A stretch of DNA of 54,400 bases from a virus (taxonomy: Duplodnaviria; Caudoviricetes), in IMG/VR virus record IMGVR_UViG_3300025087_000086, positions 1 through 54,400 of that record; one strand, given 5' to 3'. The notes below the pieces were generated by a model. It saw nothing but the letters and a program-made list of their open reading frames with translations, did not search any database and had not been told where the DNA came from. Position numbers and translations under genes: made by a program. Below, piece by piece: positions 1-54,400 of this stretch; within the stretch, counting starts at the first letter, position 1, and every line of letters starts with the position of its first letter.

Positions 1-705
1 GAAACAAAGCAAATCTATAGTCCATCTACGGATTGGGGTTTGACAGACTTTGGATATCATGACAAGTCCATGCTGCTGTATGACAATGCCCCGCTTAGAC
101 TCTATTCTTACGATAGGTTTCTGACTACACCAGTTAGCCAGAATGACTACAAGATAAACTTTACTTCTGGTGGAGTAGGAGTTCTAGAAATCGGAGTAGA
201 CATCGTTGGGGATACTAGTGGTGCTACTGCGACTATCAGTTCCGATATTACTCTTTCGTCTGGTTCCTTCGCTGGAGGGGACGCTGCTGGATACTTCTAT
301 GTAGAAGATGTCCACGGAGCATTCACGGACGGAGAAGGGATCGAAGTATCCTCGGTCAACTTCGCTACGTTAACTGACACAGAGCAGAGTACCGGCTCTC
401 AACCCTATGCGTATACAATAATCCCTAGCTCCCAAGACCTCTATTTTAATAAGCTGAATGATGCTTATGTAGTTGACTTCAATTACTTTAAGAAACTAGA
501 GTCACTGAGTTCCAATACTGATACTCCTACTTTTCGTTATGAATGGCATATGCTGATTGTCTACAGAGCCGTCTCTGAACTGGCTTCGTACCTCGGAGAA
601 CCAGTGCTTGAGCAAAGGTACTCTATGAAGTACTCTCAGATGCTTGGGCAAATGATGAGATCAGAAGTCCCAGGAAGATATATCAAGAAGAGGCCCATAG
701 CATAA
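1..705 (+). CDS. Tail tubular protein A / head-tail adaptor (5' end outside window)
   Basis: Frame is open from base 1. C-terminus (PTFRYEWHMLIVYRAVSELASYL) and position before the nozzle gene fit podovirus adaptors; stop overlaps the next ATG (TAATG). Confidence 0.6.
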   Translation, partial: ETKQIYSPSTDWGLTDFGYHDKSMLLYDNAPLRLYSYDRFLTTPVSQNDYKINFTSGGVGVLEIGVDIVGDTSGATATISSDITLSSGSFAGGDAAGYFYVEDVHGAFTDGEGIEVSSVNFATLTDTEQSTGSQPYAYTIIPSSQDLYFNKLNDAYVVDFNYFKKLESLSSNTDTPTFRYEWHMLIVYRAVSELASYLGEPVLEQRYSMKYSQMLGQMMRSEVPGRYIKKRPIA

Positions 706-3104
706 TGAGACTCAACAAGATTACAATGCCACAGGTCAGGGACCAGATAGTTCAGTTCACTGGAGGAGTGAACGAGTCTGAGACCCAACTTGAACTCAAA
801 CCAGGGGAACTCATTGCTTGTCAGAATTATATGGAAGCAGATGGCCCAGCAAAGGGATACGTATCGCTCAAGGGGTTCGAGAGATACGATGGGACTACTC
901 TGGCCTCTACTGTAGATGTTCCGATCCTAAGGGACTACGGGCTCTTAAATGATGATGCAGTGATCCTACTGGAATCAGATGGAACTCTTGGGTTCACTGA
1001 TCTAGCTAGTTCTCAGACTTTCACTGGTACCTCTGTAACAGAGCCAGAGACCTTTTCTTTTTATCCGAAATATAAAGATACCTCCTTCTTTGTGAATAAT
1101 CATGTAGGTGGGCTCTCAATGAGTGATGCGTTGGGTTTTATAGACCCAATTTGGGATGACTTTACAGTAGAACTTCGGTTCAAAGCTCATGCATCCCTGG
1201 ATACGACAGTAGACTCCACCCTTATTAACAAGACTGGATTGCTTAAAGTATACTGTGACACAGATGGAACTGACCTAAGGTTCGCTTTTAGCATCTCAGA
1301 CATAGCCCCCTCAACAACTACAGTAATCACTTCTAAGAAAGTTGTTCCGGGAGGAGAGTACCATGTAGTGCTCACTAGCAAAGCGGTAGCTGGGACCAGG
1401 ACCACTAGACTCTTAGTTAACGGGGAAACTCTTATAGAGAATGGCACATTTGATGTAGCAGAGATTACAGGTACAGATGATCTAGTATCCAACACAAACG
1501 CTCTGACTGTAGGTTCTACTGTACCAGCAGCGAGTACAGACTCAACCTACGGTTATTTCGATGCAATCCGAATAGACATTGGTTCATATAGATACTTTGG
1601 GCATTACGATATCCCAGTTCTCCCCTACTCCGACCCTGGATACAGCACGATAAACTATGATGACAGGTCCAGGGAGTTGGAGAGAGCAACCATTAAGCCT
1701 CCTTCATTAGCTTTCCAACCAAGCGGTATAGCATACTTCTCGGAAGACCATAAGATATACGTTAAAGCTGGAAACAAGATATACAATGACTCTGCTTCTG
1801 GATGGGTACAGAATACCGGTATCACTCCAAACGCCCCAGAGTCAGCTACATATACTTCAGAGATAATGAGAACCGGGGGAACACTCAAAGGGGCTGATTA
1901 CCGTATAGACGGATTTGATAGTGGTTCCTCAGTTCTGATCTTAGTAGACGGAGTATCACTACCCCGGATTTGGGATGGTTCCTCTTGTACTGTGCTCACC
2001 GATACAGCTATCCTAGAGATGGCAGATGCAGGTCAGTACCCATCCTTCACTATGGTCTGGGCTAACCGAGTGGTACTTGGCTACACCAGTGGTCAGTTAC
2101 TTATGTCAGCTTCGTTTTCCCCTACTGATTTCTCAGGGGGGTTTGGGGCTGGAGTGGTTCTAGGAGATGAGCTAGTTGGCTTCGTAGAAGGGCCAGAAGA
2201 TACTATGATCTGCTTCATGAGGAACAGTATCAAGGTATTCTATAGCTCCATTGAGGGCAGTGCTGATTTCGCTATGACATCTAAGGTATTCTCTAGATCA
2301 TCTGGGGCTATTGAGGGTACTATACAGAGGGCATTAAGTGATATCGTATACGCAGATGACAGAGGGGTTCTCTCGTTTCAATCCACTGATAAATACGGAG
2401 ACTTCGCTTCAGTAGCTCTAACTAAAAAAGTGAACAAGACTTTCCAGAGTAAGAAACTTACGATTACTTGTTCTATGATTGATAAAGAGAGTAACCAGTA
2501 CCGGCTGTTCTTCGAAGACGGTTCGGGGATGATCTTTACGTTTGATAAAGACGGTGCTCTAGCTGGGGCTACTTTCTGTAAGTATCAGATACCAGTGAGA
2601 GAGATAGTAACTGGGGAAGACGCTAGTGGAAACATTGTAAAGTACTTTGTTTCCTCTACCAACTATGTTTACAAGATGGACTCTGGAACCTCTTTTGATG
2701 GAATCGATATTCCGGTAGCCATTGAAACCTCGTTCCACAGCTACGGAGGCGCTAGGTACTGGAAGCGGTTTAGGAAGATCATATTTGAGATAGACGCTGA
2801 TGACTATCACTTGTGGTTCAACTATAAAGTGAACTATGATTACAAAGAGAACTTTATAAACAATTCCCAGGACACTTCGTTAAGCCTCTTTGACACTATG
2901 TCATCTTCTTCTCTCTGGGCCAAGGGAGATTGGGGTTCTTTCTTCTGGAGAAGCAAGAGCTTAGTTGAGAGACCAGCTCTGAATATCTCAGGCTATGGAA
3001 CCAACATGAGTCTTGCAATGAATCACTCAAGCAGATACTTGAATCAGCACATTCTACACAACATGATTGTGGATTACTCAGTGAACAACAGGAAAAGGAG
3101 ATAA
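705..3104 (+). CDS. Tail tubular protein B / nozzle with inserted LamG (ConA-like) domain
   Basis: 799 aa. N-terminal FTGGVN...ELIACQNY and C-terminal KRFRKI are typical of nozzle proteins. Internal DDFTVELRFK...YHVVLT...RLLVNG...GYFDAIRI is LamG-like. Confidence 0.7.
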   Translation: MRLNKITMPQVRDQIVQFTGGVNESETQLELKPGELIACQNYMEADGPAKGYVSLKGFERYDGTTLASTVDVPILRDYGLLNDDAVILLESDGTLGFTDLASSQTFTGTSVTEPETFSFYPKYKDTSFFVNNHVGGLSMSDALGFIDPIWDDFTVELRFKAHASLDTTVDSTLINKTGLLKVYCDTDGTDLRFAFSISDIAPSTTTVITSKKVVPGGEYHVVLTSKAVAGTRTTRLLVNGETLIENGTFDVAEITGTDDLVSNTNALTVGSTVPAASTDSTYGYFDAIRIDIGSYRYFGHYDIPVLPYSDPGYSTINYDDRSRELERATIKPPSLAFQPSGIAYFSEDHKIYVKAGNKIYNDSASGWVQNTGITPNAPESATYTSEIMRTGGTLKGADYRIDGFDSGSSVLILVDGVSLPRIWDGSSCTVLTDTAILEMADAGQYPSFTMVWANRVVLGYTSGQLLMSASFSPTDFSGGFGAGVVLGDELVGFVEGPEDTMICFMRNSIKVFYSSIEGSADFAMTSKVFSRSSGAIEGTIQRALSDIVYADDRGVLSFQSTDKYGDFASVALTKKVNKTFQSKKLTITCSMIDKESNQYRLFFEDGSGMIFTFDKDGALAGATFCKYQIPVREIVTGEDASGNIVKYFVSSTNYVYKMDSGTSFDGIDIPVAIETSFHSYGGARYWKRFRKIIFEIDADDYHLWFNYKVNYDYKENFINNSQDTSLSLFDTMSSSSLWAKGDWGSFFWRSKSLVERPALNISGYGTNMSLAMNHSSRYLNQHILHNMIVDYSVNNRKRR

Positions 3105-3109
3105 TACAA

Positions 3110-4762
3110 GTGGGCACTAATAGATTTTTTAATCCTGGGACATCTCTTGATGTAGCCAATGGAACAGTCTCAGATGAGACAGATATTAATGATGTAGTAG
3201 ACGATGTAACGGATTCCTTCAATCTAGTGGAAGATGACATTACTCTGTTAGCTGCTGAAGTGTTCACAGGGGGCATTCTGGATAACACTGGACTCACTAC
3301 CCCCATCACCCTGGGATACACTGCTGCTGTGCCTCCCGCAACTCCAGCGGAGTATTCAGTGACTCTAGTTAATGACGCTGTTGCGAACATCAATACGATC
3401 TCTACAGACGGTACTCTAGCTGGGAATACAGACACGGATATCCCAACGGAGAAGGCAGTGAAGACCTATGCTGATACAAAAATTGCTTCTAGTTACTTAG
3501 ATACAGATGGAACACTAACAGCTAACTCTGATGTCAAAGTAGCAACTCAAAAGGCTACTAAGACTTACGCTGATACTAAAATTCCAAGCAGTTACCTGGA
3601 TACTGATGGCACCTTAGCAGCTAACTCAGATACTAAGGTTGCTTCTCAGAAAGCAGTGAAGACATATGTTGGTAATTACATTTCAACCTCATATACTCCA
3701 ACATACAGAAACATAATTTGTAATCAAGAAATGCTTGTAAACCAGAAGAACGAGAATGCCTCAGTTGCAGTTAGTACCTCGGCTAGGACTGTAGATAGGT
3801 GGTGGTGTAGTAAGCTCAATACGGATCAGCTAGTAGCGGGAGTTGCAAGGTATGGAGATAGGTGGGCTCAGGCAGCTTTTGGGTATAGCAGAGCTAGTCT
3901 AAGGTGCACAGTAAGCACAAAAGAGACTACTACTGATGTAGATGAGTATCTTATTCCTTTTGAATACAAGTTTACAGGGACCGATTATAATCACCTCAGA
4001 GGTACTACGAACTGGACTCTCTCTTTTGATTTTAAATCAAATATGCCGAATAACTCTGTATTCTCTATAGTGTTTTTCACTGGTGCTATAGGAGTTGGAG
4101 ATGCTTACACATACGATTTCACATATGCATCAACTAGTACTGTCCAAAGAATAACAATGCCAATGCCAATTTTCTATGGTACTTCTATCGCTGCTGGCTT
4201 TAGGATAGCTGCTTTCGGGGGAGTGAATTACCAATGCACCGACCTAGAGACTTGGGAGAGTTCCTCTTCTGCGCTTTGTTCTCCATTTGCTACTGATTGG
4301 ATTTCTTATGCAAATGGAACATATACTTCTATCTCCTCTGTTCAGATAAATGAGGGAACTGTAGAAACAGCTTTTGAGAGAAAAGAGTTTAGGGAGTACT
4401 TAGATGAGTGCTACCCTTATTTTTACAAAACATATGAAGAACCATATGCACTTGGTACTACAGATGAGTTCAATGCTGAAGTGGCATTTAAGAATGCTCC
4501 CGCTGGGGCTTCTATCGACTTGTATCAGAATGTACATTTCCCAAAGGAGTCAGATACTGGAGGTGCAGCGCCAACAGTAGTTCTGTATTCTACTAGTACT
4601 GGAGATAGCGGAAAGATTAGGAATGTTACAGCAGGAACTGAGATTGCTGCTACAGCAGATGTTATCAGTAGAAAAGGTTTTAATAAAGTAGATACTGGGG
4701 TCACTACATTAGCTGATGGTGATAGGATCGCATTCCATTATACTGTGGATTCTGGATATTAA
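3110..4762 (+). CDS. Tail fibre / tail appendage protein
   Basis: GTG start. Three TQKAVKTY-type fibre repeats, then an RNIICN...VDRW...ECYPYF carbohydrate-binding-like domain; follows the nozzle gene. Confidence 0.6.
   Translation: MGTNRFFNPGTSLDVANGTVSDETDINDVVDDVTDSFNLVEDDITLLAAEVFTGGILDNTGLTTPITLGYTAAVPPATPAEYSVTLVNDAVANINTISTDGTLAGNTDTDIPTEKAVKTYADTKIASSYLDTDGTLTANSDVKVATQKATKTYADTKIPSSYLDTDGTLAANSDTKVASQKAVKTYVGNYISTSYTPTYRNIICNQEMLVNQKNENASVAVSTSARTVDRWWCSKLNTDQLVAGVARYGDRWAQAAFGYSRASLRCTVSTKETTTDVDEYLIPFEYKFTGTDYNHLRGTTNWTLSFDFKSNMPNNSVFSIVFFTGAIGVGDAYTYDFTYASTSTVQRITMPMPIFYGTSIAAGFRIAAFGGVNYQCTDLETWESSSSALCSPFATDWISYANGTYTSISSVQINEGTVETAFERKEFREYLDECYPYFYKTYEEPYALGTTDEFNAEVAFKNAPAGASIDLYQNVHFPKESDTGGAAPTVVLYSTSTGDSGKIRNVTAGTEIAATADVISRKGFNKVDTGVTTLADGDRIAFHYTVDSGY
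3400..3670 (+). repeat. About 3 coding tandem repeats of 99 bp (33 aa)
   Basis: Unit YLDTDGTLxANSDxKVAxQKAxKTY; equivalent codons at 3491 and 3590. Confidence 0.85.
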
Positions 4763-4779
4763 TTAAGAGGAAAAAGAAT

Positions 4780-6045
4780 ATGGCAACAACTGACTTAACA
4801 CTACAACCTGCTGAGAAAGTAACAGCTCTTACTGGGTATACACCGGATAAAGAAATTAATGTAGCTAGGGTCAGCGAGACTCCTCAGTACTTCACTAACA
4901 CTCAGGATACAACAAATACTCAGGAGACTTCTGGTACCCAAGCCACTGCTACTGACCCAACTCAGTCTTCGACAACTGCTCCAGACCAAACAGGCACAGC
5001 GCTAGCCGGGGCTGGAGCCATTGGAGACCAGGGTACAGCTAACGCAGAAGAGGCCAGGACTGCTGCAAACGTAGCGACTGGTACTTATGATTCCAAGAAC
5101 CTAGGCACAGTAAACCAATCCGCTCAAGTAAAGTCTGGAACTGGAATGATAGATGCTACTGGGGGAGCAGCAACTGTGCAGGGGCAGTTGGAGAAGTTAC
5201 TGGCTTATGATAAAGAGACTGGGCAGTACACTAATCCCTACATAGCTAACGCAGAAGCCAAAGCTAAGGAACAAGCAGCAGCTTCCGGGTTACTGGGGTC
5301 TTCTATGGCCGCTGGTGCAGCTAGGAGAGCAGCGATTGAATCCGGGCTACCGATTGCTCAGCAAGACGCAGACACCTATGCTAAAGCTACTCTCCAAGAG
5401 CAGGATACTTATAACGCCATTTCCAAGAACATCGCTGATGGAGTAGTCACTGCTGACCTGAAGCATTACCAGAATACCCTAGACCAAGCCATGGCAAACA
5501 AGAATACTCAGATGAATATTCTAATGGATGCTGCGGCTAAATCTAATGATACTATAGAGCAGGGATTCCTAACCCAGATGTCTAAGTCTATGGATCACTG
5601 GAGCCAGAGTACAATGGAGAATGCTAGGAATAATCTTAATGTCGTTATGAAGAAAATGGACCTTGACCAGCAGACTCAGCTACAGACTCAGAATCTTGTG
5701 GCTAATCTAGTCTCTGGAACCCAAGGGGAAATCATGAACATGATGCAAGACCCTGACTTTGTTGGGGGCTTTTTGACTGCACTAGGAGACCCTGCTGGAA
5801 CTCCTAAGTATTTTAATGATGCAGATGGTAATGTGGACTACACTCAACCAAACTACACAGCAGCCCAGAGAGCTAAAGCTAAAGAGAACATGATGACATT
5901 CTTTAGTAAAGATATTATGGGTTACGCTGCTGCTAATACGAAGTTCATTACTGACTCAGTTGGGCTCTTTGACGATTACTATCTCTGGGCTCTAAGGGAA
6001 ACTTGGAATGCAGGAGTACCGGGGACTAGCGGAAGCTTCTACTAG
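4780..6045 (+). CDS. Probable internal virion / ejection protein
   Basis: Ala/Thr/Gln-rich; GLLGSSMAAGAA...GLPIAQQDA motif as seen in podovirus virion proteins; gene order. Confidence 0.5.
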   Translation: MATTDLTLQPAEKVTALTGYTPDKEINVARVSETPQYFTNTQDTTNTQETSGTQATATDPTQSSTTAPDQTGTALAGAGAIGDQGTANAEEARTAANVATGTYDSKNLGTVNQSAQVKSGTGMIDATGGAATVQGQLEKLLAYDKETGQYTNPYIANAEAKAKEQAAASGLLGSSMAAGAARRAAIESGLPIAQQDADTYAKATLQEQDTYNAISKNIADGVVTADLKHYQNTLDQAMANKNTQMNILMDAAAKSNDTIEQGFLTQMSKSMDHWSQSTMENARNNLNVVMKKMDLDQQTQLQTQNLVANLVSGTQGEIMNMMQDPDFVGGFLTALGDPAGTPKYFNDADGNVDYTQPNYTAAQRAKAKENMMTFFSKDIMGYAAANTKFITDSVGLFDDYYLWALRETWNAGVPGTSGSFY

Positions 6046-6069
6046 AGCTAATGGGATCGGAGGGAATAC

Positions 6070-6561
6070 TTGGATACTAAACAAAACATGGGTACTGGGT
6101 TTTTCAGAGCTAATTGGAATAACTCACAGACAGTCATCAATATTGTACGAGGGCTCACTGGGAACCCTAATGCTTCTGCTGACATGATTCTTAAACTTAG
6201 GAATCCTAGTTTCTATGTGTTCATAAGTGACTCAGGAAAGTCTCTGTTATCCTTTGAACCAGTGTTTGGAGCAGTACCTTGGTATCTAGTTCATACGTTT
6301 TGTGGTGAGGGTGAACGAGGGTTACAGTTAAAACTCTTCCTTTTAAGAGTCGGTCTCTGGATGGCAGAGAATACCAAAGCAGAGGCATTCATGGCAGTGA
6401 TCCCAAGCGACCTAAGGCACTACGGTATCTTTCTAAGATCAGCTATGGGGATGAAACGAGCTGGCAGGGAGTCAGATACTACTATATACACGATTGGAAT
6501 TGATAGGTACGAAGAGATGAAGAACAAGTTAATTAAATTAGAAACAGAGAACGGAGAATAG
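6070..6561 (+). CDS. Hypothetical protein, possibly GNAT-like (T7 gp13 position)
   Basis: 163 aa with VHTF...GMKRAG pattern, directly before the pilot-like gene. Confidence 0.4.
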   Translation: MDTKQNMGTGFFRANWNNSQTVINIVRGLTGNPNASADMILKLRNPSFYVFISDSGKSLLSFEPVFGAVPWYLVHTFCGEGERGLQLKLFLLRVGLWMAENTKAEAFMAVIPSDLRHYGIFLRSAMGMKRAGRESDTTIYTIGIDRYEEMKNKLIKLETENGE

Positions 6562-6563
6562 GT

Positions 6564-7355
6564 ATGCCTGTATTTGTTGGGTTTGCTGCTATAGGTGGTG
6601 CTCTGGGATTCGCTGGAACCACTGCTATTGTAGTTGGTGTAGCCGTTAGTGCTGCTGTAGGTGCTGCTATTGGTGGTCTAGTTGCTGCTGTTACTGGAGG
6701 GGACATCTTAGAGGGGATGCTCTTTGGAGCAGTAGGTGGCTTAGTGGTAGGTGGCGTCTTCGGAGTAGGCATTGGAGGGGCAATAAATGCTACTGGTGCT
6801 GCTGAAGGTCTAGCGAGTACAGCTAGTATAACTGGGACAGGAGGTTATGTTAGTAGCTCAGGTGCTCTTACTACTTTCGCTACTCCATCAATTGGAGCTA
6901 GTGGTACTGTAGCTGCTGGCGGAACTGCTTCAGGAGGTATGGGTCTTGGGGAATCTATGGTTGCTTCTGGTCTCATGAAAGCAGCCGAAGGATACATGGG
7001 AGCAGATGAAGCAGAGAACCAAAGAGAGTGGCAGTCCTCAGAAGCAGCTAAGAATCGAGAAGCACAGATGGCAATGTCTATGAACAGTGCTGCTGCGGCT
7101 TCTAACTTCCATTTGACTGAGAAACTCAAGTTACAAGAGGCATTACAAGAGGACCAAATCCAAACTCTCAGGGAACAAGAGAGTATTCGTAGAGGCCGAG
7201 GGAGACTACAAGGTGCAGTTCTCTCGGGTGGACAGGGGGTTCAGACCGAGAAAGCAGAGCTACTTAAGCCGACTCAGCCAGAGACTATGGTAACTGCTCC
7301 AGTACAGCAGAGACCAATACTCAGAACTCAGACCACTGCGCTGAGGGGTGCATAA
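6564..7355 (+). CDS. DNA ejection pilot-like protein
   Basis: Long Gly/Ala hydrophobic N-terminus followed by a coiled-coil region (P22 gp7 / T7 gp14-like layout). Confidence 0.55.
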   Translation: MPVFVGFAAIGGALGFAGTTAIVVGVAVSAAVGAAIGGLVAAVTGGDILEGMLFGAVGGLVVGGVFGVGIGGAINATGAAEGLASTASITGTGGYVSSSGALTTFATPSIGASGTVAAGGTASGGMGLGESMVASGLMKAAEGYMGADEAENQREWQSSEAAKNREAQMAMSMNSAAAASNFHLTEKLKLQEALQEDQIQTLREQESIRRGRGRLQGAVLSGGQGVQTEKAELLKPTQPETMVTAPVQQRPILRTQTTALRGA

Positions 7356-8239
7356 TGAATTTCCTAAAGAACTACCCTCCAGTTGGGATACGGAATGGAA
7401 CCTATGGAGCTACCCCCAGTACATCTGGAACTCCTACGATCCCCCAAGGACAGCCACTAGCTCTCAATGGACCTGGGCAACTCCCACCAACTGGGCTAGG
7501 GTCTCTTGGTATCTCTACTTCAACGGCTCCCTACGGAGAAGCATTTGAGAACATAGGGAACCAGTGGTTAGATGCTCAGAACCAACTTAGTACCGCTGCT
7601 AGCCAGTTTGAGAAAGATGTAGCAGCAGCACATAAAGACCTGGGGACAGTGGACTCTACTGTAGATAAACTCTACTCAGAAATCTTAGAGAAAGAAGGAG
7701 TCAAGGTAGCAGTGGGTGCTCCAACTGGATCATTAGATAATAACGGGAATCTGGTGCAAGGACCATTTGCTGCTGAAGCTGAGTACGAGATACCATACTC
7801 AGTCTGGGATGATCTATGGAAAGCTTTCCATGACCCAAACGATCCGAGGCACGAAGAGATGAAGAACTCTCCATGGAGAATGGGTAGCTATAAAGATGAA
7901 GCAGGAGTGGAGCATCTATACGTTGACCCTAATGGATACGGTAAAGAGTTGCATGAACTCTTTGCTACCATGCCAGAGCAGATCAAGCAAGGGGCCTATG
8001 CTGAAGTAGCGAAGAAATGGGAAGCTGCATCAGAGCAATTAGCTGAGCAAGAGACAGAGGGACTGGCAAAACTAGGTGGCTACACAAACCAACTGGCCTT
8101 GGCGGGGAATCAACTTGGTGGTCTTTATAGAGATATGGACGTTGATTTACCCAAGGAGTTTCGGAACACTGGTATCGGAGAAGGAGAACGTGGTGGATCA
8201 CAACGTAGACAGACTGGCTTCAGTGTACTAGGGGGCTAA
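7355..8239 (+). CDS. Hypothetical virion-module protein
   Basis: 294-aa ORF coupled by TAATG overlap. Confidence 0.6.
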   Translation: MNFLKNYPPVGIRNGTYGATPSTSGTPTIPQGQPLALNGPGQLPPTGLGSLGISTSTAPYGEAFENIGNQWLDAQNQLSTAASQFEKDVAAAHKDLGTVDSTVDKLYSEILEKEGVKVAVGAPTGSLDNNGNLVQGPFAAEAEYEIPYSVWDDLWKAFHDPNDPRHEEMKNSPWRMGSYKDEAGVEHLYVDPNGYGKELHELFATMPEQIKQGAYAEVAKKWEAASEQLAEQETEGLAKLGGYTNQLALAGNQLGGLYRDMDVDLPKEFRNTGIGEGERGGSQRRQTGFSVLGG

Positions 8240-8243
8240 TAAG

Positions 8244-9074
8244 ATGGAAGAAACTATGATGAATAACGAGAGCCAGGAACCAGAGAACAACCAGGAAATG
8301 TCTCTGGAGACAAACCAGGAGAACCAAGGGAATCCAGGGAGCCAAGGGAAACCAGAGAGCCAAGGGAACCAGGGAGCGACTGGCTTCCAAGCTATGGTTG
8401 ACCCCAGTAAGAACCAAGATGTTGACCCAGCTACTCAGAGGAAACTAGAAGACATAAAGGCTATGACCATTAACTTTATGTACAGTGACAAGACTAAGGC
8501 TTCAGTAAAACAGATGGTCTCTGGCAAAGATTACCAGAAGACTGTCCCGATGGCTGCTACTTCGATCTATAAGCAGCTACAAATGTTCCTCAAGAAAGAC
8601 ACTAAGAAGCCTCTTGATTTGGATACTAAGCTGGCTATTGGTCTCACTGCATTCAGTGAAACGATGGAGTTGGCTCAGGCTATGGGAGCGATACCCGCAG
8701 ATGTCTCGGAAGATGAAACTGAGTCAATGCTTCGTAAAGTCATGCAAGATGAGATTCAAGCTGGGCTTAAGAGTGGAGAGATTGACCCAATTGAGTTACA
8801 GAGCAAGATTGAGACTATACTTCCAGATAACATGAAGCAAGAGGGGTCTAAGCTTGTTACTGCCCACGGTGGGTCGGATAGGCCAACTCAGCAGATGGTG
8901 GATCATATGAGAAAACAAAACATAGAGCGTCCACTGAGGACTGAGAATGAAATGCTGAAGGATCAGAACAAGCAGACTAGGACCGCTCTAACTGGGCTCC
9001 AGAACGCAGTACCGATTCAAGGGAAACCTAATATCCCTAGTACTGGTGCAGAAGTCTTCATGGGAGGTAAGTAA
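8244..9074 (+). CDS. Hypothetical virion-module protein
   Basis: 276-aa ORF with QGNQG low-complexity N-terminus, in operon. Confidence 0.6.
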   Translation: MEETMMNNESQEPENNQEMSLETNQENQGNPGSQGKPESQGNQGATGFQAMVDPSKNQDVDPATQRKLEDIKAMTINFMYSDKTKASVKQMVSGKDYQKTVPMAATSIYKQLQMFLKKDTKKPLDLDTKLAIGLTAFSETMELAQAMGAIPADVSEDETESMLRKVMQDEIQAGLKSGEIDPIELQSKIETILPDNMKQEGSKLVTAHGGSDRPTQQMVDHMRKQNIERPLRTENEMLKDQNKQTRTALTGLQNAVPIQGKPNIPSTGAEVFMGGK

Positions 9075-9076
9075 TC

Positions 9077-9994
9077 ATGGGAGCATGGGGTGCAGCGTTG
9101 GCAGGATTCGTAGGTGGAGCAAGTGGAGAGTACGTTAAGCAAGCAGACGAACAGAGAGAGTGGGAGCGGAAGCAGTTACTAATGCAAGCTGAGTTGATGA
9201 AGTCCAAAGAGTTGGCTCAGTACTCTGCTGGCTTACAGAAGATGAACAAAGAATATGTAGATGCAAGCGGGAATCTAGTCCAAGCCACTATGGGTCCAGA
9301 TGGGAGCGTAGCGATACCAGAGGGTGCTACTTCAATGGACATCATGCAGGGACTCCAGAGCATTGAAGCATCTAAAGCTTCCGCTGAAGCGTCTAAGGCA
9401 TCTGCTGCTCAGAATACTGCTGAGACTGCGTTGCTTGGTAAGAAGATGTCTCTCGAAGAGAGGAAGGTAGCTGCTGATGAGCTAAGGGCCAGGACTGATG
9501 CAGCAGGTGGTGGAGTTAAGGTGACTGACTTTGATAAGAAATCTTTGTTAGCTCAGAGAACAATGATTGGCATCCTCCAGAAGCAGAAGACAGATGACCC
9601 AGATGCTATTGACTGGGGTAAAGTATCCACTGCTGATAAGGCTGCATTGAACATGGCTGGAGCATTACCCCCTGATATCAAGATGTCCGATAAGCCAATG
9701 TCTGAGGGGGAGGCCAGGAAAGAGGCTGTAAAGATTGTAGCTGGGATGGAGAAAGAAGACCCAACCCTATTTACTGGAGTACCTGCTGTAAACTCTATAT
9801 GGCCTGGGCAGGATAAACCAGAAATACCAGCTAAGAACAGAGAGGAAATTATAAACTCCCTTACCAGAGAAATCCAAGGGGAGTCAGCACCAAGCTCCCC
9901 CAAGACAGTTTCTGTCCCAGTTGGTACAGTTCGGAATGGCTACAGATTCAAAGGTGGAAACCCTAACGATAAGAATTCTTGGGAAAAGATTTAA
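9077..9994 (+). CDS. Probable ejection (internal virion) protein
   Basis: GAWGAALAGFVGG N-terminus, coiled coil, C-terminal GYRFKGGNPNDKNSWEK motif typical of ejection proteins. Confidence 0.6.
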   Translation: MGAWGAALAGFVGGASGEYVKQADEQREWERKQLLMQAELMKSKELAQYSAGLQKMNKEYVDASGNLVQATMGPDGSVAIPEGATSMDIMQGLQSIEASKASAEASKASAAQNTAETALLGKKMSLEERKVAADELRARTDAAGGGVKVTDFDKKSLLAQRTMIGILQKQKTDDPDAIDWGKVSTADKAALNMAGALPPDIKMSDKPMSEGEARKEAVKIVAGMEKEDPTLFTGVPAVNSIWPGQDKPEIPAKNREEIINSLTREIQGESAPSSPKTVSVPVGTVRNGYRFKGGNPNDKNSWEKI

Positions 9995-9997
9995 TAT

Positions 9998-12900
9998 ATG
10001 AATCCTTGGGAAGAAGATTGGAGTTCAGTTGCCTTAGAGGAACCAGAGGCCCAAGCTACCGCTTTGCCTTGGGAAGAGGACTGGTCTGCTTCGTCTTTGA
10101 TGAATACAGAAGAGGAAGAGAAACTTGAGAAGATTAAAGAACAGCCAGTTACTTATCAACCCCCCGCTGGCATAGAGAGTGCCTTAGCTACTGCTGAAGC
10201 CCCAATAAACAGTGAGGATAAATTTAGCCGTACAGTACTATCAAAAAACGAAGAAACTAAATTTCAACAATGGATTCACTCAACTCCCTGGTATTCTGAA
10301 TATGTGCAGAGGTATGGTGAAGAGCCAGACTTTAACACCCCTGATTATGATTATCGTGGGGCTTGGAAGTCAGGCGTAAAGCCTGAGAGAAGTGAAATAG
10401 ATGGTCAATATCATTGGGGTAGTGTCAGGCCAGATACAGGAGAATATTTAAAATCAGCTAATCATCCAACTTTTTGGAAACAAAAATTCATAGAGAAAAA
10501 TGGATACGATCCTGATAAATCTCCTATTACTCTAGAGACAAAACCCAAACCAGAGAAGAAGTTCTATAGGAAAGACGACCTCGGAGAGTACCAGCGAACA
10601 CAGGACATCGGTTCTCTAGAGTTCATGTGGGATGATATTAAGCAAGCTCCATTTGAAATCGCTAAGAATATCGGTACTATACTTAAGCTTGGGGGTAATG
10701 TCTTTAAATCTGATGAAGGTATAACGTACAGAGAACAGAGAAACAAAGAAAAACCAGGGACATTCACTGCTGCTCAGACTTATGTAGGTGGAGCAATAAC
10801 TGAAAGCATAGACAAAGTAGCATCTATAGCAGAGAAACTTGGGACTACTGCGACTGATTACTACAGGAATAAGTCAGAAGAGATTCAACAAGTTGCTGCT
10901 GTGTATCCCCATATCTGGGAGAACCCAGCTCAGCTAGTTGATCCGAAATATATTGCCAGTACTCTGATCCCAACATTCCGTGATATGGGTGTAGCCTATG
11001 CTGCTGCGTCCTTGACCGGGGGTATTGCTGCTCCTCTGGTTTTCGGTACTGTCATGGGTGCCGAGACAGCATTGCCCAACTACGAAGAGAACATTCGTAA
11101 AGGCATGGACCCAACGCTTGCTGGGCAGACTTTTGCTACTCAGTTCGTAGTGACATCTGTACTTAACTCTTCATTCGTAGCGAAATCCCTAGGACTTGGA
11201 GATGACGCATTTAAAGGAGTAGCCACTAGAAAAGGGGTCTCTGGTAATATTCTCTCTCGCTTAGAGGCTGGAGCCCATGCTGGTCTAAGGGAAATGCCAG
11301 TTGAGTACTTGGATGAGGTAACTCAGAACACTACAAATCTAGTCGCTACAAAGATGGATGAGGGAAAAGACCTCAAGACAGTAGCTCAAGAAACCAGTAA
11401 AGAATTACCAAGTATCTTTCTTAATGCACTTGATGTAATCCCCGCTGCTGGTGTATCCGCTGGTGGTATTGCTACTGCTGCATACAGACCAGGGACCAAA
11501 GATGATCCAGAAACTTCCAAGGAGAACAGGCAGACTGAAGCGGCTATAGACAAAGTATTGGAAGATGCTGGAATCCCAGGGAAACAAGAGAATTCTTACC
11601 AAGATTCAATGAGTCTCTCTGGCTCTCAGGTGTTCGGTATTACCTCAACCTACACTTCCAGTAATGTTCCGTTTGGTCTAGACTTACCAGAGACACCTAA
11701 GCCAGAACCTAAGGCATCTGGAGCAGAAGTCGCCTTCGGCCAAGTTGGGATATCACAAGGAGACCTTAGTGGTGGAGCTGCTGTGTTTACCGAGGGTGGT
11801 GGGCTTCGAGTCTCTAACCAAGGGACTGTACAAGAAGTTGCAGAAAGTGCAACTGTTAGTACACCAGCCGCCCCTGAGACTACACCAGCTACCCAAGTAT
11901 CAGAAGCATCACCAGAGACCCCAGTGGCATCTCCAGTTCCAATTGAGACTCCTGCGGCTACCCCCGTAGCTGTTCCACAGGAAACTGCTCCTAGCCCTCT
12001 TGTAGCCCCTGGAATCCCTACTCCCTCTGAGACGCCCAGTGCTTCAGAGGTCCCTAGTGTTCCAGTGTCTCCAGAGACAACTTCGGTACTCTCCCCCAAA
12101 GCCAAACCTGCTGCATCTCTCTCTGAAGAACAGAGAATAGCCCAGGAAACAGTAGCTAAGGAGTCAGAGATAGCTAAGGCGTTCATAGAAGGCGGCATAG
12201 ACTCTCTGTATGCTACAGTGGATTCACTGTATAAGCAGAGGATCTCTTCGTACAATAAGCTAGATGTAACTGGGAAGTCTCGGGTTAAGAAACCTAGTAA
12301 GCGGGGCATTTATGACGAGTTGATCCAAGAAGCAGAAGCAGAGAGGATTGCTGCTGGGTATAATGAGAACTTCAAAGTAGTGGCTGAAGAGGTTGCTGAA
12401 GAAGTGCTGGGTAACGAGGCTCCCTCTGCTGTAAAAAAAGAGAAACGAGGAAAGCTTGTCTGGTCTACTAAAGAGGACGGGGTAGACACGGCTACTGATG
12501 GTACCAGTAACTACTACATAACCAAGAACACTAAGCCCGATGGAACAAACGAGGAGGGTTACATTCTGTGGAAAGGCAAAGAGAATGTAGGCGTCTTCGG
12601 TTCCAAACGAGCAGCTAAGATGTCGTTGGTTCCAGAGACCAAGTTCGAGATCAAACGAGACACTGGGAAATCTGATTACTTTCGTGTAGTGTCTACGGCT
12701 ACTGGTCAAGCTGTTATGCCTACTGGTTTCAAGAAGAAGTGGATGGCTGAAGAGTTCTTACGGAGACTAGAAGCTGATCCCAAGATGAACAAGTCTCAAG
12801 CAGCTAAAGAGATTAGGGAACTTAAGAATAAACCGAGTACTGGGGCCAAGGTATCTGGGAAAATCCTAGTACCCAAGACAGTTAAGACTGAGCCGGTTCT

Positions 12901-15900
12901 GGATACTGAGAAAGAAGCGAAGGAAGTCGAAGCCAAGAAGCAAGCTGAGATTAGGAAACAAGAAGAGGCTAAGGCGAAGGAAGCTGGTACTAAGATATCT
13001 GAAGAAGAGAAGAAACTCATAGCTGAGCGTCATGCCTACAATACTAAGCGAGCTAAGATTCAGAAAGAAGTAGATGAACAGAAGCGTTCTCCGAAAGACC
13101 TCTTGCCGACTTGGGAAGAGTACCAGAGGAAGCTGAGTAAAGCCCAGCCCAAGCAATTAGAATTAAAAAAGAAAGAACAAGAAGAGAAGAAAGCGAATGC
13201 AGAGAGGGAAGCTAAAGCTAAGGAAAAAAAGGAGGCTCAGGCTGAAGAGAGAGCAAAGGAAGAAGAAGCTGGAGATGCTGAGAAGACTATCACTCCAGAG
13301 CAGACCAAAGAGATCAAAGAAATCCCAGAAGATAAGTTCGAGAAACCCCAGAGAGCTAAGACTAAGAGTAAGATTATCCCAGTCACCAAGGGAATCAGGA
13401 CTCGATCAGTAAAGATTATAGAGACGCTACAAAGTATTCTAGGTCTCTCCGACTGGACTATAGTAGTAGCTGATATCAACCAATTCCGAGATATGCAGAG
13501 TAACAAAGCTGCGTCAGAGGACATAGGATTTAATGAGAACCTAGATAATGATGTGATTCTATTCCTAATCAGTGAAGGGAAAGACTACGCTATAGATAAA
13601 GACCGGAGTACTAACGGTTCTATCTACTCTTTCGTAGAGAACAGGCAGCTAATCCTTTCCATAGATGAGTCCAAGTTCGCTGGTATCAAAGGATCAGTCC
13701 GGGCTATGGGTATCATTGCTCATGAACTGGGCCATGCTGTAGCAAACCGAATCCTAGCTAACATGAATGCAGTAGATCGGAATCAGATTCTTGATAAGAT
13801 GATAGACGACTACTCTGACTACTATGCAAAGACCTTTGAGAGCCACATGAGACTTGGGGAGACTTTGTTAATCTCTCGAAGTGCAGCTAGTAGAGTTCAG
13901 CTAAGAAATCATATTGAAGAGACAATACTGGGGAACACTAGTAAAGATATTCCAATAGATACAATGTCTACTCCAAGTACCAAAGCTTACGTTAGCTACC
14001 TCACCAGCTTCAACGAGTGGTTTGCTGACCAAGTAGCTAAATATGTTGAGCATGATGTAGCAGTAGTGTCTAAGTTCGACCAGTTCATGAAGGGCTTTGC
14101 GGATACAGTACTAAAGGCTATTAGTATCATCAATGAATTTGCTGGATTCGATGTAATCCCAATGTCTAAACCAGCGGAGTCAGTAGCGAATTTTATTAAG
14201 GATATCGGTTCAGTTGCATACGGTTCAGACAAGGGACAGTTTGATAAGAGCTGGAATGAGAATCGAAAGTGGTTACTCAGGCAGCAACTAGACGGAAGAC
14301 AGAGAGCAGTAAAGCTAGCTGCGACTTCTTCGTATGTGAATAGCCTCTCTGACCATAAAGCTTATGTGGATGGGGTATCAGACTATGCGAGGGGCCACAA
14401 GCCAAAGAGCGCCCAAGTACCCGATAAGGACACTGGAGTACCCACGGACCCCTTTTATGATAACGATAATGCTCTTTTAGACGATCAAGGGAATCCCCCG
14501 TTTGTGTTCCATGGTTCACCAGAGATACTGAATGGGGCCATAGATACTTCTATCGGTAACAAGATGAACTACTTAGGCGCTGGATTCAATGTGACATCTT
14601 CAGCCGAAGACGCTTCATTGAATTACAGCGGAAATGGCACTGGGATGCTTTACTCCTACATGGTCAAGATGTCAAAACCATTCTATGTGAACGATAGTGA
14701 CAATGCTATGCCAATGCTGTCCAAAGATATAGAAGCCTTTATTCAAGGGATCAAGAAAGAGTCTAAGAAGTACCCCAAGGAAGTTAGAGAACGATTTAAT
14801 GAAATCGTAGGCACTTTACAAGAATCTGCCGACATAAATGAACCAGTGGACTCCACTGATATCTGGTCAATGTTCCAAGAGAATTTAGGTCAAGACTTTG
14901 GCATTTATGTTAGAGACAACGAGGGAGACAGGACTTCCGCTGGATACATATTGAATAATGTACTCAGGGATATTGGTTATGATGGAATAGTTCTGAACGC
15001 TGGAGCCGAGATGGGCTTCTCCGCTGGAGGGGATTCTATATTTACTGCTACTGGGATGAGTGGGATTACAGAGGACACTGTACACTATCTCATGTTTAAC
15101 AGCAGTGATCTGATAGATATTACCCAAGGAGTGGACTCTGAATCCAGTCTTCCGGGAATTCCAGATAGCTCAAAAGGGTTAGCTAACGAGAACATAGTCA
15201 CTTTCTCTGGATTAGGAGGAAGCATCGAGACTTCTGCTAAAGTGAGTTTCTCTAGTGTCTCCAGAGACAACTCAGCTACTACTAAGATTCCAGGGGAGAC
15301 TAGGTTACAACGTAGGAAACGGGAGCGCCTTGAAGCTGCTGGAGGTAATGCTGGCTTAGTGTCTGCTCAGACTGGACTCATTATGGAAACCGTAGAGGAA
15401 GCTAAGGAGACTTTCGCTCAGTCCAGATCATTCTCAGCTAAGCAAAGACGGATGGCTGAGCGGGTTCTGAACAACTTAAAGGACATAGTAAAGACCAACT
15501 TAGAGTCCGCTGCTGATAGGCTTGAGCAGATATCCCCTTCTCTGATGAGAAAAGTAAATAAGTATGTGATGTATGTGAACACTAAGAATGCAGATCATAA
15601 GAAACGAGTGTCCCCGTTTATCGGATTCGTCTCGAAACAGATGACAGCAGAAGACGCTGACTTGTTTGGCCTTTATCTCAGTAACGGTAAGGAGACTGAC
15701 TGGAAACAAGTTGAGAAGATGTTCGCTAAGTACCCAGGGCTAGAGAAGCACTGGAAAGATACCGAAGCTGTTCTTATGGAAATCCGTAAGGCAGCAGAAG
15801 AAGTGGGCCTTTCCATGGAAAACCTAGTGGACAACTACTTCCCAAGGAAAGTGAATGATGTAGACGGGTTACGAAGGTATCTATACGGAGATGACTCAGT

Positions 15901-17611
15901 AGGGAAGATCAATGATGAAATCCGTAGAGCTAAGGTCTATGCAGAGAAACACAGTATCCCGTTCACAGACAAAGACGAAGCTGACATAATCAACCAGATG
16001 ATATCTACTGGGAGATACTATGGACATCTCCAGAAACCAGGGGCTCTAAAGGAGAGAAACATTCAACGAGTGAATTCTGCCATGCTCTCTCAGTTCTACT
16101 CTCACCCAATGGAAGCACTAACTGCTCATATCTACGAGATGAATGAAGCCATTGGTCAGAGGATAGTGATTGGCCATAAGCTAAGGAAAGCTAAGATGGC
16201 TGAGCTAGTGAGACAGGAGAAGAAGCTTGAGAGATCAGAAGAGGGTTCTAAGGAGCGTAAGCGGTTAATAGAGAAGGTCAAGGGATTAAGGAATTACTTG
16301 TTCGACGTAGATAACAAGAATGAACTGAATGATTCCATAAGTAACTTCATTCAGGCTGAGATATCTTCTGGATCACTTAAGGGGAAAGACGCCGATGAAG
16401 TACTGACTATCCTCCGAGCAAGGATGATGGAGAAGGGAATCTATGGGTGGACTAATACAATAAGGAACGTAGGGCTTATTTCCACTCTAGCTGATTTTAC
16501 TTCACTCATTACTCAGAGCTCTGAGGTAGTGTTCTCTATGTATCGGAACGGAATGCTGAGATCACTAGCGGCTTTGGTACAGACTAAGGAGATCACTGCT
16601 GAGATGTTTGATCTTAGGTCAGCTCAGTATGAGTGGCAGCAAGAAGGATCAGCTAAGTGGGTCTCCAAGATTCTGAAACTCACTGGGTTCTCTGCTGCTG
16701 ACATCTTCATGAAAGAGTCCGCTATGCAAGCGACCCTAGGGAAGTGGAGATCAGTAGCGAGGAAGGGAGACGCAAAGAGCCTAACGAAGTTCAGGAAACA
16801 TTGGTCTCCTTATTTTGGGGAAGACGTAGAGACTCTATTAGTAGACCTCCAGAGTAACGAGGTTACTGATACAATCAAAGAGATGGCGTGGGCTGACCTC
16901 CTCAAGTACCAGCCACTAGATGTCATAGCTAATCCTATTGGGTACATGACAGGTGGGAGAACTAGGATTTTCTGGATGCTAAAGACTTTCCAACTTAGAG
17001 CGGTCAATGCGCTGTACCGAGAGTCAGTTAGGGAGGTGCAAAAGGGCAATGTAGCTAAAGGTATTAAGAATCTCATGTATCTCACGTTCTTGATGGTCAT
17101 GGGGGGAGCTGGGAAAGATGAGCTACGGGACCTGTGGCTTGGGAGAAAAACTGGACTCTCGGATCAGTTGTCCAATAATCTTTGGAGTATCTTTCTCATG
17201 TCGAATTATGAAATCAGTAACATAGGGAAATCTGGACATGGCCCTATGTGGAGCGTAGCGTCTAAGATACTCCCCCCTGATACTATAGTAGATACTATAG
17301 TTATGGACGTTGTTAAGACTGCCCAGGGGAAACCTACTTATAACACAATCAAGCATTTCCCGGTAGTGGGCAAGGTGTTCCACTCAAGGTTCACTGAGGC
17401 TGGGAGAACCAAGGAATCCGGGAGACAGAAGAGTCAGTTCTTAGCAGAGCTTAGAGATAATGTAAGTAACCCAAGGGAATTACGAAGGATTAGGAATCAG
17501 ATACTAGAGTACAATAGAGAGCGTCTTGTCTCTGGAGACAGAGAAAACATTATATCGACCACTAGCATTTCTAGGGTCATTAACGATGAAAAGAAAAAGA
17601 GAAAGGAGTAA
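9998..17611 (+). CDS. Giant polyvalent internal virion protein (zincin-like HExxH and ADP-ribosyltransferase-like domains)
   Basis: 2537 aa. IAHELGHA plus NEWFAD (about 13710-14045); VFHGS...LGAGFNVT...GYDGIV...YLMF (about 14475-15115); helical C-terminal ejection-type region. Confidence 0.7.
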   Translation: MNPWEEDWSSVALEEPEAQATALPWEEDWSASSLMNTEEEEKLEKIKEQPVTYQPPAGIESALATAEAPINSEDKFSRTVLSKNEETKFQQWIHSTPWYSEYVQRYGEEPDFNTPDYDYRGAWKSGVKPERSEIDGQYHWGSVRPDTGEYLKSANHPTFWKQKFIEKNGYDPDKSPITLETKPKPEKKFYRKDDLGEYQRTQDIGSLEFMWDDIKQAPFEIAKNIGTILKLGGNVFKSDEGITYREQRNKEKPGTFTAAQTYVGGAITESIDKVASIAEKLGTTATDYYRNKSEEIQQVAAVYPHIWENPAQLVDPKYIASTLIPTFRDMGVAYAAASLTGGIAAPLVFGTVMGAETALPNYEENIRKGMDPTLAGQTFATQFVVTSVLNSSFVAKSLGLGDDAFKGVATRKGVSGNILSRLEAGAHAGLREMPVEYLDEVTQNTTNLVATKMDEGKDLKTVAQETSKELPSIFLNALDVIPAAGVSAGGIATAAYRPGTKDDPETSKENRQTEAAIDKVLEDAGIPGKQENSYQDSMSLSGSQVFGITSTYTSSNVPFGLDLPETPKPEPKASGAEVAFGQVGISQGDLSGGAAVFTEGGGLRVSNQGTVQEVAESATVSTPAAPETTPATQVSEASPETPVASPVPIETPAATPVAVPQETAPSPLVAPGIPTPSETPSASEVPSVPVSPETTSVLSPKAKPAASLSEEQRIAQETVAKESEIAKAFIEGGIDSLYATVDSLYKQRISSYNKLDVTGKSRVKKPSKRGIYDELIQEAEAERIAAGYNENFKVVAEEVAEEVLGNEAPSAVKKEKRGKLVWSTKEDGVDTATDGTSNYYITKNTKPDGTNEEGYILWKGKENVGVFGSKRAAKMSLVPETKFEIKRDTGKSDYFRVVSTATGQAVMPTGFKKKWMAEEFLRRLEADPKMNKSQAAKEIRELKNKPSTGAKVSGKILVPKTVKTEPVLDTEKEAKEVEAKKQAEIRKQEEAKAKEAGTKISEEEKKLIAERHAYNTKRAKIQKEVDEQKRSPKDLLPTWEEYQRKLSKAQPKQLELKKKEQEEKKANAEREAKAKEKKEAQAEERAKEEEAGDAEKTITPEQTKEIKEIPEDKFEKPQRAKTKSKIIPVTKGIRTRSVKIIETLQSILGLSDWTIVVADINQFRDMQSNKAASEDIGFNENLDNDVILFLISEGKDYAIDKDRSTNGSIYSFVENRQLILSIDESKFAGIKGSVRAMGIIAHELGHAVANRILANMNAVDRNQILDKMIDDYSDYYAKTFESHMRLGETLLISRSAASRVQLRNHIEETILGNTSKDIPIDTMSTPSTKAYVSYLTSFNEWFADQVAKYVEHDVAVVSKFDQFMKGFADTVLKAISIINEFAGFDVIPMSKPAESVANFIKDIGSVAYGSDKGQFDKSWNENRKWLLRQQLDGRQRAVKLAATSSYVNSLSDHKAYVDGVSDYARGHKPKSAQVPDKDTGVPTDPFYDNDNALLDDQGNPPFVFHGSPEILNGAIDTSIGNKMNYLGAGFNVTSSAEDASLNYSGNGTGMLYSYMVKMSKPFYVNDSDNAMPMLSKDIEAFIQGIKKESKKYPKEVRERFNEIVGTLQESADINEPVDSTDIWSMFQENLGQDFGIYVRDNEGDRTSAGYILNNVLRDIGYDGIVLNAGAEMGFSAGGDSIFTATGMSGITEDTVHYLMFNSSDLIDITQGVDSESSLPGIPDSSKGLANENIVTFSGLGGSIETSAKVSFSSVSRDNSATTKIPGETRLQRRKRERLEAAGGNAGLVSAQTGLIMETVEEAKETFAQSRSFSAKQRRMAERVLNNLKDIVKTNLESAADRLEQISPSLMRKVNKYVMYVNTKNADHKKRVSPFIGFVSKQMTAEDADLFGLYLSNGKETDWKQVEKMFAKYPGLEKHWKDTEAVLMEIRKAAEEVGLSMENLVDNYFPRKVNDVDGLRRYLYGDDSVGKINDEIRRAKVYAEKHSIPFTDKDEADIINQMISTGRYYGHLQKPGALKERNIQRVNSAMLSQFYSHPMEALTAHIYEMNEAIGQRIVIGHKLRKAKMAELVRQEKKLERSEEGSKERKRLIEKVKGLRNYLFDVDNKNELNDSISNFIQAEISSGSLKGKDADEVLTILRARMMEKGIYGWTNTIRNVGLISTLADFTSLITQSSEVVFSMYRNGMLRSLAALVQTKEITAEMFDLRSAQYEWQQEGSAKWVSKILKLTGFSAADIFMKESAMQATLGKWRSVARKGDAKSLTKFRKHWSPYFGEDVETLLVDLQSNEVTDTIKEMAWADLLKYQPLDVIANPIGYMTGGRTRIFWMLKTFQLRAVNALYRESVREVQKGNVAKGIKNLMYLTFLMVMGGAGKDELRDLWLGRKTGLSDQLSNNLWSIFLMSNYEISNIGKSGHGPMWSVASKILPPDTIVDTIVMDVVKTAQGKPTYNTIKHFPVVGKVFHSRFTEAGRTKESGRQKSQFLAELRDNVSNPRELRRIRNQILEYNRERLVSGDRENIISTTSISRVINDEKKKRKE

Positions 17612-17618
17612 ATACAAA

Positions 17619-18125
17619 ATGACTTTAAAGAAAAGCCTTACAGTAGCTAGTGCGTTACTTTTATTCTGCACACTCTCCGCTCCATCTTACGGAGCACTGA
17701 CCTGTACTGAGAGCATCCAGCTAGCACCAAGTATCTCTTCTGTAGATACCAGGAAAGCTCTGGTTAAGTTGGACTGTGAATTTGATACGACACCAGGGAC
17801 AGCTACTCATACGATATCCCAAGTGACTATGGACAAGGTGTTTGGTTCTTATCTGTTGCTAGTGGGTACTGATCCTGGGGCTAACCCGGACACCCCTCCA
17901 GATGCAGCTAGTGTAGCGATTGCTGATTCCAGAGGTAAGTCTTTTCTCACTGCTGCTGGGAATGGGCTGAATTTAGTCCACGCTACAGCCTTCCAGGAAG
18001 AGTACCCAACTGGTCCCAATGGGGATCACTACCAGATTTCTTGGGGCCATAGGCTCACTGTGACGATTACAGATCAGGCTACTAACAATGCTGACTTAGA
18101 CATTTACTTAGAGTTCGTATGGTAA
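17619..18125 (+). CDS. Exported protein with Sec signal peptide
   Basis: AAGGAG upstream of ATG 17619; N-terminus MTLKKSLTVASALLLFCTLSAPSYGA. Confidence 0.65.
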   Translation: MTLKKSLTVASALLLFCTLSAPSYGALTCTESIQLAPSISSVDTRKALVKLDCEFDTTPGTATHTISQVTMDKVFGSYLLLVGTDPGANPDTPPDAASVAIADSRGKSFLTAAGNGLNLVHATAFQEEYPTGPNGDHYQISWGHRLTVTITDQATNNADLDIYLEFVW

Positions 18126-18130
18126 TCAAG

Positions 18131-18823
18131 ATGAAGAGATTTACTTTAATCCTTATTCTATTGACACTCTGGGCTCCAACTGCTTTTGCAGCAGGGCCTC
18201 CTAGTACTCCTGGTCTTTGCGTGGCCCCCATCCCCTACAACGCAACCACCTGGGATGATAGTACCTGCTATCCTACGGCTGGTGCGGTGAGGGATAAAAT
18301 CGAAACACTAAACGGGTGGGACTTTATTCTTGAGGACGGCAACGGGGCAGCGCCTACCACTGACGGGTACATTAAATACGATCGCACGGCTGAACGGTTG
18401 CAGGTTGGGGATGGAGCGGCCACCAAGGAGTTCTACGACCACACGGCCAATTCAACCACCTTTGCCAGCAAGTCCTTGCTTTCTCCTGATCCGATAACCT
18501 GCACCACCAGCGATGTACTCGGCACAAACTGTGGTGCTGGTGTGGACATGCGTATGGCCCCTGTTGTCCAGATCGAGAGCGGTACGGTTGAGCTGATGGC
18601 CGTTACTCAGGGCCGGGCCTGTGTGTTCTGCACCACGGCGGCAGTGTGTAACGTAGACCCGAACGTATCGGACAGATTCATCTTTGAGGGGGCCAGCGCA
18701 GGGGACGGCAAGAAGCTGGTAAGTGACGGCACTATCGCGGCCTACATCTGTTTCTACAAAGACAGTGCTGATGGTTGGACGGCGGTTGATAACCCCGGCG
18801 GTCACTGGTCGGCGGAGCTGTAA
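18131..18823 (+). CDS. Exported Cys-rich tail-fibre-like protein
   Basis: Signal peptide MKRFTLILILLTLWAPTAFA; fibre-type motif GYIKYDRTAERLQVGDG; 8 Cys. Confidence 0.6.
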   Translation: MKRFTLILILLTLWAPTAFAAGPPSTPGLCVAPIPYNATTWDDSTCYPTAGAVRDKIETLNGWDFILEDGNGAAPTTDGYIKYDRTAERLQVGDGAATKEFYDHTANSTTFASKSLLSPDPITCTTSDVLGTNCGAGVDMRMAPVVQIESGTVELMAVTQGRACVFCTTAAVCNVDPNVSDRFIFEGASAGDGKKLVSDGTIAAYICFYKDSADGWTAVDNPGGHWSAEL

Positions 18824-18824
18824 T

Positions 18825-19541
18825 ATGAACAAGATTAAACTTTTAATTATCGCGTTGTGCCTGATCCTACCTATCCCGGCAGTTGCTACCGGGGATTGGT
18901 TTACGATGGCTGCGGGGTCGGGGGATTCGGCTGGCGGATGTACTGCAAACCTGTACACGAATAGCGTTTTGTATAGCAGAGATATACCGTCTGGCATAAC
19001 TGCTAGTAACTGGAGCCAGGCCGGTACGGACGTTGCCGCATATAATGCTGTAGGCTTGGACGGAGATGCAAATACAGCATCAACTTTAACTGATGATAAC
19101 GCGAGCGGGATTGATTCTGTTACGCAACAGTTTTCAATCCCAAACGACTCAAACTATAATACAGTGCGAGTATTTATCAAAAAAGATTCAACCACAACAC
19201 GGTTTCCATCAGTAAAACTGCGACAATATTTCGGGACAGAGACAAGTCGGCAAATACAAATTAACACGCAGACAGGAGCAACAACTGCATTTACCTTTAC
19301 TAACGGAGCTGATGAGGCCAATAGTTGGGGCGACGGGTCGTGGTGGGAAGTGCTGTTATCGGTGCAGAATAATACGAGTGGAGCAACAAGCGCCCAACTT
19401 ACCGTTAGCCCTGCAAGCGGATCAGAGTGGGGGGCTGCTAGTAATCTGGGGCAAGGGGCTGCCATTATCGGAAACATAGAATTTTACAAGGGAAAAACAA
19501 TAGCAGAAATTAGAGGGCTTTGCCCTGTGTATCACCCATAA
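18825..19541 (+). CDS. Exported protein with spike/fibre-like carbohydrate-binding domain
   Basis: Signal peptide MNKIKLLIIALCLILPIPAVA; TNSVLYSRD...W...GLDG...TASTL motif resembles phage spike domains. Confidence 0.55.
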   Translation: MNKIKLLIIALCLILPIPAVATGDWFTMAAGSGDSAGGCTANLYTNSVLYSRDIPSGITASNWSQAGTDVAAYNAVGLDGDANTASTLTDDNASGIDSVTQQFSIPNDSNYNTVRVFIKKDSTTTRFPSVKLRQYFGTETSRQIQINTQTGATTAFTFTNGADEANSWGDGSWWEVLLSVQNNTSGATSAQLTVSPASGSEWGAASNLGQGAAIIGNIEFYKGKTIAEIRGLCPVYHP

Positions 19542-19553
19542 ATGAGGCGCAAT

Positions 19554-20051
19554 ATGAAATACATTATCACTCTCGCAGCAATCCTGCTCTTTGCAGTATC
19601 AGCGCAAGCGGAAACATTCTGCCAGTGGACCGGAATCGCAGCAACCAACTGCATCTCTGCCAAGCTCGGAACGGACGGACTCTACCGGGCAACGGTTAAC
19701 GGCGCAAAGAAAAACTTCAGCGAGGCACAGGCCAATGAGCATGGTTATTTTCTTGCTGAAACCACAGCCCCGACCTTCGACCCGGCAACCCATAAACAGG
19801 GAGCAAGGATCGAGTCGAAGCCAGGCAACCGCATCCAGTGGACCTATGAGGCCGAACCGTTAACCATTGAAGAGTTGGCTACGATTGCCGAAGCGGCAAA
19901 CTTGGAAGCTGAACTGCAAAGCCTTGTGGCATCACTGAGCTATGCTGATGTGGCAACTCATGTAAACACCACGTTCAGCGGACTATCAGTAGCGCAAAGA
20001 AGCAGCCTGATCAAATTGTACCGGGTTGTGCTGTACATGGCGAAGCGTTAA
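19554..20051 (+). CDS. Exported protein, tail-fibre-assembly-like
   Basis: Signal peptide MKYIITLAAILLFAVSAQA; EHGYF...PTFDPATHK...W...PLT pattern. Confidence 0.5.
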   Translation: MKYIITLAAILLFAVSAQAETFCQWTGIAATNCISAKLGTDGLYRATVNGAKKNFSEAQANEHGYFLAETTAPTFDPATHKQGARIESKPGNRIQWTYEAEPLTIEELATIAEAANLEAELQSLVASLSYADVATHVNTTFSGLSVAQRSSLIKLYRVVLYMAKR

Positions 20052-20440
20052 TGGACCGCTGGGACAAAATAGCCATAGCCGTAATCCTGGCCCTGCTCCT
20101 GGCCTTCTGGCTCCAGGGCTGCACAACCATGCTCCCTCAAAGCCAGCTCCAGCCGAACGTAAAGAAACACCTGGGCCGGGCACTGACCTCGGAGGAAGTG
20201 GATATCCGGGAGAGCATAGACGGAGCAGGGATATACTCAGCTTGCCTGAAGATCGGTGTCAATCCTCTGCTGATTGTTTGGGGGTTCCCGACGCTGGAAG
20301 GGTGTGCAAAGCGATGGTGTGGCGAGGATAAGCCTTGGGAGTCCGAGAAGCCATGTGTGTGCGAAATCCGGCTTGTTGCAGATTGTACGCGGGTCAGAAA
20401 ACATGAAACCAAACACTGCTATGGATGGGGTGAGTTATGA
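20051..20440 (+). CDS. Cys-rich lipoprotein with C-terminal HExxH
   Basis: Lipobox LQGC after a hydrophobic stretch; KHETKHCYGW. Confidence 0.6.
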   Translation: MDRWDKIAIAVILALLLAFWLQGCTTMLPQSQLQPNVKKHLGRALTSEEVDIRESIDGAGIYSACLKIGVNPLLIVWGFPTLEGCAKRWCGEDKPWESEKPCVCEIRLVADCTRVRKHETKHCYGWGEL

Positions 20441-20679
20441 GACTCGGCAGATTTTACGTCCCTAAATCACTGGTAGATGATCGAAACATCCTCCCCATTC
20501 TGCAAATGCTCGAACTGGTCCCGACCCGCGTACAATCTGCCTACGAGGGCTATATGTATGAGTTCGAGGGCACATCGCCACACTTCCCGGAGATCGGGGA
20601 AGGGGCGAAGGTTCCGCTGTATGAGGTGCTGGAATATAATGGCGAGCTTGTTATCAAACCGAAAGAGGAAGGGCAATGA
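20437..20679 (+). CDS. Hypothetical protein
   Basis: 80 aa, ATGA overlap with the previous gene. Confidence 0.55.
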   Translation: MRLGRFYVPKSLVDDRNILPILQMLELVPTRVQSAYEGYMYEFEGTSPHFPEIGEGAKVPLYEVLEYNGELVIKPKEEGQ

Positions 20680-21015
20680 TCTATTCCCATGTAATCCAAG
20701 AGAGTTCTAAGGTTGTCTCTGGAGACAATACTAGAGCCCAAGGAAATCAAGGGTCACTAAGCTCACTTAGTATACCTAAGTCTCTAGGGTATTATATAAA
20801 ACATGGAAACCATTATGGAACCCTTATATCTACTAAAGATAAGAGTACTATAGAGAAGAGACTAAAGGGATATACTATAGTATATACTAATATATACTCA
20901 GTACAGAAAGAAGATTTAGTCATAGACGACTATGGGAATCCAGAGATAATCTGATTACAAGGAATTCAGTTGATCCCTGAATCCCAAAGATAAACTAAGA
21001 AGAGGAGAACCTAGG

Positions 21016-21372
21016 ATGCAAAAGCTACTCACTACAATTTATTTACTTATCACTTTGTTAATGGTGTCTGGATGTGCTTCAGACGCTTATGTTAAAATCT
21101 ATGCTCTAGGTGCTGAAGGTGGCTATGGCCTCATTGGGGACGTAGTTGCTGGGGGATGCTTAGTCTTCACCAAAGGAGAAGTCCAAGGAGGAATGAGTGT
21201 CTCTTACCAAGGGAAAGACTGTCAAGTTGCCATTGGCAAAGCTCCGGCTCCCCCTGTTGAGATTGAGCCAGTACCAGTGGAGGCTGAACAAGTGCCAGTA
21301 GAGACCGAAGATTTACCAAGTGAACCTGAGCTTCCCATGTCTGGAGACGTAACTGAAGAGGAGGTATTATAA
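21016..21372 (+). CDS. Lipoprotein (possible spanin component)
   Basis: GAGGAG RBS; lipobox VSGC; acidic Pro-rich tail. Confidence 0.6.
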   Translation: MQKLLTTIYLLITLLMVSGCASDAYVKIYALGAEGGYGLIGDVVAGGCLVFTKGEVQGGMSVSYQGKDCQVAIGKAPAPPVEIEPVPVEAEQVPVETEDLPSEPELPMSGDVTEEEVL

Positions 21373-21845
21373 TGCATGAGATTAAGTTGTCACAAGTAAA
21401 CAAAGAGTTAGCTAAGTTTGATATCAAGATTCTGTGTGATGAGAACCCTGGTGTTCCGACTCCACCTAATCCAGTTCCAGTGCCTCCAGTAACTCCCCCG
21501 GCATCTGGGATTTTAGATGTGAGCTACAAGGATATCATTCACCACTATAACCCCCACAGCCTAATTGATGCTGCTTACCCCAAGGGTAAAGGTGTATCTA
21601 TTATATTCTGTGTGGGAGATAAGTATGAGTCTGTAGTGTTCAATGGAACCCCCTTTAGACTTCAGAATGGAAACGATGAAGGCAGGGAATGGTGGACTAG
21701 CATTGACTTCAAGGGGCAGAAGCCAGTGGCTATGAGTGGTACTGTGATTGCTAAGAATCGGAATGGAAAAACCTATAGATTCACTATCCCCGCTGGAGGG
21801 AGTAGCTACTTGAACTATAAAGGGAATTGCTTCGGGAGGAAGTAA
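21372..21845 (+). CDS. Hypothetical protein
   Basis: 157 aa, Pro-rich linker, TAATG coupling at both ends. Confidence 0.6.
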   Translation: MHEIKLSQVNKELAKFDIKILCDENPGVPTPPNPVPVPPVTPPASGILDVSYKDIIHHYNPHSLIDAAYPKGKGVSIIFCVGDKYESVVFNGTPFRLQNGNDEGREWWTSIDFKGQKPVAMSGTVIAKNRNGKTYRFTIPAGGSSYLNYKGNCFGRK

Positions 21846-22342
21846 TGGATACCGTAGAACAGCGTTTCATTTACTACGGTCAGTACGAGGGCGTTTCCTT
21901 TGGTTCCAGAGTTATTCGGTTCTTCACTTGGTCTAACATCTCCCACACTGCTGCATTCTTTCCACCGAATGAACAAGGGGAATATGGGGACATCATAGAA
22001 GCTTGGAGGGAAGGAGTAGTTCGAAGGCACTGGACAGTTGGCCATAAGAAAGGGACTAAGATTACTATCTTCAAAGTCCCTTGTACCAAGTTTCAGCAAG
22101 ATAAGTTCTATGCTTTAATGCAAGAGAAGCTTGGGAAGAAGTATGACTTCTTTGGAGTGATTGGGTTTCCATTCAGAAAGATTTGGGAATCCCCTAATCG
22201 CTGGTTCTGCTCAGAAGCGGTGTATCACAGTGCTCTCTTGGCTGGGATCATGTTGTTTAGAAACATTCAAGCTTATCAGGTGTTCCCTGGTCTACTATCA
22301 GTGACCCCTTATGCAGAAGAAGTTGGAGTACTAACAATATGA
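21845..22342 (+). CDS. Permuted papain-like amidase (YaeF/YiiX-like)
   Basis: His-before-Cys order: SHTA...IIEA...GKKYDF...WFCSE. Confidence 0.75.
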   Translation: MDTVEQRFIYYGQYEGVSFGSRVIRFFTWSNISHTAAFFPPNEQGEYGDIIEAWREGVVRRHWTVGHKKGTKITIFKVPCTKFQQDKFYALMQEKLGKKYDFFGVIGFPFRKIWESPNRWFCSEAVYHSALLAGIMLFRNIQAYQVFPGLLSVTPYAEEVGVLTI

Positions 22343-22410
22343 ACTGGACAGGAATCACTATAGTTATGCTACTTCTATTGTTATCTCTATCCGTTCTTGG
22401 GATACAGTGA
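22339..22410 (+). CDS. 23-aa single-TM peptide (not in ORF track)
   Basis: MNWTGITIVMLLLLLSLSVLGIQ; ATGA overlap; fills the gap between two genes. Confidence 0.4.
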   Translation: MNWTGITIVMLLLLLSLSVLGIQ

Positions 22411-22415
22411 GAGCA

Positions 22416-22754
22416 ATGGAAACCAGCGAAGAAGTAAAAGAGCATATCGAATACACCTACAATGCTAAGGGTAACGAAGAGCTTAGGGATTCAGATAGAG
22501 AACGGATAGAAGCAATTGTTCAAGAGGAGCTGAATAGAGTCCTTAGTAAGAGGAAGGCCACTTGTAACTTCTGTTCATCTCCAGATGCAGTAGAGCACCA
22601 TGCTAGAGCCCATGAGTTTCTTGATAAGCTCATGGCGACTCTAGATCGGCTAGAGAATATCAAATGGGGAATCCTTAAGTCTGTATTACAAGTGATTACT
22701 ATTTCTTTACTCGGACTCATTGGAGCCTTGTTGTGGAAACAGATAAAGGGGTAA
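22416..22754 (+). CDS. Membrane protein, holin candidate
   Basis: C-terminal TM helix; directly upstream of the endolysin. Confidence 0.45.
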   Translation: METSEEVKEHIEYTYNAKGNEELRDSDRERIEAIVQEELNRVLSKRKATCNFCSSPDAVEHHARAHEFLDKLMATLDRLENIKWGILKSVLQVITISLLGLIGALLWKQIKG

Positions 22755-22784
22755 CTAAGTGACCAATGGGATTAAGGTGATACT

Positions 22785-23165
22785 ATGACCTGGGCAAACT
22801 GGATATTCTGGCTAACAATGAATCTTTACTTCGAAGCCAGGGGAGAGTCTCTGGAGGGGAAGGTTGCTGTGTGTCATGTAGTTATGAACAGAACAGTAAA
22901 ACGGAGGAAGAGCGTAGAAGAGGTAATACGGGAATCTAAACAGTTCTCTTGGTACAACGGGAACATAGTACCTCCTGTGTACCAGCCTATGGAACTGATC
23001 GGGTGTATTGAAGCTCTCTTTGTTTTCTTTGGAGAGAGAATGAAGGGCCTCAACTTGAGCGGAGCTGACCATTACTTTAACCCGTACTTAGTATTACCAA
23101 GCTGGGCTAAGTCAATGGTTAAGATTGGGCTCATAGGGAACCATGAATTCTATAGGAGTAAATGA
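22785..23165 (+). CDS. SleB/Hydrolase_2 family cell-wall hydrolase (endolysin)
   Basis: YFEARGE...AVCHVVMNR...QFSW...GADHYFNP...PSW...IGNHEFY. Confidence 0.9.
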   Translation: MTWANWIFWLTMNLYFEARGESLEGKVAVCHVVMNRTVKRRKSVEEVIRESKQFSWYNGNIVPPVYQPMELIGCIEALFVFFGERMKGLNLSGADHYFNPYLVLPSWAKSMVKIGLIGNHEFYRSK

Positions 23166-23166
23166 T

Positions 23167-23373
23167 ATGAATGCTAATATAAAAACTAAAACAAAAGCCA
23201 AGGTAAATAGTCTTAGTGCCACAGCTTACCAAGAATTCACTAAGGTCGCTATGTTCTCCCTAGTGAGTCTCTGTGTAGCAAGTGGAGTCTTTGGGTTCGC
23301 TTCGATTGCTAGTGCTGTTATTCAGTATGGGTTACTTAATCTAGCCAAGGCTTTCTTCACTGCAATAGTCTAA
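23167..23373 (+). CDS. Small membrane protein
   Basis: Hydrophobic C-terminal half; last + strand gene of the block. Confidence 0.45.
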   Translation: MNANIKTKTKAKVNSLSATAYQEFTKVAMFSLVSLCVASGVFGFASIASAVIQYGLLNLAKAFFTAIV

Positions 23374-23388
23374 GTACCTCATTAAAAG

Positions 23389-23430
23389 AGCCAGAGAGTA
23401 CCAAGGTTCAATCCTTAGTACCCTCTGGCT
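23389..23430 (-). terminator. Intrinsic terminator at the convergence of the two transcription directions
   Basis: 18-bp stem fully paired on the - strand (two G-U), followed by CUUUU. Confidence 0.7.
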
Positions 23431-23682
23431 ACCTCCCTACCTGTTACTTGCTTAGTAGTATCTCTGGGTCAGTTATGCCTATCCTTTGGAGTGAACTAAG
23501 TACAGCTCTATTCATAGCCTCTTGTTGTGCAGCTCTTGAAGAAGAGGAATTAGTTAAACCCAGCATCCATCCTAGCATACTCCTCAGCTTTCCTCCGAGC
23601 TTCCTCAGCTTGCTGCTCAATCCTCTTTCTTTCTTCTAGCATTCTCTTTAATTCCCCCTTGAGCTGTCTCCTTTGGTCTCTC

Positions 23683-23931
23683 TTATCTCTCTATAATTTC
23701 AGTTAGCATCTCCTGAAGAGTCTCTACTACCTGGGTGAGTTCATTTACCCTAGTCTCTAGGGCCACTACCTTGGTCTTCAGCTCGACCATCTTTTCACTA
23801 TGTTCATCACAGATAGAAGTTAGAGATACTTGAGTAGCGAATACACCAGTAGAAGGCATATACCCCGAACCAGCTCCATTAAAAACTGGTGTATTCACAT
23901 GGTGATGATAAGCATCTTTAGAACCACTCAT
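23683..23931 (-). CDS. Hypothetical protein
   Basis: 82 aa, C-terminal coiled coil. Confidence 0.5.
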   Translation of the reverse strand: MSGSKDAYHHHVNTPVFNGAGSGYMPSTGVFATQVSLTSICDEHSEKMVELKTKVVALETRVNELTQVVETLQEMLTEIIER

Positions 23932-23934
23932 AGG

Positions 23935-24264
23935 TCATTTCCACTTCAAAGGCTTATAGCCGTTATCCACAAAGACTTGATGAAGCACAGCACTAAGCGT
24001 AGCTATCTGTGGGTGACTCATCTCGATTCCAGTGATTGAGTTGATAGCCTCAATTGTTTCGTGGAGCCTAGTCTCTTCTTCGTCCGGGCCACCTTCATGT
24101 TTCTTGGAGTACACATCTTCGTTTAGATTGATTACTTTCCGTACTCCATCGTAATTCCCAAGTACCATCCCTGCTTCGTCTTCTCCAAAGACTTGAGCAT
24201 ACCTATCCTCTAACTCTTCGTTTGGCATATACACAATTGGAATCTTGAATCCTAGTATCTTCAT
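23935..24264 (-). CDS. Hypothetical protein, degenerate zincin-like
   Basis: G...INLN...TRLHETIEAI...H motif. Confidence 0.5.
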   Translation of the reverse strand: MKILGFKIPIVYMPNEELEDRYAQVFGEDEAGMVLGNYDGVRKVINLNEDVYSKKHEGGPDEEETRLHETIEAINSITGIEMSHPQIATLSAVLHQVFVDNGYKPLKWK

Positions 24265-24467
24265 AGTACCTCTTCATAGTTTTCATTAAAGAACTTCTTT
24301 GCTACATACCATTGATCCTTTGGATTTTGAGGGTTTATGGCTATCATCCCTCCTTTTTCTAAGGAGTCCTCTGGACTAACTGACACACCATCCATGTCTT
24401 CCCCTGGTATGTAAGGACGCATTAATTGAATGCCAACTTTCCTATAAGGCTTCCATTGGTTGCTCAT
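24261..24467 (-). CDS. Small PGDYG-like phage protein
   Basis: YRK...GGMIA...QWYVAKKFFNENYE; ATGA overlaps at both ends. Confidence 0.55.
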   Translation of the reverse strand: MSNQWKPYRKVGIQLMRPYIPGEDMDGVSVSPEDSLEKGGMIAINPQNPKDQWYVAKKFFNENYEEVL

Positions 24468-24673
24468 TCATTCCTCGCTATAGCTGCATTAGCCCAGAAG
24501 ATAGATGTTTCAAGGTGAGTCATAGCTACTAACTGCTCCCTGCTTGCAGGGGTTAACTCTTTAATCAAGTAAGCTAACTCCTTAGCTTTCTCCCTAAGTG
24601 CCACATACTTCGCATTCTGTCCAGGCTTAGGAGAGTGGTACACAAAGTTGTTCTCTAATACTTTATCTTCCAT
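24464..24673 (-). CDS. Acb2/Tad1-like helical hairpin protein (candidate immune-signal sponge)
   Basis: FVYHSP...YVALREKAKELA...PASREQLVAMTHLETSIFWANAAIAR, recognised from memory of the family. Confidence 0.65.
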   Translation of the reverse strand: MEDKVLENNFVYHSPKPGQNAKYVALREKAKELAYLIKELTPASREQLVAMTHLETSIFWANAAIARNE

Positions 24674-24676
24674 AGT

Positions 24677-25792
24677 TCACTCCTCATTCTTAAGTAACCA
24701 TCTATTACTGATAGCTTTGAAACTAAGCTGCTGTTCGTCTCGAACTCTAATGACCACTCCTTCTGCATCTGGATTACACCCAACTACCGAGGTTCTCTCT
24801 GCTTCGGATAAGAAGTAGGCTCTCATGTACACTGGGTCTCTGTTCTGTGGTATCGCTCCAACCCAAATCTCTGGTACTGCATAGAGCCCAAGAGCTGCAC
24901 AGATACAGAGTTTCTTGTCATAGCTCAAGTACTGCTTGGTATCTATGTCCCAAATACCAAAGACGAAGAAGTGTAATTCTGAGAGCCCATACTTATTCCC
25001 CTGAACCCCTGGACCCACGATCTCCCCTTGGATAGCCAGAGATACGTTGTTCTTCTTACAGTACGCAGTGAGCCTCTCTTCGATACTATAGATGCCTGAG
25101 ACACTCCACCAAGTGCTCCAGTCTTTGCACTTCTTCCAGACATTACGGGAGCATACTCCGTATAGCCCTCGGTTAAAAAGCCCGTTCTTAAAGTCTCGGT
25201 TATAAAAGTAAGTAGTACTCTGACCGTCTAGTTTCTCAGTGCATACTATCTGCTTACCGTAGAACTGAGAGAAACTAGTTACGTTCTGTACCCGCTCTTC
25301 GTCTGTCTTTGGAAACCACTCGGGCCATGAACCAGATGCCCTGGGATAGAGGTAGCTATGAATTCTTCGGCCTACCCCGAATCTCAGTAACCACTTATGG
25401 GGCGGTGGTTTTCTGGAGTAACATTGAGTCACTGAGTCTTTGGAGCCAGGGGTTTCGTAGAGTTTCACTCCAAGAGTTTCAGTAACATCTGCTCCAAGTG
25501 CCCAAGACTCAGAAAGCCCAACTGTCTCTGGAGACAAAGCTAAGCCTTGGCTTAGTTGTCCCCTGAGCTTTATGGTCTTCACTCTGAACTTCCTGGGTCT
25601 CAGAAATTCTGACCAAGATGCCTCAGGGAGTACAGAGTCTATTTCAAAGTAAATGCATAGACTCCCTGGTACGAACTCCCCTTTCTTCACTACACACTGC
25701 CACCCATCTATACGAGCTAACTCTATGTTGTCTGCTCCGTCTATAGGGGTAATCTCCTGTATCTCTCTTACCGTTGCTAGTTTCCTGTTCAT
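24677..25792 (-). CDS. RNA ligase, DRB0094/Rnl5 family
   Basis: N-terminal OB domain (RKLATV...PIDGADNIE...GWQCVV); ligase motifs TEKLDG, QGE, FFVF, EGVV, FKAIS. Confidence 0.9.
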   Translation of the reverse strand: MNRKLATVREIQEITPIDGADNIELARIDGWQCVVKKGEFVPGSLCIYFEIDSVLPEASWSEFLRPRKFRVKTIKLRGQLSQGLALSPETVGLSESWALGADVTETLGVKLYETPGSKDSVTQCYSRKPPPHKWLLRFGVGRRIHSYLYPRASGSWPEWFPKTDEERVQNVTSFSQFYGKQIVCTEKLDGQSTTYFYNRDFKNGLFNRGLYGVCSRNVWKKCKDWSTWWSVSGIYSIEERLTAYCKKNNVSLAIQGEIVGPGVQGNKYGLSELHFFVFGIWDIDTKQYLSYDKKLCICAALGLYAVPEIWVGAIPQNRDPVYMRAYFLSEAERTSVVGCNPDAEGVVIRVRDEQQLSFKAISNRWLLKNEE

Positions 25793-25828
25793 TCTTAAGT
25801 TTCCTCCTTATTCTTTTGTGCCCTTTTA

Positions 25829-25927
25829 TCACCAAACACCAGTAATGAATCTGCCTAAGACTATTCCCAGGATAATAGCGGCAGCAAGACCGTCAACAAC
25901 TGCAACACCAATTAAAAAATCTTTCAT
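25829..25927 (-). CDS. 32-aa hydrophobic peptide (not in ORF track)
   Basis: MKDFLIGVAVVDGLAAAIILGIVLGRFITGVW with GAGGGG RBS. Confidence 0.45.
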   Translation of the reverse strand: MKDFLIGVAVVDGLAAAIILGIVLGRFITGVW

Positions 25928-25946
25928 AACTTCCCCTCTCTCTCTC

Positions 25947-26120
25947 TTAGTTCCCATGTATCTCTACTATAGCTTCCACTGGACAAGCATCTTTGCAACT
26001 CCCACAGCCAGCGCAGTTGTCTTGATCTATCACAGCATAGACCATAATAGTTATGGCATCCAGTGGACACACATCTAGACACTTCTCACACCCCATACAT
26101 TCAGAAGTCACTAGTATCAT
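25947..26120 (-). CDS. 2x[4Fe-4S] ferredoxin
   Basis: CMGCEKCLDVCP and CAGCGSCKDACP; ATG overlaps the nrdJ stop (ATGA). Confidence 0.9.
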   Translation of the reverse strand: MILVTSECMGCEKCLDVCPLDAITIMVYAVIDQDNCAGCGSCKDACPVEAIVEIHGN

Positions 26121-28051
26121 AGCACATCGCAGCTCCCCCCTGCACAGGCATACTCTTGCATACCTGTAGTGGTATCCTCTGCTTCTACGAAGGCACTCCA
26201 ATCTATTGAAGGGAACCCCTCAGTGGCTTGTTTATACTGATCCTCAGTTATCTCTTCATACGGAGCATTCTCGTAGATACTTTGGCTCTCAGCTCTGGGA
26301 AAGAACGAGAGCCCTCCAATGGAATCCCAGTGATCCCATACCCATTGAGCTATAGCGAAGTACTCATCATCACTGTAGTAAATAGTCTGGCTAGGATTAC
26401 CATCGCACCAGTGATCTCTGTAGATCAGCCATAACTCAAGCTGTTCCATGGCGCTCATATCTCGGGTAGTTACACAGTTCTCTGGAGCAGCTACATAGAA
26501 GCTGAATATGTACTTGTCTCCAGAGACAACATAGGGGACTCCCTGGTCAACTAGAAAGCCAGTGAGAGAATCCTTGCTATCTTGAGTAACTCTTCGTATG
26601 TAGTACCTAGCATAGCGCGGGTGAATCCCAGAACTGCTATTGACAAGCTGAGATACAGTACCGCTCGGCTTAATGAGAGTAAGCTGCTTGCTTGGGTTAA
26701 TACCCAGTCTACTTGACCACTCTTTATTCGTGGCATTTGCTACCTCCTTGAGTAGTGCCAATGTATCTTCTAACTCATTGTCACCAATATTATACTTTGA
26801 TTTATTTATACCAAGAATTCCCCATCCGCTTCTCCCGCTCATCACTGGATGATCCATGATACCAGTTAGTGACACCCCTAGTAACCGCTCTTCTTCTGCA
26901 TTGTCTTTCCAAACCTTACGAAGATACCTGAAGTTAGTTAGAGTGGACTGAAGCGTTCCAAGTATCGTAGCTAGTCTGACCTTTTCCTTAAGAGTTTTCA
27001 GGGTGTCCTTTGGCCTTACAATTACCTCTGTGAGATTGCACAAGCCACCGTTATCTCTAAGAATACTCTCGCCACATGGGTTTAGCAAGTAATCTCCTTT
27101 ATACTCCCTCCCACAGCTTTCAGCCTTAGCTTTCAGAGCCTCCTTATTTACTATACCTCGTTCTCCTGACTTAGAAATGTAGAGGTTCCTCCACTCTTTT
27201 GAGAATGAGTCCAAGTCAGGCTTCTCAGTATAAGCTACTGAGTTATTAGCTAGTGTCCGGTAAGGGGCGATAGAGTACCAGTCACCATTTTTTGCTCGGC
27301 GCATACGGTCATCAGTCAAATTTGAGAAACTTATTGTAGCGCTCCTTCTTACCCCTCCAGCAATGATCGCATCAGCGATTTTGCAACAGATATCATGGAC
27401 TTCCAGTGAGTTCAGTTTTCGTTTACCCTCTTTCACTGCGGTTCTAAAAGTCCTAACGGTAAAAGACATGAGAGCATTGAGAGGCTCAGGGCCACTAGCG
27501 CGGCCACCAAAGGTACGAAGTCGAGAGCCAGCAGGGCGGATAGCATCGAGGTTCCACTTAGGAATATTCCCGGAATAAAGCATAGAGATAAGTTCCTTGT
27601 ACGCTGAGGCCCAGCCAATCTTGGAATCTCTAACTTTGATGACTGTCTCACTCTCATTCAGTTCCTCCGGTAGATCAGGAAGTTGGTTGATATACTGCCT
27701 CTCGACTGAGAATCCAACTCCACACCCGCAGCTAAGGAGGTACATGATCTCATCGAAGCACCTCGGGTGGTTGATTGCTATAGCTGCACAGTTGAACCCA
27801 GATACTTCATCACGCTCTAACGCTGGCCCAGCAGTCATTAGTGCTCTCATACTGGGGGCTATGGAAAGGCTCAATATCGCTTCTTCAATCTTGTAGCTTT
27901 CATTAAGCATACTCTCATCCCAGCCAAGAGTTTGCTTATGCCAAAACTTAATATACCTCTTAACTGTCTCTTCCCAAGTCTCCCTTCGCTTCTCAGCATC
28001 GAGATAACGGGCATACTTGGAAGTATGGATGTAGCGTTGAAGGTCATTCAT
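26117..28051 (-). CDS. nrdJ: Class II (adenosylcobalamin-dependent) ribonucleotide reductase
   Basis: PSMRAL, FNC, GGRASGPEPL, GGVRRSA, NPCGE, IKPSGTVSQL and C-terminal CAGGSC. Confidence 0.93.
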   Translation of the reverse strand: MNDLQRYIHTSKYARYLDAEKRRETWEETVKRYIKFWHKQTLGWDESMLNESYKIEEAILSLSIAPSMRALMTAGPALERDEVSGFNCAAIAINHPRCFDEIMYLLSCGCGVGFSVERQYINQLPDLPEELNESETVIKVRDSKIGWASAYKELISMLYSGNIPKWNLDAIRPAGSRLRTFGGRASGPEPLNALMSFTVRTFRTAVKEGKRKLNSLEVHDICCKIADAIIAGGVRRSATISFSNLTDDRMRRAKNGDWYSIAPYRTLANNSVAYTEKPDLDSFSKEWRNLYISKSGERGIVNKEALKAKAESCGREYKGDYLLNPCGESILRDNGGLCNLTEVIVRPKDTLKTLKEKVRLATILGTLQSTLTNFRYLRKVWKDNAEEERLLGVSLTGIMDHPVMSGRSGWGILGINKSKYNIGDNELEDTLALLKEVANATNKEWSSRLGINPSKQLTLIKPSGTVSQLVNSSSGIHPRYARYYIRRVTQDSKDSLTGFLVDQGVPYVVSGDKYIFSFYVAAPENCVTTRDMSAMEQLELWLIYRDHWCDGNPSQTIYYSDDEYFAIAQWVWDHWDSIGGLSFFPRAESQSIYENAPYEEITEDQYKQATEGFPSIDWSAFVEAEDTTTGMQEYACAGGSCDVL

Positions 28052-28250
28052 GCTTTTCTCCCTTATACCTAGGCACTCTAATCCCGGTCAGTGTATCAAT
28101 TGCTTTGTAGAGCTGAGCTACTACCTCTTCCACTTCGACTGGATTAAATATTCCAAGGTCAGCTCTATGCGTATGGTAATGCAACTTGATATCTTTGTAT
28201 CCACCTATATCTCTGATCTCAAATTTCATAGACGCTCCCTGGTTCCTCAT
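28044..28250 (-). CDS. Hypothetical protein
   Basis: 68 aa, overlaps both neighbours. Confidence 0.5.
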   Translation of the reverse strand: MRNQGASMKFEIRDIGGYKDIKLHYHTHRADLGIFNPVEVEEVVAQLYKAIDTLTGIRVPRYKGEKHE

Positions 28251-28399
28251 GATATCTGAGGCTCCAGCTTACTAATCTCTTTCTTAAACTTCTTTACACA
28301 AGCAGAACAGATACAGAGACCAGGAGTTCGTTCAATCAAGAACTCTTTGTATCTCTCTACCTCTTGCTTAGACTTACCACAGAATGCACAATGCTCCAA
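28247..28399 (-). CDS. Stand-alone ClpX-type C4 zinc finger (not in ORF track)
   Basis: TTG start after AAGGAG; MEHCAFCGKSKQEV...LI...PGLCICSACV, 50 aa. Confidence 0.75.
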   Translation of the reverse strand: MEHCAFCGKSKQEVERYKEFLIERTPGLCICSACVKKFKKEISKLEPQIS

Positions 28400-28403
28400 G
28401 GTA

Positions 28404-28577
28404 TTACTCCTTAATCTCAATAAGATACAGTGGGCAAGCAGTTACACAGTCTCCACACTCAGTACACTTATAAGTATTGATCTTGACTCCATTATGTAGT
28501 ACCGACTTATCTATAGCCATCTCTGGGCAAGCGGCTATGCACTCACCACATTCGTTACAACCGAGCTTTATATTCAA
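28404..28577 (-). CDS. Second 2x[4Fe-4S] ferredoxin (not in ORF track)
   Basis: TTG start after GGAGG; CNECGECIAACP and CTECGDCVTACP, 57 aa. Confidence 0.88.
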   Translation of the reverse strand: MNIKLGCNECGECIAACPEMAIDKSVLHNGVKINTYKCTECGDCVTACPLYLIEIKE

Positions 28578-28589
28578 GATGAACCTCCG

Positions 28590-28877
28590 TTACTCTAAAG
28601 TATTCTCTACGTCTCTCGCTACAGCCTCAGCTTTACTAAGTAACTGGCTGTAGTACCCACTGAGTTGCTTAGAATTGAACCTATGCTTAGGGATAGGCAC
28701 TCTAACTAACCTAAGGTCTGTCTCTAGAGACGCTACCTTGTTCCTCAGCTTCATATTATGTGGTGGAAATACCATAGCTCTCCGTGTCTTACGGTTGAGC
28801 TGCTCGTAGATTCCAGTGGCCCTCGGGGTTACTGAGACCAGCTCAAGCTTCCCAGTGCTTTGATTGAACTTAATCAT
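28590..28877 (-). CDS. Hypothetical protein
   Basis: 95 aa, ATGA coupling. Confidence 0.55.
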   Translation of the reverse strand: MIKFNQSTGKLELVSVTPRATGIYEQLNRKTRRAMVFPPHNMKLRNKVASLETDLRLVRVPIPKHRFNSKQLSGYYSQLLSKAEAVARDVENTLE

Positions 28878-29059
28878 AGTTCCCCCTTCTTAGCTTCATC
28901 AAGAAGGTACTCAATCTCCTCTGTACCACCAGCTACATCAATCAGATACCTAACTATGTCTGCTATGGTATGCTGCTCAGTAATGAGCCAGTCATCCGCA
29001 CCAGCTATGTACATCTTACCTTCTACAAGTTTAGTTACTGGTCTCTTTATTTCACTCAC
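28874..29059 (-). CDS. Hypothetical protein
   Basis: 61 aa, GTGA coupling, GAGGAG RBS. Confidence 0.5.
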   Translation of the reverse strand: MSEIKRPVTKLVEGKMYIAGADDWLITEQHTIADIVRYLIDVAGGTEEIEYLLDEAKKGEL

Positions 29060-29319
29060 TTTACTCTCCTCGCTTTCCTATGTTCTTTCATCTGCTGCTT
29101 AGCTATCTTAGCTGTCTCTGGGGACACATCTCCGTAATGAGTAGCATACCCATCCTTGGACCAGCCTGAGCCTTTAAGGTGAAACTCTGGGAGGCTAAGC
29201 TGTCTAACTAGTTTCTCTCCACACTCTTTGCAGTACTGGTCATTCCGTAGGTCAACTGGGATCCCCAGTCTGTCCTCTTTTTTCTGACACTTCAGACATA
29301 AATAAGTGTATGTTGGCAT
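29056..29319 (-). CDS. FmdB-family zinc ribbon protein
   Basis: MPTYTYLCLKC...CKECG...FHLKGSGWSKDGY. Confidence 0.85.
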   Translation of the reverse strand: MPTYTYLCLKCQKKEDRLGIPVDLRNDQYCKECGEKLVRQLSLPEFHLKGSGWSKDGYATHYGDVSPETAKIAKQQMKEHRKARRVK

Positions 29320-29324
29320 GATAC

Positions 29325-29873
29325 TTAGTCTCCCTTACTCAGAATCCTATAGAGTACTAAGTACCCAATCAAATCAAGTATCGTATCATCCCCTGGATAC
29401 TCAGTACCCTTAGCGACCCTGGACAGCTTATCATCTATGCGAACTCTCATCTGTTCCAACGGATCGGCTTTACTGAACACTCGGATCGGCTCAGCGGCTG
29501 AGTTACCGTAGCATTTGTTCTTGAGTAGAAGCATAGACTTGACTACATCACACTCCCTTGTAATCCTCTGTTCCATTGGAACCACTGGAGTCTGCCCAGT
29601 ATCCTTTAGGTACTCTACGATTTCTTCTTCACTCAAGTACTTCCCAATCTCCTCTTCTACATTAATAACTGGAACTGGGCAAGAGAACATGGGTGCTACA
29701 TACCTTAACCCTAGCTCTTTGTCTGACTTCCTCCTGCCTTCCAGCGTTTGACACTGACACCCTTCGTCCTGAGTATCTTGGGTATCAGGGGCGTCTTGGG
29801 TATCAAGGATATCCATACCGTTCTTATTATTCCAGTCATATACTTTATGAAGCCTAAGTTCCAAGCTACCCAT
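29325..29873 (-). CDS. DUF1599 / nucleotide-modification-associated domain protein (MazG-like)
   Basis: KNKCYGNS...VRIDDKLSR...DTILDLIGYLVL. Confidence 0.7.
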   Translation of the reverse strand: MGSLELRLHKVYDWNNKNGMDILDTQDAPDTQDTQDEGCQCQTLEGRRKSDKELGLRYVAPMFSCPVPVINVEEEIGKYLSEEEIVEYLKDTGQTPVVPMEQRITRECDVVKSMLLLKNKCYGNSAAEPIRVFSKADPLEQMRVRIDDKLSRVAKGTEYPGDDTILDLIGYLVLYRILSKGD

Positions 29874-29887
29874 AGGTCACTCCTCCC

Positions 29888-30106
29888 TTAATTTCCAGGA
29901 AAACATAAATACTTCTTTTCTTTTTTCTTGTTCTCTTCTGACATAGTGTTATGACTTCTCATTACATAGCTACCATTGTTAACAGCGGATACCATTTCAA
30001 TATCTTCTCCCTTTAATTCCTCGTAATCACTATAGAGTTTATATACGATCTCAAGGTCATCTGGAAAAAGCTCCAAGAATTCTCTTAACTCTTTTACTGT
30101 CATCAT
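29888..30106 (-). CDS. Hypothetical protein
   Basis: MTVKELREFLELFPDDLEI, a common phage N-terminal motif; RBS present. Confidence 0.65.
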   Translation of the reverse strand: MMTVKELREFLELFPDDLEIVYKLYSDYEELKGEDIEMVSAVNNGSYVMRSHNTMSEENKKKEKKYLCFPGN

Positions 30107-30109
30107 AGG

Positions 30110-30364
30110 CTACTCCTCCAAGTATGTAGTTTTATCTCCAACCTCATCAAAACAGCTACTATCGAGTAGAAACTGGGACCAATAGGGATGATCCACATCT
30201 ACATCTTTTACTGGGCCTACCTCTGTTTCAATCCAGTAGTCTCCAACTTCAGTGACAGTCATTACATCGGGCCTAATTGGACAATTCTTATCTACTCCGT
30301 TGGCTTGGTAAATACCAAAGGAATTAATAACTACCACCATTCCTACTCTTGGATTCTTTAACAT
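30110..30364 (-). CDS. Hypothetical protein
   Basis: 84 aa, GGAGGAG RBS. Confidence 0.6.
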   Translation of the reverse strand: MLKNPRVGMVVVINSFGIYQANGVDKNCPIRPDVMTVTEVGDYWIETEVGPVKDVDVDHPYWSQFLLDSSCFDEVGDKTTYLEE

Positions 30365-30367
30365 AGG

Positions 30368-30550
30368 TCACTCCTCCAAATGTAAATCTTCTTTAAGCAT
30401 TTCTGAAATTTGCTCGTACCTCTCTTCGACCCAAACCTCTAGCCCATCCTCCAAATCGGACACAGTAACCTCGATCCGTTCCTCTAGTTCACACAGGGAA
30501 TAGTTCTCCTTGAGCAGTTCAATCATCTTTTTGATAGTGAGTTTCTTCAT
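30368..30550 (-). CDS. Small acidic hypothetical protein
   Basis: 60 aa, in operon. Confidence 0.55.
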   Translation of the reverse strand: MKKLTIKKMIELLKENYSLCELEERIEVTVSDLEDGLEVWVEERYEQISEMLKEDLHLEE

Positions 30551-30565
30551 AGTGCCCTTTGGCCT

Positions 30566-31300
30566 CTACCGTAGCAAAGATTCAAACGAGATAGCCACTG
30601 GCATCCCGGATACTATAACCACTGCTCCCCTAATGGGTCGGATTACTGAGCCCTTGTTATAAGCGTATGGTGGTCCCTTGTCCGAGATGAGACATCCGGT
30701 GTCCACTGCATAGATGAGCTTAGTTGGTGAATGTATCCCCTGTATCCCGAACTTCGAGTGAGCATGGGCCAATACCGTAGTCATTCCCATAGTCTTTGCT
30801 ACGTTATATGTGGAACCAGATGCAGTATGCCTGAAGTAGAGCTTCTCTCTAGTAGAGTTCACTGTGATGCTAAGATCAGTACTCCATCTCCAGGTGCTAG
30901 GGGCTCTGATAAGCTGGTTGTAGGGTACAATCATCTCCTTTGGTATCCCAGCCATAGTTCCACTCTTGTAGAGCCTATCATCGTGGTTAGAGGCAATGAT
31001 GTCCATACGGGGGAACAGCTCAGCTAACTCTTCACAGCAGTCCACAGCCCTACTTATCTCAGAAGAAGGGGATTCATGGTTAGGAGCCTTGGGATATGCA
31101 GAGAACGCATACTGATCCAACAAGTCTCCAGCATGAATCACTCGGTCTGGTTCGTACTCCTCTTTGATCTTTCGTAGGAATCTAAATGTATCCCTATGCT
31201 GATATGGGAAATGTGTATCAGCGAATGCCAATACAATTTCATTGTCATATCGTTTAGTTAGTCTCTGGTTCAGATTCATTGGGTTCCTATTCATTATCAC
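30566..31300 (-). CDS. Calcineurin-like metallophosphoesterase
   Basis: DTH, GDLLD, SNHD, H and AHAH motifs. Confidence 0.85.
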   Translation of the reverse strand: MIMNRNPMNLNQRLTKRYDNEIVLAFADTHFPYQHRDTFRFLRKIKEEYEPDRVIHAGDLLDQYAFSAYPKAPNHESPSSEISRAVDCCEELAELFPRMDIIASNHDDRLYKSGTMAGIPKEMIVPYNQLIRAPSTWRWSTDLSITVNSTREKLYFRHTASGSTYNVAKTMGMTTVLAHAHSKFGIQGIHSPTKLIYAVDTGCLISDKGPPYAYNKGSVIRPIRGAVVIVSGMPVAISFESLLR

Positions 31301-31550
31301 TTATCTCTTTCTCAAGTTCTTTCTTTTGCTTCTCAAGCTTCTTGACTTCAGCCTTGAGTGTTGCTCTATCTTCACTCATCCTCTGAACCTGCTTCTTGTC
31401 ACCCAATGCAGACTCCATCCTATTACACATACCTTGAAGCTCTTCGATGAGACCCACAAGAGAGCAGTAGTTCCTTGTCTCGTTGCACTTCCTCATCTCT
31501 TCCAATACATCACATGCTGTTCTGTTAGCCCAGTACTCGTAGAAACTCAT
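31287..31550 (-). CDS. Hypothetical coiled-coil protein
   Basis: 87 aa, GGAGG RBS. Confidence 0.6.
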   Translation of the reverse strand: MSFYEYWANRTACDVLEEMRKCNETRNYCSLVGLIEELQGMCNRMESALGDKKQVQRMSEDRATLKAEVKKLEKQKKELEKEISDNE

Positions 31551-31786
31551 CCTTGGCCTCCCATTAGTTTATTCAGTAAATTTGCTAAGCTCCCACCGTC
31601 TCTCTGAAATGGACAACTGTCTCCAGAGACAAACAGAGTGCATTCAGAATTGAAGTAATGTTGACAGTCCTCAGCACCCTTACTGCCCTTATGTTCACAG
31701 TTGTATAGGTACTGTCGCTTGTGCGTTCTCTTGGCACAATCTTCAGGTTTCATGGCGTGATACTCAGTCATCCTCTTTAACCACAA
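31547..31786 (-). CDS. Hypothetical Cys-rich protein (start uncertain)
   Basis: 5 Cys, overlaps neighbours. Confidence 0.45.
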   Translation of the reverse strand: MWLKRMTEYHAMKPEDCAKRTHKRQYLYNCEHKGSKGAEDCQHYFNSECTLFVSGDSCPFQRDGGSLANLLNKLMGGQG

Positions 31787-31955
31787 GATAACAATCTTTA
31801 TGAATAACTATCTCAACCATGCTGGTGGGAAAATGAAGCGGACAAAAACCTTCACGCTTAACATCAGGTTTCCCATTTTGTCCTTTGTCCCAAATTTCTA
31901 CAGTTACCTTAAAATCACTTGTGTCTGCATTTTCAATTCTAATTACCTTTGACAT
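31764..31955 (-). CDS. Hypothetical protein
   Basis: IRIENADTSDFKVTVEIWDK, 63 aa, RBS present. Confidence 0.6.
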   Translation of the reverse strand: MSKVIRIENADTSDFKVTVEIWDKGQNGKPDVKREGFCPLHFPTSMVEIVIHKDCYLVVKEDD

Positions 31956-31970
31956 GATCTATTCCTTTAA

Positions 31971-32174
31971 TTAATAATTAATCTGTGGTATATCTTTCCA
32001 TAAAGATATATTTTTATCATCATTGACAGTACCGCCATTTGACAATGCCAGCTTACCGTCGTTAAATTGAATTAATACTGGATAATCATAATCATTAGGT
32101 GGCAAAATATCATGTCTACTAACCCATTTGATTTGTGTTAGGTTAGATAACTGTCTTGCAAGTTCAATACTCAT
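31971..32174 (-). CDS. Hypothetical protein
   Basis: 67 aa, WVS...LP motif (DUF551-like). Confidence 0.5.
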   Translation of the reverse strand: MSIELARQLSNLTQIKWVSRHDILPPNDYDYPVLIQFNDGKLALSNGGTVNDDKNISLWKDIPQINY

Positions 32175-32866
32175 TCTATCTCCCTTGATAACGGTCTATT
32201 AAAACGTATTCGTAAAACCCTCCCATCTGTCAGAAGAACACTCCCCATCATTTTTCCGTGTCCACAACAAGAAGCATCGGTCGGGATGTTCGCGGCGTTG
32301 AGAGCAGCTACAATATCAGCGATACAAATATCGACCCCCTCAACTCTTCCGTTTAATGGCATTGGTATTTGACACTTGTATTCACCGACTGGGGTACATT
32401 TACTTGGCTTCAGTCCTGTTGTGTAGTGAGCCTCTTCCGTTCCAGTTATATTGCACCAGTCAGCATCGGCACATTGCTCAGCCATAGAGTCTTCACAATC
32501 CCCTATGCCATCACACAAATTTCCTCTTTTACCCCTTTTAAGTCTTTTATCCATATCATTAATAGCCTCTGGCAAGCTTTCAGAGAATGCATCAGTATTG
32601 TCAAAAGTACCTGTATCTGTATTCATCCCCGTTCTCATCCCCTCCTTGGCGGTTAATGCCTCTGTCCCATGAAACCATATTGGAACATTATCATAGCCTA
32701 ATATTTTCAATCTTCTATTGATACAAGAAATGCAAAGAATCCCACAATCATCATCATCATTTTTTGTTGGTTTAATTTTATTCCAAATATCATCAGTAAC
32801 AATCCCCTCTATCCATGAATCACTTCCGTAAACCATTCCGCAATCGTTACAATGTGTATGACACAT
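32171..32866 (-). CDS. Cys-rich multi-domain hypothetical protein
   Basis: CNDC...W...LCISC N-terminal domain; DICIADIVAALN...TDASCCGHG C-terminal domain. Confidence 0.6.
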   Translation of the reverse strand: MCHTHCNDCGMVYGSDSWIEGIVTDDIWNKIKPTKNDDDDCGILCISCINRRLKILGYDNVPIWFHGTEALTAKEGMRTGMNTDTGTFDNTDAFSESLPEAINDMDKRLKRGKRGNLCDGIGDCEDSMAEQCADADWCNITGTEEAHYTTGLKPSKCTPVGEYKCQIPMPLNGRVEGVDICIADIVAALNAANIPTDASCCGHGKMMGSVLLTDGRVLRIRFNRPLSREIE

Positions 32867-32867
32867 T

Positions 32868-33035
32868 TCAATTCACCTGGTTGTGGATAATTATTAATTT
32901 TCCATCTGAACGATACTCTTTTGCTTCTGGTACACACTTGCAAAATTCATCAAGCATATGCGGAGCCAATGGTTTCCCGTCAGTATTTACTGGAACAACA
33001 TGGACCATTCCTTTTATTTCAAACCATCGCCACAT
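32868..33035 (-). CDS. 55-aa His/Cys protein (not in ORF track)
   Basis: HVVP...H...CKCVP...IIHN; fills the gap between two genes. Confidence 0.5.
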   Translation of the reverse strand: MWRWFEIKGMVHVVPVNTDGKPLAPHMLDEFCKCVPEAKEYRSDGKLIIIHNQVN

Positions 33036-33454
33036 ATCTCTACATTCCCAGGAAGTTCTTTGAAGTACCTCTCACACCGCTCAAGGAACCTAGGGAGTTC
33101 TTTGTGAAGCGAATACGGAACGTCTTCGGTATAATAGAACCTCCCCTTGATTGCCCTTCGTACTGCTATCTCTGATGCTTGGTCTTTGTTGAACCTGTTC
33201 CCTGCGAACAGTTCTCCAATGAAGTTATAAGCTGACCAGCCAAGTCGTACCGTGTCGTCTTCATCCCGATATGCAAAGAGACACCCAACTGGCCTGGTCT
33301 TATCTTTGTTACCGTACTTGTCTCGTTTGTAGACGTACTCAGCTAGAGGCTTGTAGTGACCCTTATACTCGTATTCATACGAAGCCTCATACCCATAGTC
33401 TAACCCACTCAGGTCTCCTTCTACCTCTGCAATTACAGTCTCTTTTTCTTTCAT
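33014..33454 (-). CDS. Hypothetical protein
   Basis: 146 aa; LGWS...FNKDQASEIAVRR; GGAGG RBS. Confidence 0.65.
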   Translation of the reverse strand: MKEKETVIAEVEGDLSGLDYGYEASYEYEYKGHYKPLAEYVYKRDKYGNKDKTRPVGCLFAYRDEDDTVRLGWSAYNFIGELFAGNRFNKDQASEIAVRRAIKGRFYYTEDVPYSLHKELPRFLERCERYFKELPGNVEICGDGLK

Positions 33455-33465
33455 TTGATTTCCTC

Positions 33466-33783
33466 CTAAAGAAGCTCTTCTTCTTCAATAATTTTATAAA
33501 ACTTTATACCTTCTAGCTGAGAATACCCAGGCTCCGGTACGGGTATGAAGTCAAGTAGAATATCAAGCTCCTCTCCAGTTAACAAAGGAGGCCCATAGTA
33601 CTGTCTAAGTTCTGAATCATCATACTCTTCTATCCCAGGATTCTTTGGATTTCTAAAGAGTGGTTTGATTTTATCTATAATACCTTTTAACTCATCAAGC
33701 TTTTCTTTTGACACATTATACACTTCTGTTACATAATCTGCATCATTAGTATCTACTATTACTTCTACTTTGTATTCCTTCAT
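33466..33783 (-). CDS. Hypothetical protein
   Basis: 105 aa; VDTNDADYVT; GGAGG RBS. Confidence 0.65.
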   Translation of the reverse strand: MKEYKVEVIVDTNDADYVTEVYNVSKEKLDELKGIIDKIKPLFRNPKNPGIEEYDDSELRQYYGPPLLTGEELDILLDFIPVPEPGYSQLEGIKFYKIIEEEELL

Positions 33784-33820
33784 TTGATTTCCTCCGGTTA
33801 CTTTGATTTACTTTGGTCAC

Positions 33821-33896
33821 TGGTGTTCCCAGGTGGAGTCGAACCAACCATCAATCTGTTATAAGCAGATCGCTCTAGCCGTTGAGCTATGGGAAC
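33821..33896 (-). tRNA. tRNA-Ile (UAU)
   Basis: Acceptor GTTCCCA/TGGGAAC, anticodon arm ATCTG-CTTATAA-CAGAT, TTCGA T-loop, encoded CCA. Confidence 0.85.
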
Positions 33897-33917
33897 ATTT
33901 GGATTGCTTAATGCAAC

Positions 33918-33993
33918 TGGAGCCACAGGGAAGACTCGAACTCCCATGTTCCCGCTTACAAGGCGGGAGCTTTGCCAATTAAGCTACTGTGGC
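33918..33993 (-). tRNA. tRNA-Thr (UGU)
   Basis: Acceptor GCCACAG/CTGTGGC, anticodon arm CCCGC-CTTGTAA-GCGGG, encoded CCA. Confidence 0.92.
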
Positions 33994-33999
33994 TAATAC

Positions 34000-34101
34000 T
34001 AAGAGTGCCAGGGGATTCGAACCCCTGCTTGCAACCTGCTTGCTTTAAAGGGAATCGAACCCTTTACCTACTTTGGTAGGTGTACACCAGTAGCACTCTT
34101 A
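34000..34101 (-). ncRNA. tRNA-like RNA with two T-arms
   Basis: Closing stem TAAGAGTGC/GCACTCTTA; hairpins TAAAGGG-TTCGATT-CCCTTTA and CAGGGG-TTCGAAT-CCCCTG. Confidence 0.6.
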
Positions 34102-34106
34102 TGAAC

Positions 34107-34182
34107 TGGCTCCAGAGCCAGGACTCGAACTTGGAATACCTTGGTTAACAGCCAAGTGTCTTGCCAATTAGACTACTCTGGA
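34107..34182 (-). tRNA. tRNA-Asn (GUU)
   Basis: Acceptor TCCAGAG/CTCTGGA, anticodon arm CTTGG-CTGTTAA-CCAAG, encoded CCA. Confidence 0.92.
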
Positions 34183-34193
34183 GTGTATTCTAG

Positions 34194-34343
34194 TTATTCT
34201 GTCTCTGTTGGTTTCCTTAAAAGCGTAAGTGCATGAGCTAAACTAGCTATAGCTTGAGCAAATTGCTGCGCTTCAAACGCACTCTTCGTGTCTGTTAATG
34301 ATTTCGTTAGTTCCTCTATTGCGTTTTCAAGTTTCTTTTCCAT
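34194..34343 (-). CDS. 49-aa helical protein inside the tRNA cluster (not in ORF track)
   Basis: MEKKLENAIEELTKSLTDTKSAFEAQQFAQAIASLAHALTLLRKPTETE; AGGAG RBS. Confidence 0.6.
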   Translation of the reverse strand: MEKKLENAIEELTKSLTDTKSAFEAQQFAQAIASLAHALTLLRKPTETE

Positions 34344-34417
34344 AGGGTTTCATCTCCTAATCTCCGTCAGTTTTAGAACCAACCTAATGCGGCTGAGTTA
34401 GGCTGGTTAAACAGGTA

Positions 34418-34503
34418 TCTGTCTCTAGTACCTAGACCCTCAGCTCAGTACCGAGGGCTTCCTGAGCCCGTTTCCCTGCTAAGCAATCGTCTCTAGAGAC
34501 AGA
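34418..34503 (-). ncRNA. Putative structured RNA element
   Basis: Perfect 11-bp closing stem TCTGTCTCTAG/CTAGAGACAGA with internal hairpins. Confidence 0.4.
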
Positions 34504-34525
34504 CTCCATTGGCCTCTCTGCTATC

Positions 34526-34612
34526 TGGTCCAAGTGGAGAGACTCGAACTCTCACGCCCTAACGAGCGGCAGTCCCTAAAACTGCTGTGGCTACCAGTTA
34601 CACCACACTTGG
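34526..34612 (-). tRNA. tRNA-Leu (UAG)
   Basis: Acceptor CCAAGTG/CACTTGG, anticodon arm GCAGT-TTTAGGG-ACTGC, long variable arm, encoded CCA. Confidence 0.9.
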
Positions 34613-34618
34613 ATACCT

Positions 34619-34719
34619 TAAGGTACTACACAGGTGAAAGGACTTTTTACGAGATGCGGTAGCCCACTCTTGACTTTATACCCGACTCAACCTTTACTTA
34701 CTACCTGTGTAGTACCTTA
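34619..34719 (-). ncRNA. Putative structured RNA element
   Basis: Perfect 17-bp closing stem TAAGGTACTACACAGGT/ACCTGTGTAGTACCTTA enclosing a branched region. Confidence 0.45.
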
Positions 34720-34916
34720 TAGTCATTTTCTGTAAATGAGCTACCATCCTCCCAACCGAGTGAACTTAGTGGCACTGGCTTAGTTCTGTGCGTTTCGTTC
34801 CCATTCCTATCCTTATGAATTGAGTAACCATAAGTCACCACTCTCCCGCCTTCAAATAAACTAAACATTTTTAGTTCAACAGTCCCATAAAATGTAGATA
34901 GATTAATCTTTTTCAT
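34701..34916 (-). CDS. Hypothetical protein
   Basis: Likely start MKKINLSTF within the longer track ORF. Confidence 0.45.
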   Translation of the reverse strand: MKKINLSTFYGTVELKMFSLFEGGRVVTYGYSIHKDRNGNETHRTKPVPLSSLGWEDGSSFTENDYKVLHR

Positions 34917-35118
34917 ACCTGAACTGATCTCCCAAGAAATCCACTGACTCTCCCGGGTAACACTTTGGCCTCTCTCCAAAGAAACACACTGGAGCCCCCT
35001 CGGAACCCCACCATGCTTCCGCATTAGCTGCATCGGTATCAGTGAAGAACCTGTCGCATTTGTTCTTGTGTGTACAGGTGTTCTCTCTACACCAGGTTCG
35101 ACCTTTGTAGCACATCAC
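34903..35118 (-). CDS. Small Cys-rich protein
   Basis: MCYKGRTWC...C...CDR; GGAGGAG RBS. Confidence 0.6.
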   Translation of the reverse strand: MMCYKGRTWCRENTCTHKNKCDRFFTDTDAANAEAWWGSEGAPVCFFGERPKCYPGESVDFLGDQFRYEKD

Positions 35119-35486
35119 TAGTAGCTCCTCCCACTTATATATTTATTCTTTATATCCTCTCCTAACTTCTTGAGTTTTACCTCTCTAACACTCTCTTGCT
35201 CCTGAGCATTCAGTATTATCGCTTCCAGCTTTCCAAGTATCGCTAAGTACTGAGGGTGAGTAGCATCACAGTAGTCTCCGTGTTTCAGTGAATGCTCTAG
35301 TGCTTGTACTGGGTCACTAGTTTTGAATGAACCATCTCTCATAAGCAGACTAAACCTACAGTCCTTACAAGTGTATCGAAACGTACTCACATACATCCCG
35401 TCTATTCTAATTGAGCATCTGAACTTAGACTCTCCCTGATTCCCTTGGGAGTCTTGGGTATCTTTTGCTTTTCTATCTGAATCCAT
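35118..35486 (-). CDS. Hypothetical protein (true start may be downstream)
   Basis: CKDC...H...H zinc-finger-like motif. Confidence 0.5.
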   Translation of the reverse strand: MDSDRKAKDTQDSQGNQGESKFRCSIRIDGMYVSTFRYTCKDCRFSLLMRDGSFKTSDPVQALEHSLKHGDYCDATHPQYLAILGKLEAIILNAQEQESVREVKLKKLGEDIKNKYISGRSY

Positions 35487-35902
35487 TCCTTAGTTACCTC
35501 CCCGGAACAGAGAACCTCAGGTACATTCTGCACCGAATAACATAGAACCCCATACCTGTTACACCAGTCTCTGTATGTCATGTAGCTACCGTCTTTCCTT
35601 ACCTGGCCGTACTTTTTCTCTGGATTGGAGAAGAGAAATACTAACTCTACCCCAGGCGTCTCAGCAATAGCTTTGTACTTCGCTGCATCCCCCTCCCGAA
35701 AGAAACCCTTGGTCTCTATGAGTAGCCACTCCTTTCCGATAAAGGTGAAGTCAGGTTGGTACACCCTAGACATCCTGTAGTGTACCTTAGCTTCTTTACT
35801 CTCGTACTCAGCAGCAGGTAAGAGAGCCGCTACTGTCGCTTCAAACTTGCTCTTGTACTTCCCCGTTTTCTGGGGTTTCTTGGAGTATCGCTTGTATTTC
35901 AC
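35402..35902 (-). CDS. Endonuclease I / Holliday junction resolvase (T7 gp3-like)
   Basis: YKSKFE...YQPDF...IETKGFF...LVFLF...WC. Confidence 0.88.
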   Translation of the reverse strand: MKYKRYSKKPQKTGKYKSKFEATVAALLPAAEYESKEAKVHYRMSRVYQPDFTFIGKEWLLIETKGFFREGDAAKYKAIAETPGVELVFLFSNPEKKYGQVRKDGSYMTYRDWCNRYGVLCYSVQNVPEVLCSGEVTKEWIQIEKQKIPKTPKGIRESLSSDAQLE

Positions 35903-36965
35903 TTGGTAAAATCGCTCCTCTAGTAAGTGGTGGTTCCCATACTTCTTTTGGGTCTCTAAGTAAATGAACTTGTCTAGCCACGTTCGTTAAAGCTGCTAAA
36001 GCAAGGTCATACTTATCATTTGGTGTTAGATACCCAGACATTTCCTGCGGGATGTTCTTCTCCACATCTTTGAGATAAGCAAGAAGAGTTGAGAAAAAGA
36101 AACTCTCGTCTGAATCAGAGTTCCTTGTAGCCAATATCTTTTCAGCAGTCTTAGGGCCTACACCAGAGATACCGTAGATACCATCAGTAACGTCTCCCAT
36201 TAGTACCTGCTTCCAGAAATTGTAACGAGCCGCCAGTTGGTCAACCTGTAGTATCTCATCCTTCACTGGATTATAGTGAATCCCTGGAATCTGAAGCAAA
36301 TCTTTGTCTACAGAGACAATTACATTGGCTATTCCGAGTTCATTCAGTTGCTTGTTTCGAATAGCCAACACGTCATCTGCTTCGAGCCTATCCACAGACA
36401 TCGCTCCGAACTTATCCATAAGGTACTGCTTACAAGCGTTCAGATGCACTGGCTTATGCTCTTCCTTGCGCTTCTCTTTGTACGAGGGGTTGACTTCTTT
36501 ACGGAAATTCGTAGCTCCAGTGAGATAGAGTTCGAAGAAGAGATTCTTAGTATCCCCAATATGGTTATCCACTAAGCTATTATACATACTCTCAAGTGCC
36601 ATAGCTACATTGTGTATAGCGTATGACTCTGGTTCTGGTTTGAATACTGTAGTGATCTTGGGATTCTCTATACCGTTAGCTACACAGAAGGCGTCCATGT
36701 CCTTCTTATACCGAGTAGTGTAACCCTTGGAACTGTGTACCCCTGGCTCATTGGATACTCTGTACCTCACCTTATACATCTTCCCATCACAAGTAGCTGC
36801 TGCTCTGTAAGCGAATACATCAGCATCTACCAAGTACACTACATCACTTGGGTTCGGCTCAGTGAACCCTGTCCTGCATACCATACTTGACAAGGGATTC
36901 TTCTTTGGCTCCTTGTAAGTACCATTCTTTTTCATGTCTAATATCTGTTCTGCTATTAGCGCCAT
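35841..36965 (-). CDS. 5'-3' exonuclease (T7 gp6-like)
   Basis: DAD, NFRK, YK..R, EADD, SVDKDLLQIPG, GDVTDGIYGISGVGPKTA. Confidence 0.92.
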   Translation of the reverse strand: MALIAEQILDMKKNGTYKEPKKNPLSSMVCRTGFTEPNPSDVVYLVDADVFAYRAAATCDGKMYKVRYRVSNEPGVHSSKGYTTRYKKDMDAFCVANGIENPKITTVFKPEPESYAIHNVAMALESMYNSLVDNHIGDTKNLFFELYLTGATNFRKEVNPSYKEKRKEEHKPVHLNACKQYLMDKFGAMSVDRLEADDVLAIRNKQLNELGIANVIVSVDKDLLQIPGIHYNPVKDEILQVDQLAARYNFWKQVLMGDVTDGIYGISGVGPKTAEKILATRNSDSDESFFFSTLLAYLKDVEKNIPQEMSGYLTPNDKYDLALAALTNVARQVHLLRDPKEVWEPPLTRGAILPSEIQAILQETPENGEVQEQV

Positions 36966-37008
36966 AAGTTCTCCAGTTGCCACTGAGTTGAGTTGTCTAG
37001 GTCTCTAC

Positions 37009-37096
37009 AAAAAAGAAAGCCTTGTCTCAGGTACCTTGGAAGCTCCCAAGCATTACCCCCGCGAGGTTGTTAGGTTCCCGTCTCCAGAGACAAGGC
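37009..37096 (-). terminator. Terminator-like element with a large structured loop after ssb
   Basis: 10-bp stem GCCTTGTCTC/GAGACAAGGC followed by TTTCTTTTTT on the - strand; 58-nt branched interior. Confidence 0.5.
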
Positions 37097-37102
37097 AGTT
37101 GT

Positions 37103-37576
37103 TCAGAATACTATGTTGTTTGATCCAGCGCCGTTGAAAGCTACAAGGTTCTCTACTACTACCTTATCAAAGTAAAGAGGAAGGTGGGTCTTCCCTGCCA
37201 CTGAGAAGAACTTAGCGGAGCAGTGTACTGTGACAATGCTGCCGTTCCCTATCGCGTCAGTACATGGAGTGCCATCGGGGAACTCCACTACAGGAGGGGT
37301 GCGAAGTGTCCCATCTGGGTTATGTACTTTGCGTTTAGCAGTGATGAAGTACTCACCTTCCTTTTCCTTGACCGGAAATCCAATTGCTTTCATCTCATTG
37401 TATTGAGCTTCACTTAGTAACAGATCAATCTTCCAAGCTGGTTTAATAGAGTATTTGGCGTTCCCTTCATCCGGCTTATGGACCCTAGCCCATCGGCATT
37501 CTGTGCTCTGAATCTGGAACTTCTGATACTTACCTTCAAAGGCACTCTGCATTTCTTGAATCGTTGGTTTACTCAT
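37103..37576 (-). CDS. ssb: Single-stranded DNA-binding protein (T7 gp2.5-like)
   Basis: WARVHKPD...WKIDL...IGNGSIVTV...; C-terminal Phe; located in the replication module. Confidence 0.75.
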   Translation of the reverse strand: MSKPTIQEMQSAFEGKYQKFQIQSTECRWARVHKPDEGNAKYSIKPAWKIDLLLSEAQYNEMKAIGFPVKEKEGEYFITAKRKVHNPDGTLRTPPVVEFPDGTPCTDAIGNGSIVTVHCSAKFFSVAGKTHLPLYFDKVVVENLVAFNGAGSNNIVF

Positions 37577-37694
37577 TTGTTTTCCTCCGTTACATTGGGT
37601 TACATTGGTTCTTTCCGTTAATTACTTGGCCCATCTTGGTTTTCTTTAGCTCAACTCAGTGGCAACCAAATAGTACCAAACCTAGTACATCTTG

Positions 37695-37937
37695 TCAAGT
37701 ATATGTAAGTAATTGAATTGGTTCAAAGTCTTCTTTCTCCCCCCACCATGGAACTTCCCGGTCTTTATCAAAAGTATTAAACTGGTTTTCAGTTATAAAT
37801 CCGAAGCAGTCCCCTCTAGTTCCGAGGATAAGCACTAAACTTCCGACTTCTATACACTCACTAATTGAGTCAGTAGTCTCTCCATCCCTGCTCTTGAGTA
37901 CTGCATAGTATGGCTCATCAAAATATTTTGTACTCAT
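37695..37937 (-). CDS. Hypothetical protein
   Basis: 80 aa, ATGA coupling. Confidence 0.55.
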   Translation of the reverse strand: MSTKYFDEPYYAVLKSRDGETTDSISECIEVGSLVLILGTRGDCFGFITENQFNTFDKDREVPWWGEKEDFEPIQLLTYT

Positions 37938-38545
37938 CCCAGTACCCCCTTACCCTTGTGTATAATAGTCTTTATAGCCAGAGCCACAGTCTGCCTTGAT
38001 ACCCCGAGCCTCTTAGCTACCTCTTGATCCGAGTTGCCATAGTGTAAGTAAAGTTCAAGTATCTCTCTTTGCCTAGCAGTGAGTTTGGCTTTGCTTAGTA
38101 CGTCTTCAAGCTCCAGCTCAATGGTGTGGTGGTCTGCCTTAGGATCATCTATGCTCTCTTCAAAATTAATAGGCTCAGGGATATCCCATATATGGGATTC
38201 ATTATTTATTATCTCTTCTATAGAATACTTAGATTCCTTAGTATTACCTTTGCTCTTCTTAGTACTCTTATATCTAAAATTCCTATACTCTTTTCTTTCA
38301 TAAAGGTAACAAGAAAACAGTACCCTCTGGTATACAAAGGTATTCATTGGTACCCCTAGGTCCGGGTTGAACATATGCCTTGCTTCCATGAGCCAGATGA
38401 AAGCCTCTTGCTCCATGTCCTCCCTGAAAGGCTGAAGGTGCTTCTTGAATGAGATGAATTTATTTACTACATACTTACAAAAAGATATATCGTTCTTGAT
38501 ATCTTTGTCATCGTACTGAAATTTCCCAGCTCTAGGTTCACTCAT
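37934..38545 (-). CDS. Sigma-70-family-like transcription factor (regions 2 and 4)
   Basis: EDMEQEAFIWLMEARHMFNPDLGVPMNTFV (region 2); LTARQREIL...SDQEVAKRLGVSRQTV (region 4 HTH). Confidence 0.82.
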   Translation of the reverse strand: MSEPRAGKFQYDDKDIKNDISFCKYVVNKFISFKKHLQPFREDMEQEAFIWLMEARHMFNPDLGVPMNTFVYQRVLFSCYLYERKEYRNFRYKSTKKSKGNTKESKYSIEEIINNESHIWDIPEPINFEESIDDPKADHHTIELELEDVLSKAKLTARQREILELYLHYGNSDQEVAKRLGVSRQTVALAIKTIIHKGKGVLG

Positions 38546-38817
38546 ATATCCTCTTGTATTAAGATTATTTCTTCTAGTTCATCGAGTCTCCAATTCCAGA
38601 TGCCATTTCCATGTATCCACTCATTCTCTTGGAAGTTGAAATCTAGATTACTGTAGTAAGTATACATTGGATTTACTACAACACCAGTATTTCTAGTTGT
38701 TTTACATAAGAATCCTGTCTTAGCTATCTTAGCAGATGCGCTAGTAGTTCTATCCTTTGTAACTACGAACACAGTCCCCACTGGGGGGAGCTTAGGCACA
38801 TCAATGGACTTCTGCAT
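38542..38817 (-). CDS. Hypothetical protein
   Basis: GGAGG RBS before ATG 38817. Confidence 0.55.
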   Translation of the reverse strand: MQKSIDVPKLPPVGTVFVVTKDRTTSASAKIAKTGFLCKTTRNTGVVVNPMYTYYSNLDFNFQENEWIHGNGIWNWRLDELEEIILIQEDI

Positions 38818-40720
38818 AATTACCTCCAAATTTCACATCACATTCAATGGGAATCTTTATGTCGTAGAATTCCCCCGCTCTCTTAGCAGAGACCCCAAGG
38901 CAAACATTAAGAGCATCCCTGTGATCTTGTGTATCTTCCATCTCGTACTCAAGCTCATCATGGTATGCTATGAGTTGCTTAATTATAAAAGCCACTAAAC
39001 CGCAGTACCACTCATGCATTAGCACCATCCAACGCTTGAAGATGATAGCCGCTGAGGATTGGATCAAGCTATTAAGCAGCTTATGGTCACTCCTAATGAA
39101 CACCTTACGCCCATCGAGACCATAGATAAACCCCTGGTTTCTTCTGAACGACTGAACCAAAAGCTCCCTGATACTATCAAGGCCCTTGTTAATCCTCCAG
39201 TATTCTTTGACTAGCTTCCTTGCTTTATTTACTGGTATCTTAAGCAACTTACTAAGCTTCTCTGGACCAGCACCGTAGCTCAGTGAGTACAGAAATATCT
39301 TAGCATCGTTCCTAGATATCCCCAGAGTCCTAGCATTGTAGGTATGAATGTCCTCTTGTAACAAGACGTTTATCAACGCTCCTCCATCAAACATAGCGGA
39401 GTAATGTCCCATGAGCCTCGCTTCAATCCCCTTGAGGTCAGAGCCTATCATGACCATGCCTTCAGGCACTTTAAACAACTCCCTTAACTCTTTCCCGTAT
39501 GCGCTTGTAACTCTGGGTAAATTCACTACCTTACCTGAATGCCTGTACCTAGCAGTAGGAGTACCACAAGTGATCCCATCTGCGGGGAGTCTACCGTCTG
39601 ATCTGACCTCACCTATTGCACCCTTACTACAGTCCTTCTCGTTGACTAGGAATGACATACGATGCTTCAGAGTCAAAAGGTGAGCAATGTCTTTACCTAG
39701 ACCAGCGGGGAGGGAATCATAGGACTCTTCAGTAAGTCTCGGTGAAGACTTTTCCTTGGTCCCCTTCTTATAGTTCCACTCAGTAGGCTCCCAACCGAGA
39801 CCAAGAAGTACTCCCTTTAGCTCGTCCGGAGACTTCACATTGACTTGCCTGAATCCCACTCTGGAGAAGGGACCGACTGCTAGACTTGAATGGGAACCGT
39901 TGCCACTAACGTACTTCATAGCTCTAGTGGACAGAGAACCGTTAGCATTAAATGGCTTAGATACTTCGATTACTCCCTTGGTTTTCTCTTGAATCCAAGG
40001 GAGCCTTGATTGTACCTCAATCTCTAGCTCAGAGAATTCTTGGGAGAGATTATTGTAGAGACTAATGGCTTTATCTGTATCAAAGAGCACTCCATTCAGC
40101 ACTTGATGAGCATGTATCCAAAGTACCTTTTGTTCTAAGTCTACTGCCGATTGCCAAATGGGCTTCTGAACTCCATTTACTTCTCTGGTTTCGTAGAGTC
40201 CCTTGGTCTTCACAAAGTACTCATACAGTTTCCAGTTCAGCTCCACATCTCTTATGCATCTGGTCAGCATGTCATCTGATAGCTGGGTCCAGTCGTTGTG
40301 CTCTACCTTGGGGATACCCAATACGTCTCCCCAGTACTCCAACGAATTCTCTGTCTCTGGAGACAGCAGTTGGGATACTGTCATAGTGTCTAGTATCTGG
40401 AAATTCCAAGGAGTGATCTCAGTACCCCTAGATAACCCAAGCTTCTTAATCAAAGGCAGATCAAAGCCACATATGTTGTGTCCAACCAGAGTACGACTGT
40501 TATTAATAAAATTCTTAAGCTCTCTAATCCCATCAGCTATCCCACCCCATCTGTTGTTGAGGTGTATGAAATCTCGAATCTTACTTATATCATCATAGTA
40601 TAGGAACGTATCACTACTAGTTCTCACTACAATACAATGTATCTTAGTGGCCTCATACAGTAACCCATCTGCTTCTATGTCAAAGACTACAGTGTTCGCT
40701 GGATTGTATTCCCATGTCAT
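38801..40720 (-). CDS. Family A DNA polymerase (T7 gp5-like)
   Basis: Exonuclease motifs FDIE and GHNICGFD; motif A SDLKGIEAR; motif B RNDAKIFLYSLSYG (Tyr at the 762-equivalent); motif C YHDE. Confidence 0.95.
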   Translation of the reverse strand: MTWEYNPANTVVFDIEADGLLYEATKIHCIVVRTSSDTFLYYDDISKIRDFIHLNNRWGGIADGIRELKNFINNSRTLVGHNICGFDLPLIKKLGLSRGTEITPWNFQILDTMTVSQLLSPETENSLEYWGDVLGIPKVEHNDWTQLSDDMLTRCIRDVELNWKLYEYFVKTKGLYETREVNGVQKPIWQSAVDLEQKVLWIHAHQVLNGVLFDTDKAISLYNNLSQEFSELEIEVQSRLPWIQEKTKGVIEVSKPFNANGSLSTRAMKYVSGNGSHSSLAVGPFSRVGFRQVNVKSPDELKGVLLGLGWEPTEWNYKKGTKEKSSPRLTEESYDSLPAGLGKDIAHLLTLKHRMSFLVNEKDCSKGAIGEVRSDGRLPADGITCGTPTARYRHSGKVVNLPRVTSAYGKELRELFKVPEGMVMIGSDLKGIEARLMGHYSAMFDGGALINVLLQEDIHTYNARTLGISRNDAKIFLYSLSYGAGPEKLSKLLKIPVNKARKLVKEYWRINKGLDSIRELLVQSFRRNQGFIYGLDGRKVFIRSDHKLLNSLIQSSAAIIFKRWMVLMHEWYCGLVAFIIKQLIAYHDELEYEMEDTQDHRDALNVCLGVSAKRAGEFYDIKIPIECDVKFGGNYAEVH

Positions 40721-40737
40721 GATTACCTCCGGTTACA

Positions 40738-40929
40738 TTAGATAATCTTCTCATACATAGAGATTATTTGCTTTAGAATTTCTATAGATTTTCCTTGGTA
40801 ATAAACAGAACCTTCACAGAGAATCACTATGATCCACACGAAAGCAGCATGGTAATTACCAGAGATACCAGCGTTTACTCCCCCCATAAATGCAACTATA
40901 ATCATGAGTACTTCTAAGTTAATCTTCAT
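40738..40929 (-). CDS. Small membrane protein
   Basis: Two hydrophobic segments. Confidence 0.55.
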   Translation of the reverse strand: MKINLEVLMIIVAFMGGVNAGISGNYHAAFVWIIVILCEGSVYYQGKSIEILKQIISMYEKII

Positions 40930-41168
40930 TGTTCCTCCTTAGTAACCTGGATTCTCTCTACTATTTTCCAACCATGTGCATCACACCCATCTAACATACA
41001 CCCAAACTTTTTTTCTTTTATCTGGCTTTCTAAAAGAGTTACGTCATCTCCCGGCCCATAGGGCATTATTAGTTGACAAGGTTCAGTGCAAGAGTCACCA
41101 TCCAAACAAGCAGTGCACTCAAGGATTATATAAAGAGTTGCACTTTTATCCCTGGTTCCTAAACTCAT
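40926..41168 (-). CDS. Hypothetical Cys-rich protein
   Basis: GGAGGGAG RBS before ATG 41168; CTAC...C...C...C...C. Confidence 0.5.
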   Translation of the reverse strand: MSLGTRDKSATLYIILECTACLDGDSCTEPCQLIMPYGPGDDVTLLESQIKEKKFGCMLDGCDAHGWKIVERIQVTKEEQ

Positions 41169-41325
41169 CGAACTCCCTCCTGAATTCATTAAGAATATCC
41201 TGAGCTTCGTACCAGCCGTCCTCGGACCTAGGATCATAGTGATCCTCTTCTTCCCAGCGTACCTTAGTTTTTCCCTTGCTCTCCTCTGCTTCAACTGCCA
41301 TAAGAATATCTAATGTTTCGAACAT
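41146..41325 (-). CDS. 59-aa acidic protein (not in ORF track)
   Basis: MFETLDILMAVEAEES...; fills the gap after the helicase gene; GAGGG RBS. Confidence 0.5.
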   Translation of the reverse strand: MFETLDILMAVEAEESKGKTKVRWEEEDHYDPRSEDGWYEAQDILNEFRREFDEFRNQG

Positions 41326-41333
41326 AGTATCCC

Positions 41334-42998
41334 TCAGAACACCATAGCAGGTTCAAGGTAATCCCCAGTGGTCGCATCATAGTTTACTGCGAACCGACCA
41401 GCATTACCGAAGTTGCGGTCCTCTAACAACACAAACTGGCTTGTGTTCCTCTCTGCTTCCTCCAAGTTCGGGTCTTTGTTTCGCTCGATCCCAAGCATAT
41501 AGAAGCAGTTCTCCATCATCGCTCTGCTTCCTCGGAACTGGACTGATTCGACTTTCCCACCTCGTTCATGAGGCACACCGTTTGTAGGAGCTTTAAGATG
41601 GCAGGTAACAATATAGAAGAAGCCCAAGTCCTGAGCCATACAAGCAAGCTCATCGCTGATCTTCCTGAGCTCAGTCTCAGTGTCAGATGAGCTGAGGTGA
41701 TTAGTAAGCTTCGTAATGGGGTCAATAATAATTGTTTTACTCCCTTCGGACACCACATATCTTATGTACTCCTTTAAGGTTGCCCAATCGGCTTGACCAA
41801 ATGCTTGGTACATGAAGAACTTACCGTCCATAGAATCAATAGTCTTCTCTAACTGAGCTAAGTTAAACGCTACATCTGGCTTATGGTAACAACACTTGTC
41901 TATCTTCCCTGCTAACTTCTTTACTGTAAGTGGGGGCTGCTCTTCAAACTTAATTACCGCTGGGATATCTCCGTCGTTAGCTAGGATTCTGTGCTTAATT
42001 AACTCATTAAGCAGCTCAGATTTCCCTATCTTCACCCCAGCTCCAATAAACATCCCCTCTCCATCTCTCATCCCATAGGTCCACTTCTGTAACGTAGGCC
42101 AGGGCCATGAGCGTCCATACTGAGGGGCTACACAGGCTTTCTGTTTAACATCTCGGACCCTGACCAGGAACGGGGGGCGATACTTCTCTGCTGTATCAAA
42201 CGCCATAGTAAACTCAGTTTGTCTCCCCGCCATGAGCATATCATTAGCATCCTTTAGCGGAAGCTTAATGATCTTGATACGGGGGAACAACTTAGCTAAC
42301 TCAGTAGCTAGCTCTTGTCCAGGGGGATCATTATCAGGAGCGAAGTAGAGCTCACCAATGGACTTCAATATATCCATGTTGTTCTTCACTACTCCTAGCC
42401 CATTGGAACCAGGGATACCTAGTACTGGGATACCAGGGTGTGTCTTCTTAAGCATGTCAAACACAGCCATTGCGTCTTCTTCACCCTCGGTGAGAACCAA
42501 GCGTCTCGGTACTCCTTTCAGCGTCTGAATACCGAAGAGGTCTTGCTTGATGCCTCTAGTTTTCTTGAGAGTAAAGAAGTCTTTGGTTTCTATAGTCCTT
42601 CCTTTGTGAGTGAACAGTGCTCCCTCTGCATAAATCGGATAGTAGTGTTTAACTGGAGCCCCGTCTACCTGAGAACACTCAGTAACAACTGAGTACATTC
42701 GTCTAGTCTCTACTGAGATGCCCCTGTCTGCTACTGATACCAGTGAGCTAATGTCCAGGGTAGCTGTTGACATAAAAAGGGTTGTCTCTGGAGACAGGAC
42801 CATTGTACCAGAAAGGCTCACGATTGGTTCTATTGGTTCAGGCTCTCTAGTCATATACACTGGATGATACTTGGTTCCATGTAGACAAGTCCATGTACGC
42901 TTGTCATTCATGAGAAACAAGTGGTCCCCTTTTTCGTCCTTTCCGATTGCTCTACATGCTGGGCATGGTCTGTTGCTCATAGATACCTCTGTTGCCAT
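41334..42998 (-). CDS. DNA primase-helicase (T7 gp4-like)
   Basis: CPAC zinc finger, TOPRIM EGEEDA and DND, Walker A GAGVKIGKS, IIDPIT, CHL, FRGSR, DRNFG. Confidence 0.93.
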   Translation of the reverse strand: MATEVSMSNRPCPACRAIGKDEKGDHLFLMNDKRTWTCLHGTKYHPVYMTREPEPIEPIVSLSGTMVLSPETTLFMSTATLDISSLVSVADRGISVETRRMYSVVTECSQVDGAPVKHYYPIYAEGALFTHKGRTIETKDFFTLKKTRGIKQDLFGIQTLKGVPRRLVLTEGEEDAMAVFDMLKKTHPGIPVLGIPGSNGLGVVKNNMDILKSIGELYFAPDNDPPGQELATELAKLFPRIKIIKLPLKDANDMLMAGRQTEFTMAFDTAEKYRPPFLVRVRDVKQKACVAPQYGRSWPWPTLQKWTYGMRDGEGMFIGAGVKIGKSELLNELIKHRILANDGDIPAVIKFEEQPPLTVKKLAGKIDKCCYHKPDVAFNLAQLEKTIDSMDGKFFMYQAFGQADWATLKEYIRYVVSEGSKTIIIDPITKLTNHLSSSDTETELRKISDELACMAQDLGFFYIVTCHLKAPTNGVPHERGGKVESVQFRGSRAMMENCFYMLGIERNKDPNLEEAERNTSQFVLLEDRNFGNAGRFAVNYDATTGDYLEPAMVF

Positions 42999-43008
42999 AG
43001 TTTACTCC

Positions 43009-43248
43009 TTAGGTTTCCACTTGTATCTCTTCCCTGTATTTCTCTACCCAGTTTGGTTTGAGAGTCGGTTGAACATTGGTCTTCAAACATACTACACTAA
43101 AGTCTGAAGACTCTACTCCAACACCAATCCATCTGAGGGAAATGATACAAGGAACCATTGCTTGTCTAAAGCTCCCTTTTTCAGTTTCATCTCGGCAAGC
43201 ATTGCACTCATACATTAGATCAGTTACTGTAGTTATATTCATAGTCAC
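43009..43248 (-). CDS. Hypothetical Cys-containing protein
   Basis: 79 aa, AGGAGG RBS. Confidence 0.55.
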   Translation of the reverse strand: MTMNITTVTDLMYECNACRDETEKGSFRQAMVPCIISLRWIGVGVESSDFSVVCLKTNVQPTLKPNWVEKYREEIQVET

Positions 43249-43260
43249 CTCCTAGGTAAC

Positions 43261-43443
43261 TCACTTCTTCCAGTGACATTTATGGTAGTAGCTATAGTAT
43301 GCCTTAGCTTGTTTTTCAATGAGTGCTGAGCTCTGTTCCCAGACACCTTTTTCTTCTTGGTAATACGGACGATCACAAGAGGGACAGATGAAAGTGATCT
43401 TACTGGAATCCCGGTGATTCATTTGAATCTGCTTAGGTTTCAT
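43261..43443 (-). CDS. Small zinc-finger-like protein
   Basis: CPSC...HKC; AAGGAG RBS. Confidence 0.55.
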   Translation of the reverse strand: MKPKQIQMNHRDSSKITFICPSCDRPYYQEEKGVWEQSSALIEKQAKAYYSYYHKCHWKK

Positions 43444-43452
43444 AGTGTCTCC

Positions 43453-43767
43453 TTAGAACGCAATGATTACAGTGATGAAGAGCAACACAGTAAGCCCAAT
43501 GTTCGCTCTCCAGAGCCACTTGAAATCCTTATGAATCAGGAACAAGTGATGCCCAATCTCTTCACAGACACTAGTAAGCTTCTTATCCAGGCTCTTGTTT
43601 ATCACAAGTTGCCTACGATAAGCAGAGGACATATCTGAGTAGTTCCCTTGAAGTGTATGGTACTTCTTGTTAAGCTCTTCCAGAGCTACATTAGTTGTCT
43701 CCGGAGACAGTGGTTCTGAGTTACCCTGGGATTCCAACGGTTTACTGAATGTCTCTACACGGTTCAT
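43453..43767 (-). CDS. Coiled-coil protein with C-terminal membrane anchor
   Basis: C-terminal IGLTVLLFITVIIAF. Confidence 0.6.
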   Translation of the reverse strand: MNRVETFSKPLESQGNSEPLSPETTNVALEELNKKYHTLQGNYSDMSSAYRRQLVINKSLDKKLTSVCEEIGHHLFLIHKDFKWLWRANIGLTVLLFITVIIAF

Positions 43768-43812
43768 AGCGTACCCCTGTGTTACTTAGTAATCTTAAGT
43801 GCCTTAGTTTCC

Positions 43813-44268
43813 TTAGTTACCCTGGTTCCTCTTAGCTTTCTCTATAAGTTGCTCAAGCTGCTCTACAGTACTGAAAAGATTCTCAGTCTCACTAGCAAAG
43901 TACTCCTGAAGAGCTTCGACATGCTTAAGCACATCTTGGAGTGTAGCTGCATCAGCAGTGTCAAACGCTCCAGCTTTAGACATATGTATGAAGTACGAAG
44001 CATGAGTGACCGGGATTCCGTCTTCAGCGAGACAAGCGATAGCGGAGAGGAATGAAGGGTCTTTGCTAAGCTCAGCTATCTTCTGTACCATATGAGCCCG
44101 AGTAGTTCCACCGAAGAGACCTTTGAAGTTCACTACAATCTGATACATATAATGTGCAAAGGCAGCTTCATCAAACCCCTCCACTGACTGGCTGAGCTTC
44201 TTTCCATTAGTATTCACAGTGATTCCTTGGGCGTTTCCATTGTTACCAAACAGATTCATAATTTTCAT
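43813..44268 (-). CDS. Hypothetical protein
   Basis: 151 aa, GGAGGAG RBS. Confidence 0.65.
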   Translation of the reverse strand: MKIMNLFGNNGNAQGITVNTNGKKLSQSVEGFDEAAFAHYMYQIVVNFKGLFGGTTRAHMVQKIAELSKDPSFLSAIACLAEDGIPVTHASYFIHMSKAGAFDTADAATLQDVLKHVEALQEYFASETENLFSTVEQLEQLIEKAKRNQGN

Positions 44269-44477
44269 AAAACTCCTCCAATTTTTATTTTAGTTGCTTC
44301 TATATCCTTAGAAGTTAGTTGCATAAATCTCTCAGTATGTGGCTTAGTTGTTTTCCTGCCTTTTGGGGTTTGGCAATAGTAACCTTTCTCTGCTTTGCAT
44401 CGTGGGCAATCGTAAAACATAATAGCTCTACAAAATCCCCACTTCTACCAGCCTTCGTTTGGAGTGTAAGGTTTCAA
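44265..44477 (-). pseudogene. Zinc-finger ORF with in-frame TAG at codon 11 (or a 51-aa gene from ATG 44420)
   Basis: GGAGGAG then TTG; MKPYTPNEGW*KWGFCRAIMFYDCPRCKAEKGYYCQTPKG...PHTER. Confidence 0.45.
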
Positions 44478-44496
44478 AGCTCTCTCCTCCGATTAC

Positions 44497-44799
44497 TTAG
44501 TTATGTTTCTTTATTTCAGAAAGAAATTCTTTTACTCTTGGCATGATATACTTATCCCTGACACGCTCAACAACACAACAGCTCCCATTGTGATGCTCTT
44601 CCCACCTACGACAATTCCACTTAAACGACTCAAGGTAATCACTGAACTTGTAAGTATTCCATTCTATACTCTGGTTTTCGTCCCACTTCCAGTACCACAG
44701 AGAACCCAGATCACTCTCTTGTTTTTCAAGAAGTGCTTTCTCTGTGTTTGAAACTAGACTGCTCAGGACTTCCTTAATAGCAGCAGATTTCTCATTCAT
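44497..44799 (-). CDS. Hypothetical protein
   Basis: 100 aa, Trp-rich. Confidence 0.6.
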   Translation of the reverse strand: MNEKSAAIKEVLSSLVSNTEKALLEKQESDLGSLWYWKWDENQSIEWNTYKFSDYLESFKWNCRRWEEHHNGSCCVVERVRDKYIMPRVKEFLSEIKKHN

Positions 44800-44804
44800 A
44801 GTTC

Positions 44805-46448
44805 TTACCTTTTCTCCACTTCATTATCCAACCCAGACACCTTATACATTTCCATTACTGCCATCCTCTCGTTATCATCAGCAATCTTGTTGATGAATGC
44901 CAGATTAACAGCAGTGAGCATGGGGAGTTTCATCTTGGATACCATATCCAGTATAGCAATGAGACCCCTTGGAGACATAGTGAGAGCCAGTTCCCCGGAC
45001 TTATAGGCGTTCCTAATAAGCCCAGCAAACTTCACCAGCTTACGGATTACTGGTTTCCTGGTTCCCTTGAATTTCTGCTTCAGCATCTCTACTTCATCGT
45101 CTTCTTTCAAGTAGTTGAGATGAGCGTTGATACTGATCCGATCAAGCATACTCGTATCTTGAATCTGAGTAGCTGCGAACTTTTCCATAGAATCCCCAGT
45201 TCCCTTGACGTTATCAGTGAGGAACATTTGAAACTCAGGAGCAGGACGAATGATCTTATCAGCAGAGGTTCCAGGCATGTCATCTATTGTAAGGTACCCA
45301 TTTTTCTCATACAGATGCTGCATAGCCATAGCAATATGAGGGGGAATCTTGAATACTTCATCAATCGTAATCATGAAACCACCCATGAGCCCTTGGGGGA
45401 GGAGACCATACTTGAACTCCATCCCACCCTCAGATGCCCAAGGGAAGCCTAGGAACGAGGAACTCTCAAGATCACCTCTACCTCCAAGTCTCATATAAGG
45501 CTGCCTAAGATGAGCTGCAAACTGCTCTACAGCAGTGGTCTTCCCTGTCCCCGGAGGGCCAGTAATCAGCATCTTCTCTCCCAAAAGAAGGGCCACTACC
45601 ATACCTTCGAGTACCTCTGTATCCCAGAGGTAATCAGGATTAATAGCTGGAATATGCTGTCTCACTGCTTCGGGGAAGTGAGTTTCAGCATACACTGGGA
45701 CATCGTAGTCCAGCCCAGAGAGCGGGAGCTTTCCCCCCGTAATTGTGGAGAGCTTGATTACAGTCTTGGGAGCCGGAGCAGACACCTTGGCAACTCGTTT
45801 CTTAGGCGTCTTAGTTTCTGTCTCCAGAGACACTTCAGAGACCACTGGAATCTCTGGAACCAGAGTAGCAGTATTCTCTTTCTCTTTGGCTTCTCCAGAT
45901 ACCTCAATAATGAACTTGCACTTAGCAGTCAACTGAGAAGCAATGAGATTCACATGCTCCTTTGCTGCATCTTCGTCCACTTCTGCATCACTCATGTAAT
46001 CAGACACCACATCACTGAGAATATCTCGTCCAGGAGTGTGGAATTTCTCATTAGTGTCTACGCATTTCTTCAGCTCTTCCATGACAGCCCACTGAGCAGA
46101 GTTCAGAGTGATCGTCTCAGATATCACTGGAACCGTTGGAGTACCAGTAGACTCTACAGTTTTACACTTATCAAAAGGGATAAGCACCTTTTTCTCAGTT
46201 CCGTCTGTTCTACACAGATACGAGCCAGAGCTCTTTCCAACTACCTCAAAGTTGGCTCCAGTCTTGAAGCCGAAGTAATTAGTGGTCAATACTACTCTCA
46301 TAAGTTTTCCTCCGTTACCTAATGATTCCTCTGATTCTTTGGTGAACCCGTTGTTACCAAAGGCTAATTCCCTTGAATTGGTTTCCCAGTTTGCTGGGTC
46401 AAAAGCAGCATTTGGACTCATTGGATTTCTATAAACCGTGGTACTCAT
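44805..46448 (-). CDS. CobS/CbbQ/NorQ-like (MoxR clade) AAA+ ATPase
   Basis: GPPGTGKTT, TIDE, TDNVKG, SMLDR, MSPRGL. Confidence 0.88.
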   Translation of the reverse strand: MSTTVYRNPMSPNAAFDPANWETNSRELAFGNNGFTKESEESLGNGGKLMRVVLTTNYFGFKTGANFEVVGKSSGSYLCRTDGTEKKVLIPFDKCKTVESTGTPTVPVISETITLNSAQWAVMEELKKCVDTNEKFHTPGRDILSDVVSDYMSDAEVDEDAAKEHVNLIASQLTAKCKFIIEVSGEAKEKENTATLVPEIPVVSEVSLETETKTPKKRVAKVSAPAPKTVIKLSTITGGKLPLSGLDYDVPVYAETHFPEAVRQHIPAINPDYLWDTEVLEGMVVALLLGEKMLITGPPGTGKTTAVEQFAAHLRQPYMRLGGRGDLESSSFLGFPWASEGGMEFKYGLLPQGLMGGFMITIDEVFKIPPHIAMAMQHLYEKNGYLTIDDMPGTSADKIIRPAPEFQMFLTDNVKGTGDSMEKFAATQIQDTSMLDRISINAHLNYLKEDDEVEMLKQKFKGTRKPVIRKLVKFAGLIRNAYKSGELALTMSPRGLIAILDMVSKMKLPMLTAVNLAFINKIADDNERMAVMEMYKVSGLDNEVEKR

Positions 46449-48355
46449 ACCAAGAACTCCTTTAGTACGTTGAACAGCACCATATCCAAGTCTTCTGGGT
46501 CATTCACTACACAGTGGTGCTTGTAATATCGCTTCACAACGTCCGTGGTAACTCCGATACCGACTAGATCAATGGGAGTCTTTGTTTCGATATCGCTACA
46601 GACTTTCTTTAAATACCTGTCAGCATTACCACCATTCGCTCCACAGGGAGAACCATCAGAAAGGACAATAAGTAGTTTCCGATCCTCTTTGCGGTTCAGT
46701 AGCCGCTCTGCTGCATAGAGTATGGAATCTCCATCGCAGTTATAGTGCATATTAACCTGTTGAGATGACATGATATCTGCCATGGTCTCCTTTGATACTC
46801 GTTTTCCATAGGGTTTAAAAACGTAGGTGATAAGCCTACCCCTGCTAGAGAACCCAAGTATCTCGTGCTCAATTTGAAGAGCAGTGAGGGCTTCATTTAA
46901 CGCTACTACACAAGCAGATCCAATAGCGTACTTAGAGCCACTCATGGAACCAGAGCAATCCAGCAAGAGCTCTACTGCTGAGTTCTTATTGAGTCTTGAT
47001 CCATCTTTCTTCTTGAATATCCTCGGAGTTGCCCCTGGAATCTTGTTACCCGAATAGACCCTATGAACATTCTTTGAATGAATCTTCCCCTGAGTCTGCC
47101 CGTAGCTGTACGTTGAAACTGACATGGTTTGGAGATACTTAGCCACTTGTTTGGATACTGTGGAGTGACCAATAGCAGAGACAATAGCTTCCTTCTGGCC
47201 CTCATCAACTCTCTTCTCAGAGATATCAATTACATCATGCTTCGGATAAGGGATATACGGTCTGTCCCCCCCATGCTTCTCTACCTGAGTCTCTTCCATA
47301 GGAGCTGTCATTTTAGCAGCTATGGCTTTCTTGATCTTCTCCAACTGAGAAGCGGTAATCTGTTTGTCTTTCATTTCCCACTTAGCATCAATCAGTTTCT
47401 CGTTACCTTCGGCATTAGTGGGTTGTCCCCCATGCTCACCTTGGTTATGGTCAAAAGCAGAGTCTGGGGTACTGTCACACTTCTCGGAACCAGAGCCGTC
47501 TTTGTTTTGCTGCCCCTGACCTTCTCCTTGGCCCTCCTGAGGCTCTCCTTGGCCCTTTCCTTGCTTCCCTTCGCCTTCCTTGGGCTCTCCCTTGCCTTTA
47601 CCCTGATTCTCTCCTTGGCCCTTTTCCTGGCCCTGTGGAGGAGGGGGTTCATAACCAATGAGTTTAAGTAAATCAAGCACAATGCCAGCCTGTATCTCCG
47701 ACTCTTGGCCTGGGCTCTCTAGAACTGAGTCCATCCTTGTCTCCAGAGACAGCTTATCAAACGCTTCGTAGAAGTCCTTATGGATACCACGGTACTGGGT
47801 CATATCCAGAGCTTCCATTGGGTGTCCCATCCATTTTTGTCTACACTCAGCGGTATAGGCGAAGAGTGACAGGAACAGCTCATCAATGGGATCAGTAGAC
47901 GCAGTGAGCAAGGGATCAACATAAACACCCTTGCTCTTCTTCGTAAGGTCTAACTCAGCTTTTCCAGTGTGCATCAAGAACCTGCCGATACTGAATAACT
48001 GGTCTATTCTGTCGAACTTACCGAACATTGCTTTCTCACAGTACACATCCATGAGTAGGTTATTAATAAGACACACTAGCTTATCCTCGAAATTGAGATG
48101 CTTAATTAACTCAAAATAAGACCAGTGCATTTTCTCCATAACATGGGAGAGCTCATGAAAACTGAGAAACCAAAAGAACTCTTCATCGTAGCCAGAGGGA
48201 GGCGGCAAAGTAATCTCACAGTGCCTTCTCTTACTCATCGTCGCTTTTGGTTGGTTACAGTATGGCTCCCATCTTACGGAGATATTCCCACTAGTTGCCA
48301 GAGAAACCAAGAATTTCTTCTGGGCTTCACTGGTTAGTCCTATAGGAATTGCCAT
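46445..48355 (-). CDS. CobT-like vWA protein with N-terminal HExxH
   Basis: FHELSH; Gly/Gln/Glu linker; MIDAS LLDCSGSM...IVLSDGSP...GIG. Confidence 0.85.
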   Translation of the reverse strand: MAIPIGLTSEAQKKFLVSLATSGNISVRWEPYCNQPKATMSKRRHCEITLPPPSGYDEEFFWFLSFHELSHVMEKMHWSYFELIKHLNFEDKLVCLINNLLMDVYCEKAMFGKFDRIDQLFSIGRFLMHTGKAELDLTKKSKGVYVDPLLTASTDPIDELFLSLFAYTAECRQKWMGHPMEALDMTQYRGIHKDFYEAFDKLSLETRMDSVLESPGQESEIQAGIVLDLLKLIGYEPPPPQGQEKGQGENQGKGKGEPKEGEGKQGKGQGEPQEGQGEGQGQQNKDGSGSEKCDSTPDSAFDHNQGEHGGQPTNAEGNEKLIDAKWEMKDKQITASQLEKIKKAIAAKMTAPMEETQVEKHGGDRPYIPYPKHDVIDISEKRVDEGQKEAIVSAIGHSTVSKQVAKYLQTMSVSTYSYGQTQGKIHSKNVHRVYSGNKIPGATPRIFKKKDGSRLNKNSAVELLLDCSGSMSGSKYAIGSACVVALNEALTALQIEHEILGFSSRGRLITYVFKPYGKRVSKETMADIMSSQQVNMHYNCDGDSILYAAERLLNRKEDRKLLIVLSDGSPCGANGGNADRYLKKVCSDIETKTPIDLVGIGVTTDVVKRYYKHHCVVNDPEDLDMVLFNVLKEFLV

Positions 48356-48366
48356 GATTACCTCCG

Positions 48367-48606
48367 CTATCTAGGGGTTAACGTGTAGAACCCATCGAAT
48401 ACCATCTTGATACCTGGGAACAAGGATAAGTCCTCAGCAACTAGATCACGAATCTGTTCACAGAATAACACTGGAACAAACCCAAATCTGTCTCTGGAGA
48501 CAAATATCCAATACCCAAGACGCTTGGACACTACACAACGCTCTGTTACCTCAGTTAGTATAGTGGCTGACAAGCCACAGTATCTAGTCACAAGATGTTC
48601 ATACAT
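48367..48606 (-). CDS. Hypothetical protein
   Basis: 79 aa, AGGAGG RBS. Confidence 0.55.
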   Translation of the reverse strand: MYEHLVTRYCGLSATILTEVTERCVVSKRLGYWIFVSRDRFGFVPVLFCEQIRDLVAEDLSLFPGIKMVFDGFYTLTPR

Positions 48607-49135
48607 AGTACCTCCTGCTTTCTTAGGAATCTTGGGCCACTTTGACCACTACAATGAGTACCAGATACTTTGGTAAGAACCAGTTTTCACTGATACTCAT
48701 TAAAGTTTTCAAAGTAAACTAAATACCTCTGCTACAAGACGGCTATCTCTAGTACCTGAAAGACTGGAAAAGTTACTTGTCTTGAGCTTCATGGGAACGA
48801 AGAGATACCTAAGAAATCTAGGTAGAGCACTTGTTTAACCGAACACTACTCGCGTTCACTTGTTGCAGCTTTGTCTCTAGAGATAACTCGTTGTCTCGTT
48901 ATAGAGACACCTTAGTTTTCCTTGTAACTCTTGCACAGTGCCAGTTCACTACGCCGTTACCGTAGTAACTACGCTGTTACGACTAAGTAACGAACCCTTT
49001 ACTCTCAAGCCTGTCGTTGATCTAATCAACTCCTCCAGTAAAGGGGAAATCTAGTATACTACTGAATAATAAATAGACTTTAAAGTAGTCCAACTACGGT
49101 GGCTTAGGTTCTAGTTTCATAGAATACTCCGAGTT

Positions 49136-49381
49136 TCAAGTTAATTGTACACTACAATACACAGCTTTGTACTTTCGTACAATTTGATAAAGCTCCTCTC
49201 TCAGCCGATCAGTTCTAGCGGCATTAATCAGTGAACAGCTTTTTGTATATTCATATTTTCGTATGAGCCGAAAGCAATATAAACAAGCCATAGGCATTTG
49301 CTTAGCTGATGCAGTGCAGAGAACCTTGTTAATTCTATTGACAATTACATGGTATGGAAGATTCATAGAATACCTCAGCAA
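49136..49381 (-). CDS. Hypothetical protein
   Basis: 81-aa AT-rich ORF. Confidence 0.4.
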   Translation of the reverse strand: MLRYSMNLPYHVIVNRINKVLCTASAKQMPMACLYCFRLIRKYEYTKSCSLINAARTDRLREELYQIVRKYKAVYCSVQLT

Positions 49382-49794
49382 CTCTTGAGTTTCTTTCGTC
49401 CCTTACGCTTCTTTGCTGGTTTCGGTTTCCACTCAGGAATCAGTGGTTTACTCTTGGGTTTCAGTGGCTTTTTCGGTTTCCCCTTCCCAGGAAGTCCCTT
49501 ACCGCCAGCCCTCGGAGTCCTTGGCACCCTTGCCTTCGGTCCAGGGCCTTGTCCAGCTCCTCGTTGCTCTTGAAATTCCTTAGGCACTTGGTTTTCGGTT
49601 CCGTTGTTCGTTTCCACATGCTCGCTTGATTCATGTCTGCCTGTGATCCCTTTGCCATAATTGCCTCCAGCTACTTGGATTTTAGCTGTTCTCTGCTTTC
49701 TCGCTGAACAGCCAGTCTTTGAATCCCACTCAACTAGATATTGAGTAGATTCCCTGTGTATCTCACTGAGATTCCGTTTATGTACTCGCTTCAT
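49375..49794 (-). CDS. Basic hypothetical protein (overlapping alternative ORF 49461-49658 also has an RBS)
   Basis: GAGGG RBS; Lys/Pro-rich C-terminus. Confidence 0.4.
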   Translation of the reverse strand: MKRVHKRNLSEIHRESTQYLVEWDSKTGCSARKQRTAKIQVAGGNYGKGITGRHESSEHVETNNGTENQVPKEFQEQRGAGQGPGPKARVPRTPRAGGKGLPGKGKPKKPLKPKSKPLIPEWKPKPAKKRKGRKKLKSC

Positions 49795-49809
49795 AAGCGC
49801 CCTCGTTTC

Positions 49810-49992
49810 TTAGTGGCTCTCTAGCTCCTTCACAATACGCTGGAACAGGGTTTCAGCTTGCCTTATCGAGCGAATATCATACCGCTCTTTGGTAAGCTGC
49901 CCATACTTCCAGCCAAGCACCTTGTAAGTATTAAATCTTGTCTCCAGAGACAGCTCGACTCGGACCTTAGTGCTCTTATGGGTCTTGTGCAT
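49810..49992 (-). CDS. Hypothetical early protein
   Basis: 60 aa, RBS present. Confidence 0.55.
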   Translation of the reverse strand: MHKTHKSTKVRVELSLETRFNTYKVLGWKYGQLTKERYDIRSIRQAETLFQRIVKELESH

Positions 49993-50191
49993 CTGGTTTA
50001 CCCTCTCTTAGCATGTCATTAATGGTGAACCAGAATTTCTCCATTTCATCGTAAGACACATTGAACTCTTTATTAAAATTGTCCTCAAATGTCTCCTTAG
50101 TCACACAGCCAGCAGTCTCATGCAGTACCTTTAGTTCTCTGTCAGTTAATAGCCACAAAGTCTTTCCTGAACCCTCATTTACCCTTTCCAT
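49976..50191 (-). CDS. Hypothetical early protein
   Basis: GGAGG RBS before ATG 50191. Confidence 0.55.
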   Translation of the reverse strand: MERVNEGSGKTLWLLTDRELKVLHETAGCVTKETFEDNFNKEFNVSYDEMEKFWFTINDMLREGKPDAQDP

Positions 50192-50336
50192 AGTCGCCTC
50201 CGTAAACCAGAGAACCCAGGCCAGCAAATGGCATATGAAATCCGTGGCTTATGTACACCTTAGCTCTTTTGCCATAGGTTCTCTTGATCCTCCGAATTGT
50301 CTCTGGAGAGACTTTACCTATTACTTTAGCTTTCAT
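50175..50336 (-). CDS. 53-aa basic early protein (not in ORF track)
   Basis: AGGAG RBS; MKAKVIGKVSPETIRRIKRTYGKR... Confidence 0.5.
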   Translation of the reverse strand: MKAKVIGKVSPETIRRIKRTYGKRAKVYISHGFHMPFAGLGSLVYGGDYGKGK

Positions 50337-50489
50337 GGCTATCTCCTGATACTTGGGTTAGTAACGAGTATCACTTAGCTACACTAGTGAGTGCCTGAAT
50401 CCCCCTAGACATTCACTGGCATTTACAACCTTCAGTTTAGCTGGGATTTTTGTCTCTATTTCGAGACATCGAAATGTCTCTAGAGACGA

Positions 50490-51167
50490 TTAAAACGGCA
50501 CTTCCTCGGATACCGTAGGCACTCCAACCTCTACGTTGGTCTTATGCTCGCCCACTGCCATGTAAGTAGCCATGAGAGAAGTAACCAGCGCCTCAAGTTC
50601 AACTACGTTGCTAATGCTGGCGTAGTTGTCCTCTATAATCTTCAGACCACGCTTGACAGCTTGCTCAGGAGTCTCTTGGTTTTTCAGCATAGCGTCCAAC
50701 TCGGACTTGCTCCTGATTTTGCCATTGGGGAACACTTCGTCCACTCCAGCAACAAAGATTGCTCCGAATATTGTGGACAGGTACTTCCACTGATTTGCAG
50801 TGTACGGCAGGGAGCGGAACTTGATGCCATTCTTATCCCGAGTCTTCCAAGGTTTTCCATCCTTATCCACTACTTCCGGGATTTCAGCGTCCAGCGCCTG
50901 TTGCAAGTAGGAGTTCACAGGCGTCTTCGCCATCTCTATCCAGTCCTTCTTGTCCAGAGTTCCATCGTTTTCAAGGGCGACTAGCTCCTGTTCCCACAGC
51001 ATCCTTCCTGTAGCGTTCCATGCCTGTTCAGTCGCCTCTGTACTCCTAAGAAGGGCTTTGGACTGTTTTACGCATACAGTAAGCCAGTCGATTCCATTGA
51101 AGCCAGTCTTTTTCGGTGCTACGGTTCCAGTTGAAGCCGGGATTATTGTTCCAGTTGTTTCAGCCAT
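50490..51167 (-). CDS. Hypothetical early protein
   Basis: GGAGG RBS before MAETTG; 225 aa ending EEVPF. Confidence 0.7.
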   Translation of the reverse strand: MAETTGTIIPASTGTVAPKKTGFNGIDWLTVCVKQSKALLRSTEATEQAWNATGRMLWEQELVALENDGTLDKKDWIEMAKTPVNSYLQQALDAEIPEVVDKDGKPWKTRDKNGIKFRSLPYTANQWKYLSTIFGAIFVAGVDEVFPNGKIRSKSELDAMLKNQETPEQAVKRGLKIIEDNYASISNVVELEALVTSLMATYMAVGEHKTNVEVGVPTVSEEVPF

Positions 51168-51228
51168 GATATCCTCCGTTTTCTCTTGTGTTCTATTTGT
51201 CCCCAGAGACAACCTCTAGAGCCACAGT

Positions 51229-51534
51229 TTACTTCGTAACCTCGGGAGTCCAGTTAGCCACGTTATTGTGGATGCGCTTGAAGTTCAGTTTACGGACGAA
51301 CTTTACTATGTTTCCATCTGCATCTTCCTTGGTATCCCAATACACGGATACATCATGTTTAGCCGCTATGAACTTGCGAGTCTTCGCAGTACGCTCCACA
51401 GTGCCCATACGGATAGGGTGAGATGTGCACTTGTCTTTCCTACGTTTCCCAGGATTCGGCATAACGCCAGTGTCAAATGACCCGTGATTCCCTACACCTT
51501 TGGGAACGTCATAGTATGCGTAGTGCTTCTTCAT
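51229..51534 (-). CDS. Hypothetical basic early protein
   Basis: GGAGG RBS before MKKHYAY. Confidence 0.6.
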   Translation of the reverse strand: MKKHYAYYDVPKGVGNHGSFDTGVMPNPGKRRKDKCTSHPIRMGTVERTAKTRKFIAAKHDVSVYWDTKEDADGNIVKFVRKLNFKRIHNNVANWTPEVTK

Positions 51535-51544
51535 AGTGCCTCCA

Positions 51545-51667
51545 TTATCTGTGGATATAACGATAAAGTCTATCGCTGATAATCCTGTCCATTCGCTGCA
51601 AGTCATATGCATAGTACCACATACCTGGGGTCACATAGGCCCACAATTTGAAGTCATTAATGCTCAT
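51545..51667 (-). CDS. 40-aa first early ORF (not in ORF track)
   Basis: GGAGG RBS; MSINDFKLWAYVTPGMWYYAYDLQRMDRIISDRLYRYIHR. Confidence 0.5.
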   Translation of the reverse strand: MSINDFKLWAYVTPGMWYYAYDLQRMDRIISDRLYRYIHR

Positions 51668-51702
51668 GGTTTCCTCCATTATCGCTGGTTTTCACTGGTA
51701 TT

Positions 51703-51763
51703 CAAAGACTCCATAGTGCCAGTACTAGGGCACACTCACTAGTACTAGCACTAGCAATCTTTG
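51703..51763 (-). promoter_or_regulatory. Long hairpin, RNase III-type processing site candidate
   Basis: 15-bp stem with a G-U pair on the - strand plus outer CAAAGA/TCTTTG. Confidence 0.5.
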
Positions 51764-51799
51764 CAACCTGTCACAGTGCACTTTGCCTATTCGCTTACT

Positions 51800-52080
51800 A
51801 CTTGATCCGTGGACTTTCACAGATTGCCACACAAGGGCATTCAGCGTCTAGGTCAGTCGGTGAAGGTGTCACCACTCAGTTCAACCGAGGGCTGCGAAGT
51901 CTCAAGTGGAGCGCACTTGATTCCCTGTTCGTCTGCCTTGTCGTATCCGTTTGACTCCCTTCGCTTGAGCCGTTCTCCCAGGCTTTCACTGGGCAACTCG
52001 TCATTCGGACACCCTGTTTCCAGCCAGAAATCGGGAATCGTTGGCAGCCAAAGTGTCTCTGGAGACAACTCCTTTGGAGT
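51800..52080 (-). ncRNA. Highly structured early-leader RNA
   Basis: At least nine nested or adjacent helices whose non-Watson-Crick positions resolve as G-U on the - strand. Confidence 0.55.
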
Positions 52081-52116
52081 TCAAGCGTATACGTAGGCAA
52101 GCATAATGCTACACAT

Positions 52117-52318
52117 GTGTTGCACACACCAAATGAGCGTTGCACCATGTGTTGCATGGTACTACATATAGCGTGTGTCTTATCTTATGAATGCCACACA
52201 AGTGTTGCATAAGCGTACGCAATCATAAGACTAATACGCATAAGCGTTGCATAAGCGAACAGAGTGTTGCAGCTTGGGTGTCTTCCCCTGTAATTCCGAG
52301 CACTTAGCATGTGTTGCA
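52117..52318 (+). repeat. Seven GYGTTGCA direct repeats
   Basis: Copies at 52117, 52137, 52149, 52202, 52244, 52264 and 52311. Confidence 0.8.
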
Positions 52319-52658
52319 CCCGGTGGGGTCTTGCGCGTAACGGGGAGGGGCATGCGTCGCGGGGAAAGTAGACCCCCCGAGTCACCGGGGAGATGGTCAC
52401 ACTCTCCCCCAGATTCCTAAAAATATTCTATACTTACCCTTACCCAAGACTCTCCGATGAATTAGTAAAATATCGTATCACTTTAGCAAAACGACTTACA
52501 TAGAATACATAAGTATATACTATAGAACTGGTTACTAGATAAAGATACCTATAGGGATTCTTATATTAAGAGTATAAAAAGCCTACCTAGGGAAACTATA
52601 TAAATAAGAGTACTAAAGGAAACTAGGTAAACTAAGTAAAAAAGAGACAAAGAGTACA

Positions 52659-53801
52659 ATGAAATCCAAAGAAGATACAACTGAAAATCTAGTAAACATC
52701 TCTGAGAAACTGGGTAATACATTATGCTCCCCTAATGTCATCCAGGGTGAGCTAGAGAACTCCCTAGATGAACCAGTAAACACCTTTGAGTCTAAGGAAC
52801 AAAAAGAAATAGATGGGCTTAGTAAACCTCTGTCTCTCAAGAATAGAAATAAAACAAAGAAGCCTAAGAAAACTAAGCAAGGCCATTTGGTTACTAGGAA
52901 GAGAACAATAGACGAATCTAAGCTCACCCCAGAGAAACAATGGGAAATAGCTAAAGAATACACAGATGGTATTCTTAATGTTTCTCAGTTAGCAGAGAAA
53001 TATAATACATCCCCAGAAAACATTGGACTCATTGCTTCTCGATGTTGGAAGAATTTTACTAACATGAGAGAGACCAGAGCCCTAATGTCATTTGGCTCAG
53101 CCAGTTCTCAGTACTCCCTTAAAGTATTACATAACACTAACCTCATCAACCAACAGTTTTTAGATTTACTTTCAGTTTCTGGGACTGAGATCACTCTAAC
53201 CGATGCGGAGTCCATCTACGCTTGGATATATGTCCATACCGGAGAGAACCAGATGGCGTTGGAACAAGCTGGTTTGAACGCTGGTTTACTGCATTCTAAG
53301 AGTGATCCAAATAAAGCCCAGCCCAACTACGAGAAAGCCTGTTCATTGCGTGGGATGTACCTTAGGTCGCTTCCCAATGTCGCGTCTTATATCAAAGAAC
53401 TCAGAGAAAGACGGTTCATTGACCAGGATATCAGTAAAGCCAGGGTACAGTCTGAGCTCTTAGATCAGCTCAGTCAGCTAAAGGAAAGTGGAGACCCGAG
53501 GAATAAAACCCATATTCTGAAAACCATAGAGTTGTTAGGTAAGACAATCGGAGCGTTTATTGAACGAGTCGAAGTAACTGAGATTGATCCAAACAAAGCA
53601 TTGGACAACCTCATCGACATGGCGAAGACTGGAGCGGTGAGGGAGCTGCATAGGAACCAAGCTAAGTTGCCAGAGAAGACCAAGGAATCTGCTGATAGGT
53701 TTGTTTCTCACTGTGGAGATAAAAAGAAATCAGTCACTACTTATGTGTCTCCAGAGACAAATGAAGAATACCGAATAGAAGAGTGGGAAATTCAGGAGTA
53801 A
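52659..53801 (+). CDS. terS: Probable terminase small subunit with HTH
   Basis: HTH LNVSQLAEKYNTSPENI; PNVASYIKELR...KTIELLGKTIGAFIERVEV; directly upstream of terL. Confidence 0.75.
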   Translation: MKSKEDTTENLVNISEKLGNTLCSPNVIQGELENSLDEPVNTFESKEQKEIDGLSKPLSLKNRNKTKKPKKTKQGHLVTRKRTIDESKLTPEKQWEIAKEYTDGILNVSQLAEKYNTSPENIGLIASRCWKNFTNMRETRALMSFGSASSQYSLKVLHNTNLINQQFLDLLSVSGTEITLTDAESIYAWIYVHTGENQMALEQAGLNAGLLHSKSDPNKAQPNYEKACSLRGMYLRSLPNVASYIKELRERRFIDQDISKARVQSELLDQLSQLKESGDPRNKTHILKTIELLGKTIGAFIERVEVTEIDPNKALDNLIDMAKTGAVRELHRNQAKLPEKTKESADRFVSHCGDKKKSVTTYVSPETNEEYRIEEWEIQE

Positions 53802-53808
53802 TACCCAG

Positions 53809-54400
53809 ATGACAACTAAGTATTACTCCGTACCAGTTGGGCTTAGTAACCTAAGTCCCTCTCAGAAATACAATGAATTGATAAAGCTATGGCGAGACGA
53901 TCCTCTCGTAGCTATCCACTCTCTCTTCGGGGTTATACCAGATGAGCAACAGTCAGCACTGATATTGGCCGCAAACGCCCCAGGGGCCAGGATTTGCGTC
54001 AAGTCGTGCCAGGGCGCGGGGAAAGCTCTAGTTAACGGGGAGCCAGTGCTCACCCCAGAAGGCTGGAAACCAATAGAAGAACTTAAGATAGGTGACAAAG
54101 TAAGCAATAGTTATGGCAGCGTTTCTAGTATTACTGGTGTCTTCCCGCAAGGGAAGAAGGACTGTTATAGAGTTTACTTCTCAGATGGTCGATACTCAGA
54201 TTGCTCTATAGATCATATCTGGTCAGTTTATGACAGGAGAGGAAAGAGAGTACGGGAGCTTTCTTTAGAGCAGATTCTAGACAAAGGGGTTCGTGAACTC
54301 TCTGCTCCTACTGAGAGAAACAGAAAAGGCTATACTCTGCGCTTCAAGCTCCCAACAGTAAAACCAGTTTCCTTTACTTCACAATCTGTTAGCCTCGACC
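53809..54400 (+). CDS. terL: Terminase large subunit, N-terminal part, intein-interrupted (runs off window)
   Basis: WRDDP...PDEQQ...RICVKSCQGAGK Walker A; frame open to the window end. Confidence 0.85.
   Translation, partial: MTTKYYSVPVGLSNLSPSQKYNELIKLWRDDPLVAIHSLFGVIPDEQQSALILAANAPGARICVKSCQGAGKALVNGEPVLTPEGWKPIEELKIGDKVSNSYGSVSSITGVFPQGKKDCYRVYFSDGRYSDCSIDHIWSVYDRRGKRVRELSLEQILDKGVRELSAPTERNRKGYTLRFKLPTVKPVSFTSQSVSLD
54025..54400 (+). mobile_element. Intein (Ala1) in the TerL P-loop, partial
   Basis: GK|ALVNGEPVLTPEGWKPIEELKIGDKV...ITGVFPQG...YRVYFSDG...CSIDHIW. Confidence 0.88.

Follow-up and report, generated by a model that had tools for sequence, protein, structure and literature searches.

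A 14-base palindrome under selection throughout a groundwater phage genome is a putative protein-binding site

Why would a phage carry the same 14-base palindrome again and again through its own coding sequence? The motif TGTCTCYRGAGACA occurs in 17 exact copies, and in 26 copies at one mismatch or fewer, within the window, that is, the whole 54,400-nt stretch of DNA analysed here, which belongs to a groundwater phage (IMGVR_UViG_3300025087_000086, Caudoviricetes) with a whole genome of roughly 62 kb. Our recount agrees with the original prediction of 17 exact and nine one-mismatch copies at the same coordinates. The sites and associated elements are listed below by window coordinates, with the strand of each ORF in brackets.

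8299..8312, exact, TG centre, in ORF 8244-9074 (+), 55 nt past the start, read as MSLET, identical in relative G006
10527..10540, two-mismatch relic, TTACTCTAGAGACA, right edge of a 324-bp insert (10205-10529) in the 2537-aa ORF
12066..12079, exact, CA centre, in the 2537-aa ORF 9998-17611 (+), read as VSPET
15256..15269, exact, CA centre, in the 2537-aa ORF 9998-17611 (+), read as VSRD
17527..17540, exact, TG centre, in the 2537-aa ORF 9998-17611 (+), 71 nt ahead of the stop, read as VSGD
20714..20727, exact, TG centre, in ORF 20676-20954 (+), 38 nt past the start, read as VSGD
25523..25536, exact, in the RNA-ligase-like gene 24677-25792 (-), centre TG in the window and CA in relative G003
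26515..26528, exact, in the ribonucleotide reductase gene 26117-28051 (-)
28719..28732, one mismatch, TGTCTCTAGAGACG, in ORF 28590-28877 (-), identical variant in G003
29113..29126, one mismatch, in the zinc-ribbon ORF 29056-29319 (-), exact in G003
31618..31631, exact, in ORF 31547-31786 (-)
34412..34507, intergenic element of about 96 bp with 11-bp inverted repeats at its ends, TCTGTCTCTAG / CTAGAGACAGA
34488..34501, one mismatch, CGTCTCTAGAGACA, intergenic, adjoining tRNA-Leu, at the right end of the 96-bp element 34412-34507
36305..36318, one mismatch, in the 5'-3' exonuclease gene 35841-36983 (-), identical variant in G001-G003
37079..37092, one mismatch, intergenic (36984-37102), exact in G001-G003
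40352..40365, exact, in the DNA polymerase gene 38801-40720 (-), in a loop variable among distant homologues
42783..42796, exact, in the primase-helicase gene 41334-42998 (-)
43696..43709, exact, the sole CG centre, in ORF 43453-43767 (-), 58 nt past the start, CG in G001-G003 too
45819..45832, exact, in the MoxR/CobS-like AAA+ gene 44805-46448 (-), centre CA in the window and TG in relatives
47738..47751, exact, in the CobT/vWA-like gene 46445-48355 (-)
48489..48502, exact, in ORF 48367-48606 (-), protein 96% identical to its G003 counterpart
48872..48885, one mismatch, intergenic, first part of composite array B
48892..48909, TGTCTC-N6-GAGACA inverted repeat of array B, 6 nt from site 48872
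49939..49952, exact, in the 60-aa basic ORF 49810-49992 (-), 40 nt past the start, centre CA, TA in G003
50298..50311, one mismatch, in the 53-aa ORF 50175-50336 (-), 24 nt past the ATG, exact with flipped centre in G003
50451..50468, TGTCTC-N6-GAGACA inverted repeat of array A
50475..50488, one mismatch, intergenic, in array A, 6 nt from the N6 repeat; G003 homology resumes 3 bp away
51198..51211, one mismatch, about 31 nt upstream of the ATG (51167) of a 225-aa early ORF, exact with TA centre in G003
52054..52067, exact, in a doubtful, probably non-coding ORF between divergent gene blocks, one-mismatch TA variant in G003
53702..53715, two-mismatch relic, TGTCTGTGGAGATA, exact site in G003 and G006
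53746..53759, exact, in the TerS-like gene 52659-53801 (+) close to its 3' end, no longer a site in G003 (3 mismatches)

Dinucleotide-preserving shuffles (n=100) gave a mean of 0.00 exact copies (largest 0) and 0.06 copies at one mismatch or fewer (largest 1). The excess also persisted under codon-preserving shuffling of the CDS set (n=200), where 0.145 exact copies were expected (maximum 2) against 17 observed, and 1.3 near-exact copies (maximum 5) against 21. A strand check found 17 copies forward and 17 reverse, and TGTCTCYRGAGACA consists of perfect 6+6 inverted arms around a 2-nt centre. The 17 exact copies have TG (8), CA (8) or CG (1) at this centre, so the predicted 16 TG/CA centres and their 8:8 split stand; read on the sense strand the numbers are TG 9, CA 7 and CG 1. 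All 26 sites have a pyrimidine-purine (YR) centre, and comparison of orthologous sites shows a TG to CA switch, in either direction, at three and a change to TA at three others. A centre that drifts while staying YR agrees with a symmetric binder that senses the flexible pyrimidine-purine step by indirect readout. MetJ met-boxes and LacI-family operators likewise have half-site centres about 8 bp apart and a central pyrimidine-purine step, and depend on DNA deformability; the likeness to the phage motif is one of architecture only.

Solitary half-sites are at background (19 and 21 counted against 13.5-20 expected), as are two-mismatch copies (2 present, 1.1 expected by chance), and each of the nine one-mismatch copies has a single broken arm with no compensating change in the other. 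Enrichment is limited to the full dyad, and the dyad is the selected unit. The flanks show only a weak symmetric extension, with Y at -1 in 42/52 half-sites, and no asymmetric promoter-like signal was found in them.

Within genes the motif writes different peptides, as had been claimed: [MLV]S[LP]ET at 13 sites and VS[GR]D at 8, with two of the three frames occupied and the third (CL[WQ]R) used at none. Where the peptide is compatible with the motif, motif codons are used at 17 of 18 places, comprising 10/11 for [MLV]S[LP]ET and 7/7 for xVS[GR]D[IMTNKSR]. Twelve window-exact sites could be aligned to G003, a relative about 86% identical, and in these alignments 4/144 arm positions had changed compared with 207/1378 in the flanks (Fisher P=5.8e-6) and 6/24 in the centre, the arms being five times more conserved than the flanks. 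Reduced synonymous variation was found as well, with third codon positions at the 11 sites in called ORFs changed at 2/44 in the arms and 151/593 in the flanks (P=7.6e-4). The target of selection is the nucleic acid, not the peptides, as originally proposed. The motif positions coincide with change-tolerant protein regions, for example the variable loop of the DNA polymerase.

Overall, 18 of 19 alignable sites are retained in place in G003. Site 53746 in the TerS-like gene is lost there and is replaced 44 bp away, at the position matching 53702, and this gene has maintained a site in three lineages. Purifying selection on the DNA maintains the motif at about 26 places, even where amino acids are dictated by it. 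The motif is present in four contigs and in none of the distant relatives searched; all motif-bearing contigs are closely related (75-94% nucleotide identity) and do not represent independent origins. The sites lie in frame and recur in four independently assembled IMG/VR contigs, the site-bearing stretches are covered by Logan contigs from four runs in four studies, and nothing in the window matches the Nextera mosaic-end 19-mer, even when 3 mismatches are allowed.

DNA-level selection together with dyad-only enrichment points to a double-strand DNA binder of two-fold symmetry, in line with the dimeric binder first suggested, and the motif is very probably a protein-binding dyad under selection. 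What such binding would achieve has to be judged from where the sites lie. After correction of the gene calls, ORFs conserved in G003 contain 20/26 sites, in agreement with the claim that most copies are intragenic; the other six (34488, 37079, 48872, 50475, 51198 and 52054) are intergenic, as at least five copies are, or in a doubtful ORF. With 26 sites in 54.4 kb, a copy occurs on average about every 2 kb. Positions 1-8298 of the window have none, and about 16 kb of structural genes (window 1-8298 plus roughly 7.9 kb seen only in G003) have a single site. Between 8.3 and 48.5 kb, a region picked post hoc, spacing is more even than random (CV 0.53, P=0.002). The density reported as highest at 47-54 kb peaks at 48.4-52.1 kb, with 7 sites in 3.7 kb (1.87 per kb). 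This stretch is a probable early control region, a label that comes from gene order alone since sigma-70-type promoter scans were at background level. It includes two mirrored intergenic arrays (A and B), each composed of a site of the N2 type, then 6 nt, then TGTCTC-N6-GAGACA. In five ORFs, including two small early ones, a motif copy also sits 24-58 nt past the 5' end, and by manual calculation of relative position 9/20 ORF-borne sites fall within the first quarter of the reading frame. The three sites in the 2537-aa ORF (7.6 kb) are deep inside it, remote from any likely promoter.

We tentatively read the sites as a genome-wide set of operators and roadblocks with a regulatory role, for which the chances are somewhat short of even. 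The seven early sites, the mirrored arrays and the copies near the 5' ends of five ORFs are the regulatory hints. A dimeric or tetrameric protein of two-fold symmetry would recognise the motif on double-stranded DNA; the composite arrays and dense sites at 48.4-52.1 kb, beside divergent gene blocks, would be its primary operators, and the evenly spaced intragenic copies would act as roadblocks or loading points that extend its grip over the replication and structural genes. We infer all three elements of this model, namely protein binding, a phage-encoded binder and a transcriptional outcome. Counted against the regulatory role are the 20/26 intragenic sites, three of them deep in the 7.6-kb ORF, the even spacing, which fits organising or tagging at least as well, the failure to find a conserved DNA-binding regulator and the background-level promoter scans.

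By analogy, such control logic may resemble that of KorB/OB of RK2, the P1 C1 operators or the L5 stoperators. RK2 has twelve OB sites. In the KorB/OB and KorA/OA systems, as in this phage, a short palindrome is repeated over a mobile genome of roughly 60 kb, and their copies at and far from promoters jointly exert global control. OB is placed either 4-10 bp or 45 to >1,000 bp away from the promoters that it targets, OA is printed as a 14-bp palindrome of the form TGT...ACA, and the phage motif differs from the OB and OA strings given there (PMC11790492). Furthermore, the phage sites are mostly intragenic, and KorB is a ParB-family CTPase clamp, of which none was found among 66 scanned phage ORFs. 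Many copies of one repressor site across a phage genome are also seen with the P1 C1 operators and the phiC31 inverted repeats, although these lie mostly at promoters of temperate phages, their repressors are known and the P1 site is asymmetric. Cluster A mycobacteriophages have one site, the stoperator of the L5 repressor, in more than 20 copies across the genome, acting on initiation and elongation; these stoperators are 13-mers that lack symmetry, are recognised by a monomer, follow the direction of transcription and occupy promoters or short intergenic spaces of temperate phages (PMC9283540). In contrast, the present site is a dyad with no orientation bias, mostly within ORFs, and neither repressor nor integrase was found. 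No published description of the motif strings was found, consistent with the initial failure to recognise the site.

We think it probable that the phage itself encodes the binder, as one of its conserved ORFans. We scanned 66 of about 84 ORFs, 61 by Pfam and 5 by PHROGs only, the other 18 or so being mostly structural, lysis or doubtful. Among the 66 there was no ParB/ParA, SMC, nucleoid-protein, Noc-, SlmA- or MatP-like protein, no repressor, integrase or methylase/methyltransferase, no MetJ/ribbon-helix-helix or LacI family member, and no recombinase or nuclease other than a FEN-type exonuclease. No conserved DNA-binding regulator was found with Pfam and/or PHROGs in this set; the only matches of this kind were a sigma factor (37934-38545), a zinc-finger ORF (44265-44420) that is absent from the motif-bearing relative, and a weak TerS match. 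Without an integrase or repressor among the scanned ORFs, an immunity system of the lysogeny type is unlikely. On inspection of their sequences, ORFs 49810-49992 and 50175-50336 could be read as ribbon-helix-helix proteins; two predicted structure models were too poor in quality for use. TerS, a binder candidate in the original prediction, now looks a poor one, as seven GYGTTGCA repeats form a separate array just upstream of the TerS-like gene and fit a pac signal better than the 14-bp motif does. A host factor, also proposed at first, may equally be the binder; in the one bacterial phylum sampled, a single copy occurred in 12/401 genomes and more than one in none. Many 6-bp palindromes are avoided in the phage DNA whereas the 14-bp motif is enriched; a restriction-modification target was rejected because of this enrichment and the lack of methyltransferase matches among the scanned ORFs.

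Could the sites instead organise or identify the genome, with no part in gene regulation? A symmetric protein would then mark, compact, bridge, position or package phage DNA, or distinguish it from host DNA, in the manner of parS/ParB, NBS/Noc or uptake sequences; we regard this as rather unlikely. The intragenic majority of sites, their regular spacing over 40 kb, a turnover that retains a site nearby without fixing its precise position, and the site kept in the TerS-like gene in three lineages all fit. So does the density, with one site in roughly 2 kb, placed in reading frames and parts of proteins that tolerate it; in this the motif resembles uptake sequences. USS and DUS of Haemophilus and Neisseria are self tags at about one per 1-2 kb that run through tolerated coding frames and protein regions, and the phage motif shares this density and coding placement (26 per 54.4 kb, two of three frames). 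USS and DUS are, however, asymmetric, chromosomal and read by uptake machinery, and no uptake-type process is known for a phage; a candidate machinery that would select tagged DNA was not identified here. The parS/ParB, NBS/Noc, SBS/SlmA, matS/MatP and ram/RacA sites are dispersed 12-16-bp palindromes, often intragenic and read by dimers, at roughly one per tens to hundreds of kb of cellular chromosome. The phage sites are far denser, at one per 2 kb, homologues of those binders were not detected among the scanned ORFs, and the motif presumably mismatches the parS and NBS consensus sequences, sharing the palindromic layout alone. The nearly site-free 16 kb or so of structural genes also count against an organising role, as does a fivefold denser early cluster with composite arrays, for which packaging or compaction has no obvious need, and the region of the spacing test was chosen after the data were seen. 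Peak density and intergenic arrays in the probable early region point at least as much to transcription control, a role absent from the original list of positioning, compaction, protection, entry and packaging, among which our results do not discriminate. A specific form of the idea, which we consider unlikely, is a lytic-type phage that lacks any recognisable ParB, repressor or nucleoid protein and has a genome-wide self-tag, whose symmetric ORFan binder silences, shields or selects the whole chromosome. The binder might, for instance, stop host defence or degradation enzymes as they translocate, or allow only tagged DNA to be packaged.

Less probable still is a cleavage target, at which an enzyme of phage or host (nuclease, nickase or site-specific recombinase) would act on the central YR step and leave localised interruptions, recombination hot spots or module exchange. 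A central dinucleotide between perfect inverted arms resembles crossover or cleavage sites, and several structural differences between relatives end within or beside motif copies. G006 lacks the 324-bp insert (10204/10530) and carries an exact site where the flanks join; G003, after a 24-bp difference within array B, carries a single exact N2 site; and in array A the break is 3 bp from 50475. Each 11-bp end of the 34412-34507 element is a half motif plus centre, and this element is present once in the window and twice in G003, a joint in Logan contigs fitting the second G003 copy. However, breakpoints within 20 bp of a site (4/54 against 1.4 expected) were not significantly enriched (P=0.07; P=0.20 at 50 bp), and no such enzyme was found among the scanned ORFs apart from the FEN-type exonuclease. 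No places where molecules start or stop were listed in the contig data, which for all 12 listed runs are assembled sequence and would not reveal them. The nick sites of phages tf, T5 and the phiKMV-like group share a short consensus in 4-14 or more copies (14 in tf), largely intragenic and of unknown function, and they are asymmetric and all on one strand, unlike the present perfect dyad, at which both strands would be cut (PMC3517423).

An RNA-level element, either a small hairpin or a transcript signal for nuclease or ribosome, would suit a palindrome that is transcribed wherever it lies in genes, often in the first ORF quarter. It is already disfavoured and very improbable, given that a stem of 5 bp closing a 4-nt loop is the most stable fold (-3.7 kcal/mol), arm sequence and not merely pairing is conserved, all nine one-mismatch copies break pairing without compensation, both centre orientations occur on the sense strand (TG 9, CA 7) and at least five copies are intergenic. 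Chance, shared ancestry alone or a library or assembly artefact, in favour of which stands the close kinship of all motif-bearing contigs, is refuted by both kinds of shuffle, the conserved arms, the in-frame sites, the independent assemblies and the absence of an adapter remnant.

Computational evidence of a genome-wide protein-DNA interaction is unusually clear here, in a phage that has not been cultured and whose early proteins lack known relatives. Selection on the DNA is strong enough to set residues encoded by the polymerase, primase-helicase, ribonucleotide reductase and structural genes, and it fixes every synonymous choice. The puzzle is that a phage purging short palindromes, presumably under restriction pressure, keeps 26 copies of a long one. 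The 14-mer is a precise bait, and the conserved ORFans form a short list for a new DNA-binding family. If the sites serve organisation, self-marking or long-range silencing without a ParB-type clamp, a principle of plasmids and chromosomes would extend to viruses; if they are a self-tag, the binder would be a new protein family and the system a viral counterpart of ParB/KorB or of the uptake sequences in plasmids and cells.

The window holds 17 exact copies of the palindrome TGTCTCYRGAGACA, or 26 when up to one mismatch is allowed, just where the original prediction had placed them, and the split of centres reported there is also correct (TG 8, CA 8 and CG 1 among the 17 exact copies). Dinucleotide shuffles give means of 0.00 exact copies and 0.06 at up to one mismatch. 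When synonymous codons were shuffled within each gene, so that proteins and codon usage were kept, 0.145 exact and 1.3 near-exact copies were expected in the CDS set, as compared with 17 and 21 observed; none of the 200 shuffles held more than 2 exact or 5 near-exact copies. The different peptides that the sites had been said to encode are confirmed, with 13 sites reading [MLV]S[LP]ET and 8 reading VS[GR]D, in two of the three frames; no site uses the third frame, for which Cys-Leu-Trp/Gln is needed. Across the whole proteome, motif codons are used at 17 of the 18 motif-compatible peptide places, the eighteenth being a one-mismatch site. With two gene starts corrected, 20 of the 26 sites lie within ORFs also found in the related contig G003, while the remaining six fall between genes or in an ORF that is doubtful.

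Comparison with G003 (overall divergence 13.9%) was possible at 12 of the sites that are exact in the window. The arms differ at 4 of 144 positions and the flanks within 60 bp at 207 of 1378 (P=5.8e-6), and the centres differ at 6 of 24. The reduced synonymous variation looked for in relatives was found at 11 aligned sites in called ORFs, where 2 of 44 third codon positions are changed in the arms compared with 151 of 593 in the flanks (P=7.6e-4), both arm changes falling in a single lost site. The DNA polymerase site lies in a loop whose length and sequence differ between homologues around 31-34% identical; sites are therefore put where the protein tolerates them.

Solitary half-sites are at the Markov background level (19 TGTCTC and 21 GAGACA, against 13.5-20), and no half-site spacing other than N2 was found, save two TGTCTC-N6-GAGACA repeats in the early region. 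Two-mismatch copies number just 2, against 1.1 by chance. Each of the nine one-mismatch copies has one arm position changed, the outermost base in five of them, and none is compensated. The centre is pyrimidine-purine (YR) in 26 of 26 sites. Comparison of the window with G003 shows TG and CA interchanged at 25523, 45819 and 50298 and a change to TA at 49939, 51198 and 52054, and these changes swap the encoded amino acid with the arms fixed. The centre thus seems free to drift within pyrimidine-purine, because transitions link all four YR states. In the flanks the base preference is weak and symmetric (Y before, R after, and A at -3), with no asymmetric signal, and as an RNA hairpin the motif is weak (-3.7 kcal/mol). 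Taken together, the half-site, spacing, mismatch, centre, flank and hairpin results show that the selected object is a double-stranded DNA dyad of 12-14 bp whose central step is deformable. Such a constraint points to a symmetric protein, a dimer or tetramer, as the putative binder. Promoters, single-strand signals, hairpins and enzymes that read half-sites would leave a different signature.

The 54.4-kb IMG/VR record is linear. Structural and lysis genes, among them the 2537-aa ORF (9998-17611), occupy the plus strand from 1 to 23.6 kb, minus-strand genes run from 23.7 to 51.6 kb, and the plus strand resumes from 51.8 kb with a weak TerS match and then the start of TerL. The genome is about 62 kb, of which the window lacks about 7.9 kb, since in G003 the window's end is connected to its start by a stretch of that length carrying TerL, portal and capsid-type ORFs. 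Contigs at least 99% identical to the window came from four runs in four studies (three groundwater, one soil), one of them possibly the source sample.

Features named between 23.7 and 51.6 kb
Minus-strand block: RNA-ligase-like gene, ribonucleotide reductase, family A DNA polymerase, gp4-type primase-helicase
Minus-strand block: MoxR/CobS-like and CobT/vWA-like pair
Minus-strand block: 5'-3' exonuclease, phosphoesterase
37934-38545, minus-strand block: sigma-70-family factor (region 4 match, weak region 2 match)
Minus-strand block: Acb2-like protein, ferredoxin, ClpX-type zinc finger
33821-34612: cluster of tRNAs Ile-TAT, Thr-TGT, Asn-GTT and Leu-TAG (Rfam gave tRNAs only)

The Thr-TGT and Leu-TAG tRNAs would read ACA and CTA/CTG, codons that the motif forces in one frame, which may be coincidence. 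The Acb2/Tad1-hairpin (anti-CBASS type) homologue at 24464-24673 is clear (E=9.5e-19), the resemblance of early ORF 51229-51612 to Tad2 in a PDB sequence search is faint (E=1.1), and the 2537-aa ORF matches ART-PolyVal (ADP-ribosyltransferase of polyvalent proteins) weakly, below the cutoff. By eye, the window's TerL start (53809-54399) runs right after Walker A into sequence resembling an intein N-terminus, and there the contig ends; G003 has an uninterrupted TerL ORF of 478 aa, to which only residues 1-72 of the window's TerL start can be aligned, and Pfam gave no match for the candidate intein. Three G003 segments in or beside the ribonucleotide reductase gene (973-2099, 3048-3788 and 4506-5977 of the stretch L014) are lacking in the window; among them is a clean insertion of 740 bp at window 27075/27076, which may be an intein, an intron or a homing-endonuclease gene. 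The G003 early region holds a DUF4326 gene and a 149-aa ORF (7541-7789 and 6063-6512 of the stretch L015) that are absent from the window or replaced there.

Sites are absent from 1-8298, and their density then rises from 0.33 per kb (8.3-23.7 kb) through 0.53 per kb (23.7-48.4 kb) to 1.87 per kb (48.4-52.1 kb). This last interval we read as an early control region, because it lies just inside the divergent switch in gene direction and carries ORFan genes of small size (in G003 with an 85-aa-longer set in addition). Two intergenic arrays in mirrored arrangement lie in it, each composed of an N2 site, 6 nt and TGTCTC-N6-GAGACA; these composite arrays change fast, yet at least one N2 site is always kept in G003. 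Scans of two regions for sigma-70-type promoters and terminators stayed at the shuffle level. A further intergenic element of about 96 bp (34412-34507) has conserved ends, a variable middle and 11-bp inverted repeats made of half the motif plus the centre. The window has a single copy of it and G003 two (L014 10852-10945 and L015 8050-8140), and it accounts for an apparent 16-kb 'joint' in the contig comparison.

At up to one mismatch the motif is found in four related contigs, with 16 copies in G001, 8 in G002, 22 in G003 and 4 in G006. Eighteen of the 19 alignable window sites are kept in place in G003, where four of the window's one-mismatch copies are exact and the 34488 site has a counterpart. 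In the TerS-like gene, window site 53746 is degenerate in G003 (3 mismatches); 44 bp upstream, G003 and G006 carry an exact site and the window a 2-mismatch relic, a turnover by which a site is kept nearby. Similarly, the window's 2537-aa ORF has a 324-bp in-frame insert (10205-10529, a 108-aa module) that is absent from G006; an exact site lies at the insert junction in G006 and a relic at the insert's edge in the window.

The distant relatives G004, G005 and G007-G009, the last three retrieved with the 2537-aa protein as query, contain no sites. The DNA polymerase relatives in IMG/VR comprise three close contigs with the motif and six distant ones at 25-31% identity, of which G004 and G005 were searched. 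No motif copy and no comparable dispersed inverted repeat was found in 80 metagenome loci (827 kb; polymerases 28-32% identical). An exact 14-mer scan of IMG/VR gave, among the 80 matches listed, more than one copy in known relatives only, and megablast of window 1-25000 gave no match among GenBank phages. Queries with ORF 48367-48606 and the primase-helicase returned no intermediate relatives and no prophages, with best GTDB matches 22-33% identical. The homologues P0002, P0003 and P0010 are 67-73% identical. A repeated 16-mer in G005 was rejected as a counterpart motif, being a local tandem array (around 14 copies of a 12-bp unit at G005:C1:5669-5840, in a 74-kb record with terminal repeats). 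Five arbitrary GTDB genomes held no copies of the motif, and in a sample from one bacterial phylum 12 of 401 genomes had one copy and none had more.

Among 66 scanned ORFs there was no ParB, Cro/CI-type repressor, methyltransferase, integrase or recombinase. Pfam, PHROGs, PDB sequence and two homologue searches for the binder returned close relatives only or nothing, the best scores of two language-model atlas searches (0.88 and 0.79) were within the range of shuffled proteins, and a deep HMMER search with ORF 35118-35486 gave four matches, none informative. AlphaFold models of 48367-48606 (pLDDT 45) and 35118-35486 (pLDDT 61) were too poor for use, and Foldseek with these low-confidence models found nothing at E<=0.001. 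The PF24623 zinc-finger ORF (44265-44420) sits in a 211-bp segment (44273-44485) that is absent from G001-G003 and from some of the contigs at least 99% identical; it was rejected as binder because G003 lacks it and still keeps the motif. The sigma factor at 37934-38545 is no candidate, since sigma factors read asymmetric promoters. TerS was set aside as having its own repeat array upstream of the gene, namely seven same-strand GYGTTGCA copies (five of them GTGTTGCA) in about 200 bp at 52117-52320. These copies are absent from the corresponding place in G003, and the array may be a pac or origin array. Conservation in the window and G003, together with position, leaves as candidate binders the ORFans 35118-35486, 43261-43443, 48367-48606 and 49810-49992 and, on the same basis, 50175-50336, 51545-51679, 50490-51167 and 29056-29319. 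From reading the sequences, our impression is that 49810-49992 and 50175-50336 may be ribbon-helix-helix proteins and, at low confidence, that 35118-35486 combines a zinc module with a long helix.

We tentatively give a little under an even chance to the motif being a regulatory site set, a reading based on the clustering of sites in the early region, on the composite arrays between genes there, and on five ORFs (two of them small and early) that have a copy shortly after their 5' end. A single protein would then act at many dispersed sites to govern the entire phage genome, as in mobile-genome precedents: KorB is one protein that governs a whole mobile genome from many dispersed OB sites, with a reach of up to 1.5 kb (PMC11790492), and the dispersed L5-type stoperators of one protein likewise govern a whole genome (PMC9283540). 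A role in organising the genome or tagging it as self is rather unlikely, and is favoured by the intragenic position of most sites, by their turnover and by their even spacing, the 19 sites between 8.3 and 48.5 kb being more regular than random points (CV 0.53; P=0.002, for an interval picked post hoc). A nuclease or recombinase target is improbable: several rearrangement ends do fall in motif copies, but the proximity of breakpoints to sites is not significant (P=0.07), and the nick sites known from phages lack symmetry and occur on one strand only (PMC3517423).

No description of the motif strings, or of a comparable intragenic phage palindrome, was found in the open-access papers searched. 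Among the known kinds of site are sets of dispersed operators and dyads with an organising role. In contrast to these, the set described here is a perfect dyad, is mostly intragenic, and belongs to a lytic-type phage with no known binder family among the scanned ORFs.

Six-bp palindromes are strongly avoided in the window and G003 alike, with CAGCTG occurring 0 times against 20.4 expected and TGATCA once against 23.3. CTGCAG (0 against 12.1), AACGTT (0 against 8.5), AGATCT (0 against 7.9) and GGGCCC (0 against 7.0) are also avoided, and ten palindromes besides CAGCTG, TGATCA and CTGCAG are depleted. Such avoidance is usual for unmodified DNA that faces restriction pressure, and here it suggests that the host has many type II restriction systems. 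Collectively our data show a real motif, strongly selected and amenable to experiment, whose function we infer; that 26 copies of a 14-bp palindrome are kept despite this avoidance implies that the motif is wanted.

Follow-up and report, generated by a model that had tools for sequence, protein, structure and literature searches.

In the early RNA of phage T7, the first RNase III site lies in the leader upstream of gene 0.3, and in phage lambda the leader of the N gene contains nutL together with an RNase III-sensitive hairpin before the start of N. The CI RNA of P4 and the c4 RNA of P1 are released from a leader by processing. The polycistronic early precursor of T7 has been described as carrying five RNase III signals, and the idealised E. 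coli substrate of the enzyme as a duplex of 22 bp, that is two helical turns, with at least 11 bp from the cleavage site (PMC3867540). A different use of structured early RNA is represented by put, an RNA of ~70 nt with two stem-loops that occurs twice per genome (putL and putR) downstream of an early promoter and suppresses termination in cis via the zinc-binding domain of the RNA polymerase beta' subunit (PMC9378689). Finally, a catalogue of 10,006 candidate structured RNAs has been compiled from viral sequences in IMG/VR (Fremin et al. 2023, PMC10690425).

Here we describe an element on the minus strand of a 54.4-kb linear virus contig with an estimated completeness of ~65% ("the window" hereafter means this whole stretch of DNA). 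Its source is an uncultured phage from groundwater samples, and the element, of ~380 bases, precedes the first gene of the leftward early/replication operon. A sequence-only reading had proposed a large nested RNA structure at 51800-52080. As judged from homologous sequences, the element is a real, conserved, strand-specific structured RNA, wider and differently organised than first proposed.

The arrangement resembles the T7 early leader: tandem promoter-like elements precede a leader a few hundred nucleotides long, a long irregular hairpin (here P14) comes a few tens of nucleotides ahead of the first early gene, and the replication genes (DNA polymerase and primase-helicase) are distantly T7-like. 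P14 is placed where the early RNA of T7 and the leader of lambda N have their first RNase III site. In contrast to T7, there is no sequence similarity, the phage encodes a sigma factor, and a scan of 20 large ORFs in the window (~65% of the genome) recognised no gene for a T7-type RNA polymerase. Furthermore, the T7 leader is not known to carry a counterpart of the ~13 further conserved helices upstream of P14. With lambda, the locus shares a long structured leader to the first early gene and a double-stranded processing site (a candidate one here) just 5' of the ribosome-binding site; unlike lambda, the phage has its ribosome-binding site outside the structure, and no boxA/boxB-like element or N-like protein was identified in it. 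The 22 predicted pairs of P14 equal the two-turn length of the idealised RNase III substrate (PMC3867540).

Like put as characterised in PMC9378689, the element is a cis-encoded structured RNA that has no known protein partner and lies just 3' of an early phage promoter (presumed here). Unlike put, it comprises ~380 nt, ~14 helices and 17 helix segments and is present in a single copy in the window (~65% of the genome); with a structure spanning ~375 nt it falls outside the size and fold by which put RNAs are recognised. With the candidates of the IMG/VR catalogue it has in common that, in data of the same kind, a covariation-supported, candidate cis-regulatory structure is found 5' of a phage gene, and it differs in being longer than the typical terminator- or tRNA-like candidates (PMC10690425). 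The contig numbers of the relatives were not found in the six of nine supplementary files searched, and the element may still be part of that catalogue.

Genome setting and the upstream repeat array

The plus-strand genes (1-23165, and from 52659 onward) encode a tail fibre protein, an amidase-like protein and the terminase large subunit. The 380-aa ORF 5' of the last, for which no family match was found, is presumably the small terminase, an assignment from position only. The minus-strand block (51679 down to 23935) encodes a primase-helicase, a family-A DNA polymerase, ribonucleotide reductase, RNA ligase and CobT/CobS-like proteins, and also holds a sigma factor and four tRNAs. The best GenBank phage matches of the DNA polymerase are T7-like cyanopodovirus polymerases with ~31% identity, and the lineage is without a close cultured relative. 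Protein atlas look-ups returned no named family for the early proteins of 225 aa and 102 aa, and only three relatives of the 240-aa early protein were found in a set of 5.8 billion proteins.

Some further features of the contig may be recorded here. The sigma factor (37934-38545, minus strand) is of the sigma-70 family, with regions 2 and 4, and the tRNAs (33821-34612, minus strand) are Ile-TAT, Thr-TGT, Asn-GTT and Leu-TAG. The structural block contains an ORF of 2537 aa (9998-17611, plus strand) with no PHROG match and no PDB sequence match; its sole Pfam match, to the ADP-ribosyltransferase of polyvalent proteins, was sub-threshold (21.6 bits where the cutoff is 31.2; E 4e-4). In the terminase-large-subunit-like ORF at the contig end (53809-54399, plus strand), residues 47-197 also match helicase-loader and primase PHROGs, and this double match could reflect an intein or a shared domain.

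The element sits in a divergent spacer of ~980 nt between the small-terminase-like gene (52659, plus strand) and the first leftward ORF (ATG 51667, minus strand). The GGAGG-N5-ATG of this ORF is kept across all homologues, and the 40-aa ORF itself is found in the relative L004 too. Directly 5' of the element lies an array of TGCAACRC repeats (Table 1). The pattern has eight matches in the window, seven of them in the array, and none of 100 shuffles reached eight. Start-to-start spacings of 20, 42, 53, 12 and 20 nt are near multiples of the helical turn, and one of 47 nt is not. The last copy forms half of an 18-bp near-palindrome (52107-52124). A motif copy had been noted at the 5' edge of the proposed structure; the copy exists (TGCAACAC at 52117-52124) and lies 37 nt 5' of the edge then given.

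The array varies among relatives, with ~8-9 copies in L010. L004 has no TGCAACRC and carries other short repeats in its place between conserved flanks, as if a promoter/operator or iteron cassette had been exchanged. We suggest that the variable repeat/palindrome array is probably the early promoter-operator region. Wherever sequence reaches, the alignable conserved structure starts at P1, and L004 can be aligned only from there, 3' of the replaced array. A promoter consensus scan placed no convincing or conserved promoter; the sole sigma-70-like site between P14 and the gene was not found in L010, and its transcript start would fall inside the ribosome-binding site.

Two other features of the spacer were observed. 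A G+C-rich hairpin of 8 pairs followed by a T-rich tail (52373-52392, minus strand) lies 5' of the array and runs antisense to the terminase promoter region. L010 and L004 retain it, with a T-G pair changed to C-G. The contigs of the relatives L002, L003, L008, L009, L011, L012 and L013 begin or end at the equivalents of 52150-52560, which suggests strain-level variability or assembly-breaking repeats, or possibly a genome end.

Conserved structure on the minus strand

Homologues were found by an IMG/VR scan guided by the 240-aa early protein, which yielded two contigs, and by a metagenome scan with an alignment of the same protein, which yielded seven loci. When the small-terminase-like protein or its alignment served as the IMG/VR query, two and four loci, respectively, were returned, two of which stop ~100-150 nt upstream of the gene and so are without the element. 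Within the region of the element the full-length variants number four, namely the window, L012, L009 (identical to L010) and L004 (identical to L005, L011 and L014), while L013 and L008 are partial; L006, L007 and L017-L020 are the same contigs again and not extra variants. The covariation sample therefore comprises only four full-length and two partial distinct variants, from one habitat type. They were aligned as A3 (seven sequences), A4 (four) and A5 (six). Across the element the variants are 74-83% identical to the window, and the neighbouring gene is 86-90% identical at the DNA level. No match was found among GenBank phages by blastn of 51500-52500, and no member in 185,579 prokaryote genomes searched by DNA pattern and protein alignment. 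In IMG/VR, scanning for two of the conserved blocks as patterns returned just the two contigs already found. Of the 12 sequencing runs listed, none was of RNA, and the contigs of four DNA runs contained known variants only.

Folded as a single sequence, the 281 nt at 51800-52080 had a minimum free energy (MFE) of -89.2 kcal/mol (z -0.54), with 60 of 200 shuffles equal or better, and the opposite strand gave z +0.81. Stability alone gives this interval no support, and a stability no better than that of shuffles is the very outcome that the sequence-only reading had named as speaking against it. The whole leader, 51700-52085, reached z -3.19 (1 of 100 shuffles), its MFE structure including the nested outer helices of that reading, and the sub-domain 51940-52020 gave z -2.52.

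The comparison of homologues did support the structure. RNAalifold applied to A5 returned a consensus fold of 96 pairs in 17 helix segments, in which 97.1% of 558 cells were paired, compared with 33-39% when the 3' partners were slid by one to three columns. Pairs changed on both sides numbered 23 against 0-2 in the slid controls, and the observed values were reached by none of 500 shuffles on four measures and by 2 of 500 on a fifth. At least one compensatory pair was present in 11 of the 17 helix segments, and several columns showed three different Watson-Crick pairs. For the four full-length sequences the RNAalifold energy was -103.1 kcal/mol, compared with -57.6 +/- 5.1 in 100 column shuffles (z -8.9), and the structure conservation index (SCI) was 0.81, compared with 0.52 in the shuffles (maximum 0.61). 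The first 413 nt of the neighbouring gene, a coding control taken through the same procedure, gave z +0.15; the structure test is therefore not positive by default. Thus the covariation among homologues for which the sequence-only reading had called was found, and its claim of conserved RNA-type secondary structure on the minus strand, 5' of the first leftward gene, is borne out by the comparison. The conserved structure reaches past 51800-52080 at both sides.

The pairs comprised 483 Watson-Crick, 59 G-U, 6 C-A and 10 other cells. The consensus energy was -103.1 on the minus and -84.2 on the plus strand, the reverse complement being weaker and, as is unavoidable, also significant. Since G-U cells are so much more frequent than C-A cells and the reverse complement is weaker, the structure is assigned to the minus strand and RNA is favoured. 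The earlier observation that the non-Watson-Crick positions are G-T (G-U in RNA) on the minus strand was correct. These data bear on whether the conserved unit could instead be an element of duplex or single-stranded DNA, such as a replication origin, a priming signal, or a packaging signal beside the small terminase gene. The setting would suit such an element: it adjoins the seven direct repeats and the near-palindrome, it lies where the gene blocks diverge and the cumulative GC skew has its minimum, it is next to the terminase genes, and the relatives' contigs often break nearby. However, the 59 G-U (G-T) cells, many of them invariant, and the strand asymmetry suit RNA over duplex DNA, the compensation runs via wobble intermediates, and the change in the direction of transcription explains the switch in GC skew equally well. 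We therefore regard a DNA-level element as very improbable.

The element is not protein-coding. ORFs of 71, 93 and 95 aa overlap it in the window, and conservation of these ORFs as proteins would have spoken for a small protein; their frames are broken by indels (the variants' indels are 23, 21, 24, 2 and 1 nt long), no reading frame is open in all sequences across the element, L004 has other ORFs here than the window does, and none of the three window ORFs has a Pfam match. Substitutions are flat across codon positions (18/18/16, 20/20/18 and 26/22/20). A small protein, or else chance pairings in a fast-evolving spacer without any functional element, for which the z of -0.54 of the 281 nt might be cited, is thus extremely improbable, the covariation and structure-conservation tests being far beyond their controls.

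As far as Rfam goes, the expectation that the RNA is undescribed also held: Rfam 15 at gathering scores returned only three tRNA matches from the whole window, all elsewhere, and a search of 51600-52700 at E up to 5 returned only mir-345 (18 bits, E 0.79; gathering score 65).

A predicted chain of stem-loops

The architecture that the comparison supports is a chain of ~14 local stem-loops, 52081-51706 on the minus strand, and not a single nested fold. From 5' to 3' the predicted order is P1, P2, P3, P4-P5, P6-P7, P8, P9, P10-P11(-P12), P13 and P14 (Table 1).

Table 1. Features of the element and its immediate flanks, in minus-strand order
Feature	Position	Strand	Basis
Array of seven TGCAACRC copies directly 5' of the element	52107..52318	-	pattern scan
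P1, 6-bp hairpin AACUCC-AAA-GGAGUU, first conserved helix	52067..52081	-	covariation
P2 (tentative), CCAGAGA/UUUCUGG and UUGG/CCGA around a variable 13-nt loop	52024..52062	-	RNAalifold, 4 sequences
P3, CUG-GAAA-CAG mini-hairpin with GNRA-type loop	52014..52023	-	invariant in all covering sequences, uninformative
P4-P5 domain, GUGNC/GNUAC and (A)UGAC/GUCA(A), conserved apical region	51943..52012	-	covariation
Window-only 23-nt insertion in the P4-P5 domain, GAGUUG/CGGCUC and CCCAG-UGAAAGC-CUGGG	51967-51999	-	A3
P6-P7 domain, GGC..ACG / CG..GCC stem with hairpin UCAAGUG-CGCUC-CACUUGA	51890..51937	-	covariation
P8, CUCGGU-UGA-ACUGAG hairpin	51875..51889	-	97.2% of cells paired
P9, (U)GGUGA-CACCU-UCACC(G) hairpin	51858..51874	-	covariation
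P10-P11 domain	51784..51855	-	covariation
P12, optional hairpin AUCUGUG-AAAGUC-CACGGAU	51805-51824	-	21-nt indel
P13, 5-bp hairpin GCACU...GUUGC	51763..51779	-	covariation
P14, terminal hairpin, 22 predicted pairs	51706..51760	-	covariation and stability
GGAGG (51677-51673), conserved ATG (51667) and first small ORF (40 aa) of the leftward operon	51545..51677	-	sequence

P1 is fully paired in each of its forms (AACUCC/GGAGUU, AACCCU/AGGGUU and AACCAC/GUGGUU), with three of six pairs changed on both sides and 100% of cells pairing. The P2 helix is tentative: a single C-G to U-G change is the only variation in its pairs, which show no covariation, and in L012 the loop sequence is replaced and the stem retained. 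Its loop contains the GGCUGC and GAUUCCC segments that had been assigned to the outer helices of the nested model. Within the P4-P5 domain, one column pair of P4 (89/153) occurs as C-G, A-U and U-A, and two of P5 (95/147 and 97/145) show three pair types each; the 23-nt insertion is missing from all six other sequences of A3. P6 is paired in 92.6% of cells and has three pairs in which both partners have changed (at 163/210, for example, G-C has become U-A), and in P7 three of seven pairs covary with 100% of cells paired. In P8 the changes are one-sided (G-U to G-C) and none is compensatory, and L004 has one C-A break. In P9 a G-C pair is flipped to C-G in L012 and L013 and retained in the otherwise similar L008; the two coordinated changes recur in contigs of run X3, at 51859 and 51873. 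The helices of the P10-P11 domain (12, 13 and 15) have one, two and one pairs changed on both sides and 93-96% of cells paired, and P13 has four of five pairs so changed and 96.7% of cells pairing. P12 is present in the window, L009 and L010 and missing from L012, L013, L008 and L004.

In L008 (~240-265; columns 343-366 of A5) a 24-nt insertion forms a hairpin, GTTGACA-CTTTCT-TGTCAAC, between P13 and P14, and is the third independent hairpin-sized indel of the leader. No other good copy of the hairpin insertions was found dispersed in the window.

All complementary segments quoted in the sequence-only reading are present on the minus strand near the places named, and across six homologous sequences its 11 helices fared unequally: four covary, two are conserved and uninformative, three are lineage-specific hairpin insertions, and the two outer closing helices are contradicted. 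The covarying ones are GTGTC/GATAC, TGAC/GTCA, TCAAGTG/CACTTGA and GGTGA/TCACC. CTG-GAAA-CAG is conserved, and being invariant says nothing on pairing, while CTCGGT/ACTGAG is conserved with one-sided variation only and one break. GAGTTG/CGGCTC and CCCAG/CTGGG are present as drawn and belong to the insertion unique to the window; ATCTGTG/CACGGAT is likewise present and belongs to the indel limited to the window, L009 and L010 (three of the seven sequences of A3). The two helices that would enclose the rest, and with them the large nested architecture, fail in the relatives. GGCTGC/GCAGCC has 79% of cells paired, four of six pairs broken in some relative and no compensatory change, and TTCCC/GGGAA has 80% of cells paired with disruptive changes only and none compensatory. 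GCAGCC pairs instead locally with GGCAG in P6, and this pairing covaries (GGC/GCC to GUC/GAC).

The two loops said to share GTGAAAGYC do carry it (51812-51820 and 51981-51989), but its role as a functional signature is not supported: the loops are dispensable because both lie in optional hairpin indels. The pattern has three matches in the window against ~1 expected, and 5 of 100 shuffles reach three; no further good copy of a GTGAAAGYC hairpin was found elsewhere in the window.

Candidate long-range pairings were also considered and rejected. CUGG/CCAG, which would join P2 to the region of the ribosome-binding site, has two pairs broken in some relative and no covariation; a GUC/GAC pairing that would close the core fails in one of four A4 sequences; the partner in an ACAAG/CUUGU pseudoknot varies without compensation (by eye); and a CGAUUC-CCGA / UCGG-GAAUUG helix that appears when L009 and L004 are folded singly has mismatches in the window and L012. 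Long-range or tertiary pairing thus found no support among these sequences, and the 5' part, folded from single sequences, takes different forms in different relatives. Comparative evidence can therefore save a structure that fails a single-sequence stability test, and it can also overturn the most striking helices of that structure.

The terminal hairpin and possible roles of the element

P14 consists of a 15-bp core and an extension in which an A-run pairs with a U-run, and 100% of its cells pair. Its sequence is nearly invariant, with two compensatory changes in L004 and a U-G intermediate in L009. The fold of 51690-51775 has -37.7 kcal/mol and z -5.45 (0 of 200 shuffles), and P14 ranks third in stability among the 10,866 70-nt windows of the contig. 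It ends ~30 nt 5' of the ribosome-binding site, for which no sequestration is predicted, GGAGG being unpaired in the consensus fold. P14 is followed by UCUUU in three of four lineages and by UUUUU in L009. Its U-run of 3 nt (5 in L009) lies within the extended stem, paired with the A-run; the criterion for an intrinsic terminator is a U-rich tract directly after a G+C-rich stem. P14 was not called by a terminator consensus scan of the window and L010.

Where the two gene blocks converge, an 18-pair hairpin followed by CTTTTAAT (23389-23430, minus strand) is the most stable 70-nt window of the contig, and it is probably the terminator that ends the leftward operon. In style, with a long stem and a short U tract, P14 is like this hairpin.

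We propose, with about even confidence, that the element is a cis-acting 5' untranslated leader of ~415 nt belonging to the early operon, in which P14 would be a site of processing or stabilisation, or else a weak attenuator. We favour this reading because the element is positioned between the promoter-operator-like cassette and the first ribosome-binding site, and because no conserved promoter was found in the 30-nt gap after P14. The leader would be carried on the operon's own transcript and act on it in cis. Compact folding and the 5' hairpin would protect the long untranslated RNA, and P14, as a double-strand-specific (RNase III-type) processing or stability site or as a weak attenuator, would set the 5' end and the level of the early mRNA, the ribosome-binding site being left free by the structure. 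Transcription, the transcript start, the action in cis and any role of RNase III are all matters that we infer.

The terminal hairpin could also be read as the end of a separate transcript. The element would then be a stand-alone non-coding RNA of ~380 nt, with a promoter in or after the array and P14 as an intrinsic terminator, acting in trans as a decoy, sponge or regulator; in a variant of this, the RNA might be freed from the leader through processing, as the P4 and P1 RNAs are. Its sharp borders, with P1 at the 5' end and a very stable hairpin with a U-run at the 3' end, agree with such an RNA, as do the resemblance of P14 to the operon-end terminator of the phage, the ribosome-binding site untouched by the structure, and the peripheral hairpin indels, which are typical of folded RNAs. 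On the other hand, the short U-run (UCUUU in three of four lineages) is paired in the stem, the scan did not call P14, and the downstream genes would be left with a 30-nt gap without a conserved promoter. We consider a stand-alone RNA rather unlikely.

A hairpin that resembles a terminator directly after the element is also what would be expected if the nascent leader, like put of HK022, bound RNA polymerase and brought about processive read-through of P14 and of later terminators. The position 3' of the presumed early promoter matches that of putL (PMC9378689), and none of the first genes was recognised as encoding an N- or Q-like protein. This reading is nevertheless improbable, given the size and fold of put as described above, the absence of sequence or Rfam similarity, and the fact that the conserved hairpin motifs are single, with no second copy in the window. 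Moreover, terminator-like sites in the leftward operon are at chance when compared with shuffles (19 vs 13.8 +/- 3.9 and 6 vs 8.8 +/- 2.7).

It is unlikely, and yet worth stating, that the element represents a new class of large multi-domain phage RNA acting on the transcription or replication machinery. Such an RNA could be a put-like modifier of RNA polymerase with a new and much larger fold, or a pre-primer like ColE1 RNA II beside an iteron-like array that would mark the origin. The invariant single-stranded blocks CGAUUUCUGG, UACGACAAG and GCUCCA and the GAAA loop would then be contact sites.

The element sits at the control point of the early/replication operon. Phage RNAs of several hundred nucleotides with so many covarying helices are uncommon, and this one is without a match to a curated family. 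Action in cis, as in the leader that we propose, would make it a new example of phage control over the level, the ends or the stability of the first transcripts; with RNA polymerase or replication as its target, it would represent a new functional class of RNA.
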